Of a stretch of DNA of 64,000 bases, positions 1 through 64,000 are shown one piece after another; within the stretch, counting starts at the first letter, position 1, and every line of letters begins with the position of its first letter. Below the pieces are notes generated by a model. That model was not told the origin of the DNA and ran no database searches. It saw only the letters and a program-made list of their open reading frames with translations. This stretch comes from Planctomycetota bacterium. Its GTDB lineage: Bacteria; Planctomycetota; UBA8742; UBA2392. Location of the stretch: the NCBI GenBank assembly GCA_015075515.1, contig JABTUE010000001.1:1013001-1077000 (forward strand), given 5' to 3'. Position numbers and translations under genes: made by a program.

Positions 1-1
1 C

Positions 2-346
2 GCGCTGGAAGAAAAAAAGGCCGGCGTCGGCATCACGGATGTGGTCAACGGCGACTACAAGCTGGCCCCGGTGCTGGAGGCCATCAAGACCGCCATCGGC
101 CGCATTGACAAGGCACTGGCCGACGCCAAGGCCGCGGCCGAGGCCAAACGCCAGGCCGCCCAGCAGAAGCTGGAGGCCGACAAACGCCGCCAGCAGATCC
201 AGGAACGGCTGGCCCGTGCCAGCCAGAAGCTGCAGGCCCTGCCGCCCGATTACGGCGTTGAGCCCCTGGAGAACGAGAAGCCGAAAAAGCAATTCGACGC
301 CCAGGCACTGCCCGACGACGACGTGGACCTGCACGAAGTCGAGTAA
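2..346 (+). CDS. Hypothetical protein, C-terminal fragment (5' end lies outside the window); coiled-coil, Ala/Lys/Gln-rich
   Basis: Open frame runs from window edge (frame 2) to TAA at 344-346; translation AKAAAEAKRQAAQQKLEADKRRQQIQERLARASQKL is heptad-like, not Arg/Pro junk. Confidence 0.45.
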   Translation, partial: ALEEKKAGVGITDVVNGDYKLAPVLEAIKTAIGRIDKALADAKAAAEAKRQAAQQKLEADKRRQQIQERLARASQKLQALPPDYGVEPLENEKPKKQFDAQALPDDDVDLHEVE

Positions 347-348
347 CC

Positions 349-1182
349 ATGCGCACGGTCAAGGTCAGCCGCATTGCCGACCCGGTACCCGCCATCGGGC
401 TTGGCACCTGGAACATGGGCGACTCACGCGCCACGCGCGCGGCCGAAGCCGCGGCCCTGCGCGCCGGGCTGGACCTTGGCATGAACCTGATTGACACCGC
501 CGAAATGTACGCCGGAGGCGGCGCCGAAGAAGTTGTGGCCGAGGCGATTGCCGGACGCCGCAAGGATGTCTTTCTGGTTACCAAGGTTCTGCCCGGCAAC
601 GCCTCGCGCCAGGGAACCCCGCGTGCCTGCGAGGCCAGCCTGAAGCGCCTGCGCGTGGACGTGATTGACCTGTATCTGCTGCACTGGCCCGGCTCGCACC
701 CCCTGGCCGACACGCTGGCGGCGTTTGAGGAACTGCGCGTGTCAGGCAAGATCCGCCACTGGGGCGTAAGCAACTTTGACCCGGCGGCGATGCGCGAAGT
801 TGAGCGGCAGGTGCCCGGCCGCTGCGCCTGCAACCAGGTGCTGTACAACCTGCAACGACGCGGCATCGAGCACGACCTGCTGCCCTGGTGTGTGGACAAA
901 GGCGTGCTGGTGCAGGCCTATTCGCCGCTGGACCAGGGCAACCTGCGCAAGCCCGCGCAGTTGCTTGCTGTCGCCAAACGCCACAAGGCAACGCCCGAGC
1001 AGATCGCGCTGGCGTGGTCGGTGCGTCTGGCGGGCGTACACGCGATTCCGAAATCCGCAAACCCCGAACGTGTGAAGCAGAACGCCGAGGCCGCCAACAT
1101 CAAGCTGACAGCCGCCGACTTGCGCGAACTGGATGCGGCGTTCGCGCCACCAACAGGCCCGACCCCACTGGAGACCGCGTGA
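349..1182 (+). CDS. Aldo/keto reductase family oxidoreductase
   Basis: ATG at 349 directly after upstream stop. Translation has AKR hallmarks (GLGTWNMG, IDTAEMYAGG, DLYLLHWP, RHWGVSNF) and is 277 aa. Confidence 0.9.
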   Translation: MRTVKVSRIADPVPAIGLGTWNMGDSRATRAAEAAALRAGLDLGMNLIDTAEMYAGGGAEEVVAEAIAGRRKDVFLVTKVLPGNASRQGTPRACEASLKRLRVDVIDLYLLHWPGSHPLADTLAAFEELRVSGKIRHWGVSNFDPAAMREVERQVPGRCACNQVLYNLQRRGIEHDLLPWCVDKGVLVQAYSPLDQGNLRKPAQLLAVAKRHKATPEQIALAWSVRLAGVHAIPKSANPERVKQNAEAANIKLTAADLRELDAAFAPPTGPTPLETA

Positions 1183-2021
1183 ACACGCCGCTGGCGGGCA
1201 AAGTCGCGCTGGTCACTGGCGCGTCGCGCGGTGTGGGGCGCGGCATTGCCCATGAACTGGGGTTGGCCGGGGCCACGGTGTACGTGACCGGCCGGTCCAG
1301 TGGCGACCGCACCACCGAGAACCGGCCCGAGACGATTGAGTCCACGGCCGAGCTGGTCACAAGTTCGGGCGGCAAGGGCATCGCGATTGCCTGCGACCAC
1401 GGCGACGACGCGCAGGTGGCGGCGCTGTTTGCGAAGCTGCCTGACCTTGACCTGCTGGTGAACAACGTCTGGGGCGGGTACGAGAACTACGACCACACCA
1501 CCTTCAGCGACCCGTTCTGGAACCAGCCCCTGGAGCGCTTTGATCGCATGTTCCGCACCGGCCCGCGCGCGCACTTTGTGGCCGCGCGGCTGGCCGTGCC
1601 GCGCATGATCGCGCGCAGGCGCGGGCTGGTTGTGAACATTGCCGCCGGCGACCACGGCCGTTTTCTGGGCAACGTGCCCTATGACCTGGTCAAAAGCATG
1701 TGCTCGCGCATGGCCTTTGGCATGGCGACAAACCTGCGCCCGCACAACGTGGCCGCCGTCGGCGTGTTGCCCGGCTTCACGCGCACCGAACGCGTGACAG
1801 ATGCATTTTCGGGCAACCCGCCGCCGATCACCGAAACGCCGCGTTACACCGGCCGCGTGGTCGCGGCCCTGGCGGCCGACGCGAACATCATGCAGCACAG
1901 CGGCCGGGTGCAGGCCACCGCGGCCTGGGCCAAAGTCTATGGCATCAGGGACATTGACGGCCGCAGCCACGAGCCGTTTGTGCTGCCGCCCGAGTACCCC
2001 GCACCGGCGGACCGGTTCTGA
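1179..2021 (+). CDS. Short-chain dehydrogenase/reductase (SDR) family oxidoreductase
   Basis: GTG start at 1179 overlaps the upstream stop (GTGA). The N-terminus GKVALVTGASRGVGRGIA is the SDR Rossmann TGxxxGxG motif. The annotated longer ORF from 888 overlaps the upstream gene and is rejected. Confidence 0.85.
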   Translation: MNTPLAGKVALVTGASRGVGRGIAHELGLAGATVYVTGRSSGDRTTENRPETIESTAELVTSSGGKGIAIACDHGDDAQVAALFAKLPDLDLLVNNVWGGYENYDHTTFSDPFWNQPLERFDRMFRTGPRAHFVAARLAVPRMIARRRGLVVNIAAGDHGRFLGNVPYDLVKSMCSRMAFGMATNLRPHNVAAVGVLPGFTRTERVTDAFSGNPPPITETPRYTGRVVAALAADANIMQHSGRVQATAAWAKVYGIRDIDGRSHEPFVLPPEYPAPADRF

Positions 2022-2024
2022 CAC

Positions 2025-3557
2025 TTAAGCACCAAGCCCGGCCTGTTGCGCCAGCGGGGCCAGAAACCCGCAACCCTGGTCCAGTGAACGCCGCAGAAAG
2101 TCCAGTGCCCGCCGACGCATGGCGGCAAGCTGCGGCTCGCGCTCGCCGGGGCCGCAAAGTTCCAGAACGTTGCGGTAGTGCGTGGCCTCGATCAATATCG
2201 GCATGGCCAGTTCGGGTGGTGTCGCGGCCAGCGCGCGGTCGGCCTGAAGCAGGGTTTTTCCGGCCTCGGCCCGGCGCCCGCAGTGGCGGGCCAGGGTGCA
2301 GGCCCAGGCGGGCAGGCTGACATTCCACGGCGCCCGGTCCGGGTGCAGAAACGTGCTGCGCTCGATCAGGGCGTTGAACTCGGCCAGAACCGCGGTGTCT
2401 TTGTGCCGGATCGCGCGCAACATCAGGCCCGCGATGGCCGGTTCAACGCGCGCGGTGCTGGTGGCGCCCTTGCGCGCGGCTTCATAGTCGCGCGCGGCGC
2501 GTTCCAGGTGCGCGGGTTCCTGTGTGAACAGGGCGATCCGCACCGCCCAGTCGGCGCGGCTTTCGTTGCGCGACGCGCCCAGGGCAAAACGCTCAAACTC
2601 CAGCGCCCCGGCGAAGTACTGGGCCAGTTGCAGCGCGCGGGATACCTCCGCCGCGGGCAGGCCCAACGCGATCGCCTGGTGCAGGCGCGCCGCGCCCTCG
2701 GCGGGACGGCGCAGCAAAAGCAACTGGCCCCCGTGCATGGCCACCAGCCGCGCCACGGCCGAACGCACCGCGCCGGACGGGGACGGAATGTTTTCGGCCA
2801 GGGCCAGCAGCGCGCGGATCAAACGCTCGGCCTCGGCGCTGCGCCCGTTGTGATCCAGCGCCTGCACCAGTTGCATGGCCTCGGCCAGTGAATCCTCGTC
2901 AAGCCCGTCACCCAAGGTACGGAACAGAACGCGCCGCTGCAGGCCGATCAGGCCGGCCAGGTCGCCAAACCGCCGGGTGTGGGCGGCCTCGACGCGCATG
3001 TGTTCGAGGTCGAGGGCTTCGTCCTGGCACAGCCGGGCCACCTGCTGGGCGGCCTTGCGCAACGACGCGGCGCGGGGTTCGTCTTCGGCGTTCAGGGCCT
3101 GGCGCCAGTCGCGCAGAATGCCGGCGAATACCTCGCGGCTCTGGTCGTTCAGGCGGCGCTTGAGTGCCTCGTGGGCCTCCAGCGCGTCGTGCAGCCGCCG
3201 CAGTGCCTGCTGCGAGGGCCGCCCGGCCAGAGAACCCAGCCGCAGGCGCGCCACGTTGTTCATCGCCTGCACCAGTTCCAGCAGGTTGCCAGCCAGCCGT
3301 TCGTTGCCCGCAGCGGTATCGCTCAGATACATGGCCCCTTCGCCGGCAATCAGCCAGGCCGGGTTCACGCCCAGACCGGCCACCAGCGCCGAACAGAACG
3401 ACGCGGGCACGCGGTTGCCGCGCAGATAGCGGTTGACGTTGGCCGGGCTGGTGCCGGTGCGGCGCGCGATTTCGGCCTGGCTGTGGGCGCCGGCCAGTGT
3501 GCGCAGGCGGGCGCGCAGGCCGGCATCAAGGTCCGTGGCTGGTTTTCGCTTCGGCAT
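2025..3557 (-). CDS. Transcriptional regulator: N-terminal XRE-type HTH plus a long C-terminal alpha-helical (TPR-like) domain; paralog of the 59394..60923 gene
   Basis: 510 aa. The N-terminus SQAEIARRTGTSPANVNRYLRGNRVP...GVNPAWLIAGEG is an HTH_XRE-like motif. The gene is divergent from an AT-rich intergenic region (3558-3676). Confidence 0.75.
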   Translation of the reverse strand: MPKRKPATDLDAGLRARLRTLAGAHSQAEIARRTGTSPANVNRYLRGNRVPASFCSALVAGLGVNPAWLIAGEGAMYLSDTAAGNERLAGNLLELVQAMNNVARLRLGSLAGRPSQQALRRLHDALEAHEALKRRLNDQSREVFAGILRDWRQALNAEDEPRAASLRKAAQQVARLCQDEALDLEHMRVEAAHTRRFGDLAGLIGLQRRVLFRTLGDGLDEDSLAEAMQLVQALDHNGRSAEAERLIRALLALAENIPSPSGAVRSAVARLVAMHGGQLLLLRRPAEGAARLHQAIALGLPAAEVSRALQLAQYFAGALEFERFALGASRNESRADWAVRIALFTQEPAHLERAARDYEAARKGATSTARVEPAIAGLMLRAIRHKDTAVLAEFNALIERSTFLHPDRAPWNVSLPAWACTLARHCGRRAEAGKTLLQADRALAATPPELAMPILIEATHYRNVLELCGPGEREPQLAAMRRRALDFLRRSLDQGCGFLAPLAQQAGLGA

Positions 3558-3676
3558 CGGCGGGTTCTATGTTACGGAACAGTAATGATTGTTGAACAGA
3601 AGTGTTCTTAGAAAATTTCTTTTCAGTTATTCTGGTTCCGGCGGGCCGGGGAACCCGCCCAACCGGAGGACAAACC

Positions 3677-5197
3677 ATGAAAGTCATGCTTCTGCTCGCC
3701 GCGCTGGCCTGCGGCCTGTCGGCCCAGTCCTACACCTGTGTCCGCATCGCCAACGACTACGCGGGCAAGGATGTAAGTGCCACGGGCGTGAGACTGCTGA
3801 ACAATCCGTCCGTGCCCTGGGGTGGCGACCTGGATGAAGGCCACGCCGACGACTACCCGATCGGGTTCACGTTTCAGTTCTATGGCCAGTCCCACGCCAC
3901 GGTGGACATCTGCACCAACGGCTGGGTCAGCTTCAACCCGATTCAGGGCACACTGCCGTACATGCCCGCGTCGCCGCCGGCCACGTTTCCGTCCACCAGC
4001 TATCCCAACGGGTTTGTCGCCGCCGGCTGGCAGGATCTGTGGGGATACGTCATGTCCCAAAGCAGCGGCATGTTCGCCCAGACCGTGGGCACCGCGCCCA
4101 ACCGCGAGTTCCGCGTGCAGTTCAACAACATGACCAAACGCCAGCCGCCGGGCGGCACGATGAGCTTTCTGTGGGTGTTCCGCGAGGCCGACAACAGCAT
4201 CGAAATTCACTACGGCCACATCACCGACGGAACGGTCTTTGCCTGCGGGCTGGAAAGCCCCAGCGGCAACGAAGGCACGGCCTCGGCCGACGGCTGGCTG
4301 CTGGGCACACCGGTTCAGACCGCCTACCGATTTGAGCCCCAGCCCGAAATCGAAGTGGAACGCGCTGCGCAGGCTGTGCCGCACCAGGGAACCGACAACA
4401 TCGGGACGGTCACCGCGGGAACCGCGACAGCCGTGACCTACCGCGTGCGCAACACAGGCGTGGGGGCGCTGACACTGACCGGCGTGAACCTGTCAGGCAT
4501 GGTCAACTGCTCGGTTTCGGCTGGCGGCCTGCCGGGGACGGTTCCGCCGGGTTCCTACGCGGATCTGGACTTGCAGGTTACAGCCGCAGCGACGGGCTTC
4601 TGCTCGTTCCTTGTCAGCATCGGCAACAACGACCTGGACGAATCACCGTTTGCCTTCAGCGTGGACGCCAACGCGGTGCCGACCCCGGCGGCCGAGATTG
4701 AACTGACGTACCAGTCCCTGCCGCGCCAGACGGGCGAGGTGGTGACGCTGGGCGCCTTCGCCGTCGGGCGGGCCCAGGTGATCAGCGTTCGGGTGCATAA
4801 TCCGGGTACCGCCGACCTGCACCTGACCGGCGCGCCGGTGGTGCGGCTTGCCGCCGTCCAGAACTGCGCCGTGACGGTTGCCAAACCGCCGGCGGCCATG
4901 GTGGCGCCCGGCGCGCACACGGATTGTGAACTGGAGTTCACGCCGACGGCGTTCGGGCCGTTCGGTTTTGAGATCGCGCTGGACAGCAACGACAGCGATG
5001 AAACGCCGTATGTGCTGCACTTTGCCGGCTCTGCCGGCGCGGAGAACATTGGCGGATCCCACAAGGGCGGCGGCGGGTGCGTCCTGGATACGACCCGCGG
5101 CGCGGGCTTGCTGCCGCCCTTCCTGCTGCTGGCTGCCGCCCTGCGGCGTGGCAAACGGCGCCGCCGCGATGCGATCATGCCGCGGCCACGGGGCTGA
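3677..5197 (+). CDS. Secreted cell-surface repeat protein (Ig-like / choice-of-anchor-D-like beta-sandwich repeats) with a C-terminal sorting-signal-like tail
   Basis: ATG at 3677 is preceded by GGAGGA (3665-3670). The signal peptide is MKVMLLLAALACGLSAQS. Repeats read ...GVNLSG...SIGNNDLDESPFAFSV and ...LDSNDSDETPYVLHFAGSA. The C-terminus is GGGGCVLD-TTRGAGLLPPFLLLAAALRRGKRRRRD (Gly-rich, hydrophobic helix, basic tail). The longer ORF from 3602 is rejected. Confidence 0.7.
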   Translation: MKVMLLLAALACGLSAQSYTCVRIANDYAGKDVSATGVRLLNNPSVPWGGDLDEGHADDYPIGFTFQFYGQSHATVDICTNGWVSFNPIQGTLPYMPASPPATFPSTSYPNGFVAAGWQDLWGYVMSQSSGMFAQTVGTAPNREFRVQFNNMTKRQPPGGTMSFLWVFREADNSIEIHYGHITDGTVFACGLESPSGNEGTASADGWLLGTPVQTAYRFEPQPEIEVERAAQAVPHQGTDNIGTVTAGTATAVTYRVRNTGVGALTLTGVNLSGMVNCSVSAGGLPGTVPPGSYADLDLQVTAAATGFCSFLVSIGNNDLDESPFAFSVDANAVPTPAAEIELTYQSLPRQTGEVVTLGAFAVGRAQVISVRVHNPGTADLHLTGAPVVRLAAVQNCAVTVAKPPAAMVAPGAHTDCELEFTPTAFGPFGFEIALDSNDSDETPYVLHFAGSAGAENIGGSHKGGGGCVLDTTRGAGLLPPFLLLAAALRRGKRRRRDAIMPRPRG

Positions 5198-6104
5198 TGA
5201 ACTTGTGGCCTCGCTGAGGGCCGCGCTTGGTCACGGTCAGCACTTCAGGCCCGGTTTCGGTCATCAGAATCGTGTGCTCGAACTGGGCGCTCAGCCGGCC
5301 GTCGGCGGTGTAGACCGTCCAGTTGTCGCGACGGTCCAGCACGGTCTTCCAGGTGCCGGCGTTGATCATCGGCTCGATCGTGAAGCACATGCCGGGTTCC
5401 AGAATCTGCTGGCCGTGGTAGGCGTCGGGAAAATGCGGAATGTGCGGCTTCTGGTGAAACACCCGGCCGATGCCGTGGCCCTGGTATTCCTTGACCACCG
5501 AAAAACCGCGCGCCTTGGCGATCGCGCTGATCGCCCGGCCGATCTCGATCACGCGGCTGTAGGGCTTGATCACGTCAATCGCCGCCCACATGCAGTCAAA
5601 GCTGCACTGGGTCAATGCCACGGCCTCGTCGCTGACGGGGCCGACGAACAGGGTTTCGCTCTGGTCGCCGTGCCAGCCCTCGACAATTGTGGTCAGGTCA
5701 AGGTTGATGATATCGCCGTCCTTCAGCCGGTAGTCGCCGGGCACGCCGTGGCACACCACCTGGTTGGGGCTGGTGCACAGGCTGGCCGGAAAGCCGCGAT
5801 AGCCCAGCGTGGCCGGAATATGCCCGCGGCTGGTGGTCCACTGGTGGATCAGCGTGTCAATTTCGCGCGTGGTGATGCCGGCCTTCACATAGTCGCGGAT
5901 GTAGTCCATCAGCTCGGCGTTGACGCGGCAGGCCTTGCGCATGGCGTCGCGTTCGGCGGTGTTGAGAAGCAGCGGGTCCTTGCGCGGGGCGGGCTGGGGC
6001 ACGCCGGCCTCGTTGCCGTGGTGGCACTTTTTGTACTTCTTGCCGCTGCCGCACCAGCAGGGGTCATTGGGGCCGGGCTTGCGGTTGTTGGACTCGTCTT
6101 TCAT
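5175..6104 (-). CDS. map: Type I methionine aminopeptidase with an N-terminal SEC-C zinc-binding motif
   Basis: 309 aa. CWCGSGKKYKKCH is a SEC-C motif. The MetAP core has the metal ligands context (DGDIINLDLT, HGIGRVFHQKP, FTIEPMIN, FEHTILMTE). Confidence 0.9.
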   Translation of the reverse strand: MKDESNNRKPGPNDPCWCGSGKKYKKCHHGNEAGVPQPAPRKDPLLLNTAERDAMRKACRVNAELMDYIRDYVKAGITTREIDTLIHQWTTSRGHIPATLGYRGFPASLCTSPNQVVCHGVPGDYRLKDGDIINLDLTTIVEGWHGDQSETLFVGPVSDEAVALTQCSFDCMWAAIDVIKPYSRVIEIGRAISAIAKARGFSVVKEYQGHGIGRVFHQKPHIPHFPDAYHGQQILEPGMCFTIEPMINAGTWKTVLDRRDNWTVYTADGRLSAQFEHTILMTETGPEVLTVTKRGPQRGHKFISPVAAA

Positions 6105-6187
6105 CCGTGCTGACTTTATCGCGCGGCGGCGCGGGCTTACAGGGGCGGCTCATGGACGCTGGGTCAAACCCGTGCCATCGTGCGGCC

Positions 6188-7291
6188 ATGCGCCAGGCCA
6201 GTTACTGGGAACTTGCCGCCACGCCGCAGCCCGCGCCGCAAAGCCTGCCCGAGACGGTAGACGTTCTGGTCGCGGGCGCGGGGTTCATGGGCCGGTGGCT
6301 GGCGCTGTTTCTGGGGCGGCGCAACCCCGCCCCGCGCGTGCTGGTGGTAGAACGCGACCGCATCGGCTACGGTGCCAGCACGCGCAACGCCGGGTTTCTG
6401 ACCACCGGCCAGATCACCGAAATGTTCGAAGATGCCCGCGACAGCGGCCTGGACGCCGTGCTGGCGACGTTTGCGCGTCGCCGGACAGGGCTGGCGCTGG
6501 TGCGGCAGGAATTTCCGCAGCTTGAGGTGGACGCCTGCGGCAGCACGGATTTTGACCCCGTCAACGACGAAAAACGCGAGTTCGCCCGCCATGTCAACGC
6601 GGCGCTGGGCGAAATCATGTTCGTCGAGCGCCCGGTCAACCTGGGTGGCCGGGCCACCACGGGCTTCTTTCAGGCCCGCGACGGCGGCGTGCACCCGGTG
6701 AAGCTGCTGGAGCTGATCCGGTTGCGCGCCACGGGCGCCACGTTCGCCTTTGGCGTGAACGTGCGGCGGATCGGCCAGGGTGCGGCCCTGTGCGAAGCCG
6801 GCGGCCGGACGCACGAAGTGCGGTACAGACGCGCGTTTGTGTGCACCAACGGCTTTGCCCCTGATCTGGAGCCGGCAAGCCCGGTCGTGCCGGGCCGCGG
6901 CCAGGTGATTGTGACCTCGCCGGTGACAACCACGACCGACCGCACGCTGGGGTATCTGAACGCGGGCTACGACTACTTCCGGTTTGTGGACGGGCGGCTG
7001 CTGATCGGCGGCGGCCGCGACCGCTTTCGCGCGCAGGAAACCACGGCCGAGATTGCCGTAAGCGACGCGCTGCTGGGTCATCTGCGCGCCACGGCCGCGC
7101 GCGTTCTGGGGCATGAACGGTTTGTGGTGGACTGGCACTGGGCCGGCATCATGGGTTTTGTAGGCGGCCGGCATCTGGGCGGCAGCCCGCGCCGCGCCAT
7201 GGACGAAACCACCGAAGCCGTGGCAGGCTTCGGTGGCATGGGTGTGGCGCTGACACCTGTGTTCGCGCGTGAAATCGCGCAGGAGTTTTAG
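6188..7291 (+). CDS. FAD-dependent oxidoreductase (DAO / glycine-D-amino-acid oxidase family)
   Basis: The dinucleotide-binding motif DVLVAGAGFMGRWLA lies near the N-terminus. The start is uncertain (ATG 6188 preferred; ORF opens at 6107). The gene is divergent from map. Confidence 0.8.
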   Translation: MRQASYWELAATPQPAPQSLPETVDVLVAGAGFMGRWLALFLGRRNPAPRVLVVERDRIGYGASTRNAGFLTTGQITEMFEDARDSGLDAVLATFARRRTGLALVRQEFPQLEVDACGSTDFDPVNDEKREFARHVNAALGEIMFVERPVNLGGRATTGFFQARDGGVHPVKLLELIRLRATGATFAFGVNVRRIGQGAALCEAGGRTHEVRYRRAFVCTNGFAPDLEPASPVVPGRGQVIVTSPVTTTTDRTLGYLNAGYDYFRFVDGRLLIGGGRDRFRAQETTAEIAVSDALLGHLRATAARVLGHERFVVDWHWAGIMGFVGGRHLGGSPRRAMDETTEAVAGFGGMGVALTPVFAREIAQEF

Positions 7292-9264
7292 TCCATCACA
7301 ATCACGGACAGCAGGCTGCGGTCGCTGGTGTTCGGTGCCGGGACTGTTCCGGTCATGCCCGGCAGCATCATCGGCGGCGGCGGCGCGGGCTGGTAGGACC
7401 CAGCGCCCGACCCGCCGGACGCCGCGGCGGCCGTGGTTCCGCCGGCCCAGCCCGTCATGGCCGGCAGGCCCCACGCGTTCCACCACGCATAGACATCGTA
7501 GTTCAGTTCGTGCACCACCACGGCCACCTGGTCGCCGCGAACCACCGCGTCATAACCCAGCCAGCCCAGGGTCCGGATCACCATGCCCTGCGGGCAGCCG
7601 GGCGGGGGTGTGCCGCCGGGCAACGAAGAAACCCGGGTCAGCGCAAACGGCTGGCCGGCCTGTCCCGGCGTGAAGTCGTCCCACCTCAGGTTGTGCAGTT
7701 CCAGGCCCCAGCCGACCGGGTTGGCGTACAGCATGTCCACGCGCTTGAGGCCGCCGACCAGACGCGGGTGCACCGAGGGCTGCATCGCCCCCGGGATCGC
7801 CACGTGCGCCACGGTCTGCCATGTCAGGCCGGCGTCGGCGCTGTACTTCAGGTGCACGCCGTCGGTTTTCTCGTAGGCGTAAAACACTTCCATGGCCGCG
7901 CCTGAGCCCAGTACCGCCACGTGCGGGTCAATCGGTGCGACCCGGTCTTCGCGGTCCACTTCACTGTCGCGCCAGGCACCGCCCCAAGGGCGCACGGCGC
8001 AGCGGAACCGCGCCGAATTGATGCGCTGCCCGCCCACCCACTGAAACAGCGAGTAGCCGTAACCCACGACCAGATCGCCGCCGGCGCTGTATTCCAGGTG
8101 CATCAACAGCGGGGTCACGTCGCTGCCCGGGTTGTGCACCACGGTGTTCTGGGTCCAGGCGTAGCCGGTGGGTGTGTTGTTGGCGTCGAACCCGGTGGGC
8201 GCGGCCTCGCACAGACGCAGCGAAGCCGTGCCGCCGCTGCAGCGCCAGTAGAGCACACCCAGCGTGTAGTCCGGGGCAATCGCGATCTGCACCAGGCGTT
8301 GCGCCCCCCAGCCGCCGGAGCTTTCCAGCGTGTGCAGCAGCGGAAAGCTTGCCCCGCGGTCCAGGCTGATCTCGGCCCGGATGTCTCCGGCCTGGCTGTA
8401 GACCACGGCCAGAACGTTGCCGCGCGCGGCGATTTCCTGGTCGCGCCATGAGGCGATGTCGTCGGAATAGCAATCGGCCTGGCCGCCGGTCACGGTCGAA
8501 GTCGCGGCATCCAGTTGCAGCCACTGGCGCCGGCGCTGGCCGTAGCCGATGCCGGTGCCGTCATAGGTGGCCACGCTGTAGCGGTCACCCGAAACGGCAA
8601 TCGCCGGCAGCCCGCAGTACCACGAGTTGCTGCTGAACACCGGGGTCGTGACCATGCCCGGTCTGGTCGGCGGGGCCGCGTGGTTGGGCAGGTTGATGAT
8701 GCTGGAGTTGCCAATGCGCACCCGCAGGCCGATGTTCAACGGGCTCAGGCCCCACCACCGGGGAACCTGCACCAGCAGCACCTGGTCCGTGCTGATACTG
8801 CCGCGAACCGTCACGCGCGAAAAGCCGTCGCCGATTACCTCGACCAGGTTGCCGTTGTAGCTCAGGCTGCTGCCCTCCAGGTGCATGCCCGCGGCCACGA
8901 TGCTTTCGGCGCCCAGTGCCGGCGCCAGCCCGTTGTCGGCCACATGGCCGACCGACAGTTGCGTCAGGCCGAAGTTGCCGGCGCCGCGCGCGATCACGGT
9001 AAACGAAAAATCCTGCCCGGCCGGAGTTTCCATTTCATAGACGCGGTCAAATCCCGACAGGCCAAAGCGGGACAGGCTGACAGAAGCGGAAAGCGTGTCT
9101 GTGGTCGCGGGCGAAACTTCCGACATGCCGGCAGCCACAGTTACGTCTTCCGTGGACCAGAACACGCGCCACGGAGTTGGGGTGATCGTAGGCGGGCCGT
9201 TGAAGTGGCCGCAGCCGGCCACGGCAAGCAGCAGACAGCCAAGCAGGATGGGAATCTTGCGCAT
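7288..9264 (-). CDS. Lipoprotein with BNR/sialidase-like (beta-propeller) repeats
   Basis: Lipobox MRKIPILLGCLLLAVAGC at internal ATG 9264; upstream extension to 9381 is rejected. BNR-like S-x-D-x-G-x-T/S-W/F motifs are present (YSADAGLTWQ, SLDRGASFP). Confidence 0.6.
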   Translation of the reverse strand: MRKIPILLGCLLLAVAGCGHFNGPPTITPTPWRVFWSTEDVTVAAGMSEVSPATTDTLSASVSLSRFGLSGFDRVYEMETPAGQDFSFTVIARGAGNFGLTQLSVGHVADNGLAPALGAESIVAAGMHLEGSSLSYNGNLVEVIGDGFSRVTVRGSISTDQVLLVQVPRWWGLSPLNIGLRVRIGNSSIINLPNHAAPPTRPGMVTTPVFSSNSWYCGLPAIAVSGDRYSVATYDGTGIGYGQRRRQWLQLDAATSTVTGGQADCYSDDIASWRDQEIAARGNVLAVVYSQAGDIRAEISLDRGASFPLLHTLESSGGWGAQRLVQIAIAPDYTLGVLYWRCSGGTASLRLCEAAPTGFDANNTPTGYAWTQNTVVHNPGSDVTPLLMHLEYSAGGDLVVGYGYSLFQWVGGQRINSARFRCAVRPWGGAWRDSEVDREDRVAPIDPHVAVLGSGAAMEVFYAYEKTDGVHLKYSADAGLTWQTVAHVAIPGAMQPSVHPRLVGGLKRVDMLYANPVGWGLELHNLRWDDFTPGQAGQPFALTRVSSLPGGTPPPGCPQGMVIRTLGWLGYDAVVRGDQVAVVVHELNYDVYAWWNAWGLPAMTGWAGGTTAAAASGGSGAGSYQPAPPPPMMLPGMTGTVPAPNTSDRSLLSVIVMD

Positions 9265-9382
9265 GAGGATGCTCCCGAGAACACACCGAGGGGTCGGGGC
9301 GGGGTGATGGCTTTGCAAGCCGCGCAAACACTGTGCCACAGGGCCTGAAAGGGCGGTTTGGGCACCGATTCCGGTAACCACA

Positions 9383-10705
9383 TTGACGGATAGAGAAAAC
9401 CTTACACAGCCGCGCTATCCTGCGGCTATGACCATGCCACGGCACGTACCCCCGGCCGAAGCGGTGGCCGAGATTTCCAGCGGCCAGCGCGTGTTTATCG
9501 GCAGCGGCGCCGCCGAGCCGGAAAGCCTGGTGCAGGCGCTGACCGCCCGCGCGCGTGAACTGCGCGACGTGAACCTGCTGCACATCCTTACCCTGGGCAG
9601 TGCCCCCTATGCCGCGCCCGAACACGCCGCCAGTTTCCGCCACACGGCGTTTTTCATCGGCCCCAACGTGCGCCAGGCGGTGCAGGACGGCCGTGCCGAT
9701 TTTGTGCCGATCTTTCTGAGCGAAATTCCCGCGCTGTTCGAGCGCCGCATGACACCGGACTGGGCGCTGGTGCAGCTCAGCCCGCCCGACCGCCACGGCT
9801 GGTGCACCGTGGGTGTCAGCGCCGATGTCGTGATCGGGGCGCTGCGGCATGCACAGCGCGTGGTGGCTGAAATCAATCCGCGCATGCCGCGCACGCACGG
9901 CGATACGGTGATTCACCTGTCGCGCCTGCACGCGACCGTGCAGGTTGAGCGCGAACTACCCGAATTGAAGCCCGAACCGATAGACGAGGCCAGCGCCGCG
10001 ATCGGCCGCCATGTGGCGGGCATGGTGGACGACGGTGACTGTCTTCAGCTCGGCATCGGCACCATTCCCAACGCCGTGCTGCGCGAACTGCGCGGGCACC
10101 ATCACCTGGGCCTGCACACCGAAATGATGTCCGACGGTGTTGTCGAGCTGGCGCGCTGCGGGGCGCTGGATTGCTCGCGCAAAAGCTACCGGCCCGGCAA
10201 GGCGATCTGCAGCTTCGTGATGGGCACGCGGCGGTTGTACGACTTTGTGGACGACAACCCGTTTGTGAACCTGCTGGGCAGCGATTTTGTGAACGACCCG
10301 GCGATCATCGCCCGCAACGACAACCTGGTGGCCGTCAACAGCGCGCTTCAGATAGACCTGACCGGCCAGGTCAACGCCGACAGTGTTGGCGTGCGGCCCT
10401 ACAGCGGCATCGGCGGCCAGGTGGATTTCATCCGCGGCGCGGCGCGTTCGCGCGGCGGCAAGCCGATCATCGCCCTGCCCAGCACCGCCCGCGGCGGCGA
10501 AGTCAGCCGAATTGTGCCCACGCTGCTGGAGGGCGCGGGCGTTGTGACCTCGCGCGGCGACGTGCGCTTTGTGGTCACCGAATACGGCGTGGCCGACCTG
10601 TACGCCAAAGGCACGCGCCAGCGCGCCCGGGCGCTGCTCGAAATCGCCCACCCGAAGTTCCGCCCCGACCTTGAACGCCGCGCCCTGGAGTTGAAACTGC
10701 TGTGA
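9383..10705 (+). CDS. Acetyl-CoA hydrolase/transferase family protein (4-hydroxybutyrate CoA-transferase-like)
   Basis: 440 aa with family-typical segments (GIGTIPNAVL, DLTGQVNADS, GIGGQVDF). Alternative starts lie at 9428 and 9434. Confidence 0.85.
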   Translation: MTDRENLTQPRYPAAMTMPRHVPPAEAVAEISSGQRVFIGSGAAEPESLVQALTARARELRDVNLLHILTLGSAPYAAPEHAASFRHTAFFIGPNVRQAVQDGRADFVPIFLSEIPALFERRMTPDWALVQLSPPDRHGWCTVGVSADVVIGALRHAQRVVAEINPRMPRTHGDTVIHLSRLHATVQVERELPELKPEPIDEASAAIGRHVAGMVDDGDCLQLGIGTIPNAVLRELRGHHHLGLHTEMMSDGVVELARCGALDCSRKSYRPGKAICSFVMGTRRLYDFVDDNPFVNLLGSDFVNDPAIIARNDNLVAVNSALQIDLTGQVNADSVGVRPYSGIGGQVDFIRGAARSRGGKPIIALPSTARGGEVSRIVPTLLEGAGVVTSRGDVRFVVTEYGVADLYAKGTRQRARALLEIAHPKFRPDLERRALELKLL

Positions 10706-11556
10706 TGCGCAACGCCCTGCTGCTGATTGCGATACTCGGGGTTCTGCCGGCCTGCGGGTCCGGCAATGCCCCCGGTGCCGCCAACGCCAACGCCGACACC
10801 AACACCCCGGCGCTGACACCCCGCATGACCCCCGACGAGGCGCGCGCCGGCCAGTCCCGCGACGCGCTGGCCCGTGCCCGCGACCTGCGCCGTGACGGCA
10901 AACTCGAGGCCGCCATCACCGAGGGCGAACTGGCCGCCGAGCTGGACCCGGCCAACGGCATGGCCTTTGCCTGGCTGGGCGATGCCTACACCGAGGCCGG
11001 CCGACACCTGGAGGCCGCCCGCGCGCACCGCCAGGCCGCGCGTCTGGCCAAAGATGAACGCGACCGTGCCGACCAGACCTACCGCGCCGGCGGCGCCTCG
11101 CGCGCCGTGGCCCGGGCCGCCTTCGCGCGGGGGCATTACAAAATGGCCGCCGAGCACGCCCGCGACGCCGTCAAGGCCAACGAACTGGACGCCGAGGCCC
11201 GGCGTGTGCTGGCCGATTCGCTGTTTCACGCCGGCCTGCACGCCGAGGCCCGGCCCGAATACCAGCGCCTGGCCGACGAATCCGCCGCCGCCCGCCGCCA
11301 GGAAAATCTGTACTGGGTGGGAGTGTGCGGCCTGTACCTGAAGGAATACGAGGCCGCCGAGGCGGTGTTTTCGACCCTGATCAAGGAAGGGTACAAGGAC
11401 GGCGACGTGTACCTGTGGCGCGGACGTTGCCGGTTTTCGCGCGGCGACCGTGCGGGCGCCCGCCAGGACCTGCGGCTGGCCATGGAGTTTGCCACCAGCG
11501 ACGAACAGCGCCAGGCCGCCCAGGACTTTCTGAACGAACTGGAAAAGGGCGAATGA
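10702..11556 (+). CDS. TPR-repeat lipoprotein
   Basis: Lipobox LIAILGVLPACGS. The rest is Ala/Arg-rich helical TPR-like repeats. ATGA overlaps the upstream stop. Confidence 0.75.
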   Translation: MMRNALLLIAILGVLPACGSGNAPGAANANADTNTPALTPRMTPDEARAGQSRDALARARDLRRDGKLEAAITEGELAAELDPANGMAFAWLGDAYTEAGRHLEAARAHRQAARLAKDERDRADQTYRAGGASRAVARAAFARGHYKMAAEHARDAVKANELDAEARRVLADSLFHAGLHAEARPEYQRLADESAAARRQENLYWVGVCGLYLKEYEAAEAVFSTLIKEGYKDGDVYLWRGRCRFSRGDRAGARQDLRLAMEFATSDEQRQAAQDFLNELEKGE

Positions 11557-12263
11557 CCCGGCGCGTCGGCGCAGCCAACGCCAGCGTGGCCGCCGAATAC
11601 GGCGTGCCGTGCCTTGCGGATGCCGATCTGGTGCTGGAGCAAAGCCGGGGCCGTCTGCAGTTGCGCGACACCCGACCCGGCGCGCCGGGGCCGATCTGGG
11701 CTGATTTTCCGGCCCCGGCCTCGGACCGGCGGCTTCGGGCCGGACGGGGTTTGCTGCTGGCGCGTGCCTGCGGGGTGCGCAAGGGCCGGCCGCTGCCTTG
11801 TGTGCTGGACGCCACGGCGGGCCTGGGCCATGACGCGTGGGCGCTGGCCGGTCTGGGTTGTCTGGTCACGGCCGTGGAACGCGACCCGGTGGTATCTGCC
11901 CTGCTGCGCGACGGTCTGGCGCGGGCGCGCGCCGAGGCGCCTGACACCGCCGCGCGCCTTGAACTGGTGCACGACGACGCCGTGCGCGTCATGACGCCGG
12001 GGCGATTCTGGGACGTCGTGTACCTGGACCCGATGTTTCCCGATGTCGGCGCCACGGCGCTGCCGGGCAAAGAGATGCAGTACTTCCGCGCGCTGCTGCC
12101 CCACGCGCGGGATGACGCCGGCCTGCTGGATCGCGCGCGGGCCTGCGCGACGGGGCGCGTGGTGGTCAAGCGCGCGCGTCTGGCCCCGCCGCTGGATCCG
12201 CGGCGCGACGCGGACGTAACCTTTGAAGGCAAAAGCGTGCGGTTTGACGTCTACCTGGCATGA
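11553..12263 (+). CDS. rsmJ: 16S rRNA (guanine1516-N2)-methyltransferase RsmJ (YhiQ family)
   Basis: Matches conserved RsmJ blocks VLDATAGLGHDAWALAGLGC, VYLDPMFP, KEMQYFRAL, RVVVKRARLAPPL. ATG at 11553 overlaps the upstream stop (ATGA). The longer ORF from 11325 is rejected. Confidence 0.8.
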   Translation: MTRRVGAANASVAAEYGVPCLADADLVLEQSRGRLQLRDTRPGAPGPIWADFPAPASDRRLRAGRGLLLARACGVRKGRPLPCVLDATAGLGHDAWALAGLGCLVTAVERDPVVSALLRDGLARARAEAPDTAARLELVHDDAVRVMTPGRFWDVVYLDPMFPDVGATALPGKEMQYFRALLPHARDDAGLLDRARACATGRVVVKRARLAPPLDPRRDADVTFEGKSVRFDVYLA

Positions 12264-12862
12264 ACTACCTGGCTCATCTGGTGCTGGCGGACAACACGCC
12301 CGAGTCGCTGGTCGGGAACCTGGCGGGCGACTTTGTGGGCGGTCTTGGTCTTGGCGAGGTGCACCCGTCGCTGCGCCCCGGCGTGGAACGCCACCGGGCG
12401 GTGGACCGCTTTACCGACAGCCACCCGGTCACGGCGCGTTCGCGAGCCCGTTTGCAGGCCCGGTGGCGGCTGTTTTCGGGGGTGCTGGTGGACGTTTTTT
12501 ACGACCACTTTCTGGCGCGCGACTTTGAACGCCTGGCCGGCGAGCCGCTGGCCCGGTTTGCCGGGCGCGTGTACGCGGCGCTGCAGAGCCAGGCGGCCGT
12601 GCTGCCGCCGCGGCTGGCCAAAGCGGCGCCGGTGATGATCCGGCATGACTGGCTGGCCGCCTACGCCGAACTGGATGGCGTGGCCGTGATTCTGGGCCGC
12701 ATGGCGCGGCGCACGCGGCGCGGCGCCGAACTGGCCCGCGCGGCCGAAGACCTGCGCGACCACTACGCCGCGCTGGCCGCTGACTTCAACGAATTCTTCC
12801 CCCAACTGTGGCAACAATTCCGGCCCGATACCGGGCCGGCCGGAATCCGCGCGCCGTTTTGA
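12260..12862 (+). CDS. acpH: Acyl carrier protein phosphodiesterase
   Basis: The N-terminus MNYLAHLVLADNTPESLVGNLAGDF matches the AcpH MNFLAHLHLA signature. ATGA overlaps rsmJ. Confidence 0.8.
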   Translation: MNYLAHLVLADNTPESLVGNLAGDFVGGLGLGEVHPSLRPGVERHRAVDRFTDSHPVTARSRARLQARWRLFSGVLVDVFYDHFLARDFERLAGEPLARFAGRVYAALQSQAAVLPPRLAKAAPVMIRHDWLAAYAELDGVAVILGRMARRTRRGAELARAAEDLRDHYAALAADFNEFFPQLWQQFRPDTGPAGIRAPF

Positions 12863-12939
12863 CGAAAGTTCGCGGCCCCACATTCCGTTTTAACAGTGGG
12901 CCGGCAGGGGCCGGCGGTCGAAGACCGCGGGAGTGTGCC

Positions 12940-13740
12940 ATGCCGCAGCGACAGAACATCACCGTGGGCGACCTGCGCCGCGCCCTGCGCGCGTACTGGC
13001 GTCATGCCTGGCCGGGCGGGTCGGCCTGCCCGCCGATGCCGCATTGGCGGGGCCTGCGCCTTTGCCAGGTGCTGGCGACATTCGAGGACGAATCGGGGCC
13101 CTGTCCGCGTCATGTGCTCCGGCTTGGCAACCACGTCTACCCGCACATGAAGTTCGCCGTCGAACAGGGCCTGTCCGGCGGCGATTTCTATTTTGTCGCC
13201 GATTGCCACGATTCCGCGCCCTGCCCCGCGGCCGATGACCCGGCCTGGGTCGCCCTGCGCACCCGCAACCGCGAGATCAAACAGGCGATTGAGGCCGCCT
13301 GGCACGCCGCCGGTTTGCCCACCCTGGCGGTGCTGGCCCGCGCCGCCTCCGACAGCGCCCGCGGCCTGCGCCCGCGCGGGCGGCGCATCCTGCTGGTGGA
13401 CGATGAACCGGCCAACCTGGAACTGTGCGGCGCGATTCTGCGCACCGACGGCTTTGCGATTGCCAGCAGCACCAACGGGGCCGACGCAATTGAACAGGCG
13501 GCGGCCACCCGCCCCGATCTGGTGGTCAGCGACTACGAGATGCCCGGCCTGACCGGCCGCGACGTCGCCCGGCAGATCAAGGCCATGAATGAAACCCGCT
13601 CGGTGCCGGTGCTGATCTGCACCTATGCCGATCTGTCCCTGGGCGAGTTGCGGCCCGCCGACGCGGTGCTGCGCCGGCCCTTCAGCGTCGAGGCGCTCAA
13701 GGACGCGGTTACCCGGCTGGTGCCCTGCGAGGACGCATGA
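12940..13740 (+). CDS. Response regulator with a C-terminal receiver (REC) domain and an N-terminal Cys/His-rich domain of unknown function
   Basis: The REC domain runs RILLVDDEPANLEL...DLVVSDYEMPGLTG...VPVLICT. The N-terminal roughly 150 aa are rich in C/H (CPPMPHW, CPRH, HMKF, DCHDSAPCP). ATG at 12940. Confidence 0.7.
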   Translation: MPQRQNITVGDLRRALRAYWRHAWPGGSACPPMPHWRGLRLCQVLATFEDESGPCPRHVLRLGNHVYPHMKFAVEQGLSGGDFYFVADCHDSAPCPAADDPAWVALRTRNREIKQAIEAAWHAAGLPTLAVLARAASDSARGLRPRGRRILLVDDEPANLELCGAILRTDGFAIASSTNGADAIEQAAATRPDLVVSDYEMPGLTGRDVARQIKAMNETRSVPVLICTYADLSLGELRPADAVLRRPFSVEALKDAVTRLVPCEDA

Positions 13741-13943
13741 CCGACGGACTGCCACGCCTGCGCCGCCCGCTGCGCTATACCATCCGCTGCCACGGTTGCC
13801 GCGCCGAGCTGGAGATCGCGCCCGAGGAGCTCGATCAGCGCCTGGCGGTCTGCGGCCGCTGCGGACAGGCCAACCCTACACCCGTGTACGCGCTGCTGTC
13901 GGGGCGGCGCCAGTCCCAGGGAACGCCTGAAACTGAAGCCTGA
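13737..13943 (+). CDS. Small zinc-ribbon protein (CxxC...CxxC)
   Basis: 68 aa with CHGCRAELE...CGRCGQANP. ATGA overlaps the upstream response regulator stop. Confidence 0.4.
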   Translation: MTDGLPRLRRPLRYTIRCHGCRAELEIAPEELDQRLAVCGRCGQANPTPVYALLSGRRQSQGTPETEA

Positions 13944-13977
13944 GCCGCCGGCCTGCCGATACAGGCTGCGGTGGCCC

Positions 13978-14841
13978 ATGCGATGGTGGTGGCTTTGTCT
14001 GTTGTTCTTTACGCCGGGGCTGGCGGCGATGGACGCCGACGGCTGCCGCTTTGCCCGGCGCGTGCTGCTGGATGAATCCGCGCGCCGGCACCTGGGCGCC
14101 GAGGTCGGCGACCTGCGCCAGATCACGCACTGCACCGTGCTGCGCGCCGATTTTGACGCCGACGGCGCCGACGACCAGGCCGCACTGGTACGCAACGGCA
14201 AGGCCTGCGTGCTGGCCCTGTTCGGCGCTGACCGGGCGTCGCCGACGGGTGTGCGTCTGTGGACCAGCGAGCCCGAGCCCGTTGTGGCGGTGCTGGTGGT
14301 GGCCGGCCGCGCCTGCGTGCGCGTGGAAACCGCGCGACAGGAACGGTCAGCGGGGGTCGAAACAGCGATCCGGCACTGGCAGTGTGTGGTCTGGCGCCGG
14401 GGAGACTGGCAGCCGGTACTGGAGTTTGAACAGTCGCGCACCACGATCGGTGCCGGCGGCCGGGTGGTGCGCCGGTGCACGCGCGAAATTGAAGTGTCCG
14501 GCGCGACAACCGTGCTGGTTGCCCGCGCGGCGGACCTGCTGGACGACAAGGTGCTGGAGGGCAGCGAGACCTGCCGCCGTTCGTCGCTGGCGTGGGACGC
14601 CGACGGCGCGCTGCAGATCGGCGCGCCCGACAGTGCGGATGTTCCTGTGGCCACACGCGTCCAGATTGCCCGCACGCTGGAACGCGAGGGTCTGGTCGCG
14701 GCGGCGCTGGACCAGGCGGCCGACGCGCTGGCCCAGGCCGAACGCGAAAAGCTCAAACCGAACGATTCCCGGCTGCTGGATGCCCAGGCGCTGCGCCTGC
14801 GCCTGCTTGGCCGCCTGCCGGCGGCGGCAGTGCAGCGTTAG
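13978..14841 (+). CDS. Hypothetical exported protein
   Basis: N-terminal hydrophobic segment MRWWWLCLLFFTPGLAAM. No recognisable domain. Confidence 0.45.
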   Translation: MRWWWLCLLFFTPGLAAMDADGCRFARRVLLDESARRHLGAEVGDLRQITHCTVLRADFDADGADDQAALVRNGKACVLALFGADRASPTGVRLWTSEPEPVVAVLVVAGRACVRVETARQERSAGVETAIRHWQCVVWRRGDWQPVLEFEQSRTTIGAGGRVVRRCTREIEVSGATTVLVARAADLLDDKVLEGSETCRRSSLAWDADGALQIGAPDSADVPVATRVQIARTLEREGLVAAALDQAADALAQAEREKLKPNDSRLLDAQALRLRLLGRLPAAAVQR

Positions 14842-14844
14842 CCG

Positions 14845-15942
14845 TCAGGCGAAGTCGCGCAGACGGATCGGCCGGCGTTTGGCGCCCCAGGCGCCGGGCG
14901 CGGCCTCGAAGTGCCCGGCGCAGGGCGTGCCGCAGCGGTTGCATCTGCCGTCGGGTGTCAGGTTCCAGTCGCCCAGCACATACCAGTCGCGGCCGATCAG
15001 CCTGTGGCCGCAGCCGTGGCAGTACGTGCTGCCGCCCTCGGGGTCGTGCACGTTGCCGGTGTAGACGTAGCGCAGTCCGTGCGACAGGGCCACGCGCCGC
15101 GCCCGGGTCAGTGTGCTTTCCGGCGTGTGCGGGATGTCGGTCATCCTGAAATCGGGGTGAAAGGCCGTGAAGTGCAGCGGCACGTCGGGCCCCAGCTCGC
15201 GGGTGTACCATTCGCTCAGGCGGTGCAGTTCGTCGTCGCTGTCGTTTTTGCCGGGGATCAGCAGGGTCGTGACCTCGAACCACACCGGCGTTTCGTGCCT
15301 GAGGTACTTCAGCGTGTCCAGCACCGGCTGCAGGTGGCCGATGCACACGCGCTGGTAGAAGTCCTCGGTAAAGCCCTTCAGGTCCACGTTGGCAGCGTCC
15401 ATATGGCGGTAAAACTCGCGCCGTGGCGCGTCGTTGACGTAACCCGCCGTTACGGCCACGGTCTTGATGCCCTGGTCGCGGCAGGCCCTGGCCACGTCAA
15501 TGGCATATTCGTGAAAGATCACCGGGTCGTTGTAGGTAAACGCCACACTGCGGCACTGGGTGCGCCGGGCGGCGCGGGCGATGACTTCGGGTGTGGCCTG
15601 GTCCAGCAGCGTGTCCAGTTCGCGCGATTTGCTGATGTCCCAGTTCTGGCAGAAGCGGCAACCCAGGTTGCAGCCCGCGGTGCCGAAGCTGAGAATCGGC
15701 GTGCCGGGCAGAAAGTGGTTCAGCGGTTTTTTCTCGATCGGGTCAATGCAGAAGCCGCTGGAGCGTCCGTAGCTGGTCATCACGATGGCGCCGGCCCGGT
15801 TGGCCCGCACGAAACAGAAGCCGCGCTGGCCGTCAGCCAGTTTGCACAGGCGTGGGCACAGGTCGCACTGCACGCGCCCGTCGGGCAGGGGCGACCAGTA
15901 TTTTGTCGCGACAGTCGAGGCCGGGTCGAAGGTTTCGGGCAT
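14845..15942 (-). CDS. AmmeMemoRadiSam system radical SAM enzyme
   Basis: Starts at internal ATG 15942; extension to 16131 is rejected. It has the characteristic N-terminus YWSPLPDGRVQCDLCPRLC...GFCFVR and the radical-SAM CxxxCxxC within GTAGCNLGCRFCQNWDIS. Confidence 0.8.
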   Translation of the reverse strand: MPETFDPASTVATKYWSPLPDGRVQCDLCPRLCKLADGQRGFCFVRANRAGAIVMTSYGRSSGFCIDPIEKKPLNHFLPGTPILSFGTAGCNLGCRFCQNWDISKSRELDTLLDQATPEVIARAARRTQCRSVAFTYNDPVIFHEYAIDVARACRDQGIKTVAVTAGYVNDAPRREFYRHMDAANVDLKGFTEDFYQRVCIGHLQPVLDTLKYLRHETPVWFEVTTLLIPGKNDSDDELHRLSEWYTRELGPDVPLHFTAFHPDFRMTDIPHTPESTLTRARRVALSHGLRYVYTGNVHDPEGGSTYCHGCGHRLIGRDWYVLGDWNLTPDGRCNRCGTPCAGHFEAAPGAWGAKRRPIRLRDFA

Positions 15943-15965
15943 GGTTGACCAGCCTGCCGCGCGGG

Positions 15966-17174
15966 TCAGTTCTGGAACACCGGCAGATAGCCGCGCGGGA
16001 TACTCAGCACCAGACACGCCATGGCCGTGGCAAAGGCGTTGGTTTTGGGGTCCCAGCCTCCGATTTCGTCGGTCCAGGCGCCATTGGCGTGCTGCAGCTT
16101 CAGGAAGTTTTCGCGGTTCTGGCTGTGCCATTCGTGCCAGGTGCGCGGGCTGACAAACTGGTACTGGTGCATGGCCTGGGCGGCGTAGTAGTGGCCGTAC
16201 CAGAACCCGTAGTTGCAGATCGCGCTGCCCGGCGCAAGCCCGCGCGGCGAGCTGTCGGGGCGGTTGTTCTGCAGGTAGGTGATGCTGCGGTTGAGGTCCA
16301 GCGTCAGGCGCACCATGCCGGTGACGCCCTGCACGTCATAGCTGTGCGTGTCGTACTCGCCCATGCTCTGCAGCGCCACGATGCCGGCCGCCGTCAGCGC
16401 AAACGTGCTGCGGCCGTCCCAGTCAATCTGGTACTGAAAGCCGCCGGCCTGGCCGCGCGTGATGTAGCTCTTGCGCACGTAGTCCTTGGCGGCTTCGATC
16501 ACCGAATGTGGCACGATCACACCCACGTTGGCCGCGGCGCGCAGCGCCTGAAGCTGGCACACGCAGATGGACATGTCGCTGTCCTGCTGGTTGGGCACAT
16601 AGCGCCAGGCGCCCTGCTGGTTCTGGCTTTTGACAATGAACTGAATCGCGCTGCGCAGCTTGCTGAGAATCACCGGGTCGTGGGTCATGCCGTAAACTTC
16701 GGCCAGGCACATGCTGCAGAACGCGTGTTCGTACATGCGCGTGCCGTTGGCCGAAATCCAGCCGGTTTCCGGGTCCACGTTGCTGATGATGAAGTTGATG
16801 CCCGCGGCCACATGCCGCTTGAACTCGCCGCGGTCGGGGGTGTGGCCGGCGGCCATGAACGCCATGCAGGCAATCGCCGTGACGCCCAGGTGCGGCCGCC
16901 CGATGCCGTCACGGTTGACCTGGTAACGGTGCCCCAGCTTGTTGCCCACGTCGTTGCTCCAGGACCCGTCGTTGTTCTGGATCGAGGCCAGGTGCTTCAG
17001 CCCGCGCTGCACCGCCGCGCGCACCACCATGTCGTTGGGCGTCGGGCGCGGGTCGCGCGTGGAGTCCGACTCGGCCGGGGCGCGCAAAGGCGCGTCCTGG
17101 GCCAGCGCCGCAAAGGTGAAACACCCGGCCGCCGCCAGGCCGAGTACCATTGTGGTTGCCCAACTGCGAATCAT
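15966..17174 (-). CDS. Secreted prenyltransferase/squalene-oxidase-repeat (alpha/alpha toroid) protein
   Basis: Signal peptide MIRSWATTMVLGLAAAGCFTFAALAQD. Repeats read NNDGSWSN, QNQQGAWRY, HANGAWTDE (QxxxGxW-type). Confidence 0.7.
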   Translation of the reverse strand: MIRSWATTMVLGLAAAGCFTFAALAQDAPLRAPAESDSTRDPRPTPNDMVVRAAVQRGLKHLASIQNNDGSWSNDVGNKLGHRYQVNRDGIGRPHLGVTAIACMAFMAAGHTPDRGEFKRHVAAGINFIISNVDPETGWISANGTRMYEHAFCSMCLAEVYGMTHDPVILSKLRSAIQFIVKSQNQQGAWRYVPNQQDSDMSICVCQLQALRAAANVGVIVPHSVIEAAKDYVRKSYITRGQAGGFQYQIDWDGRSTFALTAAGIVALQSMGEYDTHSYDVQGVTGMVRLTLDLNRSITYLQNNRPDSSPRGLAPGSAICNYGFWYGHYYAAQAMHQYQFVSPRTWHEWHSQNRENFLKLQHANGAWTDEIGGWDPKTNAFATAMACLVLSIPRGYLPVFQN

Positions 17175-17289
17175 GGCACACTCCGTTCGGGGTCACCGCC
17201 CCTCAGTATACGAACGAGAACAGCCCGGAGTTACCCAATCGTCCCACAACCGGCGGTCTTCATGGCAAAGCAAGCTATTCTGGCCGGTC

Positions 17290-19548
17290 ATGGACCTGCT
17301 TTCCGACCTGAACCCCGAACAGCGCGATGCCGTCACCTGCATCGAGGGCCCGCTGCTGGTGCTGGCCGGCCCGGGCTCGGGCAAGACCCGCGTCATCACC
17401 ACCCGCATTGCCTGGATGATCAGCCAGGGCATCAAACCCTGGCACATCCTGGCCATGACGTTCACCAACAAGGCCGCGGCCGAAATGAAGCAGCGCGTGG
17501 AACGCTGGCACCCCAATGCCGGCGCCCAGGTCAGCACCTTTCACAGCTTCGGGGCGTTTCTGCTGCGGCGCGAGGCCGAAGCCCTGGGCTATGCGCGGGA
17601 TTTCACGATCTACGACACCGACGACCGGCTGTCGCTGGTGCGCCGGATCATGAAAGAAAAAAGCATTGACGCGGCCTTTGTCAGCCCCGGTGCCGCGGCC
17701 AACCTGATCAGCGACGCCAAGAACCGCGGCATTTCCGCGCGCGATTTTGCCGCCGGCGCCTATGACCCGAAACTCAAGGCCGTGGCCGACGTGTTTGCCG
17801 GCTACGAACAGGCGCTGGCCCGCCACAACGCGCTGGATTTTGACGACCTGCTGGTCAAGCCGCTGGAGCTGCTGCAGAAGAACCCCGAGGTCCTGGAAAA
17901 ATACCGCCAGCGCTTTCTGTATGTGCTGATTGACGAATACCAGGACACCAACGCCATCCAGTACGGACTGTCCCGGCTGCTGTCGGCGACCCACCGCAAC
18001 CTGTGCGTGACGGGCGACCCGGACCAGAGCATTTACTCGTGGCGCGGGGCCGATATCCGCAACATTCTTAACTTCGAACGCGACTTTCCTGAAGCGCGCA
18101 CCGTGGTACTGGGGCGCAACTACCGCAGCACGGCCAACATCGTGAAGGCCGCCGACGCCCTGGTGGCGCGCAACCTGACGCGCAAGCACAAGCACCTGAC
18201 CACCGACAACGAGCCCGGCCGGGTGATTTCCGTGCTCAAATGCCAGGACGAACAGCACGAAGCCCGCAGCGTGGCCGAGACGATTGAAACCATCACCCGC
18301 GACGGCCAGGTGCGGCGCGGCGACGTGGCGGTGTTCTTTCGCACCAACGCGCAAAGCCGCGTGCTGGAACAGGCCATGCGCGAACGCAACCTGCCTTACC
18401 AGTTGATGGGCGCGGTCAGCTTCTACCAGCGCCAGGAAATCAAGGACGTGCTGGCGTACCTGCGTCTGATTCTGAACCCCCGCGACGCCGTCAGTTTTGC
18501 CCGGGTGCTGGAACGGCCCGCGCGCGGCGTGGGCGACGGCACCGTAGCCAAGCTGGTCGAGGCCGCGGTCAAGTCCGGCCTGTCGCCGCTTGATGTCGCC
18601 GCCGATCCCAAAGCCCACGGCGTCAGCCGCGTTCCGGCCCGCGCCCTGCAGGGACTGAAGGAACTGGCCGACATGTACGCGCGGCTGGCCCGCCGCGACC
18701 TGTACCCGATTGAAGACGTCGTGCGCACCGTGATCGTGGAAAGCGGCTACGAACAGATGCTGCGCACCGACGTGGACCCGCGGTCGCAGGAACGCCTGGA
18801 AAACGTCAACGAACTGGTTTCCGACGCGCGCACCCGCCAGCAGGAACAGCCCGATATTGACCTGCGCACCTGGCTGGAACAGGTCGCCCTGGCCAGCGAC
18901 ACCGACCGGCTGGACCTGGCCGCCGACAGCGTCAAGCTGATGACCCTGCACAGCGCCAAGGGGCTGGAGTTCGACGCCGTGTTTCTGACCGGCCTGGAAG
19001 AAAACGTCCTGCCCCATGCCCGCAGCGTGCAGGGCGACGGCGATGTCGAGGAAGAGCGCCGCCTGTGCTATGTGGGCATCACCCGCGCCCGCAAACTGCT
19101 GACACTCAGTCTGGCGCGGCACCGCGAGGCCTTCGGCCGCGCCCAGCGCAACAGCCCCTCGCGCTTTCTGCACGAGATTCCAACCGAGCTTACCGCCGTG
19201 GACGACCGCGCCGACACCGCCGCCTGGGGCGGCCAGGACTTCGCCCGCTGGTTTACCGGCCGGGCCGCCAGACCCGCCACGCGCCAGGACGACAACGACG
19301 ACCCGTTTGATTTTGGCGACCTGCCGCCGGTGGAAGACGGGCCCGCCGACCACCTGGCCGCCGCGACACCCCCGCCGGTGGTGCCCGCCGACCCGCGCCA
19401 GTTGCAGGCCGGTGACCGGGTGCGCCACGGCGTGTTCGGCATCGGCAGGGTGCTCGAGGTAAACTCGACCGGGAGGGTCAAGGTGCACTTTCAGGGCTGG
19501 GGCGAAAAAAGCCTGGCGCTGGAGTTCGCCAGGCTGGAGAAAATGTAG
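17290..19548 (+). CDS. ATP-dependent DNA helicase, UvrD/PcrA family
   Basis: ATG at 17290; the longer ORF from 16939 is rejected. Motifs include Walker A AGPGSGKTRV, the MTFTNKAA-AEM block, the DEYQDTN motif, and a UvrD C-terminal Tudor-like tail RVRHGVFGIGRVL. Confidence 0.9.
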   Translation: MDLLSDLNPEQRDAVTCIEGPLLVLAGPGSGKTRVITTRIAWMISQGIKPWHILAMTFTNKAAAEMKQRVERWHPNAGAQVSTFHSFGAFLLRREAEALGYARDFTIYDTDDRLSLVRRIMKEKSIDAAFVSPGAAANLISDAKNRGISARDFAAGAYDPKLKAVADVFAGYEQALARHNALDFDDLLVKPLELLQKNPEVLEKYRQRFLYVLIDEYQDTNAIQYGLSRLLSATHRNLCVTGDPDQSIYSWRGADIRNILNFERDFPEARTVVLGRNYRSTANIVKAADALVARNLTRKHKHLTTDNEPGRVISVLKCQDEQHEARSVAETIETITRDGQVRRGDVAVFFRTNAQSRVLEQAMRERNLPYQLMGAVSFYQRQEIKDVLAYLRLILNPRDAVSFARVLERPARGVGDGTVAKLVEAAVKSGLSPLDVAADPKAHGVSRVPARALQGLKELADMYARLARRDLYPIEDVVRTVIVESGYEQMLRTDVDPRSQERLENVNELVSDARTRQQEQPDIDLRTWLEQVALASDTDRLDLAADSVKLMTLHSAKGLEFDAVFLTGLEENVLPHARSVQGDGDVEEERRLCYVGITRARKLLTLSLARHREAFGRAQRNSPSRFLHEIPTELTAVDDRADTAAWGGQDFARWFTGRAARPATRQDDNDDPFDFGDLPPVEDGPADHLAAATPPPVVPADPRQLQAGDRVRHGVFGIGRVLEVNSTGRVKVHFQGWGEKSLALEFARLEKM

Positions 19549-19578
19549 CCGCAAGCCGGTTACGGGCCGGGCACCACC

Positions 19579-20445
19579 ATGCGCGTCGGCGTTGACTTCG
19601 GCGGAACCAACATCAAGGCCGCGCTGGTCGAGGGCGCCGGCGTGCGGGCCCACGCCAGTGTTCCCACCCGCGGCGAGGCCGGGCCCGCGGCCGTTCTGGA
19701 CAACCTGGCCGCGGCCGTGCGGCAGCTTGGCGCGCGGGCAGAGGTGGTGGGCGTGGCCATTCCCGGCGAAGTGGATGACCGGGGCGTTTGTTACCGCCTG
19801 CCCAACGTGCCAGGCTTTGACGGCTACCCGCTGCGCGCGGAACTGGAGCGCCGGCTGGGCTGCCCGGTACACCTTGAAAACGACGCCACCGCCGCCGCCG
19901 TGGCCGAGCAGCGCTTTGGCTGGGGTACAAAGTACCGCAGTTTTCTGCTGGTCACGCTGGGCACGGGCATCGGCGGCGGTCTGGTGCTGGACGGCGCCGT
20001 GCGCCGGGGGCGCGGCGGTTTTGCCGGCGAAATCGGGCATGTGCTGGTGGATTCCACGCCCGGCGCCTGGCCCTGCGGTTGCGGCCTGAAGGGGTGCATG
20101 GAGGCCTATGCCGGCGCGCGCGGGCTGTTGCGCCATGACAGCGAACACGGCGGCAGCGCCACGGAGGTGCGCCAGATCGTGGACGCCGGGGGGCAGCGGG
20201 CGCAGAGGCTGTTTGATTTTCTGGCCCGCGCGCTGGGCGCGGGGCTGGCGCGGCTGAACAACGCGCTGGACCTGGACGCGCTGGTGTTCACCGGCGGCGT
20301 GGCGGGCAGTTTCGCCGCGATTGAGCCGCCCCTGCGTGCCCACTTTGCCGCGCACAGTTACGCGCCGCCGATGGGCGCGATCCCGATGCAGGTCAGCAAA
20401 CTGGGCGAGCACGCGGGCGTGATCGGCGCCGCGTGGCTGGGCTGA
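19579..20445 (+). CDS. ROK family sugar kinase (glucokinase-like)
   Basis: ROK motifs are DFGGTNIKAALV, LENDATAAAVAE, and GTGIGGGLVL...CGCGLKGCMEAY (zinc site). Confidence 0.85.
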   Translation: MRVGVDFGGTNIKAALVEGAGVRAHASVPTRGEAGPAAVLDNLAAAVRQLGARAEVVGVAIPGEVDDRGVCYRLPNVPGFDGYPLRAELERRLGCPVHLENDATAAAVAEQRFGWGTKYRSFLLVTLGTGIGGGLVLDGAVRRGRGGFAGEIGHVLVDSTPGAWPCGCGLKGCMEAYAGARGLLRHDSEHGGSATEVRQIVDAGGQRAQRLFDFLARALGAGLARLNNALDLDALVFTGGVAGSFAAIEPPLRAHFAAHSYAPPMGAIPMQVSKLGEHAGVIGAAWLG

Positions 20446-20472
20446 TGCCGCCGGGCAACCTACAATCCGGCC

Positions 20473-20973
20473 ATGGCCGGCAACCGCAACCACTACGAAC
20501 GCGCGTTCACCGGCTGGCTGGCCGGCCACGGCATCCAGGCCCTGGCCGTTGACGAACGCCGCCGCCCGGTGGTGGAAAGCCGCCTGCTGAAGAACTTTGA
20601 TTTTCTGGTCAACGGCGCGCAATCCGTGCTGGCGCTGGATCTCAAGGGCCGCCGGGGCACGCCCTGGATTACCGGCGACGATCTTTTTTCCGCCATGGCC
20701 TGGCGCAATCTTCTGGCCGGCCGCGTGCAGCCGGCATTTCTGTTTGCTTTCTTTTCGCCCGCCGGCCGGTTTTCCGCCCGCGTGGAAGCATTGCCCGCCA
20801 CAACGCACGGGCAGGACTGCGGCACGTACCGGTTCTGCCTGCTGTGGCTGGACGACGCCCAGCGCCTGGCGCGCCGGCGCAGCGCGAGCTGGGGTACCTA
20901 CGGCTTTGAATGGGCGGCCTTTGCCCGCGCCGTGACGCCGGCCGCGGAAGCCCTTCTGCCGCTCTATGCCTGA
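20473..20973 (+). CDS. Hypothetical protein (HYExAFE-like N-terminal motif)
   Basis: 166 aa. The N-terminus MAGNRNHYERAFTGWLAGHG resembles the conserved-hypothetical HYExAFE family. Recalled from memory, so weak. Confidence 0.45.
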   Translation: MAGNRNHYERAFTGWLAGHGIQALAVDERRRPVVESRLLKNFDFLVNGAQSVLALDLKGRRGTPWITGDDLFSAMAWRNLLAGRVQPAFLFAFFSPAGRFSARVEALPATTHGQDCGTYRFCLLWLDDAQRLARRRSASWGTYGFEWAAFARAVTPAAEALLPLYA

Positions 20974-22259
20974 ACCGGCGGCAGGGCCGCAATCGCCTCA
21001 ATTACTTCGCGGCAGCGGCGGTAGCGTTTGTCGCGTTCGCGCAGCACCAGCCGGTCAATGATGGCGCAGAACGCCTCGCTGATGTGCGGGGCTGATTCGC
21101 GCAGCGGCGGCGGGTCTTTGGTCAGGTGCGCCAGCACCACCTGTTGCAGGTTGTCGCCCGGAAACACCGGCTTGCCCGCCAGCAGGTGATAGAACGTGGC
21201 CCCCAGCGAATACAGGTCGCTGCGCGTGTCCAGGTCTTTGGCGCCGTTGGCCTGCTCGGGGCTGATGTAATGCGGCGTGCCCAGCAGGTAGCCCTCGGCG
21301 GTCTGGCCGGTGTCATCCACCAGCCGCGACAGCCCGAAGTCGCCCAGCTTGGCCACGCCGTCGCTGGTGACGTAGATGTTGCCGGGTTTGACGTCGCGGT
21401 GGATCAGCTTGTGCTGTTCCAGGTATTCCAGGGCCTGCGCGGTCTGGCTCATCAGCTTGCGGGCGCGGGCTTCGTCCAGTTTTTCGGCCGGGTTGTCCAC
21501 GTAACGGTCCAGCGGCGCGCCCTCGACCAGCTCCTGCACCATGAAATGCACGTCCTGGTACTCGCCCATGGTGTAGGTACGCACGATGTGAGCGTGCAGC
21601 AGCTTGACGCTGATTTCGTTGCTGCGCTGCAGACGCTTGAGAAAACCGTCTTTCACCGCGGCGAACGGGCTGATCACTTTAAGCGCCACGGGCTTGAGGT
21701 TGATCGGCTCCAGGGCCCGGTACACCGTGGCGGTACCGCCCTGACCCAGCTTGTCCACGATTGTGAACCCGGCGAAATCCTTGCTTACGATCTGGCCGGT
21801 TTCCTTGAAACGCGTGACCGCGCGGTCGTCTTCGTGGGCCGATTCCAGACCCTGCACCGTGGTTTCGTCCAGCTTGCGGTCGGCGGTGCCCACCTTGCGC
21901 AGCAGAATGCGCACCTTGGTGGCCAGTTCGGGGTGACGGAACGGCTTGATCAGGTATTCGTCGGCCCCGGCGTCTATGCCCTCGATGATCTCCTGTTCTT
22001 CGCCCAGCGCCGCCAGCAGGATGATTGGCGTGTGCACCAGATCGGGGTCTTCGCGCATCTTCTTGGTGGCCGCCAGTCCGTTCATGCGCGGCATCTGGAT
22101 GTCCATGAAGATCAGCGCGGGCTTGAAGCGCTTGGCCTTGGCCAGGCCGTCCTGCCCGTCCACGGCGGTGTCCACCTCAAAGCCCAGCTTGCGCAACTGG
22201 TCGGAAAGGGACGCGCGCAACTGGCTGGAGTCGTCCACCACAAGGATACGTTCGGGCAT
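20964..22259 (-). CDS. Response-regulator receiver domain fused to a Ser/Thr protein kinase
   Basis: The N-terminal REC domain has ILVVDDS...ALIFMDIQMPRMNG...PIILLAA. The C-terminal Hanks kinase has GQGGTATVYRA, ALK, HRDVKPGNIYV, DFGLS, YISPE. Confidence 0.85.
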   Translation of the reverse strand: MPERILVVDDSSQLRASLSDQLRKLGFEVDTAVDGQDGLAKAKRFKPALIFMDIQMPRMNGLAATKKMREDPDLVHTPIILLAALGEEQEIIEGIDAGADEYLIKPFRHPELATKVRILLRKVGTADRKLDETTVQGLESAHEDDRAVTRFKETGQIVSKDFAGFTIVDKLGQGGTATVYRALEPINLKPVALKVISPFAAVKDGFLKRLQRSNEISVKLLHAHIVRTYTMGEYQDVHFMVQELVEGAPLDRYVDNPAEKLDEARARKLMSQTAQALEYLEQHKLIHRDVKPGNIYVTSDGVAKLGDFGLSRLVDDTGQTAEGYLLGTPHYISPEQANGAKDLDTRSDLYSLGATFYHLLAGKPVFPGDNLQQVVLAHLTKDPPPLRESAPHISEAFCAIIDRLVLRERDKRYRRCREVIEAIAALPPVQA

Positions 22260-22430
22260 GATGCGATTATCCCGCGCCGGCCCGCGCCGTCAACCGAGCC
22301 GCCCGCGCAGGCGGCCAAACGGTTTTTTGGCGGGCCTTCGGCGGTGTGCGGGGGCTTTGCGCCGCCGCGCCGCGCCCGTTGCGCCCCATTGACAGCCCCG
22401 CCGCGCGCGGTTACCCCTGAGCCCCGCAGC

Positions 22431-22507
22431 GCACCCGTAGCTCAATTGGATAGAGCATCTGACTACGGATCAGAAGGTTGCACGTTCGACTCGTGCCGGG
22501 TGTACCA
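22431..22507 (+). tRNA. tRNA-Arg (anticodon ACG)
   Basis: 77 nt with a cloverleaf: acceptor GCACCCG/CGGGTGT, D-stem GCTC/GAGC, anticodon stem TCTGA/TCAGA with loop CTACGGA, T-stem GCACG/CGTGC with loop TTCGACT, 3' ACCA. A terminator hairpin follows at 22513-22547. Confidence 0.85.
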
Positions 22508-22557
22508 GCCAAAAAGCCGCCTTGGAAGCTACTTCCAAGGCGGCTGACGTTTCTGGC
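22463..22557. repeat. attL-like direct repeat: tRNA-Arg 3' half from the anticodon loop plus about 50 bp downstream including the tRNA terminator hairpin; an imperfect extension continues to about 22630
   Basis: A near-identical copy (few mismatches) lies at 42547-42641. The downstream approximately 70 bp are also similar and contain GGACAAGGTT motifs. Confidence 0.75.
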
Positions 22558-22740
22558 AGTGATTGCCAGTTAGGCAAGAGGGACAAGGTTGGGGACAAGG
22601 TCTGCGGTATTCCGGCGACGGCTGCCTGCGGCACGCGCCTTTCCGGCAGCACAGGCAGTCTGAAGCCTGCTCAGAATTCAACCAATGCAGTGCAGACAGC
22701 AGCTTCGGGCAGAAAACCGGGCCAAAACGCGTCTTTGGTG

Positions 22741-25700
22741 TTATCGACCAACAAGCGCCATCCAACAGACCAAGTGAATGTGCTCTTCGTGCAGCACATC
22801 CAGTGGTTTGGGGCGCTCATAGGGCTGCAAGCCAAGCTCCTCGACTACTTCGGCTAGTCGTTTGGCGGCTTCTTGCGGGCTCTCCTCGTGTGACCGTATT
22901 GCTTCCTGAATAGGGCGTTGAATCTTGTGGCCGTGAGGTGCCTGCAAGCGCGCCACGAGGCTTGCCGTGTACTCGGGCGTCCAGTCGGGGGCGGCATGGC
23001 TGCGGACAATGTCGGCCGCTCTCTGCATGGACGGCGGAATTTTTGGTTGAAGGTTTGCGGGGTCGGTCAACTCATTCCACTTTGCCAGAATGTGCTGCCG
23101 AGCTATGCGCCAAGCCTCGTAGGCCTGCTGCCGTAGCGCCTCAGTCAGCGTCGTGGGGGCGTCCTCCGGGCAGCGGATGCGACGCAGGCTGGTCAACACG
23201 CGGTCATCTACCAGCGTTCCGTCAGCGGTGACGAAACGGAACAAAGGTTCCTTGCCCACGCGCGCGCAAAAGAAGAAACCAGAGGGACCCTTGGTCGCCA
23301 GGGCCGAGCCTGCGGTCCAAGGGAAGTCAAGAATCGCAGTCTTGTGCCGCGGGTTCTCCAGCGCCTTGCGGAGTTCCTGCCGGAACTCTTCGCCGCTCTC
23401 CGGCGCTTCCCGCTCTCCGCCCAGTTCAAGCAGCGAAGCGTCGCCCTTCTTGATGCGCTCTAGTTCGTCCTTCACGCCGAGCACCACGTCGCCGGTCTCG
23501 GTTCCGGGCAAAATCTCGGCCTCGACACCGACCGTTCGTGCGGCCACCTTCACCTTGTCCTGGATGCGGTCGTGCAGCCTGAGCAACCGGTCCAGTTCAT
23601 CGTCCGGCAGGAAACAGTAGATGTAGTTGTCTTTGTGCTTGCTGCCAATGCGGTCAATTCGCCCATGGCGCTGTACCAAGCGCATCGGGTTCCAAGGCAG
23701 GTCGTAGTTGATCAAATTCCGGCACTGCTGAAGGTTCATGCCCTCTGCCAGAACGTCCGTCGTAACCAGAATGTCGAACCGGTCATCGCGTTTGTCTGCC
23801 GGTGCGTCCATGGACTCAGGTGCGAAACCGAACACTGCCTCCGTACCTTCGGCACTTGACACCTTGGCGACACGCCCCCGGAAGTGCTTGAGCCTTGCGT
23901 TGGTCGCAAGCTCATTCTCCAGAAAGTCAAAGATCCAGTTCATCGTGTCCGCGAAGTAGGTGAAGATCAGAACCTTGCGGTTGTCGCGCTGCGCTTCCGG
24001 AGTGGTGCCGTCCTTGTCCGCGTGTGCGGCTATCTGCTCCAACGCCTTGACCAATGATTTGAGTTTGGGATCCTGTTCAGCCGTCACTTTCTCTACGCGC
24101 TTGTGGAAGTTGCGCAGAATGGCCAAGTCACACTCTACGGCTTCGCGAAGATCGTTGACCTTGTAGGCGCTGGAGTTCTCCAGATCGCCCTCCCGTTCAA
24201 GCTCGTCCATCGCCTCTTCCGCCTCGTCCGTGTCCGCGGAAGGCAGCTCCAGAACCGCTTCCAGGGCCTTCGTTGTCGCCACCTTGCCTTTGCCAAGCAA
24301 CTGCAGAAATGTCTCGTGGTGGCGGATCATCCTCTGCACGGTCTTGCGAAAAGCCTCGATCGACGATTCAAACCGTTTGAGCATTCCAGAGCGGACCAGA
24401 CCCACCAGAACCACCTCGCTCTGCTCGATGTCGCCGTCTTTGCGAAACGCCGATGGCTGATAGCGCGCCAGGCGCAACTCGGGCTCGCCTTCTTCGGGCA
24501 TCACCCGCCGCTCAAACTCGGCAAAGAAGCCGGGCAGGAGCGCGTCCAGCCTGTAGCCCAGTTTGTCTACATGCGGCTTGGGAAACTCGATCTGGATCTC
24601 GCTGCCGTCGGGCAAGCGGATGCGGTCGTGTGGGTAGTACTTCTTCACGAAGTGCCGCGTGCGGCGCACCACCACGCGGTCCAGCAGTTCGAACAACAGG
24701 TCGGGTGTCAGGTCGTCCGGGTCCGTGCGCGAGGCCTGCTTGAACAGATCGCGCATGCTGCGGATGCCGGCCTCGGCAAAAGCCGCATCCTGCTTGATGA
24801 AGAATTCCAGCAGGTAGTACAGGTCCCACACCGAGTTGTTGACCGGCGTGGCCGTCAGCATCACCAGCCGTTTGGGCGGGTCGCCGCGCAGCAGCTTGCG
24901 CAAGGCCTTGCTGCGGTCGGCGTCGGGGTTGCGCACGCCGTGAGCTTCGTCCACTACCACCATGGCGTAGTCTGAGGCATCTACGTCGCGCTTGCCCTGT
25001 GCAATCTCTTCGAAACTGCGCACTTCCACCCGCAGGTCGGTGCGCGCCATGAAGCGCGCCCATGAGCCGTCGCGCAAAGCCGCCGGCGCCACCAGCAGCA
25101 CGCGCTGATGCGACTGGCGGGCATCCTCGATCAGCTTGGCGGCGATGAACGACTTGCCCAGGCCCACGCTGTCGGCGATCAGCACGCCGCCGCGCTGCGC
25201 CAGAATCTTCCGGGCGCGCTCAACGCCGTCGTTCTGGAAGTTGGTCAGGTGGATGCGCGACAGGCCGCCGTGTTCTTCGTTGAGTTGCTCACCGTAGCGC
25301 TCATACAACGCGCGCATGTACACCAGCCAGGGCGAAACCGGCGCGAAACGATCTTCGTACAAGCGCGCCAGGTCAAAGTCTTCAGAGCGCTCCCACAGGT
25401 TGTCGAACCACTGGCGCGCCTTGTTGTAGGGCTCCGTGTCCTTGCGCGAGACGTTGAGTTCAAGGTTCTTGCGCAGGCCGGCGTAGGTGAAGTTGCTGGA
25501 GCCGACGAAGACGCCTTCGCCGTCGGACAAGATAAACGCCTTGGCGTGCAGAAACGGCGGGAACTTGAAGCGGCGCACGCGCAGATTGCCACCGCGTTGC
25601 AGATCTATCAGGCGCTTGACGACGCCCTCGGCCTGGGCATCGAACTCGGTCAGGTTGCGGTCCAGCCGCAAACCCTCTTCCTGCCGCTCCAGTTGCGCCG

Positions 25701-25980
25701 CAAGCTGCTTTTCGAGGGCTTTTTCGCCCTTGGGGCCGCCCAGCTTGACCGGCAACGTGCGGCCTTCAAAGGGCGGCTCGGCACCCAGCAGCAGCCGGAT
25801 GCCGGACAAACGCTCAAGCTCTTCCACCAGCAGCGAAAAGCCGCCCAGGTTGAAGTACCCCGTTGCCACGTCCAGCGACGGCGGCGTCTTGAGCTTGGCC
25901 ACGCTGCCCTGAATGGCGGCCTTGAGCGCCTCCTCCATCGTGCCGTTGTCGAGATTGTCCGCGATGTCCCGCAGCGTCAT
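22741..25980 (-). CDS. Phospholipase-D (HKD) nuclease domain fused to an SNF2-family helicase
   Basis: 1079 aa. The N-terminal HKD motif is FLHAKAFILSDGEGVFVGSSNFTYAGL. The SNF2 core has Walker A LIADSVGLGKS, DEAH box VVVDEAHGVRN, and helicase-C LVTTDVLAEGMNLQQ...QRHGRIDRIG. Confidence 0.85.
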   Translation of the reverse strand: MTLRDIADNLDNGTMEEALKAAIQGSVAKLKTPPSLDVATGYFNLGGFSLLVEELERLSGIRLLLGAEPPFEGRTLPVKLGGPKGEKALEKQLAAQLERQEEGLRLDRNLTEFDAQAEGVVKRLIDLQRGGNLRVRRFKFPPFLHAKAFILSDGEGVFVGSSNFTYAGLRKNLELNVSRKDTEPYNKARQWFDNLWERSEDFDLARLYEDRFAPVSPWLVYMRALYERYGEQLNEEHGGLSRIHLTNFQNDGVERARKILAQRGGVLIADSVGLGKSFIAAKLIEDARQSHQRVLLVAPAALRDGSWARFMARTDLRVEVRSFEEIAQGKRDVDASDYAMVVVDEAHGVRNPDADRSKALRKLLRGDPPKRLVMLTATPVNNSVWDLYYLLEFFIKQDAAFAEAGIRSMRDLFKQASRTDPDDLTPDLLFELLDRVVVRRTRHFVKKYYPHDRIRLPDGSEIQIEFPKPHVDKLGYRLDALLPGFFAEFERRVMPEEGEPELRLARYQPSAFRKDGDIEQSEVVLVGLVRSGMLKRFESSIEAFRKTVQRMIRHHETFLQLLGKGKVATTKALEAVLELPSADTDEAEEAMDELEREGDLENSSAYKVNDLREAVECDLAILRNFHKRVEKVTAEQDPKLKSLVKALEQIAAHADKDGTTPEAQRDNRKVLIFTYFADTMNWIFDFLENELATNARLKHFRGRVAKVSSAEGTEAVFGFAPESMDAPADKRDDRFDILVTTDVLAEGMNLQQCRNLINYDLPWNPMRLVQRHGRIDRIGSKHKDNYIYCFLPDDELDRLLRLHDRIQDKVKVAARTVGVEAEILPGTETGDVVLGVKDELERIKKGDASLLELGGEREAPESGEEFRQELRKALENPRHKTAILDFPWTAGSALATKGPSGFFFCARVGKEPLFRFVTADGTLVDDRVLTSLRRIRCPEDAPTTLTEALRQQAYEAWRIARQHILAKWNELTDPANLQPKIPPSMQRAADIVRSHAAPDWTPEYTASLVARLQAPHGHKIQRPIQEAIRSHEESPQEAAKRLAEVVEELGLQPYERPKPLDVLHEEHIHLVCWMALVGR

Positions 25981-26239
25981 TTACGTTCCCCTTTGACCCA
26001 GGGCCGGATGAACTGGCCTTGATGTCATTTATAGCGACCAGCGCGACATTGAATACCTTGACGCCGTTCCAGGATTGCCTTGGCGGTTTCACCAAAGTTT
26101 TGCTCATCCTGTTTCCGACACTTCGGGATGGAGGTTACGGGCAAAGATTCAACCACTGTCTGGCCCTCGTTGTGCTCCATCGGCCAATCGTGTATGTCGG
26201 CCTCAACTGCTACCATGGAACGAGGCAAAGGAGCATGCG

Positions 26240-27223
26240 GTGGCGCGCTCAGACCTGATTGTGAAACTTGTTCGTGCCGGGGTGGCACGCGATGATGAGC
26301 GCTTTCGAAGGGCGGTTGAGGCCCTGATCGTCGAGGAAGAAGCCCGGCAACACCACACGGTGGCAAAGCAGTTGGCCGAAGCCCTTTCGACGCAAGGCCC
26401 CTCCGTTGCGCAGCTCACCGCTCCCAAGCTTCCGTCAACGGGTCTGGTGTTTGAGCGAGCGCCCCGGCGAACGCTGTCGGAGCTTGTGCTGCCCAAGACT
26501 ACCCGTCAGGCCGTTCAAGAACTCGTGGAAGAGCAGCACCGGGGCGACTTGCTGCGAAACCATGGCCTTGAGCCCCGCCATCGGCTGGTGCTGGTTGGTC
26601 CGCCGGGGAACGGCAAGACGACGCTGGCTGAGGCCATCGCAGATGCACTGCTTGTGCCGCTGCTGATGGTCCGTTACGACGCCATCATCAGCAGCTTCCT
26701 TGGCGAAACCGCCGTTCGCCTGCGCCAGTTGTTCGATCAAGTGCGCACTCGCCCGTGTGTTCTGTTCTTTGACGAGTTCGACGCGCTGGGCAAAGAGCGC
26801 GGCGACGAACACGAAACCGGCGAGATTAAGCGCGTGGTCAACACCCTCCTGATGCAGATTGACGACCTGCCAAGCCATGTTGTCGTCGTCGCCGCGACCA
26901 ATCACCCTGAACTTCTGGACCGTGCCGCTTGGCGTCGCTTTCAGCTTCGCCTGGAGCTTCCGTCGCCGACACAGGCGCAACTTGCGCACTGGTTTCAGAC
27001 GCTTTCGGACCGTCTGGGCCAGCCGCTGGGGCTGGCACCGAGGACACTTGCCGCTAAACTTCCCGGCATAAGTTTCGCAGAAGCGGAAGAGTTTGCGCAG
27101 GATGTTCGCCGCCGCCAGGTGCTTGGCATCCCCGATGCCGATCTCAAGCGGATTGTGAACGATCGGCTGGCAATCTGGACAGCACGCTACATCCAGCGCT
27201 CGAAGTCCAGCACGCGGCGATAA
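26240..27223 (+). CDS. AAA+ ATPase (IetA-like)
   Basis: GTG start at 26240 sits 6 nt after AAGGAG (26228-26233). Walker A is GPPGNGKTTLAEA, Walker B is CVLFFDEFDALG, with sensor-1/arginine-finger context VAATNHPELLDRAAWRRF. The longer ORF from 26075 lacks an in-frame ATG. Confidence 0.75.
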   Translation: MARSDLIVKLVRAGVARDDERFRRAVEALIVEEEARQHHTVAKQLAEALSTQGPSVAQLTAPKLPSTGLVFERAPRRTLSELVLPKTTRQAVQELVEEQHRGDLLRNHGLEPRHRLVLVGPPGNGKTTLAEAIADALLVPLLMVRYDAIISSFLGETAVRLRQLFDQVRTRPCVLFFDEFDALGKERGDEHETGEIKRVVNTLLMQIDDLPSHVVVVAATNHPELLDRAAWRRFQLRLELPSPTQAQLAHWFQTLSDRLGQPLGLAPRTLAAKLPGISFAEAEEFAQDVRRRQVLGIPDADLKRIVNDRLAIWTARYIQRSKSSTRR

Positions 27224-27254
27224 ACAATGGCGCTAACACTGCTGTGGAGTTTCC

Positions 27255-29900
27255 ATGCCGGACGAGCGGCGTCCAGTCCTGCTGTTCCCAAGCGCTTCAA
27301 CCGTAGAGCGCAGGAAGGGAAGCGGTGGTCCATCCAGCTTTCGGTTTCCATCCAGACAACGCCAGCAGGAGCGTTTGTCTGCGACCATGGCGGCCCTGGA
27401 GCGGTCGCTGGAACAGCGAAGCATGCTCCTGTCCGATCATGCCTTGGGCGGCGAGCCCGAAGGTGTGCTGGTGCTGGAGATCGCCGGCAACCTCGACAAG
27501 TTTCATATCGCGGCCAAGGCCGCAGGCATCGAGTGGCTGGGCGAATACGACGAAACAGCCGTAGAGCCGGATGAAGATTTTGCAGTCCAACGTCAACGAC
27601 GAACCCGGCAAACCGATGGCGGATCCATTGGCGACGAAGACGAGCCTGAGGATTCCGGGAATCTCGTCCCGCGCCACGTTTATCTGACCGCCACCAACCA
27701 GCGACGACTGAGGCAGTTTCTTGCCATGTGGGAGCGCTGGCTGCGCAACCAGGACTTTGAGCGAGGCCAGAAGAAGTGGTCGCAGCTCTTCAAGCAGTTG
27801 CGCACGGTCCGGTTCTGGGATGCCGAAGACCGTTTCCGCGCCACAGGCATGCTGGAGGTCTGGCAACGGGCCGTGGATGAGGACCGCGAGCCCGAGCCCT
27901 TTGCCGTGGAACTCTGGTTCCGCGAAGACGAGGCCCAGCGCGACGCAGCCGAGCAGAAGGTTCGCGCTTTCGTCACGGCGTCCGAGGGACAGGTCATCGG
28001 CCGTCCAACGGTGATCCCTGAGATCGCCTATCACGCCCTGATCGTCAGTCTTCCGAAGCAACGAGTTGAAGCCCTGTTGCGCGACCAGGCATCTGTGGTC
28101 TTGGCCAAGTGCGACCAGGTCATGCTGATCCGTCCCACGGGCCAAGTTGTGGGAGGGCCAACGTCAGGGCCGCCGCTTCAGGGTATTCAGAAGCCTGCAT
28201 CCGAGAGCGTCCGGCAGGCAGTCCGACCCAACCCCGATTTGCCGCCGGAGATTGCCATCCTTGACGGCCTGCCGATGGGCAATCACGAGGCGCTCGACGG
28301 CCGCCTGGATATCGATGATCCTGACAACTGGGGCGCAGAGTATCCCGTTCAAGCGCGGACACACGGCACCATGGTTGCCTCGAACGTTATTCACGGAGAC
28401 CTGGGAGCAGCCGGTGCGCCGCTAACCCGCCGCATCTACATCCGCCCGATCATGCGGCCTCGGCCTGGCGGCAGCGACGAGTTCATTCCGCCCGACCTAA
28501 ACGAGATTGACCTTGTGCACGGCGCGGTCACCCGCGCCAAGCAGCGGCACCCCTCGCTCAAGGTCTTTCTGCTTGCGGTCTGCGACCCGGTGCAGGTGTT
28601 TTCCGGCAGGATCAGTCCTTGGGCACGGCTCATCGACTACCTTTCCCACAAACACAACATTCTGTTTGTCATCAGCAGCGGCAACCACACCGGCGCCCTG
28701 CACTATGATGTCGGCACGCAACAGCTTCATGATATGCCGCCCGATCAGCGCGATTTGCTGACCATGACCCATGTGCTTGATGGCGCCATTACGCGCGGCG
28801 TCATGGCGCCCGCCGATTCCATCAACGCCCTCACCGTCGGCGCGGCCAACAACGATTTATCGGATCTGGACAACACGCCGTCCGGCACACTGCTGCCGGT
28901 GACGAACAGAAGCCTCCCTGCACCATACTCCGCGCTGGGCCCCGGTTACCGGCGCGCCGTCAAGCCGGATTTTCTGACCAACGGCGGCCGCAAGCCCTAT
29001 CGGCCAATGCTCCGGAGCTCAACGCAAACGCGGCTTGAGGTGCCGGATAACCTGTCCATCTTCCCGGGCATTGTCACGGCGATTCCGCACCAATCCTTCC
29101 GCTATCGCTTCGAGGCGGGCACGACCTTGGCGGCTGCTCTGACCACACGAAGGCTTGCCCAGGCGCTGGACTATCTGCGCGATCCCCAGTTTGCGGGCCA
29201 GATTCCTGACGAGTTCCTGCCCGTTATCATCAAGGCTTTGGTCGCCCATTCCGCCCGTTGGGATGATGCCGCGCGTCAATCCATTGAAGCCGCTGTGGGC
29301 AACGGCGCAGACTGGCGAGCGCAGAAGGCTGCCGTTACGCGCATGCTGGGCTACGGCTACGTGCCGCCGGAAGGCACTTTCGATTGCGCGCAACATCGCG
29401 CCACGTGCATCGGGCTCGGAACCCTCAAAGTGGACCAAGGGCACGAGTTCCAACTTCCGCTCCCGCCCATACCCGCTGACCCAATGCAACAAATTTGGCG
29501 CAGGTTGACCGTGACCATGGCCTACCTCAGCCCCATCAAGCCGAGGGTTCAGGCATATCGGCAAGTGGTCTGCTGGGCGGATCGCGCCGTGCCGGACGAC
29601 GTAGGTTTCGACTTTAATTCAACGTCAGACGTCGAGGTGCGGGCCGCCCAGCGGGGGACGTTGCAGCATCTGGTCTTCGAGGGCAACTCCGCGCCGGTGC
29701 TTACGGACGGTGACGCCCTGCAACTGATCGTGTCGTCGCGTCCAGGCGCCTATGACGGTATCAGGGCCGACGGCGAAGTATCGACACGCTATGGCCTTGT
29801 CGTCAGCCTCGAAGTTGCCCAGAACATCAACATTTACGACGAAATCCGCGACCGCATTCGCCCGCGGGTGCAGGTCCGGAACCGTCCCCCGTCTCGGTAA
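27255..29900 (+). CDS. Subtilase (peptidase S8)-like protein with a long N-terminal extension (IetS-like); the predicted nucleophile position reads Thr
   Basis: 881 aa. The Asp block is IAILDGLP, the His block HGTMVASNV, the oxyanion-Asn block FVISSGNHTGA, and the Ser block reads GTTLAAA (GTS to GTT). A GGAG lies 5 nt upstream of the ATG. Confidence 0.7.
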   Translation: MPDERRPVLLFPSASTVERRKGSGGPSSFRFPSRQRQQERLSATMAALERSLEQRSMLLSDHALGGEPEGVLVLEIAGNLDKFHIAAKAAGIEWLGEYDETAVEPDEDFAVQRQRRTRQTDGGSIGDEDEPEDSGNLVPRHVYLTATNQRRLRQFLAMWERWLRNQDFERGQKKWSQLFKQLRTVRFWDAEDRFRATGMLEVWQRAVDEDREPEPFAVELWFREDEAQRDAAEQKVRAFVTASEGQVIGRPTVIPEIAYHALIVSLPKQRVEALLRDQASVVLAKCDQVMLIRPTGQVVGGPTSGPPLQGIQKPASESVRQAVRPNPDLPPEIAILDGLPMGNHEALDGRLDIDDPDNWGAEYPVQARTHGTMVASNVIHGDLGAAGAPLTRRIYIRPIMRPRPGGSDEFIPPDLNEIDLVHGAVTRAKQRHPSLKVFLLAVCDPVQVFSGRISPWARLIDYLSHKHNILFVISSGNHTGALHYDVGTQQLHDMPPDQRDLLTMTHVLDGAITRGVMAPADSINALTVGAANNDLSDLDNTPSGTLLPVTNRSLPAPYSALGPGYRRAVKPDFLTNGGRKPYRPMLRSSTQTRLEVPDNLSIFPGIVTAIPHQSFRYRFEAGTTLAAALTTRRLAQALDYLRDPQFAGQIPDEFLPVIIKALVAHSARWDDAARQSIEAAVGNGADWRAQKAAVTRMLGYGYVPPEGTFDCAQHRATCIGLGTLKVDQGHEFQLPLPPIPADPMQQIWRRLTVTMAYLSPIKPRVQAYRQVVCWADRAVPDDVGFDFNSTSDVEVRAAQRGTLQHLVFEGNSAPVLTDGDALQLIVSSRPGAYDGIRADGEVSTRYGLVVSLEVAQNINIYDEIRDRIRPRVQVRNRPPSR

Positions 29901-29952
29901 GCAGCGGGATCGGCGTCATGCACGCTCATCTTCTCCCGGCGGGCGGGTTGGG

Positions 29953-32900
29953 TCATGCTGGGGACTTGAGGCGGCGGTAGTGGGCCAAAACGGGGGTGAG
30001 GCGCTGCTGGTAGGGCTGGCCTTCGATTTTGCCTTCGTGGAAGGTCTCGAAGATGTGGGTCAGGTGTTCTTCCGTCAGGCCGTAGAGCAGGGCGACGGCG
30101 GCGTCGAGCTCGTGGATGTGGCCCTGTCTGGTGCGGTCATCGAGGGTTCCGCAATCCACGCCGACGGCTTGGGCCCAGCCCTGGTAACGGTCATCCACGG
30201 CGGCCAGGCGGCCGGCCAGGGCCACGACACGCTGCCACAGGGGGTGCGTGCGTTCGGGACGCGGGATGGGGAGGGCGTTGAAAATGTGGAAGTTCATGTG
30301 GATTTCGACCCAGCGGCGGGCGAACCAATCCAAAGGGACGGAGCAGAGGACGCCCAGCAGGAAAGCCTGATCCTTCTCGTCACCACGGGGCCAAACCGCG
30401 TAAGGCGCTGCGTTGACAATAACCGCTTCCGGCGGGACCAGTGCGGCAATCACGGTGCGGTTATTCGTGCGGTTCGTGACATCGCGAAAGGCGATACGCG
30501 GGTGCAGGGCCGGAAGTGTCTTTTTGTCCTTCACCCACGCCGCGGGCATCTCACTGAAGGCCGAGGCGCTGTTACGGGCCGCGCGTGCGCGCTTGTCTTG
30601 CAGGTAAGCGTAAACCTTTTTCGGGTTCGCCCAGGCGTAGTAGCTGCTTTCGCCCCGGTCGGGCTGCCAGATGTCAAAACTGCCGCCGGTGAAGACGGGG
30701 ATATGCCCCTTGGGGCGCCTTTCGACAAACTTGCCGAGCGCCGGGCCTTTCTTGACTTCGTTGGTGGCGTCCATTTCACGTTGCGGCCGCGCGCGCCAGG
30801 CCTTCTTGTCGTCCAAGTCCAGGCGCGGCGCCTTGCGCAGTTGCAGAAAGGGCTCCAGCGAATCGTCGCTGGGCAACAGCGGAAACGCCGCTGTTTCCGT
30901 CCAGGTCAGAAACTCGGCGACGGGCACGGCGGGGGGCTCGCCGGCTGTGCCGGCGCGGAAGCGCTCCAGTGAGCTGTAAGGCCCGCGAAAGCGCACGACT
31001 GTGCCCGGCGCGCGCCGCAGGACGGAAAGTGCGACGGTGTACTGCGGATGCACGTCGGGAAAGAACCAGTTGCGATTGTTCAGCAGGAACGTCAGTTCTT
31101 CCACGGCGCCGTCGGCCAAGACGGCTTTGCGGAACTCCTCACTGCCGCCGCTGCACCAGACACTGCGCGGCACGACCACGCCAAGCCGGCCTTCAGGTCG
31201 GCATAACCGCCAGAATCGCCAACAAAAGCCTTTGTAAAGGTCGGGGTCGCCCGTGCCCATACCGGGGAACGCGCCGGAAGTGAGGATGACGCGCATGGCT
31301 TCGGCTGATTCCTGTTCGGCCTCGAAGCGCTTAACCAAGTCGGGGCGTTCTCCGCGGAGCTTCTCCGCCTGCTTCTTCTGTTGGGCCGCACTCAAACCGT
31401 TCATGCCCGGTTGATAGCGCACCCAGAACTTGAGTTCCTCGATGGTGGCTTCTTCCCACGGCGGGTTGCCGAGGATCACGTCAAAGCCGGGGTTGTCGCC
31501 GAAAAACACTTCGGGGAAGGCTGCCGGGAAGTGCAGGACATGCAGGCCCTCAAGGGCCTTCAGGGCCTGTTTGTGCAGCTTGCTGCCGGGGATGGCCGCG
31601 TCGCCCTTGCCCAGCAGCAGCGACAGCTCGCCGCCCTCGACGGCCTGTTGGCAGCCTTCGTCCAGGCGCGCGGCGGTCAGCACGTCAAAGATGGCCGTGG
31701 CCGGGGCCAGCTTTTGCTGGATTTGCTCATCAAGCCGTTTCGCCTGGGCGATGTCCTGCACGCTGCTGTCCGTAAGCGCCCGCAACTTCTCAAGGTCGCC
31801 GGCCACAAGCTTGAGGTACTTTTTGAGTTCACCGGTAAAGCCGAAACCGCCATCCTTGAGCAGCTCTTCGGCTTCCGCGACGCGCTCAATGCCCGCCAGG
31901 CTGTTGCCGTGGCGCAGGGTGCGGTCCAGAAACGAAAGGGGCAGGCCGGGCACGAAGGTGTGAATCCACAGGGCCAGGCGCGACAGCTCAACGGCGGTGC
32001 GGTTGTAATCGACGCCGTAGATGCAGCGGCGGGCGATCATGCGGCGCAGAAGCTGGCTGCCGTCCACGCGGCGCTGCACGCCGACCTGGGCCAGGCCGGC
32101 TTCGGCGGCTTTGCGCAGGCTTTCCAGCTCGGCCTTGACGGCGGGCAGGGGCCGTCGCTCAAGGTAGCGTGACATGCCGGCTTCGATGAAATCCACGGCG
32201 GAGACGAGAAAGTGGCCGCTGCCCATGGCGATGTCGGAGACGCGGAAGTCAAAGAAGCGTTTGCCGGCCTCGGCTTCGGGCAGTGTGTCGAGACGCTGGA
32301 AGTGTTCTTCGAGGGCGGGGTTGAGGGCCCCGCGCAGCAGGTGGGCGACGGCGAACTCGGGTGTGTAATAGCTGCCGCTGGCCTTGCGGGCGCCGGAAGC
32401 GTTGTGCAGGTAGAAGTCGCCCTTGGCGACAATGACGGCGTCGGTTTTCTTGCTTACGGGGCGATAACGGCCCTCGGCGTCGCTTGTTAAATCTTCTTCG
32501 GCCTGGCCGAGTTCCGAGAGCAGCAGGCCTTCGTAGATGGTGCCGAACTCGCGCACGCCAATGGCGCTGAAGTCAACGGGGCCGGGGATGCCGTCGCGGG
32601 TGTCATCCACGAGCAGGGTGGAGAGTGCGGCGCGAAAGACGCTGTCGGGCAGCTCGACGCTGTCGATGACTTGGCCTTCAGGGCGGGTCTTGTCGAACAA
32701 GCCGCCGTTGTAGGCGGGGACAGACAGCGCCTTGTCGCCTTCGCGGATGGCGTGAAAGACGCGCTGGACATCTTTCCAGGTGCCGGTGCCGGCGTCCTTG
32801 TGGTAGGTGGCGTTCTTGAGGCGTTCCTCGACCAGGTCCTGGGCGAGGCCCTTGATTGACTTCTTGCGGTAAGCCTGGCTTTCGAGGTAGGGCAGCAGGT

Positions 32901-34005
32901 CTTTGTCTTCGGCGTAGGCAACAAACAGCAGGCGGAACAGCAGCACCAGCGCGGCGTCGTAGGTCTCGCGCAACTGCCCGGCGTTCATGCGCTTGAGGCC
33001 GCGGGCAGCGGCCAGGCCTTGGGCGAGTCTGGGGATGACGGCGGTGTAAATGCGGTCGCGCAGCTTGACGCGGACATCGACGGCAAAGCGTGAGGATTCA
33101 TTGAGGATGTAATCCACCGTGCCGTCGGGGCGCAGGGCCTCGGCGCTGAACAGCAGCCACAGGAAGGGCTGGTGCTGTTCTTCGATCAGGGCCAGGTTGA
33201 TCTCGGCGAAGGTTTCCGTGCGGCCTTTGCTTGCGACCGGGCGTTCGCCATCGGTGGAGTACAGGCGCAGCTTGTCGCCCTGCATGGTGACGACCCAGGG
33301 GCAGCCGTTGTCCTGGGCCTTGTTCAGGGCGTAGGCGGCGGGGCTGAGGTCGGCAAAGCGGGTTGCCGGGCGGTCCGGCATTTCGTCTTCACGAACGAGT
33401 ACGGCGACGGCCTGCTTGCGGCCGCCGGTCTTGAGCAACAGGTAGTTTTGGTTGGTTTCCTCGATTTCAAAGCCGAGGCCTTGGAGCAACTGGCGCTCGC
33501 GCAGGTTGACGACGGCAGCGGCCCTTTGGCTGGCGGGTGTGTAGTGGGCGGTGCCGCTGACGCGCTCGTGCAGGTAGTGGCTGGAAAACATGCCCTCGTT
33601 GCGCAGGCCGGGGACAGCGGAGACCATCTGGGGCAGGGCTTCACGGACGAACTTGACGGCGGCTTCGTTGTTGGGCTGATTCAGGAATTCGCGGCAGACG
33701 GTTTGGGCGCGTTCCACGGGCAGATCGAAGTAGATGGGCGGGTGGCCTGTGTTGTGGGTGATGACGGGGCCGCACAGGGTGACGTAGCTGCCGTGCAAGA
33801 AGACGGCGAGCACGGGCACGGCGCGGCCTTTCTCGCGCTCCTTCCAGCATTCGCGCACGGCGGCCTGTGTGGGGCGGCGGTTGAACTGGAAGACGGCGAC
33901 CTCGGCGGCGGATTTGTCCGTGAGGAAGTACTCGACTGGTTTGCAGCCTTCCGGCAGCTTGCCCTGGGTGAGGGGGCGAGGTTCGAGATCGTCAAGGAAT
34001 GCCAT
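29953..34005 (-). CDS. Large (1350 aa) gamma-class N6-adenine DNA methyltransferase of the Eco57I / BREX-PglX / DISARM-DrmMI type with a C-terminal target-recognition region
   Basis: Motifs are GSYYTPEFAV (motif X-like), DIAMGSGHFLV (motif I, SAM), and VILGNPPWEE (motif IV, NPPW). The N-terminal roughly 450 aa are unassigned. A GGAG lies upstream of the ATG at 34005. Confidence 0.85.
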   Translation of the reverse strand: MAFLDDLEPRPLTQGKLPEGCKPVEYFLTDKSAAEVAVFQFNRRPTQAAVRECWKEREKGRAVPVLAVFLHGSYVTLCGPVITHNTGHPPIYFDLPVERAQTVCREFLNQPNNEAAVKFVREALPQMVSAVPGLRNEGMFSSHYLHERVSGTAHYTPASQRAAAVVNLRERQLLQGLGFEIEETNQNYLLLKTGGRKQAVAVLVREDEMPDRPATRFADLSPAAYALNKAQDNGCPWVVTMQGDKLRLYSTDGERPVASKGRTETFAEINLALIEEQHQPFLWLLFSAEALRPDGTVDYILNESSRFAVDVRVKLRDRIYTAVIPRLAQGLAAARGLKRMNAGQLRETYDAALVLLFRLLFVAYAEDKDLLPYLESQAYRKKSIKGLAQDLVEERLKNATYHKDAGTGTWKDVQRVFHAIREGDKALSVPAYNGGLFDKTRPEGQVIDSVELPDSVFRAALSTLLVDDTRDGIPGPVDFSAIGVREFGTIYEGLLLSELGQAEEDLTSDAEGRYRPVSKKTDAVIVAKGDFYLHNASGARKASGSYYTPEFAVAHLLRGALNPALEEHFQRLDTLPEAEAGKRFFDFRVSDIAMGSGHFLVSAVDFIEAGMSRYLERRPLPAVKAELESLRKAAEAGLAQVGVQRRVDGSQLLRRMIARRCIYGVDYNRTAVELSRLALWIHTFVPGLPLSFLDRTLRHGNSLAGIERVAEAEELLKDGGFGFTGELKKYLKLVAGDLEKLRALTDSSVQDIAQAKRLDEQIQQKLAPATAIFDVLTAARLDEGCQQAVEGGELSLLLGKGDAAIPGSKLHKQALKALEGLHVLHFPAAFPEVFFGDNPGFDVILGNPPWEEATIEELKFWVRYQPGMNGLSAAQQKKQAEKLRGERPDLVKRFEAEQESAEAMRVILTSGAFPGMGTGDPDLYKGFCWRFWRLCRPEGRLGVVVPRSVWCSGGSEEFRKAVLADGAVEELTFLLNNRNWFFPDVHPQYTVALSVLRRAPGTVVRFRGPYSSLERFRAGTAGEPPAVPVAEFLTWTETAAFPLLPSDDSLEPFLQLRKAPRLDLDDKKAWRARPQREMDATNEVKKGPALGKFVERRPKGHIPVFTGGSFDIWQPDRGESSYYAWANPKKVYAYLQDKRARAARNSASAFSEMPAAWVKDKKTLPALHPRIAFRDVTNRTNNRTVIAALVPPEAVIVNAAPYAVWPRGDEKDQAFLLGVLCSVPLDWFARRWVEIHMNFHIFNALPIPRPERTHPLWQRVVALAGRLAAVDDRYQGWAQAVGVDCGTLDDRTRQGHIHELDAAVALLYGLTEEHLTHIFETFHEGKIEGQPYQQRLTPVLAHYRRLKSPA

Positions 34006-34255
34006 TTGCTGCTCCGTGCGGTTCCGTCAGCGCCCCGGACTGCCCGGGCACGCCCGATACGTGTTCTTCCGATGGCGGGTTTCGTCCTGGCAACGCTCGC
34101 CCCGAATGTCCGGCGCGACTTTAGCGAGCCGCGCGACATGAGGCGAGACTTGGCAGCATTGGGCCGCGTGTGGCTGCCTGCGGCACCCTGTCGCATCAGG
34201 GGACAGGGACCGGCCCCTTTTTTGGGTGTCGGAAGTGTCGTACCGGCGGAGGCGC

Positions 34256-34726
34256 TCAGGCCTTGTGGGACTTCAGGGAGCCTTCGGAGGGGGTCTGGCC
34301 TTTCTTGCCCCAGTAGCCAAGCACCTTGTCCAGCAGGAGCTTCAGGCGTTCGCCCCGGAATGACGCCTTGGCCTTGGCGTCTTTGGGGTGCGGGCGCGGG
34401 TAGATGAACTTGGCGTCCACGACGGTCAGCAAGCCCACGTGCAGGTAGGTCGGATACTTGATGATGTCGGCTTCGCCCAGCTTGATGTATTCGGGCGTGG
34501 GGACTTCCTTGCCGCTGGCGTGCGGGAAGCGCGAAAGCGGGCAGAGTGCCCAGCCGTCGTTGCGTTGCTCAACAACCATCAACAGGTGGCCGGTGTCCTG
34601 ACAGCCCTGCGGAATGTTGCCGTCTTTGCAGAGTTGCTCGCCCGTGCAGTCCATCGTCGCCAGCACGGCGTCGTTGTACGCCTTGTCAGGCTTAACGCGA
34701 ACCACCATGCCCGGCTCAATGGACAT
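34256..34726 (-). CDS. Hypothetical protein (island cargo)
   Basis: 156 aa with non-repetitive composition and several Cys (CTGEQLCKDGNIPQGCQD). No recognised domain. Confidence 0.5.
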   Translation of the reverse strand: MSIEPGMVVRVKPDKAYNDAVLATMDCTGEQLCKDGNIPQGCQDTGHLLMVVEQRNDGWALCPLSRFPHASGKEVPTPEYIKLGEADIIKYPTYLHVGLLTVVDAKFIYPRPHPKDAKAKASFRGERLKLLLDKVLGYWGKKGQTPSEGSLKSHKA

Positions 34727-34734
34727 TCACGTTC

Positions 34735-35361
34735 CTACCGGCCTTTGGACGGATTGGCCGCCAGTTCGTTGATCAGCGTGTTTTCCAGCTTCTCAAGACC
34801 GTCGGCCAGGCGCGCCATCGTGCCGGGCACCGGCTCCGGCGCGCCGTGTTCAAGGCGGCTGCGAAGGTCCGAAATCTTCTTGCGCGCTTCGCCGATGGCC
34901 GGCATGGCGTCGCCAAGGGCTTTCATCATGTCAGCGATCAGCGCATCAAACGACGTGTTCACGACCGTTTGCGTTCCCGACTTGGCGTTCTTGGTGCTGG
35001 CGTGGCCAAGGTCCGTGACTGCCTTCCACAGGCCGGCCCACTCCAGGACGTGCGGTCGGGCAATGTTGGCCATGTAGTCGGCCAAGCGCTGATCTACGAA
35101 CGCAGCATCAGCCTTCATTGCTTCGTGCAGGTTCTTGAAGCCGTATGCCGCCACGCCCCGCATGGTGGCGACCAGCGCCAGCAGGAACCAGCCGAACTCG
35201 TTGAAAGTCAGCGCAACGACGTACTGCCCGACTTCTTCGTCTTTCAGTTCGGGCATGAACAGCTTGGGGAAGGGCTTGGGCTTACCTTGCAAGGCCGCTG
35301 CAAGCTCTGCCTGCGCGTGCTTCTTGGCGGTTGGAACGTCAAAGCCAGCTAGACCGGGCAT
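34735..35361 (-). CDS. Hypothetical protein (island cargo)
   Basis: 208 aa, largely alpha-helical. No recognised domain. Confidence 0.5.
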   Translation of the reverse strand: MPGLAGFDVPTAKKHAQAELAAALQGKPKPFPKLFMPELKDEEVGQYVVALTFNEFGWFLLALVATMRGVAAYGFKNLHEAMKADAAFVDQRLADYMANIARPHVLEWAGLWKAVTDLGHASTKNAKSGTQTVVNTSFDALIADMMKALGDAMPAIGEARKKISDLRSRLEHGAPEPVPGTMARLADGLEKLENTLINELAANPSKGR

Positions 35362-35584
35362 TGGCCCCTCCGGCAGGGCGAATTGCTATATCCTGCACAA
35401 GCAACGCGCGCAAGGTTCAGCGGCGCGGGGTAAGTATCGGCAACCTGCGGGCCGAACTTTACACTTTTGATGTTTCGCCTAGCGGTCACTCAGAAACATC
35501 ATGGCGTCGGCATCGGCTGATTGCCAGCCCCAAGCCCATACCCATCAACAGCCGACGGACACGCTTTGTTCCCCGTGCGCCGGG

Positions 35585-35899
35585 TCAGTCGGTGAGCACT
35601 TGCCCCACGCCGTCGGTGGTCACGTCAGCGAAGGGGTCGGGGCTTTCCGGCAGCAGGTACTTGGACAGCCAGGCGCGCGCGGTCGCGTCGCCTTCGCGGG
35701 CCTGTTCGATGGCCTTGTCGATGATGGCGGCCCAGTCGGCTTCGCTGACGCTGGCGTCCATGATCCGCAGGCGCGAATACTGGACACGGCGCACGCTGCG
35801 CGGCCGGCCGCCGGGGTTGCCGGTTTGTCCGGGCTTCCAGCTTGTGCTTGTCTTGGTTCCCATGGTCATCCTGCCTGTTCTTTGCCTGCTGTCAGGCAA
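35585..35899 (-). CDS. Phage-like small protein with a GNPGGRP motif (DUF5681-like)
   Basis: The sequence WKPGQTGNPGGRPRS matches the motif of a phage-associated family recalled from memory. The start is probably an internal ATG near 35869 or 35863. Confidence 0.45.
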   Translation of the reverse strand: MPDSRQRTGRMTMGTKTSTSWKPGQTGNPGGRPRSVRRVQYSRLRIMDASVSEADWAAIIDKAIEQAREGDATARAWLSKYLLPESPDPFADVTTDGVGQVLTD

Positions 35900-36429
35900 A
35901 CTTCCGGGTGTTCGGCTTTCAGGCGTTCCGCAAAGGCGCTTGCGCTTACCGGCCCGCCGTCTGCCAGCGCGCGGGCGAACGCTTGCCCCTGCTCCGGCGT
36001 CAAGGCTTCCGGGTTCAAGCCGCGCACCCTTGCCATGGCTTCCAGCAGGTCTTGCAAGGCGTCCAGAATGGGCGCTTGCTGTTCGGGCGAAAGCGTAGAC
36101 CAGTCAAAGTCCGGCGCGCCCAGGCGCACTTTGCGGCAGTGTTCAATCAGCCGATCACACCACGCGCGGGTTTCAGCGCTGCTTTCGCTCCAACGGCCGC
36201 GCCACAGCTTGTCCAGGCCGTCGCCCCAATCCGCCAGAAAGTCGATGTGCAGCTTCATGCGTTCGACCAACTCGCGCTGGCGGGTGAAGCCGGCCCACAG
36301 ATTTTGCACGTCCACGGCTGGCGCGTGCTTGGCACACCACGCTGCCGCGCGTTGGTCGCCCGCCATGGCGCGGGCCTGCTGGCGGGCGCACAGGTCAAGC
36401 CAATCATCGGGGGCAAGCGTTTGGGTCAT
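35866..36429 (-). CDS. Hypothetical protein (island)
   Basis: Only the C-terminal 187 aa of the 375-aa ORF look protein-like (MTQTLAPDDWLDLCARQQ...). ATGA overlaps the upstream gene at 36426-36429. The N-terminal part of the long ORF is Arg/Pro-rich junk. Confidence 0.45.
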   Translation of the reverse strand: MTQTLAPDDWLDLCARQQARAMAGDQRAAAWCAKHAPAVDVQNLWAGFTRQRELVERMKLHIDFLADWGDGLDKLWRGRWSESSAETRAWCDRLIEHCRKVRLGAPDFDWSTLSPEQQAPILDALQDLLEAMARVRGLNPEALTPEQGQAFARALADGGPVSASAFAERLKAEHPEVCLTAGKEQAG

Positions 36430-36785
36430 GGCGTCCCCTTTCGTGGCCGCAAGTAGCCCAGCGCGCGCAGGTGCTCCAGTCGCGTCCTGCCCGCACTGAA
36501 GGCGTCCAAGTCCAGCGCGTCGCCGTGCCAGCAGCCCTTGCCGGGCAGGCCCACGGGCTTGCCGTCGGCCCCGGTTGCCGCAGCGTGATTGGCCGAAAAG
36601 CAGGCCCAGCGCGTTGGCTTGCCTGGAATGCGCCCGAAACAGCCGCGATGGCCGCACACGGGGCACTGCCCGCCGGCTCGCCCGAAGTCGCGCGCGTGGT
36701 CGCGGTTGTAGGACTCGACGGCGGCGCGAATGTTCGTGGTGTCGTTCAAGCCGGGAATCGGGCCGCGATAGATCGGGAAACTCAT
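36426..36785 (-). CDS. Small zinc-finger protein (island)
   Basis: 119 aa with CPVCGHRGCFGRIPG...WACF. The stop is coupled to the downstream gene. Confidence 0.45.
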   Translation of the reverse strand: MSFPIYRGPIPGLNDTTNIRAAVESYNRDHARDFGRAGGQCPVCGHRGCFGRIPGKPTRWACFSANHAAATGADGKPVGLPGKGCWHGDALDLDAFSAGRTRLEHLRALGYLRPRKGTP

Positions 36786-39640
36786 GCCGTCCCCCTGTAT
36801 GCGCCGGAAAGTGGGGCGGTCGGGGCAGGTGGGGCGGATGGGCCTTGCAAGCGGGTTTCAGGCCGTCTGTCCTGCCCCGCCCTGCCTGCCTGTTGGGGCA
36901 GGTCGTGGGGCGCGCCTTTGTTCCCTGCCCCACTGTCGCCCCAGTCCTGCCCCAGTGATTCATGCATAGTGGGGCAGCGGGAATCCCCTTCATTTAGGCT
37001 TTCGTCGCCATCCTGCCCCACTTGCCCCACTTCCTCACCAAGTAAGAACGACGGCGACAGGCACAACACGCGCGGCCGGCTTCCCGCGATGGAAACCTTG
37101 ACGGTCAGGTGTTTGCCGTCCGTGCGGATCAGCAGGCCCTTTTCACGCAACTGTCGGCGCAGGGTGCTTTCGGAAACGGCCAGCGGCTCGCCCGTGCGGT
37201 TGCACATGCCCTGCACGGCGGCAAACGCGGCTTGCGGCTCCAGGTACAGGATTTCCCCGTCTGTCCAGCCGGCCCGCGCGCCCTTGGCCCGCCAGTGGCC
37301 TTCAATGCGGTCGCCGACGACTTCTTGGCCGCCCAGGTATTCCCAGCCCCACGCCGACGCGCGGGGCGGATTGTCGTTGTTCATGCCGGCGACGTGGGCC
37401 GCGCCGGAGTGGATTGCCGCTTGCAGCAACTCGCGGAAGCGGTCCACGGGATCGGCGCTGGCCAGATGCTCGCCTTGCAGTCGGGCGACTTCCAGCAGCG
37501 CGGCGCGGGCCTTGGCCAGCAACTCGCGCGTCCCGGCGGTGTCAAGCACGCCGCAGTGCTGGCCGAACTCCGCGAACACTTCCAGGGCGGCGTACAAGCC
37601 GGCAACGTGGTCCGGCGTTTGTCCGTGCGTGAACCCGCCCATGCCGCGCCAGGCCGTAGGCGCGCGCAAGATGCGGTCTTGGGCGGCGGTCAGGTTGTTG
37701 CCCGTCGCCAACCAGCGAATGAAGCCGGCCAAAGCGGCGGCGTACAGGCCCGCGTCGCCGTCGTGCTGGCAGCGGGTCAGGGCGGCCAGATTCACGTCGC
37801 CGTCGCCGGCTCCTTCACGCGACGCGGCTTGCAGGTTCAACACCAGCAGGCGCGCGCGGAGGCTCTGGCCGCGCGGCACATCTTCGCCCGTGACCAGCAG
37901 GGTCCCGCGCGGCGGCTTGGCGTCAATCGGCGTGCCATCCTGCCGACAGCGGCCGCGCCCTTGCCCGTTGTTCTGGCCGCGTAAGACTTGATCGGCGCGC
38001 CGGTGATAGGCCGCCACGTCGAATTGGGTGCCGCCGGGCGCGAAGTCGTCAATCACAAGCAGGGCGTCCTTGGCGTGAAAACAAAGCGCGCGCAGGGCGT
38101 TGGGTGTGTGCTCCCAGCTTGCGGGCAGGTTGCCACGGTTCATGGCCGGCCCGAAGAAGCGTTGCACCAGCGCGGCCAGTTCGCTCTTGCGCGTGCCGGT
38201 GCGGCCGTTGAGAAACACCGTCGCGTCGCACTTGCCCAGCACCGCGCGCCACGGCAGGGCGAACAGCGGCAACGCCACGCGGCCAGGCGCGACTTCCAGC
38301 AGGCGCAGGGACGCGGCCACGGCATCGCGCAGGGCGTCGCCTTGGGGCGGATCAGGCAGGCGGTACAGCGCAAGTCCCTGCGGGTCCGTCTCAATGTCGT
38401 CGCGCGCGCCGTCTGCCCCAATGCCGCCGGCGGTGTGCAGGTAAACCCGCTGGCCCGCGACTTGCCGCCAGCCGGTGTGCGTGAACACGACGCGCGTTGG
38501 CGTTTCGCCGGACGTGAGTTGCAGGGCTGCTTGCACGTGCGCCTCCGCGTTGAAACCGGGGAACACCACGGCGTTTGTGCCCAGGTGTTCCACGGCCCAT
38601 TTGCGGACGTTGGCGAGTTGGGCGGCGGGAATCGTGAACGGCGCGGTCCTTCGGCCGGCGTGTTCGGCCTGCACCTCAAGTGTCCGCGCGGGCTGGCCCG
38701 ATCCGTCGTCGCGCGTTACTTGCGCGACAATGCGCGCGGTCCAGTTGGTCAACGTAAGCGGCACGTGGCCGTCGCGTGTCGGCTTCAGCCAGACGAACCC
38801 GCCGGGCGTGACTTGGTAGGCGCAGTCTGCCGGAGCGTCCGTGGCCGCCGGTTCGGTGACGGGAACATCTGGCGCGGCCGCCAGCAGGTCCGCCACGGCG
38901 CAGGGCGTGTCGCGCCACACAAGCACACTCTCGCGGCGCGGGTTGGCTTCGCCGGCGACGGCGCAGTTGGGGGCACGGAACACGCGCGCCAGGTCGTGCG
39001 TCACATCGGCCTTGAAGCCGGCCCGTCGGGCCTCTGCCAGCGGCTCACCCAAGGCCGCCAGGGCGTCAACGCACAGGCGCGCCAACCCTTCGCAGGCGCG
39101 GCGGTACTCGTTGGCGTCGGTCACTGGCGCAAGCAGCGGCGCAATCACGCGCGCCCCGCGCGGCGTCAGGTGGCCCAGCGCGCCGGGCAGCTTGCCGTCG
39201 AGCATGGCCAGAGTCAGAGCGTCGGCGCGGTCGTGCGGCAGGGCGGCGTGTTTGCCGGCGCTGTCGTGCCAGTCCAGGTCGCAGACGGCGCAGGATGCCG
39301 AAAGCCAGTGGTCGCCCTTGCGCCGGTTGTCGCGCCAGCGGTGCGGCGCGAACCAGCTTTCCTTGTCCGGGTCCAGTTCGGACAAGCCGTCAGCAAGGGC
39401 GGCAGGCGTCCATTCGGACAGCGTATGAAAGCCCTTGGCGCTGCGAACCTTCAGGCCGGCACCGAATGAAAAGCCGGTGTCGGGTCCGGCGCTTGTCGCG
39501 CCAGGTGGTGCAATTTCCCCTGAACTCGCGTCACGTCCGATTCCACTTTCGGGGGTCTGGGGGCCGTCGCCGGGTTCGTCGGTTTGTGTCGGGCTGGCGT
39601 TGCCGCGCCGGCCCGACGTGTTTTCGGTCGGTGCGAGCAT
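36782..39640 (-). CDS. Large P-loop protein, putative phage/plasmid primase-helicase (DUF927-like) replication protein
   Basis: 952 aa. A Walker-A-like motif VFLNGRTGTRKSELA and Walker-B-like LLVIDDFAPGG sit in the C-terminal half. Its position between the excisionase-like gene and small phage-like genes suggests a replication role. Confidence 0.55.
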   Translation of the reverse strand: MLAPTENTSGRRGNASPTQTDEPGDGPQTPESGIGRDASSGEIAPPGATSAGPDTGFSFGAGLKVRSAKGFHTLSEWTPAALADGLSELDPDKESWFAPHRWRDNRRKGDHWLSASCAVCDLDWHDSAGKHAALPHDRADALTLAMLDGKLPGALGHLTPRGARVIAPLLAPVTDANEYRRACEGLARLCVDALAALGEPLAEARRAGFKADVTHDLARVFRAPNCAVAGEANPRRESVLVWRDTPCAVADLLAAAPDVPVTEPAATDAPADCAYQVTPGGFVWLKPTRDGHVPLTLTNWTARIVAQVTRDDGSGQPARTLEVQAEHAGRRTAPFTIPAAQLANVRKWAVEHLGTNAVVFPGFNAEAHVQAALQLTSGETPTRVVFTHTGWRQVAGQRVYLHTAGGIGADGARDDIETDPQGLALYRLPDPPQGDALRDAVAASLRLLEVAPGRVALPLFALPWRAVLGKCDATVFLNGRTGTRKSELAALVQRFFGPAMNRGNLPASWEHTPNALRALCFHAKDALLVIDDFAPGGTQFDVAAYHRRADQVLRGQNNGQGRGRCRQDGTPIDAKPPRGTLLVTGEDVPRGQSLRARLLVLNLQAASREGAGDGDVNLAALTRCQHDGDAGLYAAALAGFIRWLATGNNLTAAQDRILRAPTAWRGMGGFTHGQTPDHVAGLYAALEVFAEFGQHCGVLDTAGTRELLAKARAALLEVARLQGEHLASADPVDRFRELLQAAIHSGAAHVAGMNNDNPPRASAWGWEYLGGQEVVGDRIEGHWRAKGARAGWTDGEILYLEPQAAFAAVQGMCNRTGEPLAVSESTLRRQLREKGLLIRTDGKHLTVKVSIAGSRPRVLCLSPSFLLGEEVGQVGQDGDESLNEGDSRCPTMHESLGQDWGDSGAGNKGAPHDLPQQAGRAGQDRRPETRLQGPSAPPAPTAPLSGAYRGTA

Positions 39641-39643
39641 GGC

Positions 39644-39865
39644 TCAAACCCCCTTCATTTCGAGTTGTTCGATCCACGCCAGCAGCGTGGCCCGGCGCAC
39701 GAAGATTTTGGATTTCTTCGCGCCGCGTCCGGGCCGCACAACGGCCAGTTCGCCGGCGTACACCGCACGGCGGATCGTGTCGCGGCTGACGCCGACGATT
39801 TGGGCGGCGTCGTCCAGCGACAACAGCAGGGCTTGCACGGGGGGCGTTTCAAGAGTCTTGCTCAT
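39644..39865 (-). CDS. Excisionase/AlpA-like helix-turn-helix DNA-binding protein
   Basis: The internal ATG at 39865 gives about 73 aa with an HTH (DAAQIVGVSRDTIRRAVYAGELAVVRPG). It lies between the integrase module and the primase-like gene. Confidence 0.6.
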   Translation of the reverse strand: MSKTLETPPVQALLLSLDDAAQIVGVSRDTIRRAVYAGELAVVRPGRGAKKSKIFVRRATLLAWIEQLEMKGV

Positions 39866-40085
39866 GGGTTCCTCCATTGCCGGCGAACGGCCGGCGCGTT
39901 GTCGGACAGCCTCCAGTCGGAGCGACAAGTCGGAAGCTCAACCCCGCGTTTGTCGTCCCAGTGACGGCGTGTCACGCGGAGTGAGGCTTTCTGTAGAATC
40001 GGACCGAAGTTGAATCCGGCCGCCCCAGGAACGTGCAGACCCGCCTTGGAGGCGGGTCTGCAAAACACCGAAGGTTGAAATTCAA

Positions 40086-40943
40086 CTATTCTTCGGCGGC
40101 AACGGCCTCGATTCGCCCTTGGTGATCCTTGGTCCCCCGGAAAACCGTTCCATGAGGGAGCATTGTGAGACCTTCTCGGTAGTACTCAGAGTTGGGAGGC
40201 TTGGACAAAGCGGACTTGCTGAGTCCGACTTGCGCGGCTACGGCTTCCCGGCTGACAGTCAAACCTGCGTCAGAGAGCTTCTTCATTGCCCCCCAAATCT
40301 CCGCTTGCCGATTTCCCCGCCTCTTGGTGCTCTTCGCGGCCAGGACTGCGGCCGCTTGGGTCTCAGCTTGAATCCGTGCGTGGTACTGAATCGCTGCCAG
40401 TGCAGCTGACGGCCAGTCTCTCAACTGCTCAAGCAACAAGTGCAACTTCATGTAGTACTGCTCGGGCGCGCTGTTAAAGCGGGCATTCTCACTGCCCCAG
40501 TGAGCTGTTTGCCATTCGAGGCTGCGAGTAAGTGAATTCCAAGTCGCTCCAATTGCCTTCGCCCACGTGACCCCTTGGTGGCGCGAAGGCCATCCGGGAA
40601 TGGCCGCGGTGTTGAGTCGCTCGCAGAGACTCCCAATCTTCTTGTTCGTCACCCACCACCACGTCTGGTTCTTGGGGTCGGTCACCCCTTGGCCCTTCCA
40701 ATCGGACGTGTAGAACTGGTGTTCGACTTCTGGCCTGTCAAGAATGTCTGGCCGCGCCCATCCAATCATTGACCCGCCCAAGCCGTTTCCACTCAAATGC
40801 GGAGAGGCCTGCGCTCGTATATGTGCCAGTAGCCCATCCGACACAAGGAAGCACCGTCCAATGTGGTACCCGAACATCTGGCGGCAGAAGTCCAAGTCGC
40901 GTTGGATTTCGCCAAGTAGTAGCTGTAAGTCGGTGGTTGTCAT
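40086..40943 (-). CDS. Hypothetical protein, low-GC cargo gene (C-terminal HTH-like segment)
   Basis: 285 aa. Local GC is about 57%, the lowest in the window. It is Trp-rich with LSDAGLTVSREAVAAQVGLSKSAL near the C-terminus. Confidence 0.5.
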   Translation of the reverse strand: MTTTDLQLLLGEIQRDLDFCRQMFGYHIGRCFLVSDGLLAHIRAQASPHLSGNGLGGSMIGWARPDILDRPEVEHQFYTSDWKGQGVTDPKNQTWWWVTNKKIGSLCERLNTAAIPGWPSRHQGVTWAKAIGATWNSLTRSLEWQTAHWGSENARFNSAPEQYYMKLHLLLEQLRDWPSAALAAIQYHARIQAETQAAAVLAAKSTKRRGNRQAEIWGAMKKLSDAGLTVSREAVAAQVGLSKSALSKPPNSEYYREGLTMLPHGTVFRGTKDHQGRIEAVAAEE

Positions 40944-41012
40944 GTGCGTTCCTCCAACGGTTCCAGCCGCACTTGGCCACGATTATAGGACGCCCCGCGA
41001 CATCTTGAGCGG

Positions 41013-42383
41013 TCAGGCGCGGTTCAGCTTCAACAGGCGGCCCGCGCGGCCGGTACGCGCTGAAATCCAGCCTTCCAGGGCGGGCTTGATTCCCAACAGT
41101 TCCTCCACAGTCGCGGCGCTGGCCTGCTTGCGCGGCAGCGCGAAGTGGCCGGCGTAGTGCTTGACCAGAACCGCGTAGTCGTGGCCCAGTTCGCCGGCCA
41201 CGACGTACAGGTTCAGCCCAAGGCCGGAGTTGGCAAGGTACGTCGCGCAGGTTGAGCGGAAGTCCTTGGGCTTCCACTTGAAGTCCGTCGCCCCTTGGAC
41301 GGCCTTGATGGCGGCCTTCAGGCTGCGCCCCACAACGGTTTCCGCGTCGTCGTCGTCATCGTCGTCGGGCAAGACGTGGCGCTTGTCGCCAATCGCCAGG
41401 GGCAGCGCCCCGCCGAAGACGTAAGGCTCGGCCTTGGGGTCGGCCGCGCCCGCCATCGTTTGCAGCATCTTGCGCAGCGCAGGCCGGGAGGTCAGCGGCA
41501 CGACCCGTTGCCGGCGCGTCTTGGCACCGTAGATCAGCAGCCGGTCGCCGTCGAAATCAACCCACGACTCCGGCGCGTCGGGCGCGGACGGCTTCCAGCG
41601 CAGGCGTTCGGCTTCACCGCGACGGCAGCCCGTGACCATCAGAAATGCCAGCAAGGGGAACAACTCGCTGTCAGGGCGCTCTTCGTCGTGCGTCGCGGCT
41701 GCTTCCAGTATCCCCCGCAGGTTGGCGGAAGTCAGGGTAACGGGTTTGACTTCCACGCGACCCACGGACAGTCCCTCGTTGATGGCTTCGGCGTCCAAGC
41801 GCACGCATGACAGCCGCCTGCGCCCGAAGTTCAGCATGGCCTTGAAGTGGCGGGCGATGCCAGCGACGGAATGGGGCGACAGCGCCGCGCCGGTGCGGCT
41901 GTTGGGTTGGTTTCGCACATGCTCAACAAATCCCTCCAGGTCGCCGACGGTCAAGTCGTGTGGCCGGGCCGGCCGGCCGCGCCAGGACTCAAGAAACGGC
42001 CAGCACTGGCGGTAGCCGATCAAGGTCTTGGGCGAGCGGTCCTTGGCGGTCAGGTGCTTGGCGTGTTGCTCTAGCAGTTGCAGCCATGTCGCGTCACGGT
42101 CAACAGGCTTGGCGCCGTCGGCCAGTTGCTGCCGTTCTTTGGCCAGTTCGCGCGACTTGGCGACGGCGAACGGCCGGGCCGCTTCCCGCGACGAAAGAGG
42201 CAGGCCGTCGTGGCCGGCAAGAACCAGTTTGCGGCGTGCTCCCACCCTGCCTTGTGGCGCCGGATCACGCCAGCGCAGCGCGACAACAGTCTGTCCGCCG
42301 CGCCTCTCGGTTGAAATGGTGACGCCGGGGTGCTCGCTTCGCGACCTTTTGCTGTAGCCCTTGCGTGTGCGTTTGCGTGCCAT
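41013..42383 (-). CDS. Tyrosine-type site-specific integrase
   Basis: ATG at 42383; the longer ORF to 42662 would run into the att repeat and is rejected. The C-terminal catalytic region is RSTCATYL...LGHDYAVLVKHYAGH. It has an N-terminal core-binding/SAM-like domain and lies adjacent to attR. Confidence 0.85.
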   Translation of the reverse strand: MARKRTRKGYSKRSRSEHPGVTISTERRGGQTVVALRWRDPAPQGRVGARRKLVLAGHDGLPLSSREAARPFAVAKSRELAKERQQLADGAKPVDRDATWLQLLEQHAKHLTAKDRSPKTLIGYRQCWPFLESWRGRPARPHDLTVGDLEGFVEHVRNQPNSRTGAALSPHSVAGIARHFKAMLNFGRRRLSCVRLDAEAINEGLSVGRVEVKPVTLTSANLRGILEAAATHDEERPDSELFPLLAFLMVTGCRRGEAERLRWKPSAPDAPESWVDFDGDRLLIYGAKTRRQRVVPLTSRPALRKMLQTMAGAADPKAEPYVFGGALPLAIGDKRHVLPDDDDDDDAETVVGRSLKAAIKAVQGATDFKWKPKDFRSTCATYLANSGLGLNLYVVAGELGHDYAVLVKHYAGHFALPRKQASAATVEELLGIKPALEGWISARTGRAGRLLKLNRA

Positions 42384-42409
42384 GCAGTACTCCCGTGGGG
42401 GACAAGAAT

Positions 42410-42439
42410 GGGGACAAGGTTTGGCATAACCTTGTCCCC
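42410..42439. promoter_or_regulatory. Perfect 12-bp inverted repeat GGGGACAAGGTT-N6-AACCTTGTCCCC immediately upstream of the integrase start; the same half-site recurs as direct repeats beside both att copies
   Basis: The repeat is seen directly. Copies of GGGACAAGGTT lie at 22580-22600 (two tandem) and 42664-42683 (two tandem, degenerate). Confidence 0.45.
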
Positions 42440-42546
42440 ATTTGGCCCTATCCGGCACCGGATGGCCATTACAAAACAGGCCCAAATCCGCATAGGGAGC
42501 AACTTTGCGCAACTTGGCACTTTTCGGCACTAAATCCGTGGACCTA

Positions 42547-42641
42547 CTACGGATCAGAAGGTTGCACGTTCGACTCGTGCCGGGTGTACCAGCCACAAAG
42601 CCGCCTTGGGAGCCAATCCCAAGGCGGCTGACGTTTCCGGC
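42547..42641. repeat. attR-like direct repeat (partial tRNA-Arg 3' half plus downstream hairpin); an imperfect extension continues to about 42720
   Basis: It matches 22463-22557 with a few mismatches. There is no tRNA 5' half upstream. Confidence 0.75.
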
Positions 42642-42734
42642 TGGCACCCTGAAAAACCCCAAACGGACAAGGTTACGGACAAGCTCTGCGTTATTCCGGC
42701 GCCGGCTGCCCCGGCGCGTGCTTGCGGGCGGGGG

Positions 42735-45545
42735 CTAGCCGTGCGGGTGGCGCACGGCCTCGAGTTCGGCCTCGGCGGGGGCGGCCTTGCCGCCCCGAAC
42801 CGGGATCAGGTTGACCGCGCACACCTTGTATTCGGCGGTGCCGGCCAGCGGGTCGCCCACGTCAACCGTGAGTTTATTGATCGCAGCCTCGGTGAAGTGC
42901 AGCGGCATCCAGACGTTGCCCTTCTGCACGCGGCCGGAAACCCAGACTTTGGCGTACACCCCGCCGCGGCGCGAGACAACCTTGACCTTGTCGCCGTCGG
43001 CCACGCCCAGTTTTGCCGCGTCTTCTTCATGCACTTCAACAAAGCACTCGCCCACCTTGGCCATGGTCCCGCTGTCGCGGCGGGTCTGGGTGCCGGCGTT
43101 GTAGTGGTACAGCACGCGGCCGGTGGCCAGGTTGTACGGGTATTCTTCGTCGGGCAGCTCCACGGGCGGGCGATAGTTGGTGACAATAAACGTGCCCTTG
43201 CCCTTCACCGGCCCGCCCTTGTGCATGTACTGGGTGCCTTCGTGGTCGGGGCCGGTGCAGGGCCACTGGATGCCCATCGGCGTGGCATCCAGGCGTTCGT
43301 GGCTGATGCCCGCGTAGCGCGGGGCCAGGCTGGCAATTTCGGCGTACACCTCGCCGGCGTTGCGATAGTGCGGCATGGCGTATCCCGCCGCGCGGGCAAA
43401 GTCGCACAGGATCTGCCAGTCCGGCCGCGCGTTGCCGGGCGGGTTGACGGCCCTGCGCACGCGCTGGACACGACGGTCGGTGTTGGTGAACACGCCGTCT
43501 TTTTCGGCAAAGCTGGCGCCGGGGAAGACCACATGGGCGTACTTTGTGGTCTCGTTCATGAAGATGTCCTGGTGAATCAGGAACTCCAGCGCCTTCACGC
43601 CGTGTTCCAGGTGGTTGGTGTTGGGCTCGGAAATCAGGATGTCCTCGCCCATGACGTACAGCGCCCTGACGCTGCCGTCTTCAACCCCCTTCATGATCTC
43701 GTTCAGGTTCTTGCCCACGCCGGCCGGCAGGTCGGTCTGCCAGGCGGCCTCAAATTTGGCGCGGTTGGCCGGGTCGCCCGCGGGCTGAAAGCCCGTGTAA
43801 TACAGCGGTGTGGCGCCCGCATCCGTCGCGCCCTGCACGTTGTTCTGGCCGCGCAATGAGTTCAGGCCGCCAAAGGGCACGCCCAGGTGCCCGGTCATCA
43901 TCACCAGGTTGGCCAGGCTGAAAATGTTGTCCGTGCCGTGGGCGTGTTCGGTGATGCCCAGCGTGTAGTAGATCGCGGCCTTACGCGTGGTGGCGTATTC
44001 AATGGCCGCGGCCTTGATCAGCTCGGCAGGCACGCCGGTGACGCGCTCGGCTTCGGGCAGCTTGAACTTGGCCAGGTTGGCGCGCAGTTCGGGCCAGCCT
44101 TCGGTGTGTTTTTCGATGAAGTCTTTGTCCACCAGGCCTGCGTCAATGATCGCCTGGGCCATGGCGTTGATCAGCCACACATCGGTGCCGGGCCTGAGCT
44201 GCAGGTGCATGTCGGCGTAGTCGCACAGCCAGATTTTGCGCGGGTCGGCAATCACCATGCGGGCGCCGCGCTGGCGCGCGACCTTCATTTCCATGGCGAT
44301 GATGGGGTGGGCTTCGGTGGTGTTGCTGCCGATGATGAACAGAAAGTCCAGGTCCCGGATTTCCGGGATGCTGTTGGACATCACGCCTGCGCCAAAGCTC
44401 TTCACGAGAGCCTGTTCCGTCGGGAAATGTCACGTGGCGGCACAGGAGTGAATGTTGCCGGTCTTGAAGGCCGCGCGGGCGACCTTGCCCATCAGGAAGT
44501 TTTCTTCGCCGGTGCAGCGCGCCGATGAAATGAAGCCCAGGGCCCCGGGCCCGTGGCGCTGCTTGACGCGGTTCATGCCCTCGGCGGCGAACTTGAGGGC
44601 TTCGTCCCAGCTTACGGCGTGCAGCCTGCCGTCGGCCTTGCGGATCATCGGCTCGGTGATGCGGTCCTTGTGGTGGATGAAGTCGTAGGCAAAGCGGCCC
44701 TTGATGCACAGGTTGCCGTCGTTGACGGTTTCGCCGGGCGGGGGGCTGGTGACGCGCACGACTTTTTCGACGCCGTCCACCCTGGCAACGTTCAAATCCA
44801 TCTGGCAGCCGACGCCGCAGTAGTTGCAGGTGGTGCGCACCTTGCGCTCGATGTGGTGGGGCAGAAACTCGATTGCCTTTTTCTCGACCAGCGCGCCCGT
44901 CGGGCAGGTGTCAATGCAGCCGCCGCAGAGTTCACAGGTGGTGTCCAGCAGCCCGCGCATGCCCGCGGTGCCGATGGTGGTTTCGCTGCCGCGGCCGGTG
45001 AGTGTAATGGCGTTCACGGCCTCGATTTCGTCGCAGTAGCGCGTGCAGCGGGCGCAGAGAACGCATAGTTCGGGGTTGAACTGGATGTACGGGTTTTTGT
45101 CGCCGGGGCGCGCGGCACGCGGCGCCTCGACGGGTTCCAGCGCCACGGGCCTGCATTGCGTGGCCCAGGCGCGCAGGTCGTTGCCGTTGCAGGTTTCCAC
45201 CGGCAGGCCGGAATCATCCAGCTTGTGGTCGGCCATGTACAGGCTGACCAGCAGGTCCTGGTGTTTCTGCACGCGCGGGCTGGTGACCTGGGTCTTGACC
45301 ACCTGGTTGGGCACGGCGTTCCAGGCGCACGAGGGCTGCAACCGGCGCTGGCCTTCAACCTCGACCAGACAGGCGCGGCAGGCGCCGGCGGGGTCCAGAC
45401 GCTTGTCGTCGCACAGGGTGGGGATGGAGATGCCCGCGCGCTGGCAGGCGCGCAGGACGGTTTCGCCGGGCTGTGCAGCCACGGGTTTGCCGTCAACAGT
45501 GATGGTGAAACCGTCGGTCATGGTACCCGCGGGCAAGTGTACCAT
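42735..45545 (-). CDS. fdhA: Formate dehydrogenase alpha subunit (molybdopterin oxidoreductase with N-terminal 2Fe-2S/4Fe-4S domains), selenocysteine-containing; the in-frame TGA at 44430-44432 is read as Sec
   Basis: Two same-frame ORFs (44430..45545 and 42735..44405) are separated only by TGA. Around the TGA the sequence NIHSCAAT-U-HFPTEQALVKSFGAGVMSNS aligns with E. coli FdhF NVDCCARV-U-HGPSVAGLHQSVGNGAMSNA. A hairpin GCUCUCGUGAAGAGC lies 18 nt downstream of the UGA. The N-terminal start could also be 45521. Confidence 0.8.
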
Positions 45546-45581
45546 TTTTCCACAACCGCCAAGGGTGGCAAAGGGTTGGGG

Positions 45582-47093
45582 CTATCGCTTGGTGAACTCT
45601 TGCGGCCAGTACTTCATGGCGCTTTCCAGCGGCTTGGCCGCGACCATGCCCAGGCCGCAGATGCTGCCTTCTTCCATTTCCCAGCCGATGTCTGCGGCGT
45701 GTTTGAGCGCGCCGGGGTCGCCGGTCTTGAGGTACTTTGTGGTCTGGCGGTGCAGATAGCGCGAGCCAATGCGGCAGGGCGCGCACTGGCCGCAGGATTC
45801 GACCTCAAAGAACTCCAGTTGCCATTGCGCGGCCTTGGCCATGTCCACCGTGTCGTTCAACACGACCACGCCCGCGCTGCCCAGCATCGAGCCCTCTTTG
45901 GCCAGGCTCTTAAAATCCAGCGGCGTGTTGCTTTTGCTGATCGGCAGAAAGCCGGAACTCGCGCCGCCGGGGCTGAAGGCCTTGGGTTTGCCGTCGTAGC
46001 CGCCGGCCACGGCCACCAGTTCATCCAGCGTCGCGCCCAATGGCAGTTCGTACACGCCGGGTTTGTTCACGTGGCCGCTGATGCAATACAGCTTGCTGCC
46101 GGCCTCGGCGCGGCCCAGTGCCCTGAACGCCGCGCCGCCGTGGCGGAAGATCCACGGCACGCAGGCCAGCGTTTCCACGTTATTGATCAGCGTGGGCTTG
46201 CCGCGAAAGCCGTACTCGTGCGGAAACGGCGGCTTCAGCCGCGGCATGCCGCGTTTGCCCTCCATGCTTTCCAGCAGTGCCGTTTCTTCGCCGCAGATGT
46301 AGGCCCCGTGGCCCTGGTGAAAGTACCAGCTCACGAAGTTCACGTCGGCTTCGGCGCGCTTGAGCGCGGCCTTCACGCTTTCGTACTCGGCCCGGAACTC
46401 GCCCCGGATATAGAAGTGGCACTCCTGCGCGCCCACGGCGTGGGCCGCGATCGCCATGCCCTCAATGATCGCGTCAGGCCGGCGCAGCATCGTTTCGCGG
46501 TCCTTGAACGTTGCGGGTTCGGCCTCGTCGGCGTTGCACACCACGTAGCGTTCGGTTTCTTTCTGCGAGGCCACACCCTTCCACTTGATATGGGCCGGAA
46601 AGCCCGCGCCGCCGCGGCCCTGCAACCCGGATTCCTCCAGCAGCTTGAAGATGTCGGCCGGCGCCATGGCGCGGGCTTTCTTGAGCGCGGCAAAGCTGAA
46701 ATCCGGCCTGCCGCCCAGGTTCACGGCCAGGCCGGGGTTGTCGGGCGTAATGCCGCGCGGTCCGCGGGCCTTGTCAAAGACGTTGAGGGATTCATCCAGC
46801 GCCGCGGGCGCGCGGTCACACTGGCCCAGACAGCTTACCTCTTCAACCTGTTTGCCCGACTGGCGCAGCTCGGCCGCAAGTTCGTCACTGCCGCGCACGC
46901 GACAGCTCAGGCCGTTGCACACGCGCACGCGCGGGCCGCCCTTGAGCAGCGTATAGAACGTGCCCGCGCCCCAGACTTCGGCTTCGCTGACAAGCGTTCG
47001 GCGGGCGACCTCGCGCACGTTGTCTTCCGTGACGCCGCCCAATTCCTCAAGCAGGTGGAGAACCGCTTCGCGTCTGGCGCCGGTCTTTTGCAT
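45582..47093 (-). CDS. NAD-dependent formate dehydrogenase beta subunit fused to a gamma-like (NuoE-type 2Fe-2S) N-terminal domain (NuoE/NuoF homolog)
   Basis: The N-terminal thioredoxin-like 2Fe-2S block is VCNGLSCRVRG...CLGQCDRAP. The NuoF core has GRGGAGFP, the FMN site CNADEAEPATFKDR, and the 4Fe-4S site ESCGQCAPCRIG. Confidence 0.85.
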   Translation of the reverse strand: MQKTGARREAVLHLLEELGGVTEDNVREVARRTLVSEAEVWGAGTFYTLLKGGPRVRVCNGLSCRVRGSDELAAELRQSGKQVEEVSCLGQCDRAPAALDESLNVFDKARGPRGITPDNPGLAVNLGGRPDFSFAALKKARAMAPADIFKLLEESGLQGRGGAGFPAHIKWKGVASQKETERYVVCNADEAEPATFKDRETMLRRPDAIIEGMAIAAHAVGAQECHFYIRGEFRAEYESVKAALKRAEADVNFVSWYFHQGHGAYICGEETALLESMEGKRGMPRLKPPFPHEYGFRGKPTLINNVETLACVPWIFRHGGAAFRALGRAEAGSKLYCISGHVNKPGVYELPLGATLDELVAVAGGYDGKPKAFSPGGASSGFLPISKSNTPLDFKSLAKEGSMLGSAGVVVLNDTVDMAKAAQWQLEFFEVESCGQCAPCRIGSRYLHRQTTKYLKTGDPGALKHAADIGWEMEEGSICGLGMVAAKPLESAMKYWPQEFTKR

Positions 47094-47143
47094 GGCGGCA
47101 GTCTAGGGATATGCCGCGAAATCGCCAACAGTAGCCCGAAGCA

Positions 47144-47722
47144 TCACGGCTTGGCCGACCACAGGCCCTTTTTTTCGGCCCTGGCTCTGGCTTCGGCCTT
47201 CTGCATGCGGTCGCGCAGGCCGGGGTCGGCAATTTCGGCAATGTTGCGGATCTTGACCAGACCCTCGCCGAGCATGGCCTGGTTCACGCACAGATAACCG
47301 CCGGGGATGATGCGGCCGGGCTTGCCGTCGGCCAGCCGTTCGTAGGCCTGCACATAGACAATGCCGTAGATGACGTACTGGCGCACGTCGCTGTCCAGCG
47401 CGGGCTTGATGAAGATCTGTTCCTCGCCGGCCAGATAGTTGGCCATCCATTCCTGGGTCATGGCAAAGGTGTTGGGCGCCTGGCGCTGGGGCAGGCCTTC
47501 AACGCCCAACAGGCGGATTTCGCGCTCGGTGGGCGAGTTGCCGTTGACAATGATGGTGTGGGGAGCCTTCAGCAGCGTGGGCCGCATGATCAGGCGCCCG
47601 GCGTCGTCGGTGACGATTTCGTCGGATTTGCCGCGCCGCACGGGATTGCCGGCGTCGTCCACTTCCTGGGTAACGCATCCGGCCAGCACCAGGCACAGCC
47701 CGAAAATCGCCCAACGGCCCAT
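47144..47722 (-). CDS. Thermonuclease (SNase-like) family lipoprotein
   Basis: Lipobox MGRWAIFGLCLVLAGC. The C-terminal ARARAEKKGLWS matches the SNase-family end motif. Confidence 0.6.
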   Translation of the reverse strand: MGRWAIFGLCLVLAGCVTQEVDDAGNPVRRGKSDEIVTDDAGRLIMRPTLLKAPHTIIVNGNSPTEREIRLLGVEGLPQRQAPNTFAMTQEWMANYLAGEEQIFIKPALDSDVRQYVIYGIVYVQAYERLADGKPGRIIPGGYLCVNQAMLGEGLVKIRNIAEIADPGLRDRMQKAEARARAEKKGLWSAKP

Positions 47723-47826
47723 TGCTTTCTCCTGCCCATGAAACGCGCCAGGACGGTGCGAGTTGGCACAACCGCGCGACGCGGCTACACTTAAGCCTGC
47801 CCCGGTACACGCCCCAAACCCGACAT

Positions 47827-49977
47827 ATGGCCACGGAAAACCTGGCGTTCAAGCTGGTCGGTCAGACCATCGGCGGTTGCCAGATCAAGAAACTGATCGG
47901 CACCGGCGGCATGGGCGCGGTGTATCTGGCGCACCAGTTGTCGCTGGGCAAGGAAGTTGCGCTCAAGGTTCTTGACGAAAAATGGTCGCGCCACGCCCGG
48001 CACGTCGAGGGCTTTCTGCGCGAGGCGCGCCTGGCCGCCAAGCTCGAAGACGAACACATCGTGCAGATCTACGACGTGGGCACCGACGGCCGGCATCACT
48101 TCATTGTGATGCAGCTTGCCCGCGGCGAAAACCTGAAAGACCGCCTGCGGCGCGGCGCGCTGGAGGTGGAAGAAGCCCTGAAATACATCGAGGGCATCGC
48201 CCGCGGGCTGGCGCTGGCCCACCGCCACAACATCGTGCACCGCGACATCAAGCCCGGCAACCTGGTGATCGGCGAAGACGGCATCGTCAAGATTCTGGAC
48301 TTCGGACTGGCCAAACTCGAAGAGGCCGAAAGCGACAAGAGCCAGGGCCAGTTCATGGGCAGCATCGCCTACATGTCGCCCGAACAGAGCGAATACATGC
48401 CGATTGACGCCCGCACCGACATCTATTCGCTGGGCATTACGGCATGGCAGTGTCTGGCCGGACAGATGCCCTTTCGCGGCGAAAACAACTTTGACCTGAT
48501 TGTGAAGCACCACACCGAGGAACCCCTCGCCCCCAGCGTGATCCGGCGCGAGGTGCCGCTGACGCTGTCGCGCGTGGTGCTGCGCATGCTGGGCAAAAAC
48601 CCGGCCGACCGCTACGCCACCGTGGACGACCTGCTGCTGGACCTCAAGCTGATACGCCGCCACCAGTTGCCCGCCGCGCCCAGCCCCTGGGGCAAACGCC
48701 CGCTGAACCCCGAGCCCGTGGACCTGTCCGGCCACAGCAGCGAACAGCTTTACAAGAACGCGCTGGAAATGCAGCGCGAACTGTTCGGCGCCGGCAAACA
48801 GGTCGTGCCGATGCGCGAGCTGCTGCCCAAAATGGGCCTCAAGCCCCGCGCCGGCGCCGACGCGCCGCTTACCCCCGCGACCTTTCTGGAACTGCGCTGC
48901 GGCGATAAACGCATGCCCCTGGCCGGCGCCGCGCGCTACGGCTTTGCGCCCCCCGAATGCGAAGACCGCCTGTACTACGGCGAGCGCTTCCGCATCGGCG
49001 AACTCGACGGCCGCGTGATCGTGCGCGTGCGCGGGCCCAAACCCCTGGGCATCGTGGACGTGCAGCGCCTGTTTGACCTGCTTGAGGCCCTGCCCGCCAC
49101 GTTCAAACAACTGGCCGTGGCCCTTGACCCCGATTATTCAGCCCAGGGCAGCGACATCCGCTGGGTCGTGGATACCTACAACCTGCTGGACAAACGCGGC
49201 TGCCAGTTCACGCTGATCGTCGGCAGCATGGAAAACCACACCACCTTCGTGAACCTGGGCATTGACAGCCACATCAGGCTCGAACTTGAACTCGAACGCA
49301 CCCAGACCGTCAGCCTGGAACGCCTCACACCGCAACAGACACCCCTGCCCGCCGCGCCCGAACTGCCCGCGCCCCTGACGCCCAGCGCCAACGCCCTGGT
49401 CGCCCAGATCGAATCCCTGCTGCAAAGCGGCAACCTGGTCGAGGCCGCCCGCAACTGGCGCCGCCTGGTCAGCGAAGGCCTCGAACGCCGCCAGTTGGCC
49501 AACCTCGATGACCTGCGCAAACGCCTGTACGACCGCCTGCTGGACGACGGCCGCGAAGCAATGGAGGCCGACGACCACGACACCGCAACCGAACGCTTCA
49601 ATACATTGATTGACCTTGACCCCGGCCGCCACGAGGGCCACTTCTACAAGGGCCTGCTGCTCAAAAGCGAAGGCAAGCTCGAGTACGCCCAGGCATTTTT
49701 GACCCAGGCAATTCTGGCTGCGCCCGACGAAGCCGAACTGTTCTACCACCGGGCGATTGTGCGCTCGCGCGTGGACGACCTCGAGGGCGCCCTGCGCGAC
49801 CTCGACATGGCCCTGCAACACAACCCCAGACTGGTGGCGGCCTATTACAACCGCGCCAAGGTTCACCACCAGATGGGCCGTGACGACCTGGCCAAGCGCG
49901 ACATGCTGATGTACCAGCGGCTCAAGGGCGGCACGGCCAAAAGCAGCCGCGCCGGCGCAACCCCCGAGGCCGAATAA
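47827..49977 (+). CDS. Ser/Thr protein kinase with C-terminal TPR repeats
   Basis: ATG at 47827; the longer ORF from 47722 is rejected. Hanks motifs are GTGGMGAVYLA, VALK, HRDIKPGNLVI, DFGLAK, YMSPEQ. The C-terminal TPR region is YHRAIVRSRVDDLEGALRDLDMALQHNPRLVAAYYNRAKVHHQ. Confidence 0.85.
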   Translation: MATENLAFKLVGQTIGGCQIKKLIGTGGMGAVYLAHQLSLGKEVALKVLDEKWSRHARHVEGFLREARLAAKLEDEHIVQIYDVGTDGRHHFIVMQLARGENLKDRLRRGALEVEEALKYIEGIARGLALAHRHNIVHRDIKPGNLVIGEDGIVKILDFGLAKLEEAESDKSQGQFMGSIAYMSPEQSEYMPIDARTDIYSLGITAWQCLAGQMPFRGENNFDLIVKHHTEEPLAPSVIRREVPLTLSRVVLRMLGKNPADRYATVDDLLLDLKLIRRHQLPAAPSPWGKRPLNPEPVDLSGHSSEQLYKNALEMQRELFGAGKQVVPMRELLPKMGLKPRAGADAPLTPATFLELRCGDKRMPLAGAARYGFAPPECEDRLYYGERFRIGELDGRVIVRVRGPKPLGIVDVQRLFDLLEALPATFKQLAVALDPDYSAQGSDIRWVVDTYNLLDKRGCQFTLIVGSMENHTTFVNLGIDSHIRLELELERTQTVSLERLTPQQTPLPAAPELPAPLTPSANALVAQIESLLQSGNLVEAARNWRRLVSEGLERRQLANLDDLRKRLYDRLLDDGREAMEADDHDTATERFNTLIDLDPGRHEGHFYKGLLLKSEGKLEYAQAFLTQAILAAPDEAELFYHRAIVRSRVDDLEGALRDLDMALQHNPRLVAAYYNRAKVHHQMGRDDLAKRDMLMYQRLKGGTAKSSRAGATPEAE

Positions 49978-51384
49978 CAACCCCGCCCGCGTCGGCGTGG
50001 CTTGAACCGCAAAAGCCGGAACCACAGATACACACGGCCACGCAACGGCACACGCGGCACGGGTCGCGGCACGGGACACGCGGCACGAAAAAACGAAACG
50101 TCTACGACGTGTCGTCGTCCACGCCGCGGCGGGCTCGCGGCGGGCCTGGCGTTTCAGGTCGGCCTCCATGCGTTTGCGCCAGAACGTGATTTCGTGCCAG
50201 TAGTTCGGGTCTTCGCGTCGCGCGGCGATGCGCTGTTTCAGGTCTTCCACGGTCTTGATCGAAGACAGCCGGAAACTCTTGGCCAGGCTCAGCGGCGGCG
50301 CGCAGTAACAATCCTGTGATGTTTCCGAAATCGGCGGCGTTCCTCCAGCAGCCGCTGGTACGTCAGGTCGGTGTCGGCAGGATCAGACCGTGCGCCGCCA
50401 GCACCCGCGTCATCACCCCGGCAAAGGCCGTCATCTGGTCAAAGTACCGAAACGGCATCCAGTTGCCGGAGCAGGTTCAAACACCTCGTCCATCTTGGTG
50501 ATCACGTCCAGCACAATGCACACGCGCGGTCCTGCATGAACTCCTGGCGCAGCTCGCCGTCGGCTCAGATAGGCGTACTTCTGCTCGGTCTGCAACAGCA
50601 CCGGCGCCAGCACCGAAGCTCGGCGCCGCCCGCACGCCAAGGCTCACGGCGGCGGTCAGGCTGAAGGCCGTGTACACACGGCGCGCGCGGGGCGGTCTGA
50701 GCGTCTTCCGGCGCGGGTGGTCTGGGTCGCATCCGTTTCCGGCGCGGCTTCCGTGTCCGTTTCGTCCGTCGCCGCGGCTTCCACCTGGCGCGCGGCTTGC
50801 GGCCAGTTGGCGGCAACCAGCGCAGCCTTGCGGATGTCGGGCGGCAGCTCGTCCAGGGTTTAGCCTGGCTCAGGGTCTGGGCAGCAGGCAGCGGGACTGG
50901 TTTTCGATTCCGGTTTGCAAAGCGGCGCCTTCGGCGGCGGCGGTCATAACTGGCGGCAGCCTGTCCGGCGGCAATCGCGGCGCAGTGCATGTCGGCGCAC
51001 AGGCGCAGGTCATGCGCATGCGCTTTTGGGTGCAGCAGGACGTGGGCCGAGGCGGCCTTTGGTGTTCGGAGTATTCCAGGCAGTTTGGGAGTTTCGCCGG
51101 GCGGATCTGCCAGGGCAAAAGGGCGGGTGCATTTCCTTGGATGGAAAGTGCAGGGGTTTGCCGTCCTTGGTGACCCCGTTGAAGTATTCGCCGGGGTCAT
51201 GCAGGTGAAAGTTGGGCAGGTCGTCGGTCGCGTGCTCCCGCACACAGGCACGAAACGTGACAGTCCGGCGCGGCGTTTTTGCCGGCGCGGGCCCCAACCG
51301 GCCGCGCGGGCAGGGTTTGCGGCAAGGACGATTTTTCGATTTTGGGGCGAAAAAAGCGCGCGGGCGGGTGCCACGGGGAGGCCT
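49978..51384. pseudogene. Probable decayed gene region: protein-like fragments on the minus strand in three different frames, no intact ORF
   Basis: Minus-strand fragments include VLDVITKMDEVFEPAPATG (frame a), NWMPFRYFDQMTAFAGVMTRVLAAHGLILPTPT (frame b), LTYQRLLEERRRF (frame c), and SLAKSFRLSSIKTVEDLKQRIAARREDPNYWHEITFWRKRMEADLKRQ (frame a'). Further upstream the fragment is FHLHDPGEYFNGVTKDGKPLHF. Confidence 0.3.
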
Positions 51385-52344
51385 TCAGGCCGGGAGCACG
51401 TCGCCCAGATACCGCAGCAGGTTTGCGCTGAACACGGCGCGGATTGTGTCGTCGTCCAGTCCGCGGCGGGCCAGTGCGCGTTCCAGGTTGTCCAGATCCC
51501 CCAGATGGCGCAGGTCACTGCAGGTGTCGGCAAAGCCGTCCAGGTCGCCGCCAATCACGACATGTTCGCGCCCGCACACATGCAGGGCATGGGCGATATG
51601 GGCGGCAATGTCGTCGCAGGTGACAGTGGGGCCGCCGGGCTCGCCGGCGCCGGCGCGCAGGTGGCCGGGGTAAAAATCAATTCCCACCACGCCGCCGCGA
51701 TCGGCCACAGCGCGCAGCATGGCGTCGTCGGCGTTGCGCGTGATGTTGACCAGCGCGCGGCAGCCGGTGTGGCTGATGCAGGGCGGGGCCTTGGTCGCGG
51801 CCATCACGTCGTCAAAGGCGGGGCGGGGCAGATGCGCGCAATCCACCGCCACGCCCAGCTCGTTCATGCGCGCCACCAGTTCACGCCCGAAGGCGCTCAG
51901 GCCGCGCCGGGGTTCGGGCACGCCGCAGCCGTCGGCAACCTCGTTGGCGTGGTTGTGGGTCAGGCCGATGCCGCGTACGCCGCGGGCAAACAGGGCGTCC
52001 AGGCGCCACAGTTCGCCGCACAGCGGGCTTGCGCCCTCCAGCCACGGGATCAGCCCCACGCGGTCGCCCAGCGCCGCCAGGTCGCGCCGGTTCCGCACGG
52101 GCGCGAACGCGCCGGCGTCAGCCGTCAGATGGCGGTCTATCGCGTCCAGAATGCGCGCCGCAAATCCGGCCGCCGCCGTGCCCGAATAATGCCGCGGCGT
52201 GAAAACCGAACAGACCTGAAGCGTCTGGCCGGCCTCGCGCATGCGCGGCAGGTTGACGTGCAGTCCGCCGTCGCGGGCCAGGGGGTCGAGTCCTTCGGTG
52301 GCCACACGGTAAAAGGTGTCGGCGTGGGCGTCGGCGTAGCGCAT
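51385..52344 (-). CDS. Membrane dipeptidase (peptidase M19 family)
   Basis: M19 blocks include HADTFYRV, GLTHNHANEVADG, DCAHL and HTGCRAL. It is 319 aa. Confidence 0.8.
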   Translation of the reverse strand: MRYADAHADTFYRVATEGLDPLARDGGLHVNLPRMREAGQTLQVCSVFTPRHYSGTAAAGFAARILDAIDRHLTADAGAFAPVRNRRDLAALGDRVGLIPWLEGASPLCGELWRLDALFARGVRGIGLTHNHANEVADGCGVPEPRRGLSAFGRELVARMNELGVAVDCAHLPRPAFDDVMAATKAPPCISHTGCRALVNITRNADDAMLRAVADRGGVVGIDFYPGHLRAGAGEPGGPTVTCDDIAAHIAHALHVCGREHVVIGGDLDGFADTCSDLRHLGDLDNLERALARRGLDDDTIRAVFSANLLRYLGDVLPA

Positions 52345-52449
52345 GATCGGATCCGGGCGGCCGGTGGCCGTACCATCGTATCGTCTTGCGGGGCGGGTTT
52401 GCTGAACCCGCAGTGGTGGTTTGCGGGCTGACCCCTATAATCCCGCCCC

Positions 52450-54597
52450 ATGCGAATGCTGCTGGTGTGCGCGCTGCTGCTTGCCCCGATTGCGGCGGCC
52501 CAGGACTACGAACTGACGGTCGAACTTGGCATCGGCGGCACGGCGGCCACGCCGGGTCTGGTCGCGCCGCCATTTGCGCCGCTGACGGTGCAGATCCAGC
52601 GCGCCGACACGCGGCCGTTCAAAGGCCGGGTGGTGGTGGAGCTGTCGTCACAGATGGGCGGTCGCAGCCGCGGCCCGTTCGCGTCGGAACCCCGGCGGGT
52701 GGAACTGTCGCAGGAACTGAGCCTGGAAGAAGGCGCGCGCGGCGCCACGGTGCGTTTTGAGGTGCCGGCGCTGGGCATGATCCAGGGTGTGGTGACGCTG
52801 GAGGCCGCGTCAGGGGGCGGCTACGACGTGGTGGACGCGCGCAGCATTTCGGGGGGCGTGCGGTCGGACGGCCGCGCGCTGGTGGCGTTTGTCAGCCAGG
52901 CGCGGCTGGCCAATGCCCAGCCGTACCTGTTTCAGGAACTGGTCGAGGTACAGCCCCAGCATCTGCCGGAAACGTGGAAACTGCTGGCGTGTTTTGACGC
53001 CGTGATTCTCAATGACGGGCGGCCCAGCCCGCGCCAGATTGAGGCGCTGCTGGATTATGTGGCCGCCGGCGGGTGCCTGATCCTTTCGCCCAACACCGCC
53101 GCGGCCTTCAACCCCGAACAGCCGGCGGCGCGGCTGCTGGGTCTGACCGGCGCCGCGACGCGCGGCTCGGTCAGGGTGGGCGAGTTCAAGGCGCTGCGAG
53201 CGGCGCTGACGCCTTCGGGGCTGTCGCGCGGCATGGGCATGCCGCGCATGCCCGCGCCCGAGCACGGCGAAATGCCCGAGGAAGGCCCCGCCCCCGCCGA
53301 AGAACTGCCCCAGGCGCCGGACGACAGCGCCGAGCTGCTGTTATGGAACACCGGCGGCCGCGCCCGCGTCATCGAGGACTGGAAGGGACTTCTGAGTTAC
53401 GCGCGCGCCGGCGCGGGCGTGGTGGTTCTGGTGCACGCCGATCTGTCGCAGTACCCGCTGGTGACGCCCGGCGCCCGCAAGCCCACGGTGGCGGGCGTAA
53501 ACCTGATTGCCGCGGCGATCAAGGCCGGGATCAGCCCCTCCGACGTCACGCCGCTGGCGCGGCTGGGCGGCACCGAAACGCGCGACACGCTGGAGATCGC
53601 GGGCAGGCGGATCCCCGGCCGCGACGTGCAGGTGATACTGCTGTTTGTGTATGTCGGCGCCGCGGGCGTGGGCATGTTTCTGCTGGCGCGGCGGCTGCGC
53701 CGGCCTGAAATTTACCCGGCCGCGCTGCTGGGGCTGGCGCTGGTTTCGGTGCTGCTGGTGTTCAGTCTGGGCGAGGTCTACAAGCGCGCCGGCCCCCGGG
53801 CCAAAGCCGCGCGTCTGGTGGTAAGCGACGGCGCCAGCGGCCGCAGCGCCGTGTTCAGCATGGGCTGCGCCTACATTGTGGACCAGACGGCGCTTGAGTT
53901 CGCCACCGACCGGTCAGGCTGGCTGCTGCCGGCCAAGCCGGGCGGGGCGTTTCGCGGGCTGCCGGCCGATTTTCTGCCGCACACCGCGCGCCAGTCGGCG
54001 ATGGAAACCGTAACCGCGGTGGATTCGCTTTCGCGCTGGCAGAACCTGTTCTTTGCCGCCGCCGGGCCGGGCGCGGTCGGCGACCTGCGCGTGGGGCTGG
54101 CCGCCACCGGGGGCGCCCACACACTGGAAAACCGCTCGCCTCACCGGCTGGACTGCTGTCTGGTGCTGATTGGCGGCCCGGCCGTCACCGGCGCCGGCCC
54201 GCGCTGTGAATGGCATTATCTGGCCTCGGTCGGCGCGGGCGCCGGCCCCGACGCCAAAGCGCCGCTGAGCAAGGCCACACGCGCCCCCGACGAAGGCACA
54301 AAAATCGCCGAACGCCTGGCCGCCGACAGCGGCGACAAGGAGCTGGCGGGGCGGGTTCTGGCGGCGCTGCTGGGCGTTTCGGAGCACCGCCGCGTGTACA
54401 CCCCGCGCAGTCTGGAGGAACTGGAGCGCCTGCTGGAACAGTCGGGCCTGCTGCCGGCCGAGGGCGAGTTCCTGCTGCTGGCGCTGCTGCCGTCTGAAAC
54501 AGTCAGCAAGGGCTCGCTGGGGCTGCGCGATCTTGAGCCCGGGCGCGTGGACCAGGCCGTGCTGTGGGCCGCGCGCGGTCTGGTGGAGTCGCGCTGA
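52450..54597 (+). CDS. Hypothetical exported/membrane protein
   Basis: Signal peptide MRMLLVCALLLAPIAAAQD. Two internal TM segments lie near residues 395-440. There is no domain call. Confidence 0.5.
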   Translation: MRMLLVCALLLAPIAAAQDYELTVELGIGGTAATPGLVAPPFAPLTVQIQRADTRPFKGRVVVELSSQMGGRSRGPFASEPRRVELSQELSLEEGARGATVRFEVPALGMIQGVVTLEAASGGGYDVVDARSISGGVRSDGRALVAFVSQARLANAQPYLFQELVEVQPQHLPETWKLLACFDAVILNDGRPSPRQIEALLDYVAAGGCLILSPNTAAAFNPEQPAARLLGLTGAATRGSVRVGEFKALRAALTPSGLSRGMGMPRMPAPEHGEMPEEGPAPAEELPQAPDDSAELLLWNTGGRARVIEDWKGLLSYARAGAGVVVLVHADLSQYPLVTPGARKPTVAGVNLIAAAIKAGISPSDVTPLARLGGTETRDTLEIAGRRIPGRDVQVILLFVYVGAAGVGMFLLARRLRRPEIYPAALLGLALVSVLLVFSLGEVYKRAGPRAKAARLVVSDGASGRSAVFSMGCAYIVDQTALEFATDRSGWLLPAKPGGAFRGLPADFLPHTARQSAMETVTAVDSLSRWQNLFFAAAGPGAVGDLRVGLAATGGAHTLENRSPHRLDCCLVLIGGPAVTGAGPRCEWHYLASVGAGAGPDAKAPLSKATRAPDEGTKIAERLAADSGDKELAGRVLAALLGVSEHRRVYTPRSLEELERLLEQSGLLPAEGEFLLLALLPSETVSKGSLGLRDLEPGRVDQAVLWAARGLVESR

Positions 54598-55559
54598 TGC
54601 CGTGGTGCCTGGCGGCGCTTTTGCTGTGGGCCGCGCTGGCCGCGCCCGCCGCGGCGCGCCAGATTGACTTTGTCAACCTGGGCGTGCCCGAGCACCGCGC
54701 CGCCCGCGTGCAGTCGCAGATTGAACCCGCCTTTGCGCACGTGCAGGCGCGCACCGGTCTGGCCGACGACCGCGAAGTGTTCGTGACCATCGTGCAGTCC
54801 GGCCGGCGCTTTGCCGAAATCGCGGCCGCCGACGGCGTGAGCATGGATTCCGAAAGCGTGCTGGGCTACGCCGTGCCGTCGCGCCGGCGCGTGGTGCTGA
54901 ACTTTGCGGCGATGGACGAGCGCGGGCTGGAACCGCTTGGCGTGCTGCGCCACGAAATCGCGCACCTGGTGCTGGGCGGGCTGGCCGCGCCGCGCCCGCT
55001 GTGGTTCGAAGAAGGCGTGGCCAACTGGGTTGAAAACATGGCTTTCAACGCACTGGTGGAAGGCGCCCAGGTGCCGCTGGTGGCGGCCGACTTTGCGGGG
55101 CTTGACGACCTGTCCGCCGGTCTGCGCGACCAGCGCGCGCCCGAGGCCTATCCGGAATCGCGCCGGGTAATCGAACTGATCGTGCAGACCTGGGGCCGGC
55201 CGGCGCTGACGAAGCTGCTGGCCGAACTGGAAGGCGGCACCGGTTTTGAGGCCGCCTTTGCCGCGGCCACAGGCGACAACCTCGCGCGCCTGGAACAGTT
55301 GTGGCTGCAGGACCGCGCCGACCGCGCCTCGGGGCGGCTGGTGCTGTGGCTGGGCGCGAACTGGGGCTGGCTGATCTTTGCCGGCGCGGGCGGGCTGCTG
55401 CTGGCGGCGGTGGTGATCAAACGCCGGCGCGGCCGGCGCCAGGTGGACCAATGGGAGGAACAGGAAAAGCTGTTCCCCAGCGACCCGGCCTGGAGCTACA
55501 CCGAACCCGACGAGGGGTTTTCAACCGACGAGGACGGCGAGCCGGCGGCGCGGCGCTGA
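54597..55559 (+). CDS. Membrane-anchored HEXXH zinc-metalloprotease-like protein
   Basis: The start overlaps the upstream stop. A signal/TM sequence is at the N-terminus. It has HEIAHLVL (HExxH), a C-terminal TM helix LVLWLGANWGWLIFAGAGGLLLAAVVI, and an acidic tail. Confidence 0.55.
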   Translation: MPWCLAALLLWAALAAPAAARQIDFVNLGVPEHRAARVQSQIEPAFAHVQARTGLADDREVFVTIVQSGRRFAEIAAADGVSMDSESVLGYAVPSRRRVVLNFAAMDERGLEPLGVLRHEIAHLVLGGLAAPRPLWFEEGVANWVENMAFNALVEGAQVPLVAADFAGLDDLSAGLRDQRAPEAYPESRRVIELIVQTWGRPALTKLLAELEGGTGFEAAFAAATGDNLARLEQLWLQDRADRASGRLVLWLGANWGWLIFAGAGGLLLAAVVIKRRRGRRQVDQWEEQEKLFPSDPAWSYTEPDEGFSTDEDGEPAARR

Positions 55560-55608
55560 GCGCCACAAGCCGCTTTGCACGGCGCGGCGCGCGGGTTAGC
55601 TTGGGCAC

Positions 55609-57795
55609 ATGCGCGGGCTCTGCACCCTGATTGCGCTGGCGGCCCTTACCGCGCCGGCGCTGCTGTGGCTCGGGCCGCCGGCGGGCGGCCAGGCCGCGGC
55701 GCCGGATCTGGCCGAGCGTTTCAGCCCCGGCCTGCGCCGCACGGCGCGGATCGAGCGCCGCTTCACCCGAACCCTGCAGGCCGCCGGCGACACCGCCGCC
55801 CAGACCCAGCGGCTGGACACCACGGCGCTGGTGCACGAATGGTACCCGCAACCGGACGCCGCGGGCCGGCCCGCGCGCGTGGTGCGCACCTACCGCGAGC
55901 TGCGCCGTGTGCTGACCACCGAAGACCGCGCCGACGGGGCCGCGCCCGTGGTGACCGCCGCCGACGCCACGCCGCCGTGGGCAAACATGGTGCTGACGCT
56001 GGAAACCGCAAACGGCGAACTGCGCGTCAGCGGCGGCGCCGGCCTGAACGATTTTGCCCGCGCCGCCGTGGCGGCAGACTTTGAGACCGACCTGCAGCCC
56101 CAGCGCGCCAGAGAAGTCGGCCGGTCGTGGCGCATACGCGGCAGCGGGCTGGAGCCGCTGTTTGACCTGGGCGAGGCCGTCGAACACGAAGACGGCGTGG
56201 TCACGGTCACGCTCAAGTCGCTGGATGCCGCGCGCGCGGTATTCGAGTTCAGCGGCGCGCTGAAGTTCCGGCACCGCCGCCCCGACCCGGCCGACGCCGC
56301 GCGCGATGCCGCCAACCTGCTGTATGAATCCACGCTGCGGGGCAGCGCCGAGTTTGACGTTGTCCAAGGGCGCTGGCTGGGCCGGACACTGACCGTGGCT
56401 GCAACCATCAGCGGCACACGCGACGGCCGGGAAGCGCGCGGCACGGCCGAGCTTTCCGACCGCCGCGTGTTCACCTGGGGCGCGATTGTGGACGCGCCGC
56501 CGCCGGCGGAATCCGCCTTTGCGGAACCCCCGGCACGGCCGGAGGTCGCCGGCGACGGGCCGGTCGCGCCCGGCCGGATTGTTCTGGGCCTGGCAAACCC
56601 CGCCCGAACGGCGCTGGTGGAATTCGACCCGGTTTCGGGGCGGGTCACGCGCGCGCTGGCGCGCTTTCCGGCCGGCGTGGCGGTCGGGCCGCCGGCGCTT
56701 TCCCTTGACGGGTCAAGGCTTGTCTTTGCTTCCACACTGCACAACGACCGCACCATCGAACCCTGGAACATCTTTGCGCTGGACCTGGCGGCCGGACGGC
56801 TGGACCAGCTCACGCCCGCCTGGGCGCCGGCACAGGGGCTGGTCAGGGCGGAATCGCCCTCCGACGGCCACAGTGTCGAGGTGCAACTGCCCTGGACAGG
56901 GCCGCTGAACGCCACGGTGTGGGTTCAGGGCCTGTCGCGCCCGCAGGAGATCACGCGGCCCGAGCGCGACTTTGACGGCAAGCTGAAACTGGAACACCTG
57001 CCCGCGGGCAAGCACACCATCCACGTGCTGGCCGGGCGGGACGCCGCGTGGCGCAAGGCCTGGTACGGCACGCCGCCCCAACGCTCGCGCCTGGAAACAA
57101 CGCACATGACAGGCGAAGTGACAGTCACGGCCGCCGGCCCCAACACGGCGCGCCTGGCGACGGTGACCGAACCCGTGCCCGAATACCAGTGCCCCGCCTG
57201 GGCCGGCAAAGAAGCCGCGTGGCTGGAGGTCTGGCCCGGCCGGCCCGCACCGCCCGAGCGCCCGGCCGCGCCACCCGGCGCGCGCCTGGTGGCCGGCGGC
57301 AAGGCCGGGGCCGTGGAGACCGGGCTGGTGCTGGCCACAACCGAAGGCGGCGGGCGGCACTGGCTGGCGATCCGGCGCGCGGGCGGGGGTCATGTCTTTG
57401 AGATACGCGGCGCCGACGGCGAAGTTGTCACGGCGCTGAACCTGGCGGCATCGGGCGTGCTGGCCGACCCGCGACTGGGTGGGAGTTTTTCCGCCGACGG
57501 CACGCTGTGGTACACGGCCGGGGTGCTGGCCGGCAGCGACGGGCGCGAAGGTCTGGGGCCGGCGCTGCTGGCCGCCGACGCGCGCACCGGCGCGGTGCGC
57601 GTGGCCGGTCTGTGGCCCGAACTTTCGGGCCGGCGCGTGCTGGCGGTGTCGGCGGCGCCGCACGGGACGGTGTATCTGGTGCTGGCAACGGGCACGGACA
57701 CGGCCGATGTCTACCGGTATGACCCGGCGGCCGACACGCTGCGGCGGCTGACGGCGCTGGGCGACGTGCAGGGTGTATCCGCGGCCGGCCGGTAG
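55609..57795 (+). CDS. Hypothetical secreted protein
   Basis: Signal peptide MRGLCTLIALAALTAPALLWL. 728 aa, with no motif recognised. Confidence 0.5.
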   Translation: MRGLCTLIALAALTAPALLWLGPPAGGQAAAPDLAERFSPGLRRTARIERRFTRTLQAAGDTAAQTQRLDTTALVHEWYPQPDAAGRPARVVRTYRELRRVLTTEDRADGAAPVVTAADATPPWANMVLTLETANGELRVSGGAGLNDFARAAVAADFETDLQPQRAREVGRSWRIRGSGLEPLFDLGEAVEHEDGVVTVTLKSLDAARAVFEFSGALKFRHRRPDPADAARDAANLLYESTLRGSAEFDVVQGRWLGRTLTVAATISGTRDGREARGTAELSDRRVFTWGAIVDAPPPAESAFAEPPARPEVAGDGPVAPGRIVLGLANPARTALVEFDPVSGRVTRALARFPAGVAVGPPALSLDGSRLVFASTLHNDRTIEPWNIFALDLAAGRLDQLTPAWAPAQGLVRAESPSDGHSVEVQLPWTGPLNATVWVQGLSRPQEITRPERDFDGKLKLEHLPAGKHTIHVLAGRDAAWRKAWYGTPPQRSRLETTHMTGEVTVTAAGPNTARLATVTEPVPEYQCPAWAGKEAAWLEVWPGRPAPPERPAAPPGARLVAGGKAGAVETGLVLATTEGGGRHWLAIRRAGGGHVFEIRGADGEVVTALNLAASGVLADPRLGGSFSADGTLWYTAGVLAGSDGREGLGPALLAADARTGAVRVAGLWPELSGRRVLAVSAAPHGTVYLVLATGTDTADVYRYDPAADTLRRLTALGDVQGVSAAGR

Positions 57796-57820
57796 GGCAG
57801 GCGGCTGGGCCGGGAAGTGT

Positions 57821-59329
57821 TCAGCGAACCTGCGGCACCAGCACGTCCGGGCTTGGGGGCGCGTCAGGGGTTGCAAGCAAACGCCCCGTGCGGATCCGGG
57901 AACGGACGGTGCCGGTCAGCCTGCGGGCCGAACCGGCAGAGTCCGGCGTGATCGCAAAACCCGCCGGCGCCGTGGGCCGGGCGGCGCCGGTGTGGCTGCC
58001 GGCGGGCGCCGAACGCGGAGTCACCACCCAGGCCATGCGTTTGCCCGCAAATACATCCCAGGCCGCAACAATCGAGATTGCCGTCTTGAGCAGCGTGTAC
58101 AGGGGCGCCAGCAACCCGTAACCCAGCCAGCTCCATGCACCCAGTTTGACCCCGCGGCGGCGCCAGGCGGCAAAGGTGTGCAACGGGCCGGCCAGTTGCG
58201 TGGCGGCAAACGAGACCCAGAAGAACCACTGGATCGGGCCGGCATCGTAGGTGCCCGTCAGCCCGTAGGCGGCCAGCAACGGAAACAGGGAAAGCGAAAG
58301 CCACGCGTTCAGTTCGCGCACCCCCAGCAGAAAGGTCAGCGACGCGCGGCGCGCCAGGGGCATATCGGCGCGCAGTACGTCAAGCTGCTGCCGCAGCGTC
58401 ACTTCCAGCCAGCCGCGGGCCCAGCGCACCCGCTGGTGCCAGAATGCCGTCAGCGTTGCGGTGGCAAGCTCCGTGGACTGCATGGCCGTGTCATAGGTAA
58501 TGCGCATGCCGCACAGCCAGGCGCGCACCGAGGCGTCAATGTCCTCTGTCTGCATGTACGGGTCGAAGCGAAGCTTGCGCAGGCTGGAGGCGCGCCATAC
58601 CGCGTTGGTCCCGCAGAACAGGCCCAATCCCGTGGCGCGCGCCCAACTGGCGTGGCCCACGGCATACATGGCGTCGAACTCCATGGCCACGATTGCCGCG
58701 CCGGCGCTTTCGGCGGTGTTGCGCACCACGCACCGGCCCTGCACGCAGTCATGGCCCAGCGCGATATGCCGGGCCCCGCGCAGCAGGCAGTCGGCTGCGG
58801 GCAGATGATCGGCGTCAAACAGCGCCACGATCTGTCCGTGTGCCTGGTTCAGAACAGCGTTCAGGTTGGCGGCCTTGCTGCGGCTGTGGGGCACGCGCAC
58901 GGCACGAAACTCGGGGAAGCGGGTCTCGATTTCCTTCAGTGTCTGTTCCACCGGCAGGGGCCTGGGCGTGTTGTAGGCAAGAATGACTTCAAACCCGGCC
59001 CGGGGCCGGGCAACACGCGTCAGCATGTGCATCACCGTTTCCACGATGATGTGCTGTTCGTTGGGCAGATACGCGGCAATGATGACGGTCGCCGACAGGC
59101 CGCTGTCCGCGGGAACGGGCGGAACCCGTCGCGAAGGCAGGGCCAGCAGCTGCAGCATGGCAAACAGGGAAATGCCAAGGTAGGCGGCGCTGACGCACAC
59201 CAGCAGCCAGGTCAGACTCAACCCGAGTACCAGCAGCGTGGAAAAGGCTGCCGTAGCAACCACAAATGCCCCGCCGGCCACACAAGCAAGCTTGCCAAGC
59301 GGAATGCCCCTGCCCGTTTTGAGCGCCAT
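57821..59329 (-). CDS. Family 2 glycosyltransferase, processive (cellulose/chitin/hyaluronan-synthase-like) with multiple TM helices
   Basis: Starts at internal ATG 59329; the 142-codon upstream extension is Ser/Arg junk. Motifs are DAD (ALFDADH), the TED-like QTEDID, and QRVRWARG (QxxRW). It has N- and C-terminal TM segments. Confidence 0.8.
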   Translation of the reverse strand: MALKTGRGIPLGKLACVAGGAFVVATAAFSTLLVLGLSLTWLLVCVSAAYLGISLFAMLQLLALPSRRVPPVPADSGLSATVIIAAYLPNEQHIIVETVMHMLTRVARPRAGFEVILAYNTPRPLPVEQTLKEIETRFPEFRAVRVPHSRSKAANLNAVLNQAHGQIVALFDADHLPAADCLLRGARHIALGHDCVQGRCVVRNTAESAGAAIVAMEFDAMYAVGHASWARATGLGLFCGTNAVWRASSLRKLRFDPYMQTEDIDASVRAWLCGMRITYDTAMQSTELATATLTAFWHQRVRWARGWLEVTLRQQLDVLRADMPLARRASLTFLLGVRELNAWLSLSLFPLLAAYGLTGTYDAGPIQWFFWVSFAATQLAGPLHTFAAWRRRGVKLGAWSWLGYGLLAPLYTLLKTAISIVAAWDVFAGKRMAWVVTPRSAPAGSHTGAARPTAPAGFAITPDSAGSARRLTGTVRSRIRTGRLLATPDAPPSPDVLVPQVR

Positions 59330-59393
59330 GTCTGTCTCCGCACTGGCGCCAATCTTACGCGGTGGCTGTGACGGGCGGGTGTTGCATACTAAA

Positions 59394-60923
59394 ATGCATT
59401 TACGTTGTTGCACCGGCTGGGGTTCTATATTGCGAAAACGTAATTCACTCGACACGGACCTCCGCCGGCGCCTGCAGGTGCTGGCCGCACAGTACAGCCA
59501 GGCGGAACTGGCCCGCCGTACCGGCGAAGTCGTAACCAACGTGCACCGGTACCTGCGCGGAACACGGGTACCAGGCCGCTTTCTGGCCGCGCTGGTGCGT
59601 GAACTGGGTGTGAATCCGGCCTGGCTGCTTTCCGGGCACGGGCCTGTCCACGCAGCCGACGTAAGCGACAGCGCCGCCAGCCTGGCCAGTGAACTGCTGG
59701 AACTGCTGGGGGCCATGGGCGAGGTGAACCGTGTTCGTCTTGGCGCTCTGGACAAGGGCCATCACCTGGCACTGGTGCGGCGTCTGGCGCAGTCTCTGGC
59801 TGAATACGAACGGTTGCGCGGCCGGCTCAGTGAGCGTTCGCGCGACGTCATGGCACGGCTGCTGGATCGCCTGTACGGGGCACTGAACCGCCGCGACATG
59901 CAGGCCGCCACGGATCTGCGTCAGGCCGCTTTGATGCTGCGCCCTTTGTGCGACGAACCCGCGCTGGATCAGCAGTTCCGCCGCATGCTGGCCTATTACG
60001 AATACCAATGCGGCCATACGCTTCAGGCCACCGAACTGCAACGCGAAACGTTCCTGCGTTATCTGCCCCGGGGTGAAGTCTTCACGCGCGAGGCCTGCCA
60101 GGACGCCATGCACCTGTGCAGCGCGCTGGGAACGCTGCGGCGTATGGCCGAAGTCCGGCGGCTTGCCAACGCGACAATCGCGCTGGCCGAAGGCGTGGGT
60201 GAAACGTGGCGCCCGGTGCTGATTCTGCGCATGCTGCGCGCGTCGGCCAATGCCGACCTGGGGCATCTGCACGAGGCGCTGCGCGACGCCAGTCAGGCTC
60301 TGCCGCTGCTGGATCCGGCGGATCGCGCGGAACAGACCGCGCGTCTGACCCGCATTCTGTGGCTGTGCGGAACGATGGATCTGGCCGGCGCGCTGAATCA
60401 CGGGCCGGCGTCCCGGCTGCGTTCTGTCACCGCGCTCAAGATCGCGTTGTGGGACGCCGACGTTCAGGGCCTTCGCGCCGCCCTGGCGGAATGCACGGGC
60501 AGCGGGCCGGGCATGGCAGAGCCGGACAGCCAGGAAGCCGTGGCCGTTCAGGGGCTGGTTGCTGCCCTGGCATCACCGCGGCGGTTTCGCGCCGCGTCTT
60601 TCCTGCGCGCGATGGATCAGGCCAGCCATTACCCGTTACCTGCGGAACTGGCGAAGTTTCCGGCCATGGCCCTGGCCGCGGCGACACTGTTGCGGGCCGG
60701 TTTTGAACAACACGCCGCGCAATGCTGTCTGCGCGGCTGCAAGCTGCTGCAGGACCAGCCCCCGGGCCTGGAGCAGGAGGTCATGCTGGCCGGGCTGTTC
60801 TGGCGGACAACAGCACGTCTGGATGCGGCCGGCCACAGCCCGTGGCGCGGCAGCGGCGAGCAGGCCCGTCGCTGGTTGTCCGAAAAACGCGCCGCCGGCT
60901 ACCTGCGTTTTGGGGCCGGCTAG
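59394..60923 (+). CDS. Transcriptional regulator, XRE-type HTH plus TPR-like domain; paralog of 2025..3557
   Basis: The N-terminus SQAELARRTGEVVTNVHRYLRGTRVP...GVNPAWLLSGHG aligns with the first regulator. The start is ATG 59394 or TTG 59430. The gene is divergent from the GT2 gene across an AT-rich spacer. Confidence 0.7.
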   Translation: MHLRCCTGWGSILRKRNSLDTDLRRRLQVLAAQYSQAELARRTGEVVTNVHRYLRGTRVPGRFLAALVRELGVNPAWLLSGHGPVHAADVSDSAASLASELLELLGAMGEVNRVRLGALDKGHHLALVRRLAQSLAEYERLRGRLSERSRDVMARLLDRLYGALNRRDMQAATDLRQAALMLRPLCDEPALDQQFRRMLAYYEYQCGHTLQATELQRETFLRYLPRGEVFTREACQDAMHLCSALGTLRRMAEVRRLANATIALAEGVGETWRPVLILRMLRASANADLGHLHEALRDASQALPLLDPADRAEQTARLTRILWLCGTMDLAGALNHGPASRLRSVTALKIALWDADVQGLRAALAECTGSGPGMAEPDSQEAVAVQGLVAALASPRRFRAASFLRAMDQASHYPLPAELAKFPAMALAAATLLRAGFEQHAAQCCLRGCKLLQDQPPGLEQEVMLAGLFWRTTARLDAAGHSPWRGSGEQARRWLSEKRAAGYLRFGAG

Positions 60924-63919
60924 AAACCCTCTTCTTTTTCGTCTTCGCCCTCGAGTTCGCGCTCGATGGTCTTGATGCGCGGGTTGGTCGGGTCCAGTTG
61001 TTTCACTTCTTCAAGAACCTTGCGGCACTTTTCCTTTTCGTCGGCCTGCATCCAGGTCGCGGCGATGTCCAGCAGGGCGTTGGCTTCGGCGGTGCGGGCT
61101 TCTTCGGGTGTGCCTCTGGCCAGACGGCGCACGAACTCGAAGTGCTTTACCGCTTCGTCCCACTGTTTGAGCTTGCGCAGGGCAAAGGCGCGGAAGCTGT
61201 GCGTGCGCGGGTCCAGTGGCGCGATGTACAGCGCCTGCAGCGCCATGTCGGCCATCTTGGTCCAGTTGCGGCTCTGCTGGTACACGTTTTCAATCAGCCA
61301 CAGCCGCACATCCAGGTTGTTTTCGTCCACGCGCATCCACTGTTCGGCGGCTTCCACGGCCAGTTCACGGTTCTGCATGGACTGGTAGATCTGGTACTTG
61401 GCGGCGTAGGGCTGGGGGTTTTCGGGAAACGCGCGCTGGGCCTCGTTCAGCCAGTGCAGCATCTGGTCCATGCGTTGTTCGGCCCGGGCCATCTGGGCCA
61501 GCATCAGATACGTGTTGAAATCCTCCAGTCCGCGCAGAATCGCGGCGTCAATGTGGCTGCGCAGCAGTCGCTGGCGCTCGGCGGCGCTGAGGGTTTCGTC
61601 GCTGCGGGCCAGCATGGCGCGCGTGTAATGCCACAGCGCGCCCTCTTCGCCCTGGGCCTTGTCGGCGCCCTGCTGCTGGGTCATGCCGGAAAACAGCCGC
61701 GCGTCCACCAGCCGGCCGGTCTGCATGTAGCCCAGCGCCAGCTCGACCAGGTTGGCGCGCGTGGCCTTGCCGTCTTCGTACAGGAAGAACAGCTCGTCCA
61801 TGCGTTTCTGGCTGACGCGCTTGACCATGCGCAGGTGGGCGATGCGTTCGTCGCGCACGTAATCGGCAAAGCGGCGGTCGAAGACTTCGGGCTCGATGCC
61901 CAGGCAGGCGCGGAAGACTTCTTCGGGGGTTTTTTTCTGGCCGAACAGTTCCAGCATCTTGCGCACGGCGCCCATGCCGCCCAGTTTCTTGTCAATGAAC
62001 TCGAGCATCACGTTGCCCAGATAATAGGCAAACAGGATCTTGCTGCCGTCGCGGAACCATTCGTTGAAGCGCTTGACGGGCGGAATGTCGTTCATGTGGT
62101 AGTGCATGAACAACTGGTCTTCCATGTGGCGTTCCCATTCGGGGCGGGTGGTTTTTTCCTCGTAGACGCTCAGGCCCTCGGCCAGCCAGCGCGGCACCTG
62201 GCCGTTGCTGATCTGGATCTGCCACACGTGGTCCATTTCGTGGCGCAGCGTGCTGGCCCAGTTATAGCTGCCGGGCGGCCGCGCCGACGGGCTGTCCAGC
62301 GTCACAAGCTGGCCAAAGCACGCGCCCAGCGCCGGCAGGCCGGTGATGCCCACGGTGCGCACTTCGAAATCCTGGTGGATGTGAAAGGCCTCGATCGTCA
62401 GCGGGATGCGCGGCTTGAAGTCGTACTTTTTCTCAAGGCGTGCCCAGGCTTCTTCCAGATGCTCCAGGTAAATGTCGCGCATCACCCGCGCCTCGGATTT
62501 GTGCACCAGCAGGCGCCAGCGGCCGTCGGGGCTTTCGTAGCGTTCGAAGTTCTTGTAGCTGTCCAGCAGCGTAAGCAGGTTCAGCGTCTGCTTGTTGTTG
62601 CGCAGCGGGTCGTTCTTGTGGGCGGTTTCCAGCATCTTCTTGCCCAGAACGTCGTCGCCCTTGTTCATGGCCGCCATGCCCGCGCCGCGCCAGGCCGTCC
62701 AGTGCGCGCCGTGGCAGGCAATCGCCTTGTCGTACAGCGGCAGGGCCTCGTGGTAGCGGAAGCGTTCGCTCAGGCCGTCGGCGACGATTTCGTAAAAGCG
62801 CGCGGGTTTTGCGTTGACCGACAGCGCGGCCTTTTCGGCCTCGTCGTAGACGCCGGCCAGACCCAGCGTGGCGCCGTGCAGGGCCTTGGCGCCCAGCGCC
62901 TCGATGTTGCGGGGGTTGAGTTTCAGCGCGCGTTCGTAGTCGCGGCGGCCGGCGTCGTAGTCGTCGGTGCTGATGAAGCGCTGGGCACGGTAGGCCAGGG
63001 CCAGGTAATGATCCGGCGCGATCTTGAGGCACTGTTCCAGCGCCTTGAGCCCCTGGCCGCCGCGCCACTGGCTGAAGTGCGCCTGCGCGGCCCAGTAGTG
63101 CAGGTCGGCGGCCTGGGGGTTGACGCGCAGGCCTTCGCCCACGTAGTTGACCAGCGCGCTGGATTCGTGGTTCTGTTCCAGGTACAGGCGCGCCATGTGC
63201 GCCAGCGTGCGCATGTGCCAGGCGTCGGCGTCCAGCGCCAGCCCCCAGGCCTCGTTGGCGTTGTGCAGCAGGTTGAGCATGAAATAGCACTCGCCGGCGC
63301 TGGACCACAGGTCGGCCACGCGGGGGTTGCGTTTGCCTTTTTCAACCCGCCAGGCCCTGGGCGCGTTGGCCGGGGCGATCTGGCGCACGCGCAGGAACAC
63401 TTTGGCCGCTTCGTCGTAGCGCCCGGCGTCGTGCAGCACGCGGCCGGACAGCAGCACGCCGTCAATGTCGTCGGCATCCAGTTTGAACAGCGCGTCGGCG
63501 CAGGCGGTGACGCCCGCGTAATCGCCCAGAATCAGGCGCGTACGCCCCAGCCGCGCCCAGGTGGCGGATTCAGACTTGTCGCCGGCGGCGGCCAGGACGC
63601 GTTCGAGCGTTCTGGCGGCTTCGCGGTAGTCGCTTTCGGCGGCCAGGGCATCGGCCAGACCGCGGGCGGCGGCCTGGTGGGCCGGCTGTTCCTTCAGCAC
63701 CTTGCGCAGTTCCGTGCGCGCGGACTTGTAGCGCCCCTGGTCCAGCGCCTGTTCGCCGGCCACCAGCCATGCATCCAGCGTGTCGGCCGCTTCGTCGTCA
63801 TCGTCGGCGTCATTGCCGGCCAGCGGCTGTATGCCGCCGGCGCCCGGATAGTCCGGCACCGGCGCGGCGTGCAGCGGGCCAAGCACCAGCGCGACCACAA
63901 GGAATAGCCACAGCTTCAT
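60920..63919 (-). CDS. Secreted TPR-repeat protein with an embedded HEXXH (HEMDH) peptidase-MA-like domain
   Basis: Signal peptide MKLWLFLVVALVLGPLHA at ATG 63919. It has many TPR-like repeats and the LRHEMDHVWQ zinc-binding motif. Confidence 0.7.
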   Translation of the reverse strand: MKLWLFLVVALVLGPLHAAPVPDYPGAGGIQPLAGNDADDDDEAADTLDAWLVAGEQALDQGRYKSARTELRKVLKEQPAHQAAARGLADALAAESDYREAARTLERVLAAAGDKSESATWARLGRTRLILGDYAGVTACADALFKLDADDIDGVLLSGRVLHDAGRYDEAAKVFLRVRQIAPANAPRAWRVEKGKRNPRVADLWSSAGECYFMLNLLHNANEAWGLALDADAWHMRTLAHMARLYLEQNHESSALVNYVGEGLRVNPQAADLHYWAAQAHFSQWRGGQGLKALEQCLKIAPDHYLALAYRAQRFISTDDYDAGRRDYERALKLNPRNIEALGAKALHGATLGLAGVYDEAEKAALSVNAKPARFYEIVADGLSERFRYHEALPLYDKAIACHGAHWTAWRGAGMAAMNKGDDVLGKKMLETAHKNDPLRNNKQTLNLLTLLDSYKNFERYESPDGRWRLLVHKSEARVMRDIYLEHLEEAWARLEKKYDFKPRIPLTIEAFHIHQDFEVRTVGITGLPALGACFGQLVTLDSPSARPPGSYNWASTLRHEMDHVWQIQISNGQVPRWLAEGLSVYEEKTTRPEWERHMEDQLFMHYHMNDIPPVKRFNEWFRDGSKILFAYYLGNVMLEFIDKKLGGMGAVRKMLELFGQKKTPEEVFRACLGIEPEVFDRRFADYVRDERIAHLRMVKRVSQKRMDELFFLYEDGKATRANLVELALGYMQTGRLVDARLFSGMTQQQGADKAQGEEGALWHYTRAMLARSDETLSAAERQRLLRSHIDAAILRGLEDFNTYLMLAQMARAEQRMDQMLHWLNEAQRAFPENPQPYAAKYQIYQSMQNRELAVEAAEQWMRVDENNLDVRLWLIENVYQQSRNWTKMADMALQALYIAPLDPRTHSFRAFALRKLKQWDEAVKHFEFVRRLARGTPEEARTAEANALLDIAATWMQADEKEKCRKVLEEVKQLDPTNPRIKTIERELEGEDEKEEGF

Positions 63920-64000
63920 GCGCGTCTCCGGCGTTCGCGCCCGGAACGCACCTTCACGGGCGCCTGTCCAGCACAATCTATAGTACGCACAAACGCGGCG

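Follow-up and report, generated by a model that had tools for sequence, protein, structure and literature searches.

Planctomycetota have unusual, protein-rich envelopes, and to our knowledge very little is known of how these envelopes are regulated. The window analysed here (the whole 64-kb stretch of DNA) holds two genes for regulators with an N-terminal helix-turn-helix (HTH) domain of the XRE type, designated RegA and RegB, each transcribed divergently from an envelope-related gene. The question raised by this arrangement is whether such regulators serve the gene beside them. We consider it probable that RegA and RegB are dedicated, presumably autoregulated, local, cytoplasmic one-component transcription factors of envelope genes, belonging to a family that has expanded heavily and in a lineage-specific manner within Planctomycetota.

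The two regulators and their divergent partners

Both regulator ORFs were confirmed, and their paralogy, proposed in an earlier sequence-only reading of this DNA, was upheld by BLASTP of RegA against RegB (42% identity over RegA residues 8-257, E = 5e-44); the kinship outside the HTH, which that reading had singled out for checking, thus reaches well past this domain. In the family alignment, identity between the two proteins amounts to 62% in the HTH, 37% at residues 76-140 and 36% at residues 141-260, and to 18% (261-400) and 15% (401-510) in the C-terminal half. RegA aligns end to end with a third family member, L005 (38% over 492 aa), and RegB does so with L005 and another member, L043 (34% identity over 489 and 497 aa, respectively). 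RegB has an identical counterpart at NCBI, a MAG protein that bears the annotation helix-turn-helix transcriptional regulator, and no third family copy was detected in the window by tblastn. Three start sites given previously were revised (Table 1): RegB most likely starts at TTG 59430 rather than at ATG 59394, since the latter falls within a sigma-70-like -10 box and 59430 is where the family alignment starts; the surface gene beside RegA most likely starts at ATG 3677 rather than at GTG 3602; and the start of the glycosyltransferase gene beside RegB was corrected to 59329.

Table 1. Coordinates of the features of the RegA and RegB loci within the window
Feature	Coordinates	Strand	Remarks
RegA, 510 aa	2025..3557	-	XRE-type HTH, conserved helical hairpin, TPR-like superhelix
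RegA TPR-like superhelix, putative sensor (aa 160-505)	2043..3080	-	strong divergence between paralogs
RegA conserved helical hairpin (aa 76-140)	3138..3332	-	across paralogs, conservation equals that of the HTH
RegA HTH domain (aa 16-75)	3333..3512	-	recognition helix ..TSPANVNRY..; Pfam HTH_3/HTH_31 at aa 16-69
RegA divergent spacer	3558..3676		119 bp, 49.6% GC; partly conserved in three orthologous loci
Candidate RegA operator, palindrome TTAC-N6-GTAA	3572..3585		14 bp upstream of regA ATG, 91 bp upstream of surface-gene ATG
Secreted surface protein, 506 aa	3677..5197	+	signal peptide and unclassified N-terminal domain, then two Ig-like domains (choice-of-anchor D) and a C-terminal sorting tail with a Cys
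Two Ig-like domains (choice-of-anchor D / HYDIN-VesB), aa 237-321 and 355-445	4385..5011	+	NF012200, PF22544
Tripartite sorting-signal-like tail	5066..5167	+	GGGGC (C468), hydrophobic segment, RRGKRRRR
Membrane family-2 glycosyltransferase (PgaC / cellulose-synthase-like), divergent partner of RegB	57821..59329	-	Pfam Glyco_tranf_2_3, 63.7 bits
RegB divergent spacer	59330..59429		100 bp, 55% GC; sigma-70-like promoter at 59368-59395 (+)
Inverted repeat TTACGTTGTTGCA / TGCGAAAACGTAA	59400..59443		13-nt arms, 85% complementary; directly downstream of predicted -10 box, spans RegB start
RegB, 497 aa from TTG 59430	59430..60923	+	RegA paralog, recognition helix ..EVVTNVHRY..

The AlphaFold model of RegA (pLDDT 88) comprises a five-helix XRE-type HTH (helices 6-24, 27-34, 38-46, 52-62 and 66-71, with pLDDT 84-93 over residues 11-70), followed by a helical hairpin and a TPR superhelix. 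Pfam profile HTH_3 (PF01381) scored 26.9 bits on RegA, above its cut-off of 23, and 21.7 bits, i.e. slightly under it, on RegB; outside the HTH, neither protein matched any Pfam or NCBIfam profile. Residues R43, W68, L69, G72 and G74 of the HTH are invariant across the family; variation between paralogs falls at the start of the recognition helix, its V-x-R-Y scaffold being fixed. The hairpin is conserved to the same degree (mean majority fraction of 0.68 against 0.69 for the HTH in the family alignment, with L93, R120 and L122 invariant) and lies inside two long helices (83-109 and 115-156) that were modelled with lower pLDDT. According to the model, the long helical C-terminal domains described previously form a TPR-like superhelix. 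The nearest solved structures to this part are MalT domain III, Rap proteins (RapH and a phage Rap), NprR, PlcR and AimR; these resemblances are generic, as the scores of MalT and of eukaryotic TPR proteins are just as high, and Foldseek of the model against the PDB gave nothing at E<=0.001, just generic TPR matches. A sequence profile search of the PDB likewise retrieved designed or generic TPR proteins only, with the 434 repressor as a weak match for the HTH (E = 0.017-0.02).

The partner of RegA carries the signal peptide (MKVMLLLAALACGLSAQ), the Ig-like repeats and the Gly-rich, hydrophobic and RRGKRRRR tail that the sequence-only reading had assigned to it. Its choice-of-anchor D membership is supported by NF012200 over two stretches (54.7 bits, cut-off 45) and by PF22544 (46.8 bits, 4e-12). 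Within the tail (GGGGC468...LLPPFLLLAAAL RRGKRRRR), both alignments of surface-protein homologs have G464, G465, G467 and C468 as invariant positions, to which the one restricted to closer homologs adds R494 and R497. The AlphaFold model, built from six database homologs, resolved only the two Ig domains (pLDDT >85 over aa 220-455; <50 for the N-terminal 220 aa). With the threshold relaxed to E<=10, this tail still matched no NCBIfam family (TIGR03901 and related). Of nine partner tails taken from related loci, four exceeded the NCBIfam cut-off of a Cys-type sorting signal (MYXO-CTERM 30.0 against 20, Synerg-CTERM 30.4 against 22.5; GC_trans_RRR also passed). No CPBP-family (PF02517) protease was detected among the 42 window genes scanned.

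The partner of RegB scored far below equivalog level (64.7 bits for PgaC against a cut-off of 422, 54.8 for BcsA against 992), and its profile matches assign it to the GT2 family in general. At the locus of the one RegB ortholog examined (L090, where the regulator is 48% identical to RegB), a divergent GT2 gene is retained.

Family extent and conservation of the divergent pairing

A representative search (E<=1e-30) retrieved at least 266 regulator clusters at 50% identity, and almost all of the best 150 of these 266 matches measure 450-545 aa. All members originate from uncultured MAGs or metagenomes, those with a name exclusively from Planctomycetota MAGs, and some genomes hold at least seven copies. 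Our searches of the literature on planctomycete MYXO-CTERM proteins, Gram-negative RRNPP systems and planctomycete surface-protein regulators did not retrieve the family, which, as far as the libraries and literature searched show, is unnamed and undescribed.

Genes of the family loci were called with a purpose-made GC3-based caller, which makes some errors (e.g. in L018, L068 and L079). An upstream gene was called for 90 copies, and in 80 of these the two genes are divergent (binomial p = 1e-14). Signal-peptide proteins with a tail of Gly-Cys motif, hydrophobic segment and Arg-rich end (Cys tail) account for 50 of the 90 upstream neighbours against 39 of 867 other locus genes (about 4.5%; odds ratio 26.5, p = 3e-34), i.e. 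the tail is about 12-fold commoner at the divergent upstream position; overall, 89 of the 1047 called genes bear one. In the window, the neighbour of RegA is the only tail-bearing gene out of 44. Domains found in 72 divergent neighbours included HYDIN/VesB Ig (34), GEVED (15) and FG-GAP (11). The association of other family members with surface genes, on which the sequence-only reading had staked its proposal, is thus consistent, and this family-wide pairing supports a role as local regulators of surface structures, though about 40% of members adjoin genes that are not evidently envelope-related (methyltransferase, inositol monophosphatase, aconitase-like, thioredoxin-like).

The pairing is also retained between genomes. 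Orthologs of RegA, 63% and 50% identical to it, have a divergent neighbour of about 500 aa with 54% and 48% identity, respectively, to the window surface protein, and their flanks differ. Regulators were grouped at 62% identity, since single-linkage at 45% joined nearly all of them; at this level, clusters retain one neighbour cluster, with 13 of 14 listed surface-linked clusters fully concordant, and a neighbour cluster is common to 60 of 165 pairs from the same regulator cluster against 176 of 3840 pairs from different ones. Regulator-partner modules occur in tandem at three loci (L053, L054 and L078). The gene downstream of the regulator is usually convergent and either overlaps it or follows after a gap of some tens of bp; RegA and its downstream gene are 3 bp apart, and RegB overlaps its own by 4 bp.

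Recognition helices and candidate operators

Both divergent spacers are AT-rich, as had been noted, against a window average of 66.5% GC. A sigma-70 scan gave one promoter-like site in the RegB spacer and none in that of RegA, in which the inverted-repeat finder returned no repeat of at least 10 nt; the 4+4 palindrome proposed as RegA operator emerged from cross-locus comparison only. It was found upstream of four of five regulators with a [VP]ANV[NS]RY helix and of none of 72 others (Fisher p = 3.7e-6), and the 1.36 Mb of loci contain only six such sites. All four orthologous spacers have the TTAC half unchanged; the GTAA half is degenerate, with one or two mismatches, in the three closest orthologs of RegA. 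For regulators of the RNN[VI][SC]RY class, 21 of 26 spacers have the motif TGTAYY-N6-8-KACR in the 150 bp upstream, compared with none of 51 others (p = 1.6e-14), and nine of 11 strict-consensus sites end 30-39 bp before the regulator ATG. Classes of recognition helix covary with palindromes upstream of the regulator genes, in statistics that count related loci as independent (the RegA helix class comprises only three independent lineages). These palindromes could instead belong to a shared promoter architecture.

For RegB, the inverted repeat at its start might tentatively be taken as a candidate operator; it showed no obvious conservation in the ortholog locus L090. Separately, an 8-mer common to both window spacers (GGTTCTAT, 3563-3570 and 59422-59429) was considered as a joint operator and rejected, because its orientation towards RegA is the reverse of that towards RegB, because it is not conserved in the orthologous spacers of RegA, and because two regions of 100 bp may well have an 8-mer in common by chance.

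Proposed mechanism, alternatives and comparison with known systems

In the mechanism that we favour, the XRE-type HTH, probably as a dimer, would bind a short palindrome within the AT-rich stretch that separates regulator and partner, and thereby control the partner gene and probably the promoter of the regulator itself. The fast-diverging TPR superhelix may, judging from its fold, be the signal-sensing module, and the hairpin, conserved like the HTH, could provide a common dimerisation or output interface. Each paralog would be dedicated to its own partner, RegA to the secreted Ig-repeat protein with its MYXO-CTERM-like tail and RegB to the membrane GT2. The comparisons above establish the paralogy, the fold, the divergent pairing with its conservation and the covariation of helix and palindrome; DNA binding, the sign of the regulation and the ligand are what we infer here. 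As each member stands head-to-head with its own putative target, most often a Cys-tail surface protein, the cell probably controls each surface protein separately; regulators and surface-protein partners would have multiplied jointly as two-gene modules, yielding individually switchable envelope components.

How private this control is can be questioned, because several paralog clusters within one genome have an identical helix and palindrome type, which argues for cross-talk over strictly private regulation. Paralogs with the same helix could all bind one palindrome across many modules, as parts of a hierarchical or competitive network, e.g. one imposing mutually exclusive surface proteins. 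At least seven paralog clusters, some from one genome, combine an RNNVSRY helix with a TGTAYC..GATACA-type site; however, spacer and flanking bases vary between clusters and could give specificity, and the one-to-one gene adjacency is preserved. We regard such a network as possible, if clearly less probable than dedicated regulation, with which it is compatible as a refinement rather than a replacement.

Two further readings have the TPR superhelix act on or sense the partner protein itself, and both appear unlikely. The first is a post-transcriptional role, in which the superhelix would act as cytoplasmic chaperone, adaptor or sensor for the partner (its Arg-rich tail or its membrane remnant after cleavage), the HTH feeding export or sorting status into transcription. 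TPR domains typically bind peptides or protein termini, the partners have in common a conserved, cytoplasm-facing Arg-rich tail, and the TPR diverges between paralogs in step with the partners; yet regulators of tail-less partners (the GT2 of RegB, methyltransferases, inositol monophosphatase) have a full TPR as well. The second, of similarly low probability, is that each regulator is a private feedback sensor whose TPR reads the export or sorting state of its partner (the Arg-rich remnant after myxosortase-like cleavage, or unsorted precursor) and whose HTH adjusts that one gene. If true, this would give RRNPP peptide sensing a Gram-negative counterpart, with a fragment of the partner's own sorting signal as the signal, and would explain the joint duplication and diversification of regulator and surface protein.

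Slightly less likely still is quorum sensing of the RRNPP type, in which the TPR would bind a secreted peptide after its re-import, on the pattern of PlcR/PapR, NprR/NprX, Rap/Phr and AimR/AimP, with the surface gene as the output. The domain order, XRE HTH then TPR, is identical, and RapH, phage Rap, PlcR, AimR and NprR are among the best structural matches. These matches are nevertheless generic to the TPR fold; no small pro-peptide gene lies beside RegA or RegB, nor does such an ORF occur in the family spacers of 100-200 bp; the HTH alone, and no RRNPP-specific sequence family, was recognised by Pfam and NCBIfam; the regulators exceed PlcR, Rgg and AimR in length by 100-200 aa; and the named members are all from Planctomycetota, whereas the RRNPP systems that we know of come from Firmicutes and their phages. 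Lastly, incidental adjacency of ordinary global or unrelated XRE factors to very numerous Cys-tail proteins, to which the frequency of tails in the loci and the 40% of other neighbours would lend colour, is largely refuted and very improbable in view of the enrichment of tails at the divergent position, the prevalence of divergence, the partner type retained by orthologous clusters despite changed flanks, the tandem duplication of regulator and partner as a unit, and the single tailed gene of the window.

Dedicated local regulation, the explanation that we retain, sets the family beside several known systems. RRNPP regulators (PlcR, NprR, Rgg, PrgX and AimR) likewise place an XRE HTH before a TPR sensor, Rap being a member of this group without HTH; the present family differs from them by the lack of an adjacent pro-peptide gene and of sequence-family membership beyond the HTH, by a length near 500 aa that includes an additional hairpin, conserved to the same degree as the HTH, by its occurrence in Planctomycetota, and by its expansion to many copies in a genome, each with a surface-protein gene as partner. 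The likeness to MalT (STAND, TPR_MalT and LuxR HTH) is confined to the TPR fold of domain III: RegA and RegB have neither the STAND NTPase module nor a C-terminal LuxR-type HTH, their own HTH being N-terminal and of the XRE type, and PF17874 (TPR_MalT) gave no Pfam match in either. With the cI-type XRE repressors of phages 434 and lambda they have in common HTH_3 and palindromic sites, here predicted, at the regulator's own promoter region; where these repressors have a small dimerisation or peptidase domain, the present family has a helical, putatively sensory part of about 430 aa fused to the HTH, and its genes lie on the chromosome in multiple copies, in linkage with envelope genes.

Regarding the partners, MYXO-CTERM, Synerg-CTERM and JDVT-CTERM signals are processed by myxosortase-type CPBP proteases (Haft, bioRxiv 10.1101/2023.06.07.544157; mBio 2025, PMC11980579). 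Signals of the MYXO-CTERM type and the tail of the RegA partner are built alike in three parts: proteins with a signal peptide end in a Gly-rich motif that includes an invariant Cys, followed by a hydrophobic helix and, at the very C-terminus, a cluster of Arg residues. They differ in lineage, Planctomycetota being absent from the main text of the myxosortase paper, and in the dedicated divergent regulators, which we did not find described in that paper. Nor did we find such proteins described for Planctomycetota in the literature searched. A large regulator family is now tied to this one cargo class, Cys-tail, MYXO-CTERM-like surface proteins, with a predicted operator for each of two helix classes (TTAC-N6-GTAA for that of RegA, a TGTAYC-N6-GATACA-like site for RNNVSRY). 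If each surface protein indeed has its own regulator, the family would offer a set of apparently orthogonal HTH-operator pairs and a handle on the switching of adhesins or coat proteins in uncultured planctomycetes of wastewater and soil.

Two paralogous regulators and their gene starts

RegA and RegB, the two regulators of the window combining an XRE-type HTH with a putative TPR sensor part, had been regarded as paralogs in the sequence-only reading. Pairwise BLASTP bore this out, with 42 % identity across RegA residues 8-257 (E 5e-44), and both proteins aligned over their full length with the same third-party family members. On the family alignment, their identity was 62 % in the HTH, approximately 36-37 % up to residue 260 and 15-18 % further on. 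No third regulator copy was retrieved within the window by tblastn.

The gene coordinates first proposed were correct overall, apart from the start codons of the surface gene divergent from regA (now most likely ATG 3677, yielding the signal peptide MKVMLLLAALACGLSAQ), of the glycosyltransferase gene divergent from regB (59329) and of regB itself. RegB translation most likely starts at TTG 59430, since ATG 59394 falls within the sigma-70-like -10 box of a predicted promoter (59368-59395); the TTG agrees with both the family alignment and this promoter. The NCBI protein identical to RegB (MAG; P0040) is 481 aa long, and its public start, GTG 59478, would leave the HTH domain without its first conserved helix. 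The divergent spacers measure 119 bp for RegA (49.6 % GC) and 100 bp for RegB (55 % GC), in a window of 66.5 % GC.

The XRE-type HTH was the sole domain recognised by Pfam in both regulators (HTH_3, 26.9 bits and over the cut-off for RegA, 21.7 bits and slightly under it for RegB), and NCBIfam yielded nothing further. The AlphaFold2 model of RegA, built from a 40-member alignment (pLDDT 88, pTM 0.74), opens with five short helices at the N-terminus; two long ones follow (residues 83-109, 115-156), and the remainder consists of about 17 helices arranged in pairs. Family conservation was 0.68 for residues 76-140 vs 0.69 for the HTH, and decreased down to 0.37 in the TPR part. This segment (consensus LAGNLLELVEAMxAVARMRLGSLxGKHHLKVLRELNDAL), located inside the two long helices, is the lowest-confidence region of the model (pLDDT 56-64) and may be a common partner or dimer interface.

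Family distribution and divergent pairing with surface genes

A word-indexed search retrieved 39 homologs, each of about 500 aa, the named ones being from Planctomycetes or Planctomycetaceae. An exhaustive profile search gave 266 representatives (50 % identity clusters) with E<=1e-30, and nearly all of the best 150 matches listed were 450-545 aa long. Database names of family members are generic, and our literature searches found no publication on this regulator family. The locus search covered a single genome of each GTDB species; it confirmed 162 relatives, and 80 loci were kept, all from MAGs labelled Planctomycetota/Planctomycetaceae bar one named only 'uncultured bacterium', with maxima of at least 7 loci per genome (e.g. 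JADJRK010000001.1, HKST-UBA88). Locus genes were called by a GC3-based caller, by which the window's genes were well reproduced, and 92 family copies were located with a profile HMM.

Among the 90 copies having an upstream gene, 80 were divergent from it (binomial p 1e-14). A Cys tail, i.e. a C-terminal Gly-rich motif with Cys, then a hydrophobic helix and lastly clustered Arg residues, was present in 50 of these 90 neighbours; of 867 other genes, only 39 had one (odds ratio 26.5, p 3e-34). This enrichment upholds the earlier suggestion that other family members are tied to surface genes. Cys-tailed upstream neighbours with a completely called 5' end had a signal peptide at the N-terminus. In the window, RegA's neighbour is the single Cys-tail protein among 44 genes. 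Domains found in 72 divergent neighbours included HYDIN/VesB-type Ig (34), GEVED (15) and FG-GAP (11), and about 40 % of family members adjoin other genes (methyltransferase, inositol monophosphatase, aconitase-like, thioredoxin-like).

The neighbour cluster was conserved across genomes within regulator clusters at >=62 % identity. Next to the RegA orthologs (63 % and 50 % identity) a divergent partner gene was retained, whose product of about 500 aa matches the RegA partner of the window at 54 % and 47-48 % identity, while the flanking genes were unlike the window's. The RegB ortholog (48 % identity, locus L090) retained both the divergent GT2 gene and a convergent downstream gene with a 4-bp overlap. 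Chance adjacency of regulator and partner was largely ruled out by the enrichment together with the ortholog conservation. Four loci carry tandem [partner -][regulator +] modules, and partner sizes are alike within pairs (879 and 878 aa; 1006 and 894 aa), which indicates duplication of the two-gene unit.

Regulators of the most populous cluster (LVSTVNRY as recognition helix; L016, L019, L022, L028, L035, L045, L013/L037/L039) lie beside a SAM-methyltransferase-like or TPR gene and not beside surface genes, and their spacers have their own conserved element (GCGCATGTGCAATACTGCGTACTCGCACA / TTGCGCATTCTGCTTTCGCACA); this cluster may represent the family's housekeeping or ancestral branch. At locus L018, an entire GGGGGC / transmembrane / RRRK tail lies inside the partner ORF (5072-7864, -), which stays open for about 280 more residues after it; the ORF could be a gene fusion, a MAG frameshift or a gene-caller artefact.

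The RegA partner contains two choice-of-anchor D Ig domains (NF012200, 54.7 bits vs a cut-off of 45) and an N-terminal domain common to one subfamily of partners, for which AF2 gave no confident structure. Its tail has the same tripartite architecture as the Cys sorting signals described by Haft, i.e. MYXO-CTERM, JDVT-CTERM and Synerg-CTERM, for which CPBP-family myxosortases are proposed as processors (10.1101/2023.06.07.544157; PMC11980579). Some tails of related partners exceeded the cut-off of an NCBIfam model (MYXO-CTERM, Synerg-CTERM or GC_trans_RRR); that of the RegA partner itself matched none of the NCBIfam sorting-signal models, and the 42 window genes scanned included no PF02517 protease. 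RegB is paired with a PgaC/BcsA-type membrane GT2 that scores far under the equivalog cut-offs. Secreted or envelope-type proteins are encoded all around RegB (52456-63919): the signal-peptide and Peptidase_MA_2 proteins of the table, the GT2 and a secreted protein of 999 aa. The last has multiple TPR repeats and no more than a weak Peptidase_MA_2-like stretch under the threshold, and its gene converges on regB with a 4-bp overlap, an arrangement also found at L090.

Other features of the window

The region of about 20 kb following tRNA-Arg(ACG) (22431-42245) has a GC content of 64.1 % vs 67.6 % and looks like an integrated island with restriction or defence-type genes. Further on, a formate-dehydrogenase alpha-like gene, adjoined by a NuoF-like gene and 2Fe-2S/4Fe-4S modules, is interrupted by a TGA (..SCAAT-[TGA]-HFPTEQALVKSFGAGVMSNS..). 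As this context resembles the selenocysteine site of FdhF-type enzymes, the TGA is probably a Sec codon.

Coordinates of features in the window and of tandem modules in related loci
Feature	Location	Strand	Remark
RegA	2025-3557	-	510-aa ORF
RegA residues 76-140	3138-3332	-	conserved segment
Candidate RegA operator, TTAC-N6-GTAA	3572-3585		14 bp from regA ATG
tRNA-Arg(ACG)	22431-22507		followed by lower-GC region
SNF2-helicase/PLD fusion	22741-25980		cargo of lower-GC region
S8 subtilase	27387-29900		cargo of lower-GC region
Eco57I-like N6 methylase	29953-34005		1350 aa; cargo of lower-GC region
DUF5681 protein			cargo of lower-GC region
HTH_17 excisionase-like gene	39644-39877		end of lower-GC region
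Tyrosine integrase	41013-42245		end of lower-GC region
Formate-dehydrogenase alpha-like gene	42735-45545	-	two same-frame ORFs, single TGA between (44430-44432)
NuoF-like gene	45582-47093		adjoins the previous gene
Signal-peptide proteins without confident Pfam match	52456-54597, 55609-57795		
Peptidase_MA_2 protein	54597-55559		
Candidate RegB operator, inverted repeat	59400-59443		13-nt arms; just downstream of predicted -10 box
RegB	59430-60923	+	most likely start TTG
Tandem modules	L053 946-9503; L054 492-9515; L078 487-9515; L055 4042-9479		[partner -][regulator +]

Candidate operators and proposed mode of action

Many spacers contain a palindrome near the regulator start codon. Regulators were classified according to their recognition-helix residues (hmmalign columns matching RegA residues 35-44). 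Of 26 spacers belonging to the RNN[VI][SC]RY class, 21 had TGTAYY-N6-8-KACR no more than 150 bp upstream of the regulator, a motif absent there from all 51 others (Fisher p 1.6e-14). In the [VP]ANV[NS]RY class, to which RegA belongs (TSPANVNRY), TTAC-N6-GTAA occurred in 4 of 5 spacers vs 0 of 72 (p 3.7e-6), both p-values being inflated by relatedness among loci. The former class spans at least 7 paralog clusters and the latter three independent lineages; TTAC-N6-GTAA has only 6 occurrences in 1.36 Mb of loci. Across four orthologous RegA spacers, the TTAC half is invariant, and the GTAA half is degenerate in the three orthologs. For RegB, the inverted repeat listed in the table is the sole, tentative candidate.

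We consider it probable that the family consists of dimeric XRE-type proteins binding the palindrome of the divergent spacer. The bound regulator would control, positively or negatively, the partner gene and probably its own gene, the TPR domain would receive a ligand as signal input, and the conserved hairpin (residues 76-140) would serve as common interface. Cross-talk between paralogs having the same recognition helix is possible but less likely. That the TPR domain senses the sorting state of the partner, in a feedback loop, appears improbable. Canonical RRNPP peptide signalling is unlikely, as no pro-peptide gene fits at the loci.

These results provide solid, testable comparative genomics on envelope regulation in an under-studied phylum, and would amount to a new principle only if feedback sensing by the TPR domain were true. 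The architecture of the family resembles TPR-sensor regulators of the RRNPP or MalT types joined to a phage-repressor-type HTH. The family differs from RRNPP in having neither a peptide gene nor sequence membership, and from MalT in having neither STAND nor LuxR modules.

Follow-up and report, generated by a model that had tools for sequence, protein, structure and literature searches.

The evidence favours, with a probability of roughly 0.85, an integrative genomic island in a Planctomycetota host that was inserted by a tyrosine integrase at the anticodon-loop region of tRNA-Arg(ACG) and carries defence genes as cargo. The island spans 20,084 bp of the window, the whole stretch of 64,000 nucleotides that was analysed (GCA_015075515.1, JABTUE010000001.1:1013001-1077000), and is a clear but ordinary case of a well-known genomic-island kind. 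The initial annotation had interpreted the locus as a tRNA-targeting integrative element loaded with defence genes, and this interpretation is supported by the tRNA and its 3' fragment, an integrase, an excisionase-like HTH gene and a replication gene, and by PADLOC matches to the cargo (Table 1).

Table 1. Features of the tRNA-Arg island and its boundaries (window positions)
Feature	Position	Strand	Basis or remark
Intact tRNA-Arg(ACG)	22431..22507	+	ARAGORN; Rfam RF00005, 65.7 bits
attL identity block, 50 nt	22462..22511	+	Identical to 42546-42595
tRNA terminator hairpin, element-borne copy	22512..22557	+	dG -31.1 kcal/mol, z -5.1
P' arm: two GGGACAAG repeats 12 nt apart, putative arm-type integrase sites	22580..22599	+	+118, +130 from core start
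HKD/PLD nuclease-SNF2 helicase fusion, 1079 aa	22741..25980	-	Pfam PLDc_2, SNF2-rel_dom, Helicase_C
IetA AAA+ ATPase, 327 aa	26240..27223	+	PADLOC IetA 5.8e-145
IetS subtilase (S8) protease, 881 aa	27255..29900	+	PADLOC IetS 3.6e-251, full length; Pfam Peptidase_S8
Type IIG restriction-modification enzyme, 1350 aa, Eco57I-type methylase	29953..34005	-	PADLOC, Pfam
Two backbone genes, 156 aa (34256-34726) and 208 aa (34735-35361)	34256..35361	-	Conserved
DUF5681 backbone protein, 92 aa	35585..35863	-	Pfam PF18932, 4.2e-10; homologues and their gene calls
Two small backbone genes, 187 aa (35866-36429) and 119 aa (36426-36785)	35866..36785	-	GC3 frame analysis; gene calls in L119, L089
Replication gene, 952 aa, AEP primase-polymerase and DUF927-like P-loop helicase	36782..39640	-	Fold-confirmed
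HTH_17 (AlpA/Xis-type) protein, 73 aa, putative excisionase/regulator	39644..39865	-	Pfam HTH_17 2.6e-11
285-aa gene between integrase and excisionase	40086..40943	-	GC 57.8%, GC3 0.66
Tyrosine integrase, 456 aa	41013..42383	-	Pfam Phage_integrase PF00589; PHROG 1 integrase 1.7e-26
P arm: two direct GGGACAAG (-147, -135), one inverted (-115)	42399..42438	+	Between integrase start codon and core
attR identity block	42546..42595	+	Repeat alignment
Right flank, outside element: terminator hairpin, then remnant P' arm	42596..42724	+	Repeat alignment, folding

Composition and gene content

The GC content of the island is 64.0%, compared with 67.9% and 67.5% in the flanks and 65.5% in the 9 kb to its right. 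The drop from about 70% to about 55-63% described initially therefore exists but was overstated, as the change is from 68% to 64% and the 285-aa gene is the sole island gene as low as 57.8%. The integrase, HTH_17 and primase-helicase genes lie inside the right boundary, where they had been placed, and all backbone ORFs are intact.

Searches of the island ORFs with Pfam, NCBIfam and PHROGs found no genes for conjugation, a relaxase, a coupling protein or type IV secretion, nor any capsid, terminase, tail or lysis genes, and only the integrase and the excisionase have PHROG matches. This gene content effectively refutes a prophage and an integrative conjugative element, both of which are very improbable; tRNA genes and tyrosine integrases are common to both classes, but the element is also small for them at 20 kb.

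The tRNA-Arg target and the island boundaries

ARAGORN and Rfam both call a single tRNA-Arg(ACG), at the position claimed for it. The two ends of the island are identical from tRNA position 32 onwards, a single base 5' of the anticodon loop, and in related elements the identity begins at this base too. The 5' part of the tRNA gene (to about position 31) is chromosomal and the 3' part comes from the element, while positions 42546-42591, which match tRNA positions 32-77 on the same strand (46/46 identical), are the displaced chromosomal 3' fragment. The 50-nt identity block must contain the crossover.

The near-exact direct repeat reported in the initial annotation holds upon alignment, with 94% identity over 96 nt (22462-22557 and 42546-42641) and perfect identity over the first 50 nt; a 24-mer from this repeat matches the window exactly 2 times, versus 0 in 100 shuffles. 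The terminator copies account for 6 substitutions within the repeat, some of which are compensatory in the stem, and both hairpins are strong and lie directly 3' of the tRNA end (left and right, dG -31 and -38 kcal/mol, z -5.1 and -6.8). Beyond the repeat, an unrelated spacer of ~20 nt is followed by ~85% similarity between 22578-22640 and 42662-42724, and BLAST merges the whole stretch into 165 nt at 83.6%.

This second block bears on an earlier statement that similarity continues for about 70 bp on both sides. The extra similarity is present (~60 nt at about 85%, after the spacer), but it lies outside the region of crossover. The right flank carries CGGACAAG-gtta-CGGACAAG at +118/+130, a further ~40 nt resemble 22600-22640, and the flank adjoins the stop codon of formate dehydrogenase (FDH) alpha at 42735. 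Arm repeats of the L128-type sister element have this CGGACAAG sequence, and the right flank of another relative, L094, has no such arm sites. The extra similarity is the remnant P' arm, ~130 bp long, of an earlier sister element.

Integrase, arm repeats and excisionase-like gene

The integrase gene adjoins the displaced tRNA fragment. Residues R254, K288, R376, H401 and Y410 do not vary among 16 homologues, and K373 takes the place of the first His in the HxxR motif of this protein. The family is small, with 40 database matches of which the few with a named source are Planctomycetota, and nothing in PDB, NCBIfam or viral contigs matches it closely. The N-terminal region has no detectable sequence similarity to lambda-type heterobivalent integrases.

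The GGGACAAG repeats are putative arm-type integrase sites, a role suggested by their arrangement. The +118/+130 spacing of the P' arm is common to L081, L094 and L001, and L004 has a variant octamer, GGTACAAG, at +118/+131. On the P arm, the repeats lie at -149/-137/-117 in L094 and at -148/-136/-116 in L128; L117 shares this layout, and L096 has two direct repeats at -137/-125. Integrase relatives at 51-92% identity carry GGGACAAG repeats at conserved distances, and positions are kept to within 2 nt while the neighbouring sequence diverges. Furthermore, the repeat sequence co-varies within an element, as all three P-arm copies in L128 are CGGACAAG.

These features suggest a mechanism in which a heterobivalent-type tyrosine integrase would insert the element site-specifically, by recombination at the anticodon-loop region of tRNA-Arg(ACG). 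In its circular form, the element would contain an attP of ~290 bp, ordered as three GGGACAAG P-arm repeats by the integrase gene, the core, the terminator copy and two GGGACAAG P'-arm repeats, in which the core reproduces the tRNA sequence between position 32 and the 3' end. Recombination would swap the 3' half of the tRNA and its terminator for the copies carried by the element, so that the tRNA stays intact, and the original 3' half would be moved 20 kb downstream.

The HTH_17 protein may act with the integrase in excision. It matches PHROG 66 'excisionase and transcriptional regulator' (1.5e-8), and its gene also lies beside the integrase gene in L096, L117 and L128. The 285-aa gene that separates the two in the window has no match in four libraries and is followed by its own hairpin; an unrelated 344-aa gene takes its place in L128.

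Replication gene and small backbone genes

The replication protein consists of an N-terminal AEP domain (residues ~55-255), in which both the AEP fold and the acidic catalytic motif (DxD) are found, and a DUF927-like helicase module (residues 275-870). Its Walker A motif is GRTGTRKS, with Arg where relatives have Gly. This AEP-primase/helicase fusion is predicted to replicate the excised circle. The 156-aa and 208-aa proteins have no Pfam, PHROG, PADLOC or NCBIfam match and are conserved (90-94% aa identity in cargo variant E2, 83% nt identity in L128), and no family match was found for the 187-aa and 119-aa proteins.

This backbone raises the question of a phage satellite of the P4-like or PICI-like type, in which helper infection would trigger excision, replication and packaging in helper capsids, and the cargo would defend against competing phages. 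Satellites are known to carry defence hotspots. The integrase, AlpA-type HTH, primase-helicase, small genes and lack of transfer machinery fit the satellite layout, and a DUF5681 protein has been found in a Salmonella phage virion proteome (PMC8954984). Nevertheless, this reading is unlikely, as no capsid-remodelling, packaging or terminase-like gene is identified among the island genes, the small genes have no PHROG match, the integrase family and primase-helicase have no relatives in IMG/VR viral contigs, an unrelated protein replaces the primase-helicase in L128, and no helper is known.

Defence cargo

The defence genes of the integrative island occupy the 11.5 kb adjoining the P' arm, which is an exchangeable cargo slot. 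The IetA and IetS genes are co-oriented and 31 nt apart, giving the adjacent AAA+ ATPase and S8 protease of IetAS; the IetA ORF opens at 26075, and in other assemblies the gene is called at 327 aa. The type IIG enzyme matches PADLOC REase_MTase_IIG (2.8e-283) over residues 36-1347 and contains the Pfam domains Eco57I and N6_Mtase. Both systems resemble known ones through full-length, very strong PADLOC matches. In contrast, the NCBIfam equivalog scores for IetAS fall under the cutoffs (IteA 236 against 510; IteS 58 against 900), and consequently these genes are divergent family members.

The HKD-SNF2 protein is a PADLOC 'HKD+Snf2' candidate (8.9e-58), and its score against the NCBIfam DrmD model (197 bits) is far under the 610-bit cutoff. 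DISARM was rejected, as the similarity to DrmD and DrmMI is only partial and DrmA and DrmB are absent. IetAS, the type IIG enzyme and the HKD-SNF2 helicase are predicted to protect the host from phages.

Related elements and mobility

In all integrase relatives (43-92% identity), the adjoining tRNA-Arg fragment has the same start point. A fragment beginning ACTACGGATCAG lies upstream of the integrase gene in five independent relatives, namely L094 (68% integrase identity to the window), L096 (51%), L098 (43%), L128 (92%) and L119 (identical protein). In L094, the intact tRNA is 10 kb away and the repeat is 67 nt and perfect. L128 combines its integrase and the same backbone with unrelated host genes alongside in another species, and its tRNA-Arg has a different T-arm.

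The cargo varies at the same site. L081 matches the window without a single mismatch over 10964-22511 (11.5 kb), and after the shared tRNA it continues into another terminator and P' arm, another cargo of 7.1 kb (another type IIG enzyme and an HNH protein) and backbone genes that are 91% identical. L082, from a JGI sample, has a third, unrelated sequence behind the same tRNA. The boundaries of the cargo swap lie in homologous backbone at 22512-22617 and 34100-35435. An old, fixed region, the alternative named in the initial annotation, does not fit the relatives: the cargo differs at identical flanks, and a 92%-identical integrase occurs in another species.

Scans of metagenomes and related contigs revealed no empty attB, attP junction or excised circle; we therefore infer current mobility, and with it the route of transfer. 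An island that arrived by integration and is now static and decaying, its cargo varying in place by homologous recombination, is a possibility that we consider doubtful. The absence of an empty site or circle junction in those scans, the decay in place of related elements seen in the right flank, the position of the swap boundaries in homologous backbone, and the off-consensus Walker A and HxxR motifs are consistent with it. Against this, none of the backbone ORFs is disrupted, the 50-nt core has no mismatch, the arm repeats agree with the family consensus, at least 10 sequencing runs contain the identical integrase protein, and sister elements occupy tRNA-Arg in other species.

The arrangement of the insertion has also been considered. 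A single MAG, GCA_048499555.1, holds both cargo variants, E1 (the window element) and E2, in three contigs whose overlaps with the window are 100% identical: contig 10 runs from the tRNA into E2, contig 26 corresponds to window positions 22512-35435, and contig 25 corresponds to 36406-50088 (E1 into FDH). These contigs would fit a tandem array of E2 then E1, in which the window assembly was threaded via the 50-nt repeat and skipped one element, and arrays at tRNA genes are common, with 125 cases in Islander (PMC4383910). No independent contig among those compared confirms the junction between the tRNA 5' half and E1. However, the window joins these two directly, the metagenome contigs contain no P-arm/core/P'-arm junction, and co-existing strains account for the same contigs, making an array rather improbable.

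An integrative island at this tRNA is the preferred reading. A bolder extension, which we regard as speculative and unlikely, is that these elements are self-replicating carriers of defence cassettes, possibly phage satellites, which make up a family specific to Planctomycetota, contest one tRNA-Arg site and replace each other serially, leaving arm-site remnants. Such elements would tell self from sister by the arm repeat, in which two bases differ (GGGGACAAG versus ACGGACAAG) in step with the integrase. On this reading, the unassigned genes in the integrase-excisionase gap and by the cargo slot could have new defence, anti-defence or helper-hijacking functions.

Comparison with known systems

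The island closely resembles the Islander/TIGER tRNA islands with an anticodon-centred attP (class A), as it has an intact tDNA at one boundary, a co-oriented cognate 3' tDNA fragment at the other and an internal tyrosine integrase, and as the tRNA is regenerated from island sequence with an identity block that starts at the anticodon loop. Class A accounts for 2083 of the 3919 islands in Islander, and 3760 of the 3919 have 3' fragments (PMC4383910). The present island differs in its Planctomycetota host phylum and separate integrase family, in that the element also copies the tRNA terminator, and in that the flank keeps a 130-bp remnant of the previous occupant.

Similarities to the lambda-type integrases include a long predicted attP, short direct and inverted repeats at fixed distances on both arms, and a small putative HTH excisionase encoded beside the integrase. 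Heterobivalent integrases with arm-type sites include those of lambda, HP1, P22 and L5. In contrast to these, the N-terminal region here is without detectable similarity, the first His of HxxR is Lys, and the arm sites are putative.

The P4-like satellites and PICIs of Proteobacteria share with the island an integrase, an AlpA-type regulator, a primase-helicase, small genes and a variable defence hotspot, and likewise have no transfer genes of their own. The island differs from these in having no homologues of Sid/Psu or of capsid-size or packaging-redirection proteins and no relatives in viral contig collections. The primase also differs from that of P4-like satellites, as it is an AEP joined to a helicase of the DUF927 type, and P4 alpha combines a Toprim primase with a helicase of the D5 type.

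Finally, pipolins are integrative, direct-repeat-flanked elements that combine a mobility and self-replication module with an exchangeable defence reservoir (PMC11551731). The island has an AEP primase-helicase instead of the primer-independent PolB and belongs to an unrelated integrase family, and it shares with pipolins the organization of a bimodular integrative element with direct repeats and exchangeable defence genes.

Boundaries of the element

The sole tRNA gene of the window is a tRNA-Arg(ACG), identified by ARAGORN and in agreement with Rfam (65.7 bits). The near-exact repeat of part of this tRNA claimed in the initial annotation was recovered by a repeat finder and pairwise alignment, which give two 96-nt copies that are 94% identical, lack any difference over the initial 50 nt, and lie 20,084 bp apart from start to start. 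A 24-mer of the repeat has exactly two matches in the window versus none in 100 shuffles. Its first base corresponds to tRNA position 32, a single base 5′ of the anticodon loop, and from there the repeat extends past the tRNA 3′ end. Both repeat copies run on into a strong hairpin, with dG of −31 and −38 kcal/mol and z of −5.1 and −6.8, and the differences between the two hairpin stems are compensatory.

Outside the repeats are ordinary chromosomal genes, with a response-regulator/Ser-Thr kinase on the left and a formate dehydrogenase operon on the right. A fall in GC from ~70% to ~55–63% had been proposed, which overstates the difference, as the GC content is 64.0% in the island, 67.9% and 67.5% in the flanks, and 65.5% in the 9 kb that adjoin the island on its right side. 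No third tRNA fragment was found downstream of the island at ≤3 mismatches, and the formate dehydrogenase region is thus not visibly a second bounded island. Very long antisense ORFs in the window (e.g., 1177 aa opposite a UvrD-like gene, 17275–20808, minus strand) are high-GC shadow ORFs with a GC3 below that of the gene on the sense strand, and should not be annotated as genes.

One in-frame TGA, found in the context S-C-A-A-T-[TGA]-H-F-P-T, divides the gene for the formate dehydrogenase alpha subunit into two ORFs, and is present in all assemblies (371-aa and 556-aa gene calls). This is the Sec/Cys-His active-site position of formate dehydrogenases, so the TGA is probably a selenocysteine codon rather than the mark of a pseudogene. 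A SECIS-like hairpin is present downstream of the TGA but lacks statistical support (z −0.7).

Features of the island and its surroundings. Arm-repeat positions are counted from the start of the core, the tRNA-derived identity block.
Feature	Position	Strand	Remarks
tRNA-Arg(ACG)	22431–22507
Repeat, left copy	22462–22557
Repeat, right copy	42546–42641
HKD-SNF2 helicase	22741–25980	−	cargo
IetA		+	cargo; PADLOC 5.8e-145
IetS		+	cargo; PADLOC 3.6e-251
Type IIG restriction-modification enzyme	29953–34005	−	cargo; PADLOC 2.8e-283, full length
119 aa, 187 aa, DUF5681 protein, 208 aa, 156 aa		−	small backbone genes, right to left
952-aa protein	36782–39640	−	backbone
HTH_17 AlpA/Xis-type protein, 73 aa	39644–39865	−	backbone
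Low-GC gene, 285 aa	40086–40943	−	no assigned function; between integrase and excisionase genes
Tyrosine integrase, 456 aa	41013–42383	−	Pfam PF00589, PHROG 1
Predicted attP	42385–42595 joined to 22512–22640
Right-flank P′-arm layout	42596–42724		outside the element
Formate dehydrogenase alpha subunit	42735–45545	−
In-frame TGA	44430–44432
P-arm repeats, window	direct −147, −135; inverted −115
P-arm repeats, L094	direct −149, −137; inverted −117
P-arm repeats, L128	direct −148, −136; inverted −116
P-arm repeats, L096	direct −137, −125		no inverted copy

Gene content

The integrase, AlpA/excisionase-like HTH and primase-helicase genes are found inside the right boundary, where the initial annotation had placed them. 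All island genes are on the minus strand except those for IetA and IetS. DISARM and BREX identities for the SNF2 and methylase genes were ruled out by scores and by absent partner genes. Among the small backbone proteins, only 6 homologues are known of the DUF5681 protein, and for the 208-aa protein single-sequence AlphaFold prediction gave no usable model (pLDDT 43).

The 952-aa protein has no matches in Pfam, PHROG, NCBIfam, PADLOC or PDB sequences, and was identified as the primase-helicase solely via homologue architectures and a fold search. Residues 275–870 share 45% identity (2e-144) with the DUF927 module of proteins that carry Toprim, DUF3854 or RepB-type primases at their N-termini. 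For the N-terminal domain there are 283 homologues; a Pfam scan of 10 of these recognized a C-terminal domain in seven, which in six is of the replicative-helicase type (DUF3987, VapE, D5_N/DUF5906, DUF3631 or DUF927). The Walker A motif (residues 479–486) reads GRTGTRKS, with Arg in place of the Gly preceding Lys in two aligned homologues (GPTGAGKS, GRSGLGKS), while the Walker B-like LLVIDDF is intact. This change may alter the ATPase activity.

No other island gene is as low in GC as the 285-aa gene (57.8%, GC3 0.66), which also has a terminator of its own. In the integrase-relative locus L128, an unrelated 344-aa gene (6996–8030) occupies the integrase–excisionase gap, and in the relatives L096 and L117 the gap has no gene. 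The gap may represent another small variable slot, in addition to the cargo slot. The HKD/PLD-SNF2 helicase and Eco57I-type methylase/restriction enzyme enclose IetAS in the window, and the same pair encloses HD and AAA_13 genes in the distantly related island L096 (12737–16138 and 21081–end), where the HKD-SNF2 helicase is 31% identical over its full length. These two proteins may be partners in one system that tolerates inserted genes.

Integrase family and attachment-site arms

The integrase has just 40 database relatives, and the few with a source name are labeled Planctomycetes, Planctomycetota or Planctomycetaceae. R254, K288, R376, H401 and Y410 are invariant across a 16-member alignment. 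A run of seven aspartates at residues ~340–346 (41338–41367; a GTC/GTC repeat on the plus strand) lies in the loop before the second catalytic arginine, and is six aspartates long in the 92% relative; it is a short acidic insert of variable length. A promoter/terminator consensus scan around the integrase gene found nothing.

The genomic contexts of five relatives were fetched: L128 (92%), L117 (71%), L094 (68%), L096 (51%) and L098 (43%). In L128, L094, L096 and L098, the integrase start is preceded upstream by a tRNA-Arg fragment with its onset exactly at ACTACGGATCAG, and the L117 contig is too short to reach it. L094 also has the intact tRNA-Arg at a distance of 10 kb, and the repeat there is perfect over 67 nt.

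In the P arm, which separates the integrase gene from the core, GGGACAAG occurs as two direct repeats at a 12-nt interval and as an inverted copy. L117 has the same layout, with distances that are not measurable as the contig ends before the core, and L098 has a single imperfect copy, GGGACAAT, at −28. All three L128 copies are CGGACAAG; the difference between GGGGACAAG and ACGGACAAG repeats might serve to discriminate between sister elements. The cargo-side P′ arm, beyond the element-borne terminator, has two repeats at +118/+130 in the window, in L081 (a contig of GCA_048499555.1) and in loci L094 and L001, and a variant octamer, GGTACAAG, at +118/+131 in locus L004. The positions of the arm repeats are kept while the sequence between them diverges. 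By analogy with lambda-type integrases, we infer that the repeats are putative arm-type sites for the integrase within an attP of ~290 bp.

Probable remnant of an earlier occupant

The repeat copies are followed by a ~20-nt spacer without similarity and then by ~60 nt at about 85%. The further ~70 bp of similarity noted initially is real, and is probably the remnant P′ arm of an earlier sister element. The right flank contains a complete P′-arm layout (terminator, spacer and repeats at +118/+130) in which the repeats are CGGACAAG, the L128-type variant, and which stops 10 nt short of the formate dehydrogenase stop codon. The corresponding flank of L094 has no such repeats. The simplest reading of this arrangement is that an L128-like sister element formerly occupied the tRNA-Arg and that a later deletion of its body left 130 bp behind; the present element would then have integrated into the regenerated tRNA.

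In L096 (reverse complement, ~11700–11760), a terminator, two GTCACCTAGG repeats 12 nt apart and TCTGCCGG lie just outside attR, and this P′-arm layout with a different repeat suggests a neighboring or remnant element of other specificity at the same tRNA-Arg. In L082 (1–560, from JGI 3300045902; noted alongside locus L003), a near-identical left flank and the same tRNA-Arg are followed by a different terminator and by a TGTACCG-type repeat pair where the window has GGGACAAG; the occupant probably belongs to another element family that uses this site. A junction of formate dehydrogenase, attR and integrase (L099) occurs in that sample as well. In L098 (7186–11458), the integrase gene adjoins the tRNA-Arg fragment, and on the other side, with tRNA-Phe and TsaE, is another, divergent integrase accompanied by HTH_17 and Rep_1 genes of its own, indicating two different integrative elements back to back. 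In the 10-kb sister island of L094 (GCA_030834465.1), positions 12196–16370 include DarTG, a Schlafen-like helicase and an IS21 element inserted beside a truncated HsdR-like gene, which exemplifies cargo decay through IS insertion.

Variants and mobility

L081 matches window positions 10964–22511 with 0 mismatches, beyond which the terminator, the arm and the cargo all differ, the cargo being 7.1 kb with another type IIG enzyme and an HNH/PDC-S02 protein; the backbone genes of 156 and 208 aa share 91% nucleotide identity with those of the window. In L082, the same tRNA is followed by a third, unrelated sequence, and L119 is a backbone variant at 97.6% with an identical integrase protein. L128, from another species with unrelated host genes, keeps the backbone order, but its tRNA-Arg has a different T-arm, its primase-helicase is swapped for an unrelated protein, and its cargo is again different. 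The same 20 kb is consequently not found at this tRNA in all relatives, and the region is clearly not an old, fixed one. The element is present in SRR11593520, SRR28263011-15, SRR24682844, SRR21762700/01, SRR30015101, SRR35488119 and JGI 3300045902.

The MAG containing L081 also has contigs identical to window positions 22512–35435 and 36406–50088, so both cargo variants co-occur. These could represent co-existing strains, or a tandem array of the L081 and window elements that collapsed in the window's assembly; no second contig confirms the window's junction of the tRNA 5′ half with its element.

The empty-site attB junction would read ...GAGCATCTG/ACTACGG...ACCAGCCAC (tRNA 5′ half to right-flank terminator), and the attP or tandem junction ...CCGTGGACCT/ACTACGG...ACCAGCCAAAAAGCCGCCTTGGAAGC (P arm to element terminator). 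Contig look-ups and metagenome scans yielded no attB or circle junction: a 67-nt pattern for attL, attR, attB or attP of this species returned nothing, nor did an attP/tandem-specific gapped pattern in a second scan. Exact-protein look-ups of both flanking genes gave contigs that mostly end at or near the tRNA or repeat; k-mer sharing accounts for these end positions, which carry no information on occupancy. Orthologous loci in four other Planctomycetota species share only the kinase–tRNA pair (70–74% aa), with formate dehydrogenase synteny gone and different DNA after the tRNA in each; the distance is too great for any of them to count as an empty site.

Classification and significance

Planctomycetota have, to our knowledge, few described mobile elements and genetic tools. 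This locus provides a precisely mapped integrative element from this phylum with a complete predicted attP, and the integrase and ~290-bp attP could yield a site-specific integration vector for hosts with this tRNA-Arg. It also shows that defense cargo is exchanged in a single population while the backbone is otherwise identical, which together with the datable remnant of a previous occupant is useful for studies of integration-hotspot turnover. Current concepts are left unchanged.

Gene content excludes a prophage or integrative conjugative element. A satellite lifestyle is possible but unsupported: neither packaging nor capsid genes were detected, and IMG/VR yielded no relatives. Islands in tRNA genes with an anticodon-centered attP form a very common class (PMC4383910), into which the element fits. 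It also fits the established pattern of integrative elements serving as defense-gene reservoirs (PMC10201445, PMC11551731).

What the first reader, a model, noticed from the sequence alone, without database searches (positions are those of the whole stretch)
22741..34005. Candidate undescribed restriction-like system: PLD(HKD) nuclease-SNF2 helicase fusion paired with a 1350-aa PglX/DrmMI-type N6-adenine methyltransferase
One 1079-aa protein joins an N-terminal HKD phospholipase-D nuclease motif to a complete SNF2 ATPase core (GLGKS, DEAH, helicase-C). On the same island, on the same strand, sits a giant gamma-class adenine MTase (YYTP / GSGHFL / NPPW) with a long C-terminal specificity region. 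SNF2 (DrmD), PLD (DrmC) and the large MTase (DrmMI) are class-1 DISARM parts, and PglX is the BREX MTase. But no DrmA/DrmB (DUF1998 pair), PglZ, BrxC or BrxL homolog is present in the island. A helicase-nuclease fusion plus MTase alone would be a minimal ATP-dependent modification-restriction-like module. That architecture does not match canonical DISARM, BREX or Type I/III R-M.
Basis: partly seen in the sequence, partly recalled or inferred. Interest (0 to 1): 0.85.

Follow-up and report, generated by a model that had tools for sequence, protein, structure and literature searches.

The report
Two-gene methylase plus helicase-nuclease restriction module
A large DNA adenine methylase and a helicase fused to a nuclease form a conserved two-gene, restriction-like phage-defence module that has no name yet; here a second defence system (IetAS) sits between the two genes, on a 20-kb mobile island.

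Summary
Gene 22741-25980(-) encodes a 1079-aa protein with one HKD/PLD nuclease motif and a complete SNF2 ATPase. Gene 29953-34005(-) encodes a 1350-aa gamma-class N6-adenine methylase. The 4 kb between the genes is a complete IetA/IetS defence system on the opposite strand. Everything sits in a 20.1-kb island bounded by 50-nt repeats at tRNA-Arg, with an integrase. The methylase matches a REBASE-derived 'Type IIG' model end to end, not PglX.

The two genes are a real unit. In 80 species-representative loci, the methylase lies next to the helicase-nuclease in 44 of 46 loci with enough flank. The two exceptions have broken helicase genes. No third gene is conserved, and no DrmA/DrmB, PglZ/BrxC or DUF499 appears. 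The junction between the genes is an insertion hotspot for other defence genes.

The methylase N-terminus has a restriction-endonuclease-like fold without the catalytic motif, so cleavage probably depends on the partner.

Verdict: an unnamed two-gene variant of the known SNF2-plus-methylase, ATP-dependent restriction-like systems. Function is inferred, not tested.

The parts
22431..22507 (+). tRNA-Arg (ACG), the integration site of the island
   Evidence: ARAGORN
22462..22511 (.). Left attachment repeat: a 50-nt exact direct repeat covering the 3' half of the tRNA. Identity stays at 91% over 100 nt.
   Evidence: Alignment and exact-match extension
22741..25980 (-). PLD(HKD)-SNF2 helicase-nuclease, 1079 aa, the predicted restriction subunit
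   Evidence: Pfam PLDc_2, SNF2-rel_dom and Helicase_C. PADLOC C3a139 'HKD+Snf2' 8.9e-58 and DrmD 8e-46. More than 2469 homologs, full length at 46-50% identity.
25393..25608 (-). Core of the single HKD/PLD motif (residues 125-196; H145, K147, GSSN 160-163)
   Evidence: Pfam, invariant columns, only one HxK motif in the domain
23644..25251 (-). SNF2 ATPase core (residues 244-779): Walker A GLGKS 273-277, DEAH 344-347, motif VI QRHGR 770-774
   Evidence: Pfam, invariant columns, PDB sequence hits to ISWI, RapA and CHD cores
22744..23493 (-). Family-specific C-terminal domain (residues 830-1079): a small beta-sheet plus a helical bundle, role unknown. It is a candidate interface with the methylase (inference).
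25981..26239 (.). Divergent intergenic region between the PLD-SNF2 start and the IetA start. Any promoter for PLD-SNF2 in this window must lie here.
   Evidence: Sequence read directly, with GTG 26240 preceded by AAGGAG. No sigma-70 consensus match.
26240..27223 (+). IetA AAA+ ATPase, nested cargo and not part of the pair
   Evidence: PADLOC IetA 5.8e-145 over 2-325 of 330. Pfam AAA 4.3e-33. NCBIfam IteA 236 bits, below the cutoff of 510.
27255..29900 (+). IetS S8 subtilase-like protein, nested cargo
   Evidence: PADLOC IetS 3.6e-251 over 1-851 of 855. Pfam Peptidase_S8 7.8e-15.
29953..34005 (-). Methylase of 1350 aa, the predicted modification and target-recognition subunit
   Evidence: PADLOC REase_MTase_IIG PDLC03620 2.8e-283, end to end. 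Pfam Eco57I and N6_Mtase. More than 3292 homologs.
33001..34005 (-). N-terminal restriction-endonuclease-like fold (residues 1-335) without a conserved D...(D/E)xK motif
31444..32406 (-). Gamma-class N6-adenine methylase catalytic core (residues 534-854): motif X SGSYYTP, motif I MGSGHFL, motif IV NPPW
   Evidence: Pfam, PADLOC DrmMI 1.9e-70 over 522-851, invariant columns
29956..31443 (-). C-terminal region (residues 855-1350), the presumed target-recognition part
   Evidence: NCBIfam Alw26I-family hit at 1160-1248 and PADLOC MTase_II hit at 1169-1241. Conservation is uniform, with no hypervariable block.
34256..35361 (-). Two small genes (208 aa and 156 aa) just upstream of the methylase. 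They may be a clade-specific accessory pair or further cargo.
   Evidence: No family hit in any library. A weakly similar pair lies between the methylase and the helicase in the closest relatives, L081 and L085.
41013..42383 (-). Tyrosine integrase of the island
   Evidence: Pfam Phage_integrase 3.9e-10. PHROG 1 integrase 1.7e-26.
42546..42595 (.). Right attachment repeat, a copy of the tRNA-Arg 3' half

Best explanation
The two genes encode a self-contained, two-subunit, ATP-dependent restriction-modification-like defence system.

Subunit 1 is the 1350-aa protein. It recognises a DNA target and methylates adenine (N6) on host DNA. Its N-terminal restriction-endonuclease-like domain has lost the catalytic motif and most likely serves as a docking or communication domain.

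Subunit 2 is the 1079-aa protein. It supplies what subunit 1 lacks: an SNF2 double-strand DNA translocase and one HKD/PLD nuclease half-site. On unmethylated foreign DNA the methylase subunit would recruit or license the motor, which translocates at the cost of ATP. PLD nucleases build one active site from two HKD motifs (established for Nuc and BfiI), so cutting should need two subunits to meet, by dimerisation or by collision of two translocating complexes, as in Type I and Type ISP enzymes.

Shown here:
- Domain content and conservation of the catalytic residues.
- Obligatory pairing and co-evolution of the two genes.
- Absence of any third conserved gene.
- Location on a mobile island, with other defence genes nested inside the pair.

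Inferred:
- Physical interaction of the two proteins.
- Dependence on methylation status.
- Translocation-coupled cleavage.
- Anti-phage activity.

In this window IetAS has been inserted, on the opposite strand, into the junction between the two genes. That junction is a recurrent insertion hotspot in this family.
For: Pairing:
- In 46 loci with at least 4.5 kb on both sides of the PLD-SNF2 gene, 43 carry the large methylase by ORF clustering, and a 44th (L015) by tblastn. The two remaining loci have a truncated (L048) or interrupted (L056) helicase gene.
- The methylase is usually directly upstream on the same strand, with a gap of 9-180 nt in about 30 loci.
- In a distant subfamily (26-31% identity) the order is reversed, with overlapping stop and start codons (L058, L072, L076, L078, L079).
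- The pair occurs in many bacterial phyla and in archaea (Halorubrum pHLAC01, Halalkalicoccus, Nitrososphaera), on plasmids, and on three IMG/VR contigs.

Co-evolution: identity to the window's two proteins is correlated across 38 full-length pairs (Spearman 0.69, p = 1.4e-6).

No third partner: ORF clustering over 80 loci gives only these two conserved families.

Catalytic residues of nuclease, ATPase and methylase are invariant.

Defence context:
- The gap between the two genes holds IetAS here. Elsewhere it holds SIR2+HerA, HEC-01A/B, a GmrSD-like enzyme, PDC-M41B, ImmA+DUF4411, Uma2, Fic, AlbA_2/HATPase_c_4 or an NgoFVII-like PLD.
- The same nesting is documented for Hma and other multi-gene defence systems (PMC11232893; Payne et al. 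preprint 10.1101/2024.01.29.577857).

Precedents:
- The HKD-Snf2 fusion plus N6-methylase is proposed as a restriction-like effector pair in Type-2 BREX-related systems (PMC12839542).
- MmeI-like methylases without a nuclease motif, flanked by helicases, were proposed to be Type I-like systems (PMC2731913).
Against: - No experiment exists on any member of this family that I could find.
- The nearest tested analogue of the idea argues for caution. B. subtilis DnmA/YeeA with YeeB and YeeC methylates DNA but did not restrict plasmid transformation (PMC7261158).
- In this window the opposite-strand IetAS insertion separates the two genes, and no promoter could be identified for the PLD-SNF2 gene. 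This copy could be poorly expressed.
- The C-terminal 'specificity' region of the methylase is as conserved as the rest among 25 homologs. That is unusual for systems that diversify their targets.
- The N-terminal domain keeps invariant E35, E208 and E264, so a non-canonical nuclease site cannot be excluded.
- The C-terminal domain of the helicase-nuclease gave no informative fold match, so the proposed interface is a guess.
Confidence: 0.64

Rival explanations
1. The 1350-aa protein is a self-sufficient Type IIG/IIL enzyme, with nuclease, methylase and specificity in one chain, as its best HMM says. The PLD-SNF2 protein would then be a separate or auxiliary effector, for example a back-up or modification-dependent nuclease like SauUSI, that merely travels with it.
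For: - The PADLOC 'Type IIG restriction enzyme-methyltransferase' model matches end to end at 2.8e-283.
- The N-terminus has a restriction-endonuclease-like fold resembling BpuSI and DrdV.
- E35, E208 and E264 are invariant.
- Auxiliary nucleases beside BREX-type cores are described (PMC12839542).
Against: - No invariant Asp or Lys in residues 1-340 of 32 sequences, so the PD-(D/E)xK triad seen in MmeI and BpuSI is missing.
- The partner is present in essentially every intact locus, in two gene orders, and co-evolves with the methylase.
- Morgan et al. found no endonuclease activity in two MmeI homologs that lack the motif.
Confidence: 0.13
2. The pair modifies DNA but does not restrict by cleavage. 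It would be either a BREX-like block of phage replication or an epigenetic or regulatory methylase with a remodelling partner, as suggested for B. subtilis DnmA.
For: - DnmA/YeeA with YeeB and YeeC shows methylation and promoter effects but no restriction of transformation.
- BREX uses a related methylase without detectable cleavage (established knowledge).
- The specificity region is uniformly conserved.
Against: - The HKD residues H145, K147 and GSSN are invariant across the family, which argues for a working nuclease.
- The pair sits on mobile islands and plasmids and hosts nested defence genes.
- It is patchy across phyla, like defence genes rather than housekeeping regulators.
Confidence: 0.1
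3. In this particular window the module is a disabled relic. The IetAS insertion uncoupled the genes, and only IetAS, and perhaps the methylase, still works.
For: - IetAS lies on the opposite strand between the genes, so co-transcription is impossible.
- No promoter-like site was found in 25981-26239.
Against: - Both ORFs are full length against their families (99-100% coverage), with all catalytic residues intact.
- About 25 other loci also carry cargo in the gap, so the family tolerates separation.
- The promoter scan covers only the sigma-70 consensus.
Confidence: 0.1
4. The pair is a remnant of a class 1 DISARM, BREX or DUF499-type (Hma/BR) locus whose other genes were lost or lie elsewhere.
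For: DrmD, DrmC and DrmMI are the best named relatives of the three catalytic modules. Weak hits to HmaA and BrxHII also appear.
Against: - No DrmA/DrmB, PglZ, BrxC/BrxL or DUF499-like protein occurs in the island or the rest of the window.
- No third conserved family occurs in 80 related loci.
- NCBIfam scores are far below cutoffs: DrmD 197 against 610, PglX 25 against 500, the PLD anti-phage protein 146 against 1100.
Confidence: 0.03

Closest known systems
Type-2 BREX-related (BR) systems, also called Hma-type or DUF499-centred systems (Rakesh and Krishnan, NAR 2026, PMC12839542). I recall the same set as the 'restriction-like' system of Gao et al. 2020, but that rests on memory.
   Same: The effector has the same architecture, an N-terminal HKD nuclease fused to a Swi2/Snf2 helicase. 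It is paired with an N6-adenine methylase and proposed to work as a restriction-like system. Its locus is also a hotspot for nested defence genes (PMC11232893; Payne et al. preprint).
   Different: Those systems are defined by a DUF499 AAA+ ATPase and, for Type 2, a DUF3780 protein. Neither occurs here or in 80 related loci. The methylase here is a 1350-aa Eco57I/Type IIG-like protein with an N-terminal endonuclease-like fold. Sequence similarity of the helicase is weak: HmaA 5.9e-25, PLD_Helicase 1.9e-23, NF042964 146 bits against a cutoff of 1100.
Class 1 DISARM (DrmD, DrmMI, DrmA, DrmB, DrmC)
   Same: The best named relatives of all three catalytic modules are DISARM parts: DrmD for the SNF2 core, DrmC for the PLD domain and DrmMI for the methylase core. 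The SNF2 and methylase genes are adjacent, as drmD and drmMI are in class 1 DISARM, where the order is drmD then drmMI (from memory, not checked here).
   Different: DrmA and DrmB, the defining pair, are absent from the window and from all related loci. PLD and SNF2 are fused in one chain. All scores are far below family cutoffs.
MmeI-type Type IIL/IIG enzymes and their nuclease-less relatives flanked by helicases (YeeA/DnmA-YeeB-YeeC; Morgan et al. 2009, Nye et al. 2020)
   Same: A large gamma-class methylase carries specificity in the same chain. A subgroup lacks the N-terminal catalytic motif and is invariably next to a helicase, and was proposed to be Type I-like. The likely logic is the same: the methylase subunit gives specificity and another protein gives motor and nuclease.
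   Different: In the YeeABC group the motor (DEAD-type helicase) and the nuclease (GIY-YIG motifs) are separate proteins. Here a single SNF2 protein carries a PLD nuclease. No sequence comparison with YeeA, YeeB or YeeC could be made with the tools available.
Type ISP (LlaGI/LlaBIII) and Type III restriction enzymes
   Same: ATP-driven motor, nuclease, methylase and specificity act together on asymmetric sites. Type III also has a two-gene layout (Mod plus Res).
   Different: Type ISP is a single chain with an Mrr-type nuclease. Type III Res has a different SF2 helicase family with a PD-(D/E)xK nuclease, and Mod is a beta-class methylase. Here the motor is SNF2 and the nuclease is PLD.
ARMADA and Type 3 BREX (BrxHII/RapA-like SNF2 helicase plus PglX-like methylase gene pair; PMC12458937)
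   Same: They share the recurring 'SNF2 helicase next to a large adenine methylase' gene pair.
   Different: Those systems need a YprA-like helicase (ARMADA) or PglZ/BrxC (BREX), and their SNF2 protein carries no PLD domain.

Membership tests
Class 1 DISARM | DrmA (YprA-like DEAD helicase) and DrmB (DUF1998) present in the locus | tested here: not met
   No such hit among the island proteins or other large ORFs of the window. No third conserved family in 80 related loci.
Class 1 DISARM | DrmD, DrmC and DrmMI at family-level score | tested here: not met
   NCBIfam DrmD 196.8 bits against a cutoff of 610, and DrmC_I 27.9 against 133. PADLOC DrmMI covers only residues 522-851 of 1350.
BREX | PglZ and BrxC present; PglX at family-level score | tested here: not met
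   No PglZ or BrxC hit. NCBIfam BREX-1 PglX 25 bits against a cutoff of 500.
Type IIG/IIL restriction-modification enzyme | Full-length similarity to a catalogued Type IIG family | tested here: met
   PADLOC PDLC03620, 2.8e-283, residues 36-1347 against 43-1373 of 1378
Type IIG/IIL restriction-modification enzyme | Catalytic PD-(D/E)xK (or other) nuclease motif in the same chain | tested here: not met
   The endonuclease-like fold is present, but there is no invariant D or K in residues 1-340 of 32 homologs. A non-canonical site is not excluded.
Type IIG/IIL restriction-modification enzyme | Acts alone, with no obligatory partner gene | tested here: not met
   The PLD-SNF2 partner is adjacent in 44 of 46 informative loci.
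Type-2 BREX-related / Hma | N-terminal HKD fused to a Swi2/Snf2 helicase, next to an N6-methylase | tested here: met
   Pfam architecture. Definition from PMC12839542.
Type-2 BREX-related / Hma | DUF499 AAA+ ATPase and DUF3780 protein in the locus | tested here: not met
   No Pfam or PADLOC hit of that kind. No third conserved gene in related loci. HmaA hit only 5.9e-25.
Type III restriction-modification | Res subunit with a Type III helicase plus PD-(D/E)xK nuclease; beta-class Mod | tested here: not met
   Only a 57-residue ResIII match around Walker A. The core is SNF2 and the nuclease is PLD. The methylase motif order X-I-IV is gamma-class.
IetAS (the nested cargo) | Adjacent IetA AAA+ ATPase and IetS S8 peptidase | tested here: met
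   PADLOC IetA 5.8e-145 and IetS 3.6e-251, both end to end. The NCBIfam equivalogs stay below cutoff, 236 against 510 and 58 against 900, so this is a divergent subfamily.
YeeA/DnmA-YeeB-YeeC type I-like system | Sequence relationship to YeeA, YeeB and YeeC | not tested
Only the published description was used.

The most novel reading that the evidence does not exclude
This is a widespread, unnamed class of two-subunit ATP-dependent restriction-modification enzyme found in bacteria and archaea. It amounts to a Type ISP-like machine split into a methylase-specificity subunit, with a dead endonuclease fold used as a coupling domain, and an SNF2 translocase whose single HKD half-site makes cleavage depend on two motors meeting. 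Its inter-gene junction acts as a docking site where other defence systems are repeatedly inserted.
Probability: 0.4. Interest if true: 0.65.

Novelty: new variant of a known kind. Interest (0 to 1): 0.55.

Why it matters
If the pair works as proposed, current annotation is wrong or empty for many genomes. PADLOC-type tools would call the methylase a stand-alone Type IIG enzyme, and RefSeq calls the two proteins 'hypothetical protein' and 'helicase-related protein'. The methylase N-terminal domain alone defines 638 clusters at 50% identity.

The pair would be the smallest member of the group of defence systems built on an SNF2 helicase next to a large adenine methylase (DISARM class 1, ARMADA, BREX-3, Hma/BR). 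With only two proteins, it offers a simple model for how such a methylase hands unmethylated DNA to a motor-nuclease.

The junction between the two genes could also be used for 'guilt by embedding' searches for new defence genes. It already holds IetAS, SIR2-HerA, HEC-01, GmrSD-like genes and several unknowns.

Tried and rejected
- PDB sequence searches with the methylase found nothing useful. The single sequence gave no hit, and the 25-sequence profile gave nothing below E = 0.01.
- A search for a 'Rosetta-stone' fusion of the methylase N-terminal domain with a helicase or PLD found none. In the top 150 of 638 representatives, all full-length proteins are about 1300-1430 aa.
- Promoter and terminator scans around the IetAS insertion gave no usable signal.
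- PHROGs, Pfam, NCBIfam and PADLOC scans of the remaining island genes (34256-40943) gave no hits.
- Source names of homologs are only 'hypothetical protein' or 'helicase-related protein'.
- Ten full-text literature searches found no paper that names or tests the two-gene pair. The library is incomplete, so this is not proof of absence.
- The Halorubrum lacusprofundi paper mentions defence genes on pHLAC01 but not this pair.
- Readings rejected: a DISARM or BREX remnant; PglX membership; chance adjacency of two cargo genes.

Full report
**1. What is in the window.**
The window is GC-rich, about 67%. Third-position GC picks out two long minus-strand genes at exactly the coordinates given: 22741-25980 (1079 aa) and 29953-34005 (1350 aa).

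The first protein has, in order:
- a PLD-like domain (Pfam PLDc_2, residues 125-196);
- a ResIII/Walker A stretch;
- an SNF2-related domain (312-451);
- Helicase_C (664-779).

It carries only one HxK motif, at H145.

The second protein has Eco57I and N6_Mtase matches. It shows the gamma-class motif order SGSYYTP, then MGSGHFL, then NPPW.

**2.
The 4 kb between the two genes is not empty. On the plus strand lie IetA (26240-27223) and IetS (27255-29900). The IetA start is probably GTG 26240, with AAGGAG 8 nt upstream. Both match PADLOC models end to end, at 5.8e-145 and 3.6e-251. They stay below the NCBIfam equivalog cutoffs.

The whole region is an integrated element:
- tRNA-Arg at 22431-22507;
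- a 50-nt exact repeat of its 3' half at 22462-22511 and again at 42546-42595, with 91% identity over 100 nt;
- a tyrosine integrase at 41013-42383 next to the right repeat.

The element spans 20,134 bp. Its flanks are ordinary host genes: UvrD/PcrA, a ROK kinase and a response-regulator kinase on the left, and formate-dehydrogenase-like and Nuo51-like genes on the right. The other island genes (34256-40943) match no family in four libraries.

**3. Family assignments.**
For the methylase, the best model by far is PADLOC REase_MTase_IIG PDLC03620 (2.8e-283, full length). DrmMI models match the catalytic core only (1.9e-70, residues 522-851). PglX models are marginal, 2e-05 in PADLOC and 25 bits against a cutoff of 500 in NCBIfam.

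For the helicase-nuclease, the best models are:
- PADLOC C3a139 'HKD+Snf2' (8.9e-58), then DrmD (8e-46);
- NCBIfam DrmD, 197 bits against a cutoff of 610;
- the 'phospholipase D-like anti-phage protein' NF042964, 146 bits against 1100;
- the PLD part hits DrmC at 3.2e-11.

No DrmA, DrmB, PglZ, BrxC, BrxL or DUF499-type protein is found in the island or in any other large ORF scanned in the window.

**4. Are the two genes a unit?**
Both families are large. More than 2469 relatives of the helicase-nuclease and more than 3292 relatives of the methylase reach E below 1e-10, typically at full length and 46-50% identity.

A scan of one genome per GTDB species gave 80 loci, each with up to 10 kb of flank on each side. 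tblastn with the window methylase finds a full-length relative (31-48% identity) immediately upstream on the same strand in nearly every locus that has upstream DNA.

Clustering all ORFs of at least 120 aa in these loci gives only two widely conserved families, the helicase-nuclease (75 loci) and the large methylase (66 loci). The other recurrent clusters are antisense shadow ORFs inside these two genes, or sporadic neighbours present in 8 loci or fewer.

Of 46 loci with at least 4.5 kb on both sides, 43 carry the methylase by clustering and a 44th (L015) by tblastn. The last two have a truncated (L048) or interrupted (L056) helicase gene.

In the most distant branch (26-31% identity) the order is reversed, with the methylase gene overlapping the helicase stop codon (L058, L072, L076, L078, L079).

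Identity to the window's two proteins is correlated across 38 full-length pairs (Spearman 0.69, p = 1.4e-6).

The pair also occurs:
- on plasmids of cultured organisms, where RefSeq calls the proteins 'hypothetical protein' and 'helicase-related protein'. The neighbouring methylase was confirmed on two of these plasmids, Halorubrum lacusprofundi pHLAC01 and Rhodococcus erythropolis pCRE138. For Mycobacterium gallinarum, Euzebya pacifica and Halalkalicoccus only the helicase-nuclease hit was examined;
- on three IMG/VR contigs, each with the methylase upstream.

The pair is not a fragment of a larger DISARM or BREX locus.

**5. The junction is an insertion hotspot.**
The distance from the methylase stop to the helicase start is 9-180 nt in about 30 loci and 0.36-6 kb in about 25. 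The inserted genes are diverse, and many are known or candidate defence genes:

| Locus | Cargo in the gap |
|---|---|
| L035 | SIR2 + HerA (7e-166 and 2e-260), plus an ImmA/IrrE-type gene |
| L042 | HEC-01A / HEC-01B |
| L081 | GmrSD-like enzyme |
| L051 | PDC-M41B |
| L023, L043 | ImmA/IrrE + DUF4411 |
| L045, L050 | Uma2 |
| L001 | Fic |
| L002, L015, L032 | AlbA_2 / HATPase_c_4 |
| L074 | NgoFVII-like PLD |

The two closest relatives of the window pair (83% and 76% identity) carry different cargo at the same place. None of the other loci has IetAS there. IetAS in the window is therefore one more insertion into a recurrent hotspot.

The same behaviour is published for Hma loci and for other multi-gene defence systems (PMC11232893; preprint 10.1101/2024.01.29.577857).

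**6. Does the methylase have its own nuclease?**
- then Hjc, Kpn2I and EcoR124I HsdR.

The fold is thus endonuclease-like. However, the 32-sequence alignment has no invariant Asp or Lys in this region. The invariant polar residues are E35, W54, R57, R61, E208, R247, E264 and T265. The strand where (D/E)xK is expected reads V-I-x-x-Q-G. The canonical catalytic triad is missing, although a non-canonical site cannot be excluded.

This matches the class that Morgan et al. 2009 described: MmeI homologs without the nuclease motif, inactive as endonucleases, and always next to a helicase (PMC2731913).

**7. Mechanism proposed.**
Shown: an intact methylase, an intact SNF2 ATPase and an intact single HKD motif, all invariant across the family, and obligatory pairing of the genes.

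Established knowledge: PLD-family nucleases such as Nuc and BfiI form one active site from two HKD motifs, and SNF2 proteins translocate on double-stranded DNA.

Inferred: the methylase subunit reads a target and its methylation state and licenses the motor-nuclease. Cleavage needs two HKD domains to meet, through dimerisation or collision of translocating complexes, as in Type I and Type ISP enzymes.

The family-specific C-terminal domain of the helicase-nuclease (residues 830-1079) and the dead endonuclease fold of the methylase are the obvious candidates for the contact. The C-terminal domain gave no informative fold match.

**8. Caveats.**
- No member of this family has been tested, as far as ten full-text searches show.
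- B. subtilis DnmA-YeeB-YeeC, the closest tested analogue of the idea, methylates DNA but did not restrict transformation (PMC7261158).
- In this window IetAS is on the opposite strand. The helicase-nuclease gene therefore needs its own promoter in 25981-26239, and none was recognisable.
- The methylase shows no hypervariable specificity block among 25 homologs.

**9. Comparison with known systems.**
The HKD-Snf2 fusion next to an N6-methylase is the stated effector arrangement of Type-2 BREX-related (Hma-type) systems. Those are defined by a DUF499 ATPase and DUF3780, both absent here (PMC12839542).

An SNF2 helicase next to a large adenine methylase is also shared by class 1 DISARM, ARMADA and BREX-3, each of which needs further core genes (PMC12458937).

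HKD-SF2 helicase fusions are likewise the restriction component of PbeABCD-type systems (PMC10853773).

The present pair is best described as the minimal, two-gene member of this group. It carries a Type IIG-like methylase chain. It is catalogued piecemeal ('Type IIG', 'HKD+Snf2') but, within the library searched, is not recognised as a system.

**10. Verdict.**
- Observation: confirmed.
- Interpretation: partly supported. The pair is real and is not DISARM or BREX. It is not PglX-type, it is not wholly undescribed, and it is split by IetAS in this window.
- Novelty: new variant of a known kind.
- Interest: 0.55. The family is widespread and untested and offers a simple model system, but its logic would not surprise a specialist in restriction-modification.

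Noticed in passing
window 26240-29900 (+): A complete IetA/IetS defence system lies between the two genes of the finding, on the opposite strand. It matches PADLOC IetA and IetS models end to end but falls below the NCBIfam equivalog cutoffs, so it is a divergent subfamily.
   Followed up: yes
window 22462-42595: A 20.1-kb integrated element at tRNA-Arg, bounded by 50-nt exact direct repeats (22462-22511 and 42546-42595), with a tyrosine integrase at 41013-42383. All the defence genes are its cargo.
   Followed up: yes
window 34256-35361 (-); L081 6743-7951; L085 4824-5992: Two small genes (208 aa and 156 aa) with no family hits sit just upstream of the methylase. A weakly similar pair (E = 6e-07 and 0.01) sits between the methylase and the helicase in the two closest relatives. 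It could be a clade-specific accessory pair or further cargo.
   Followed up: partly
window about 29150-29200 (IetS, motif EAGTTLAAA): Where S8 peptidases normally have G-T-S-x-A-x-P with the catalytic serine, this IetS reads G-T-T-L-A-A-A, with Thr in place of Ser. This was read by eye. No PDB sequence match was available to confirm the alignment.
   Followed up: partly
window 36782-39640 (-) and 36426-36785 (-): A 952-aa protein and an adjoining Cys-rich 119-aa protein in the island have no match in Pfam, NCBIfam, PADLOC or PHROGs. They may be replication or mobilisation functions of the element.
   Followed up: partly
methylase residues 855-1350 (window 29956-31443): The presumed specificity region is as conserved as the catalytic core among 25 homologs at about 50% identity. 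The only poorly conserved blocks are residues 391-420 and 781-810. This is unusual for restriction-type methylases that diversify their targets.
   Followed up: partly
L058, L072, L076, L078, L079: In a distant branch of the family (26-31% identity) the gene order is reversed. The helicase-nuclease comes first and the methylase gene overlaps its stop codon.
   Followed up: partly
L033 15365-18871; L037 17475-20909: Two Microbacteriaceae loci carry a second gene of the PLD-SNF2 family a few kb from the first.
   Followed up: no
window 20964-22259 (-) and 47722-49977 (+): A response-regulator/Ser-Thr kinase fusion and a kinase-TPR protein flank the island. Both hit PADLOC PD-T4-6 models strongly, but this looks like generic kinase-domain similarity in host genes outside the attachment repeats.
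   Followed up: no
window 7288-9381 (-), 52450-54597 (+), 55609-57795 (+): Three long, coding-like ORFs (about 700 aa each) outside the island have no Pfam or PADLOC match.
   Followed up: no
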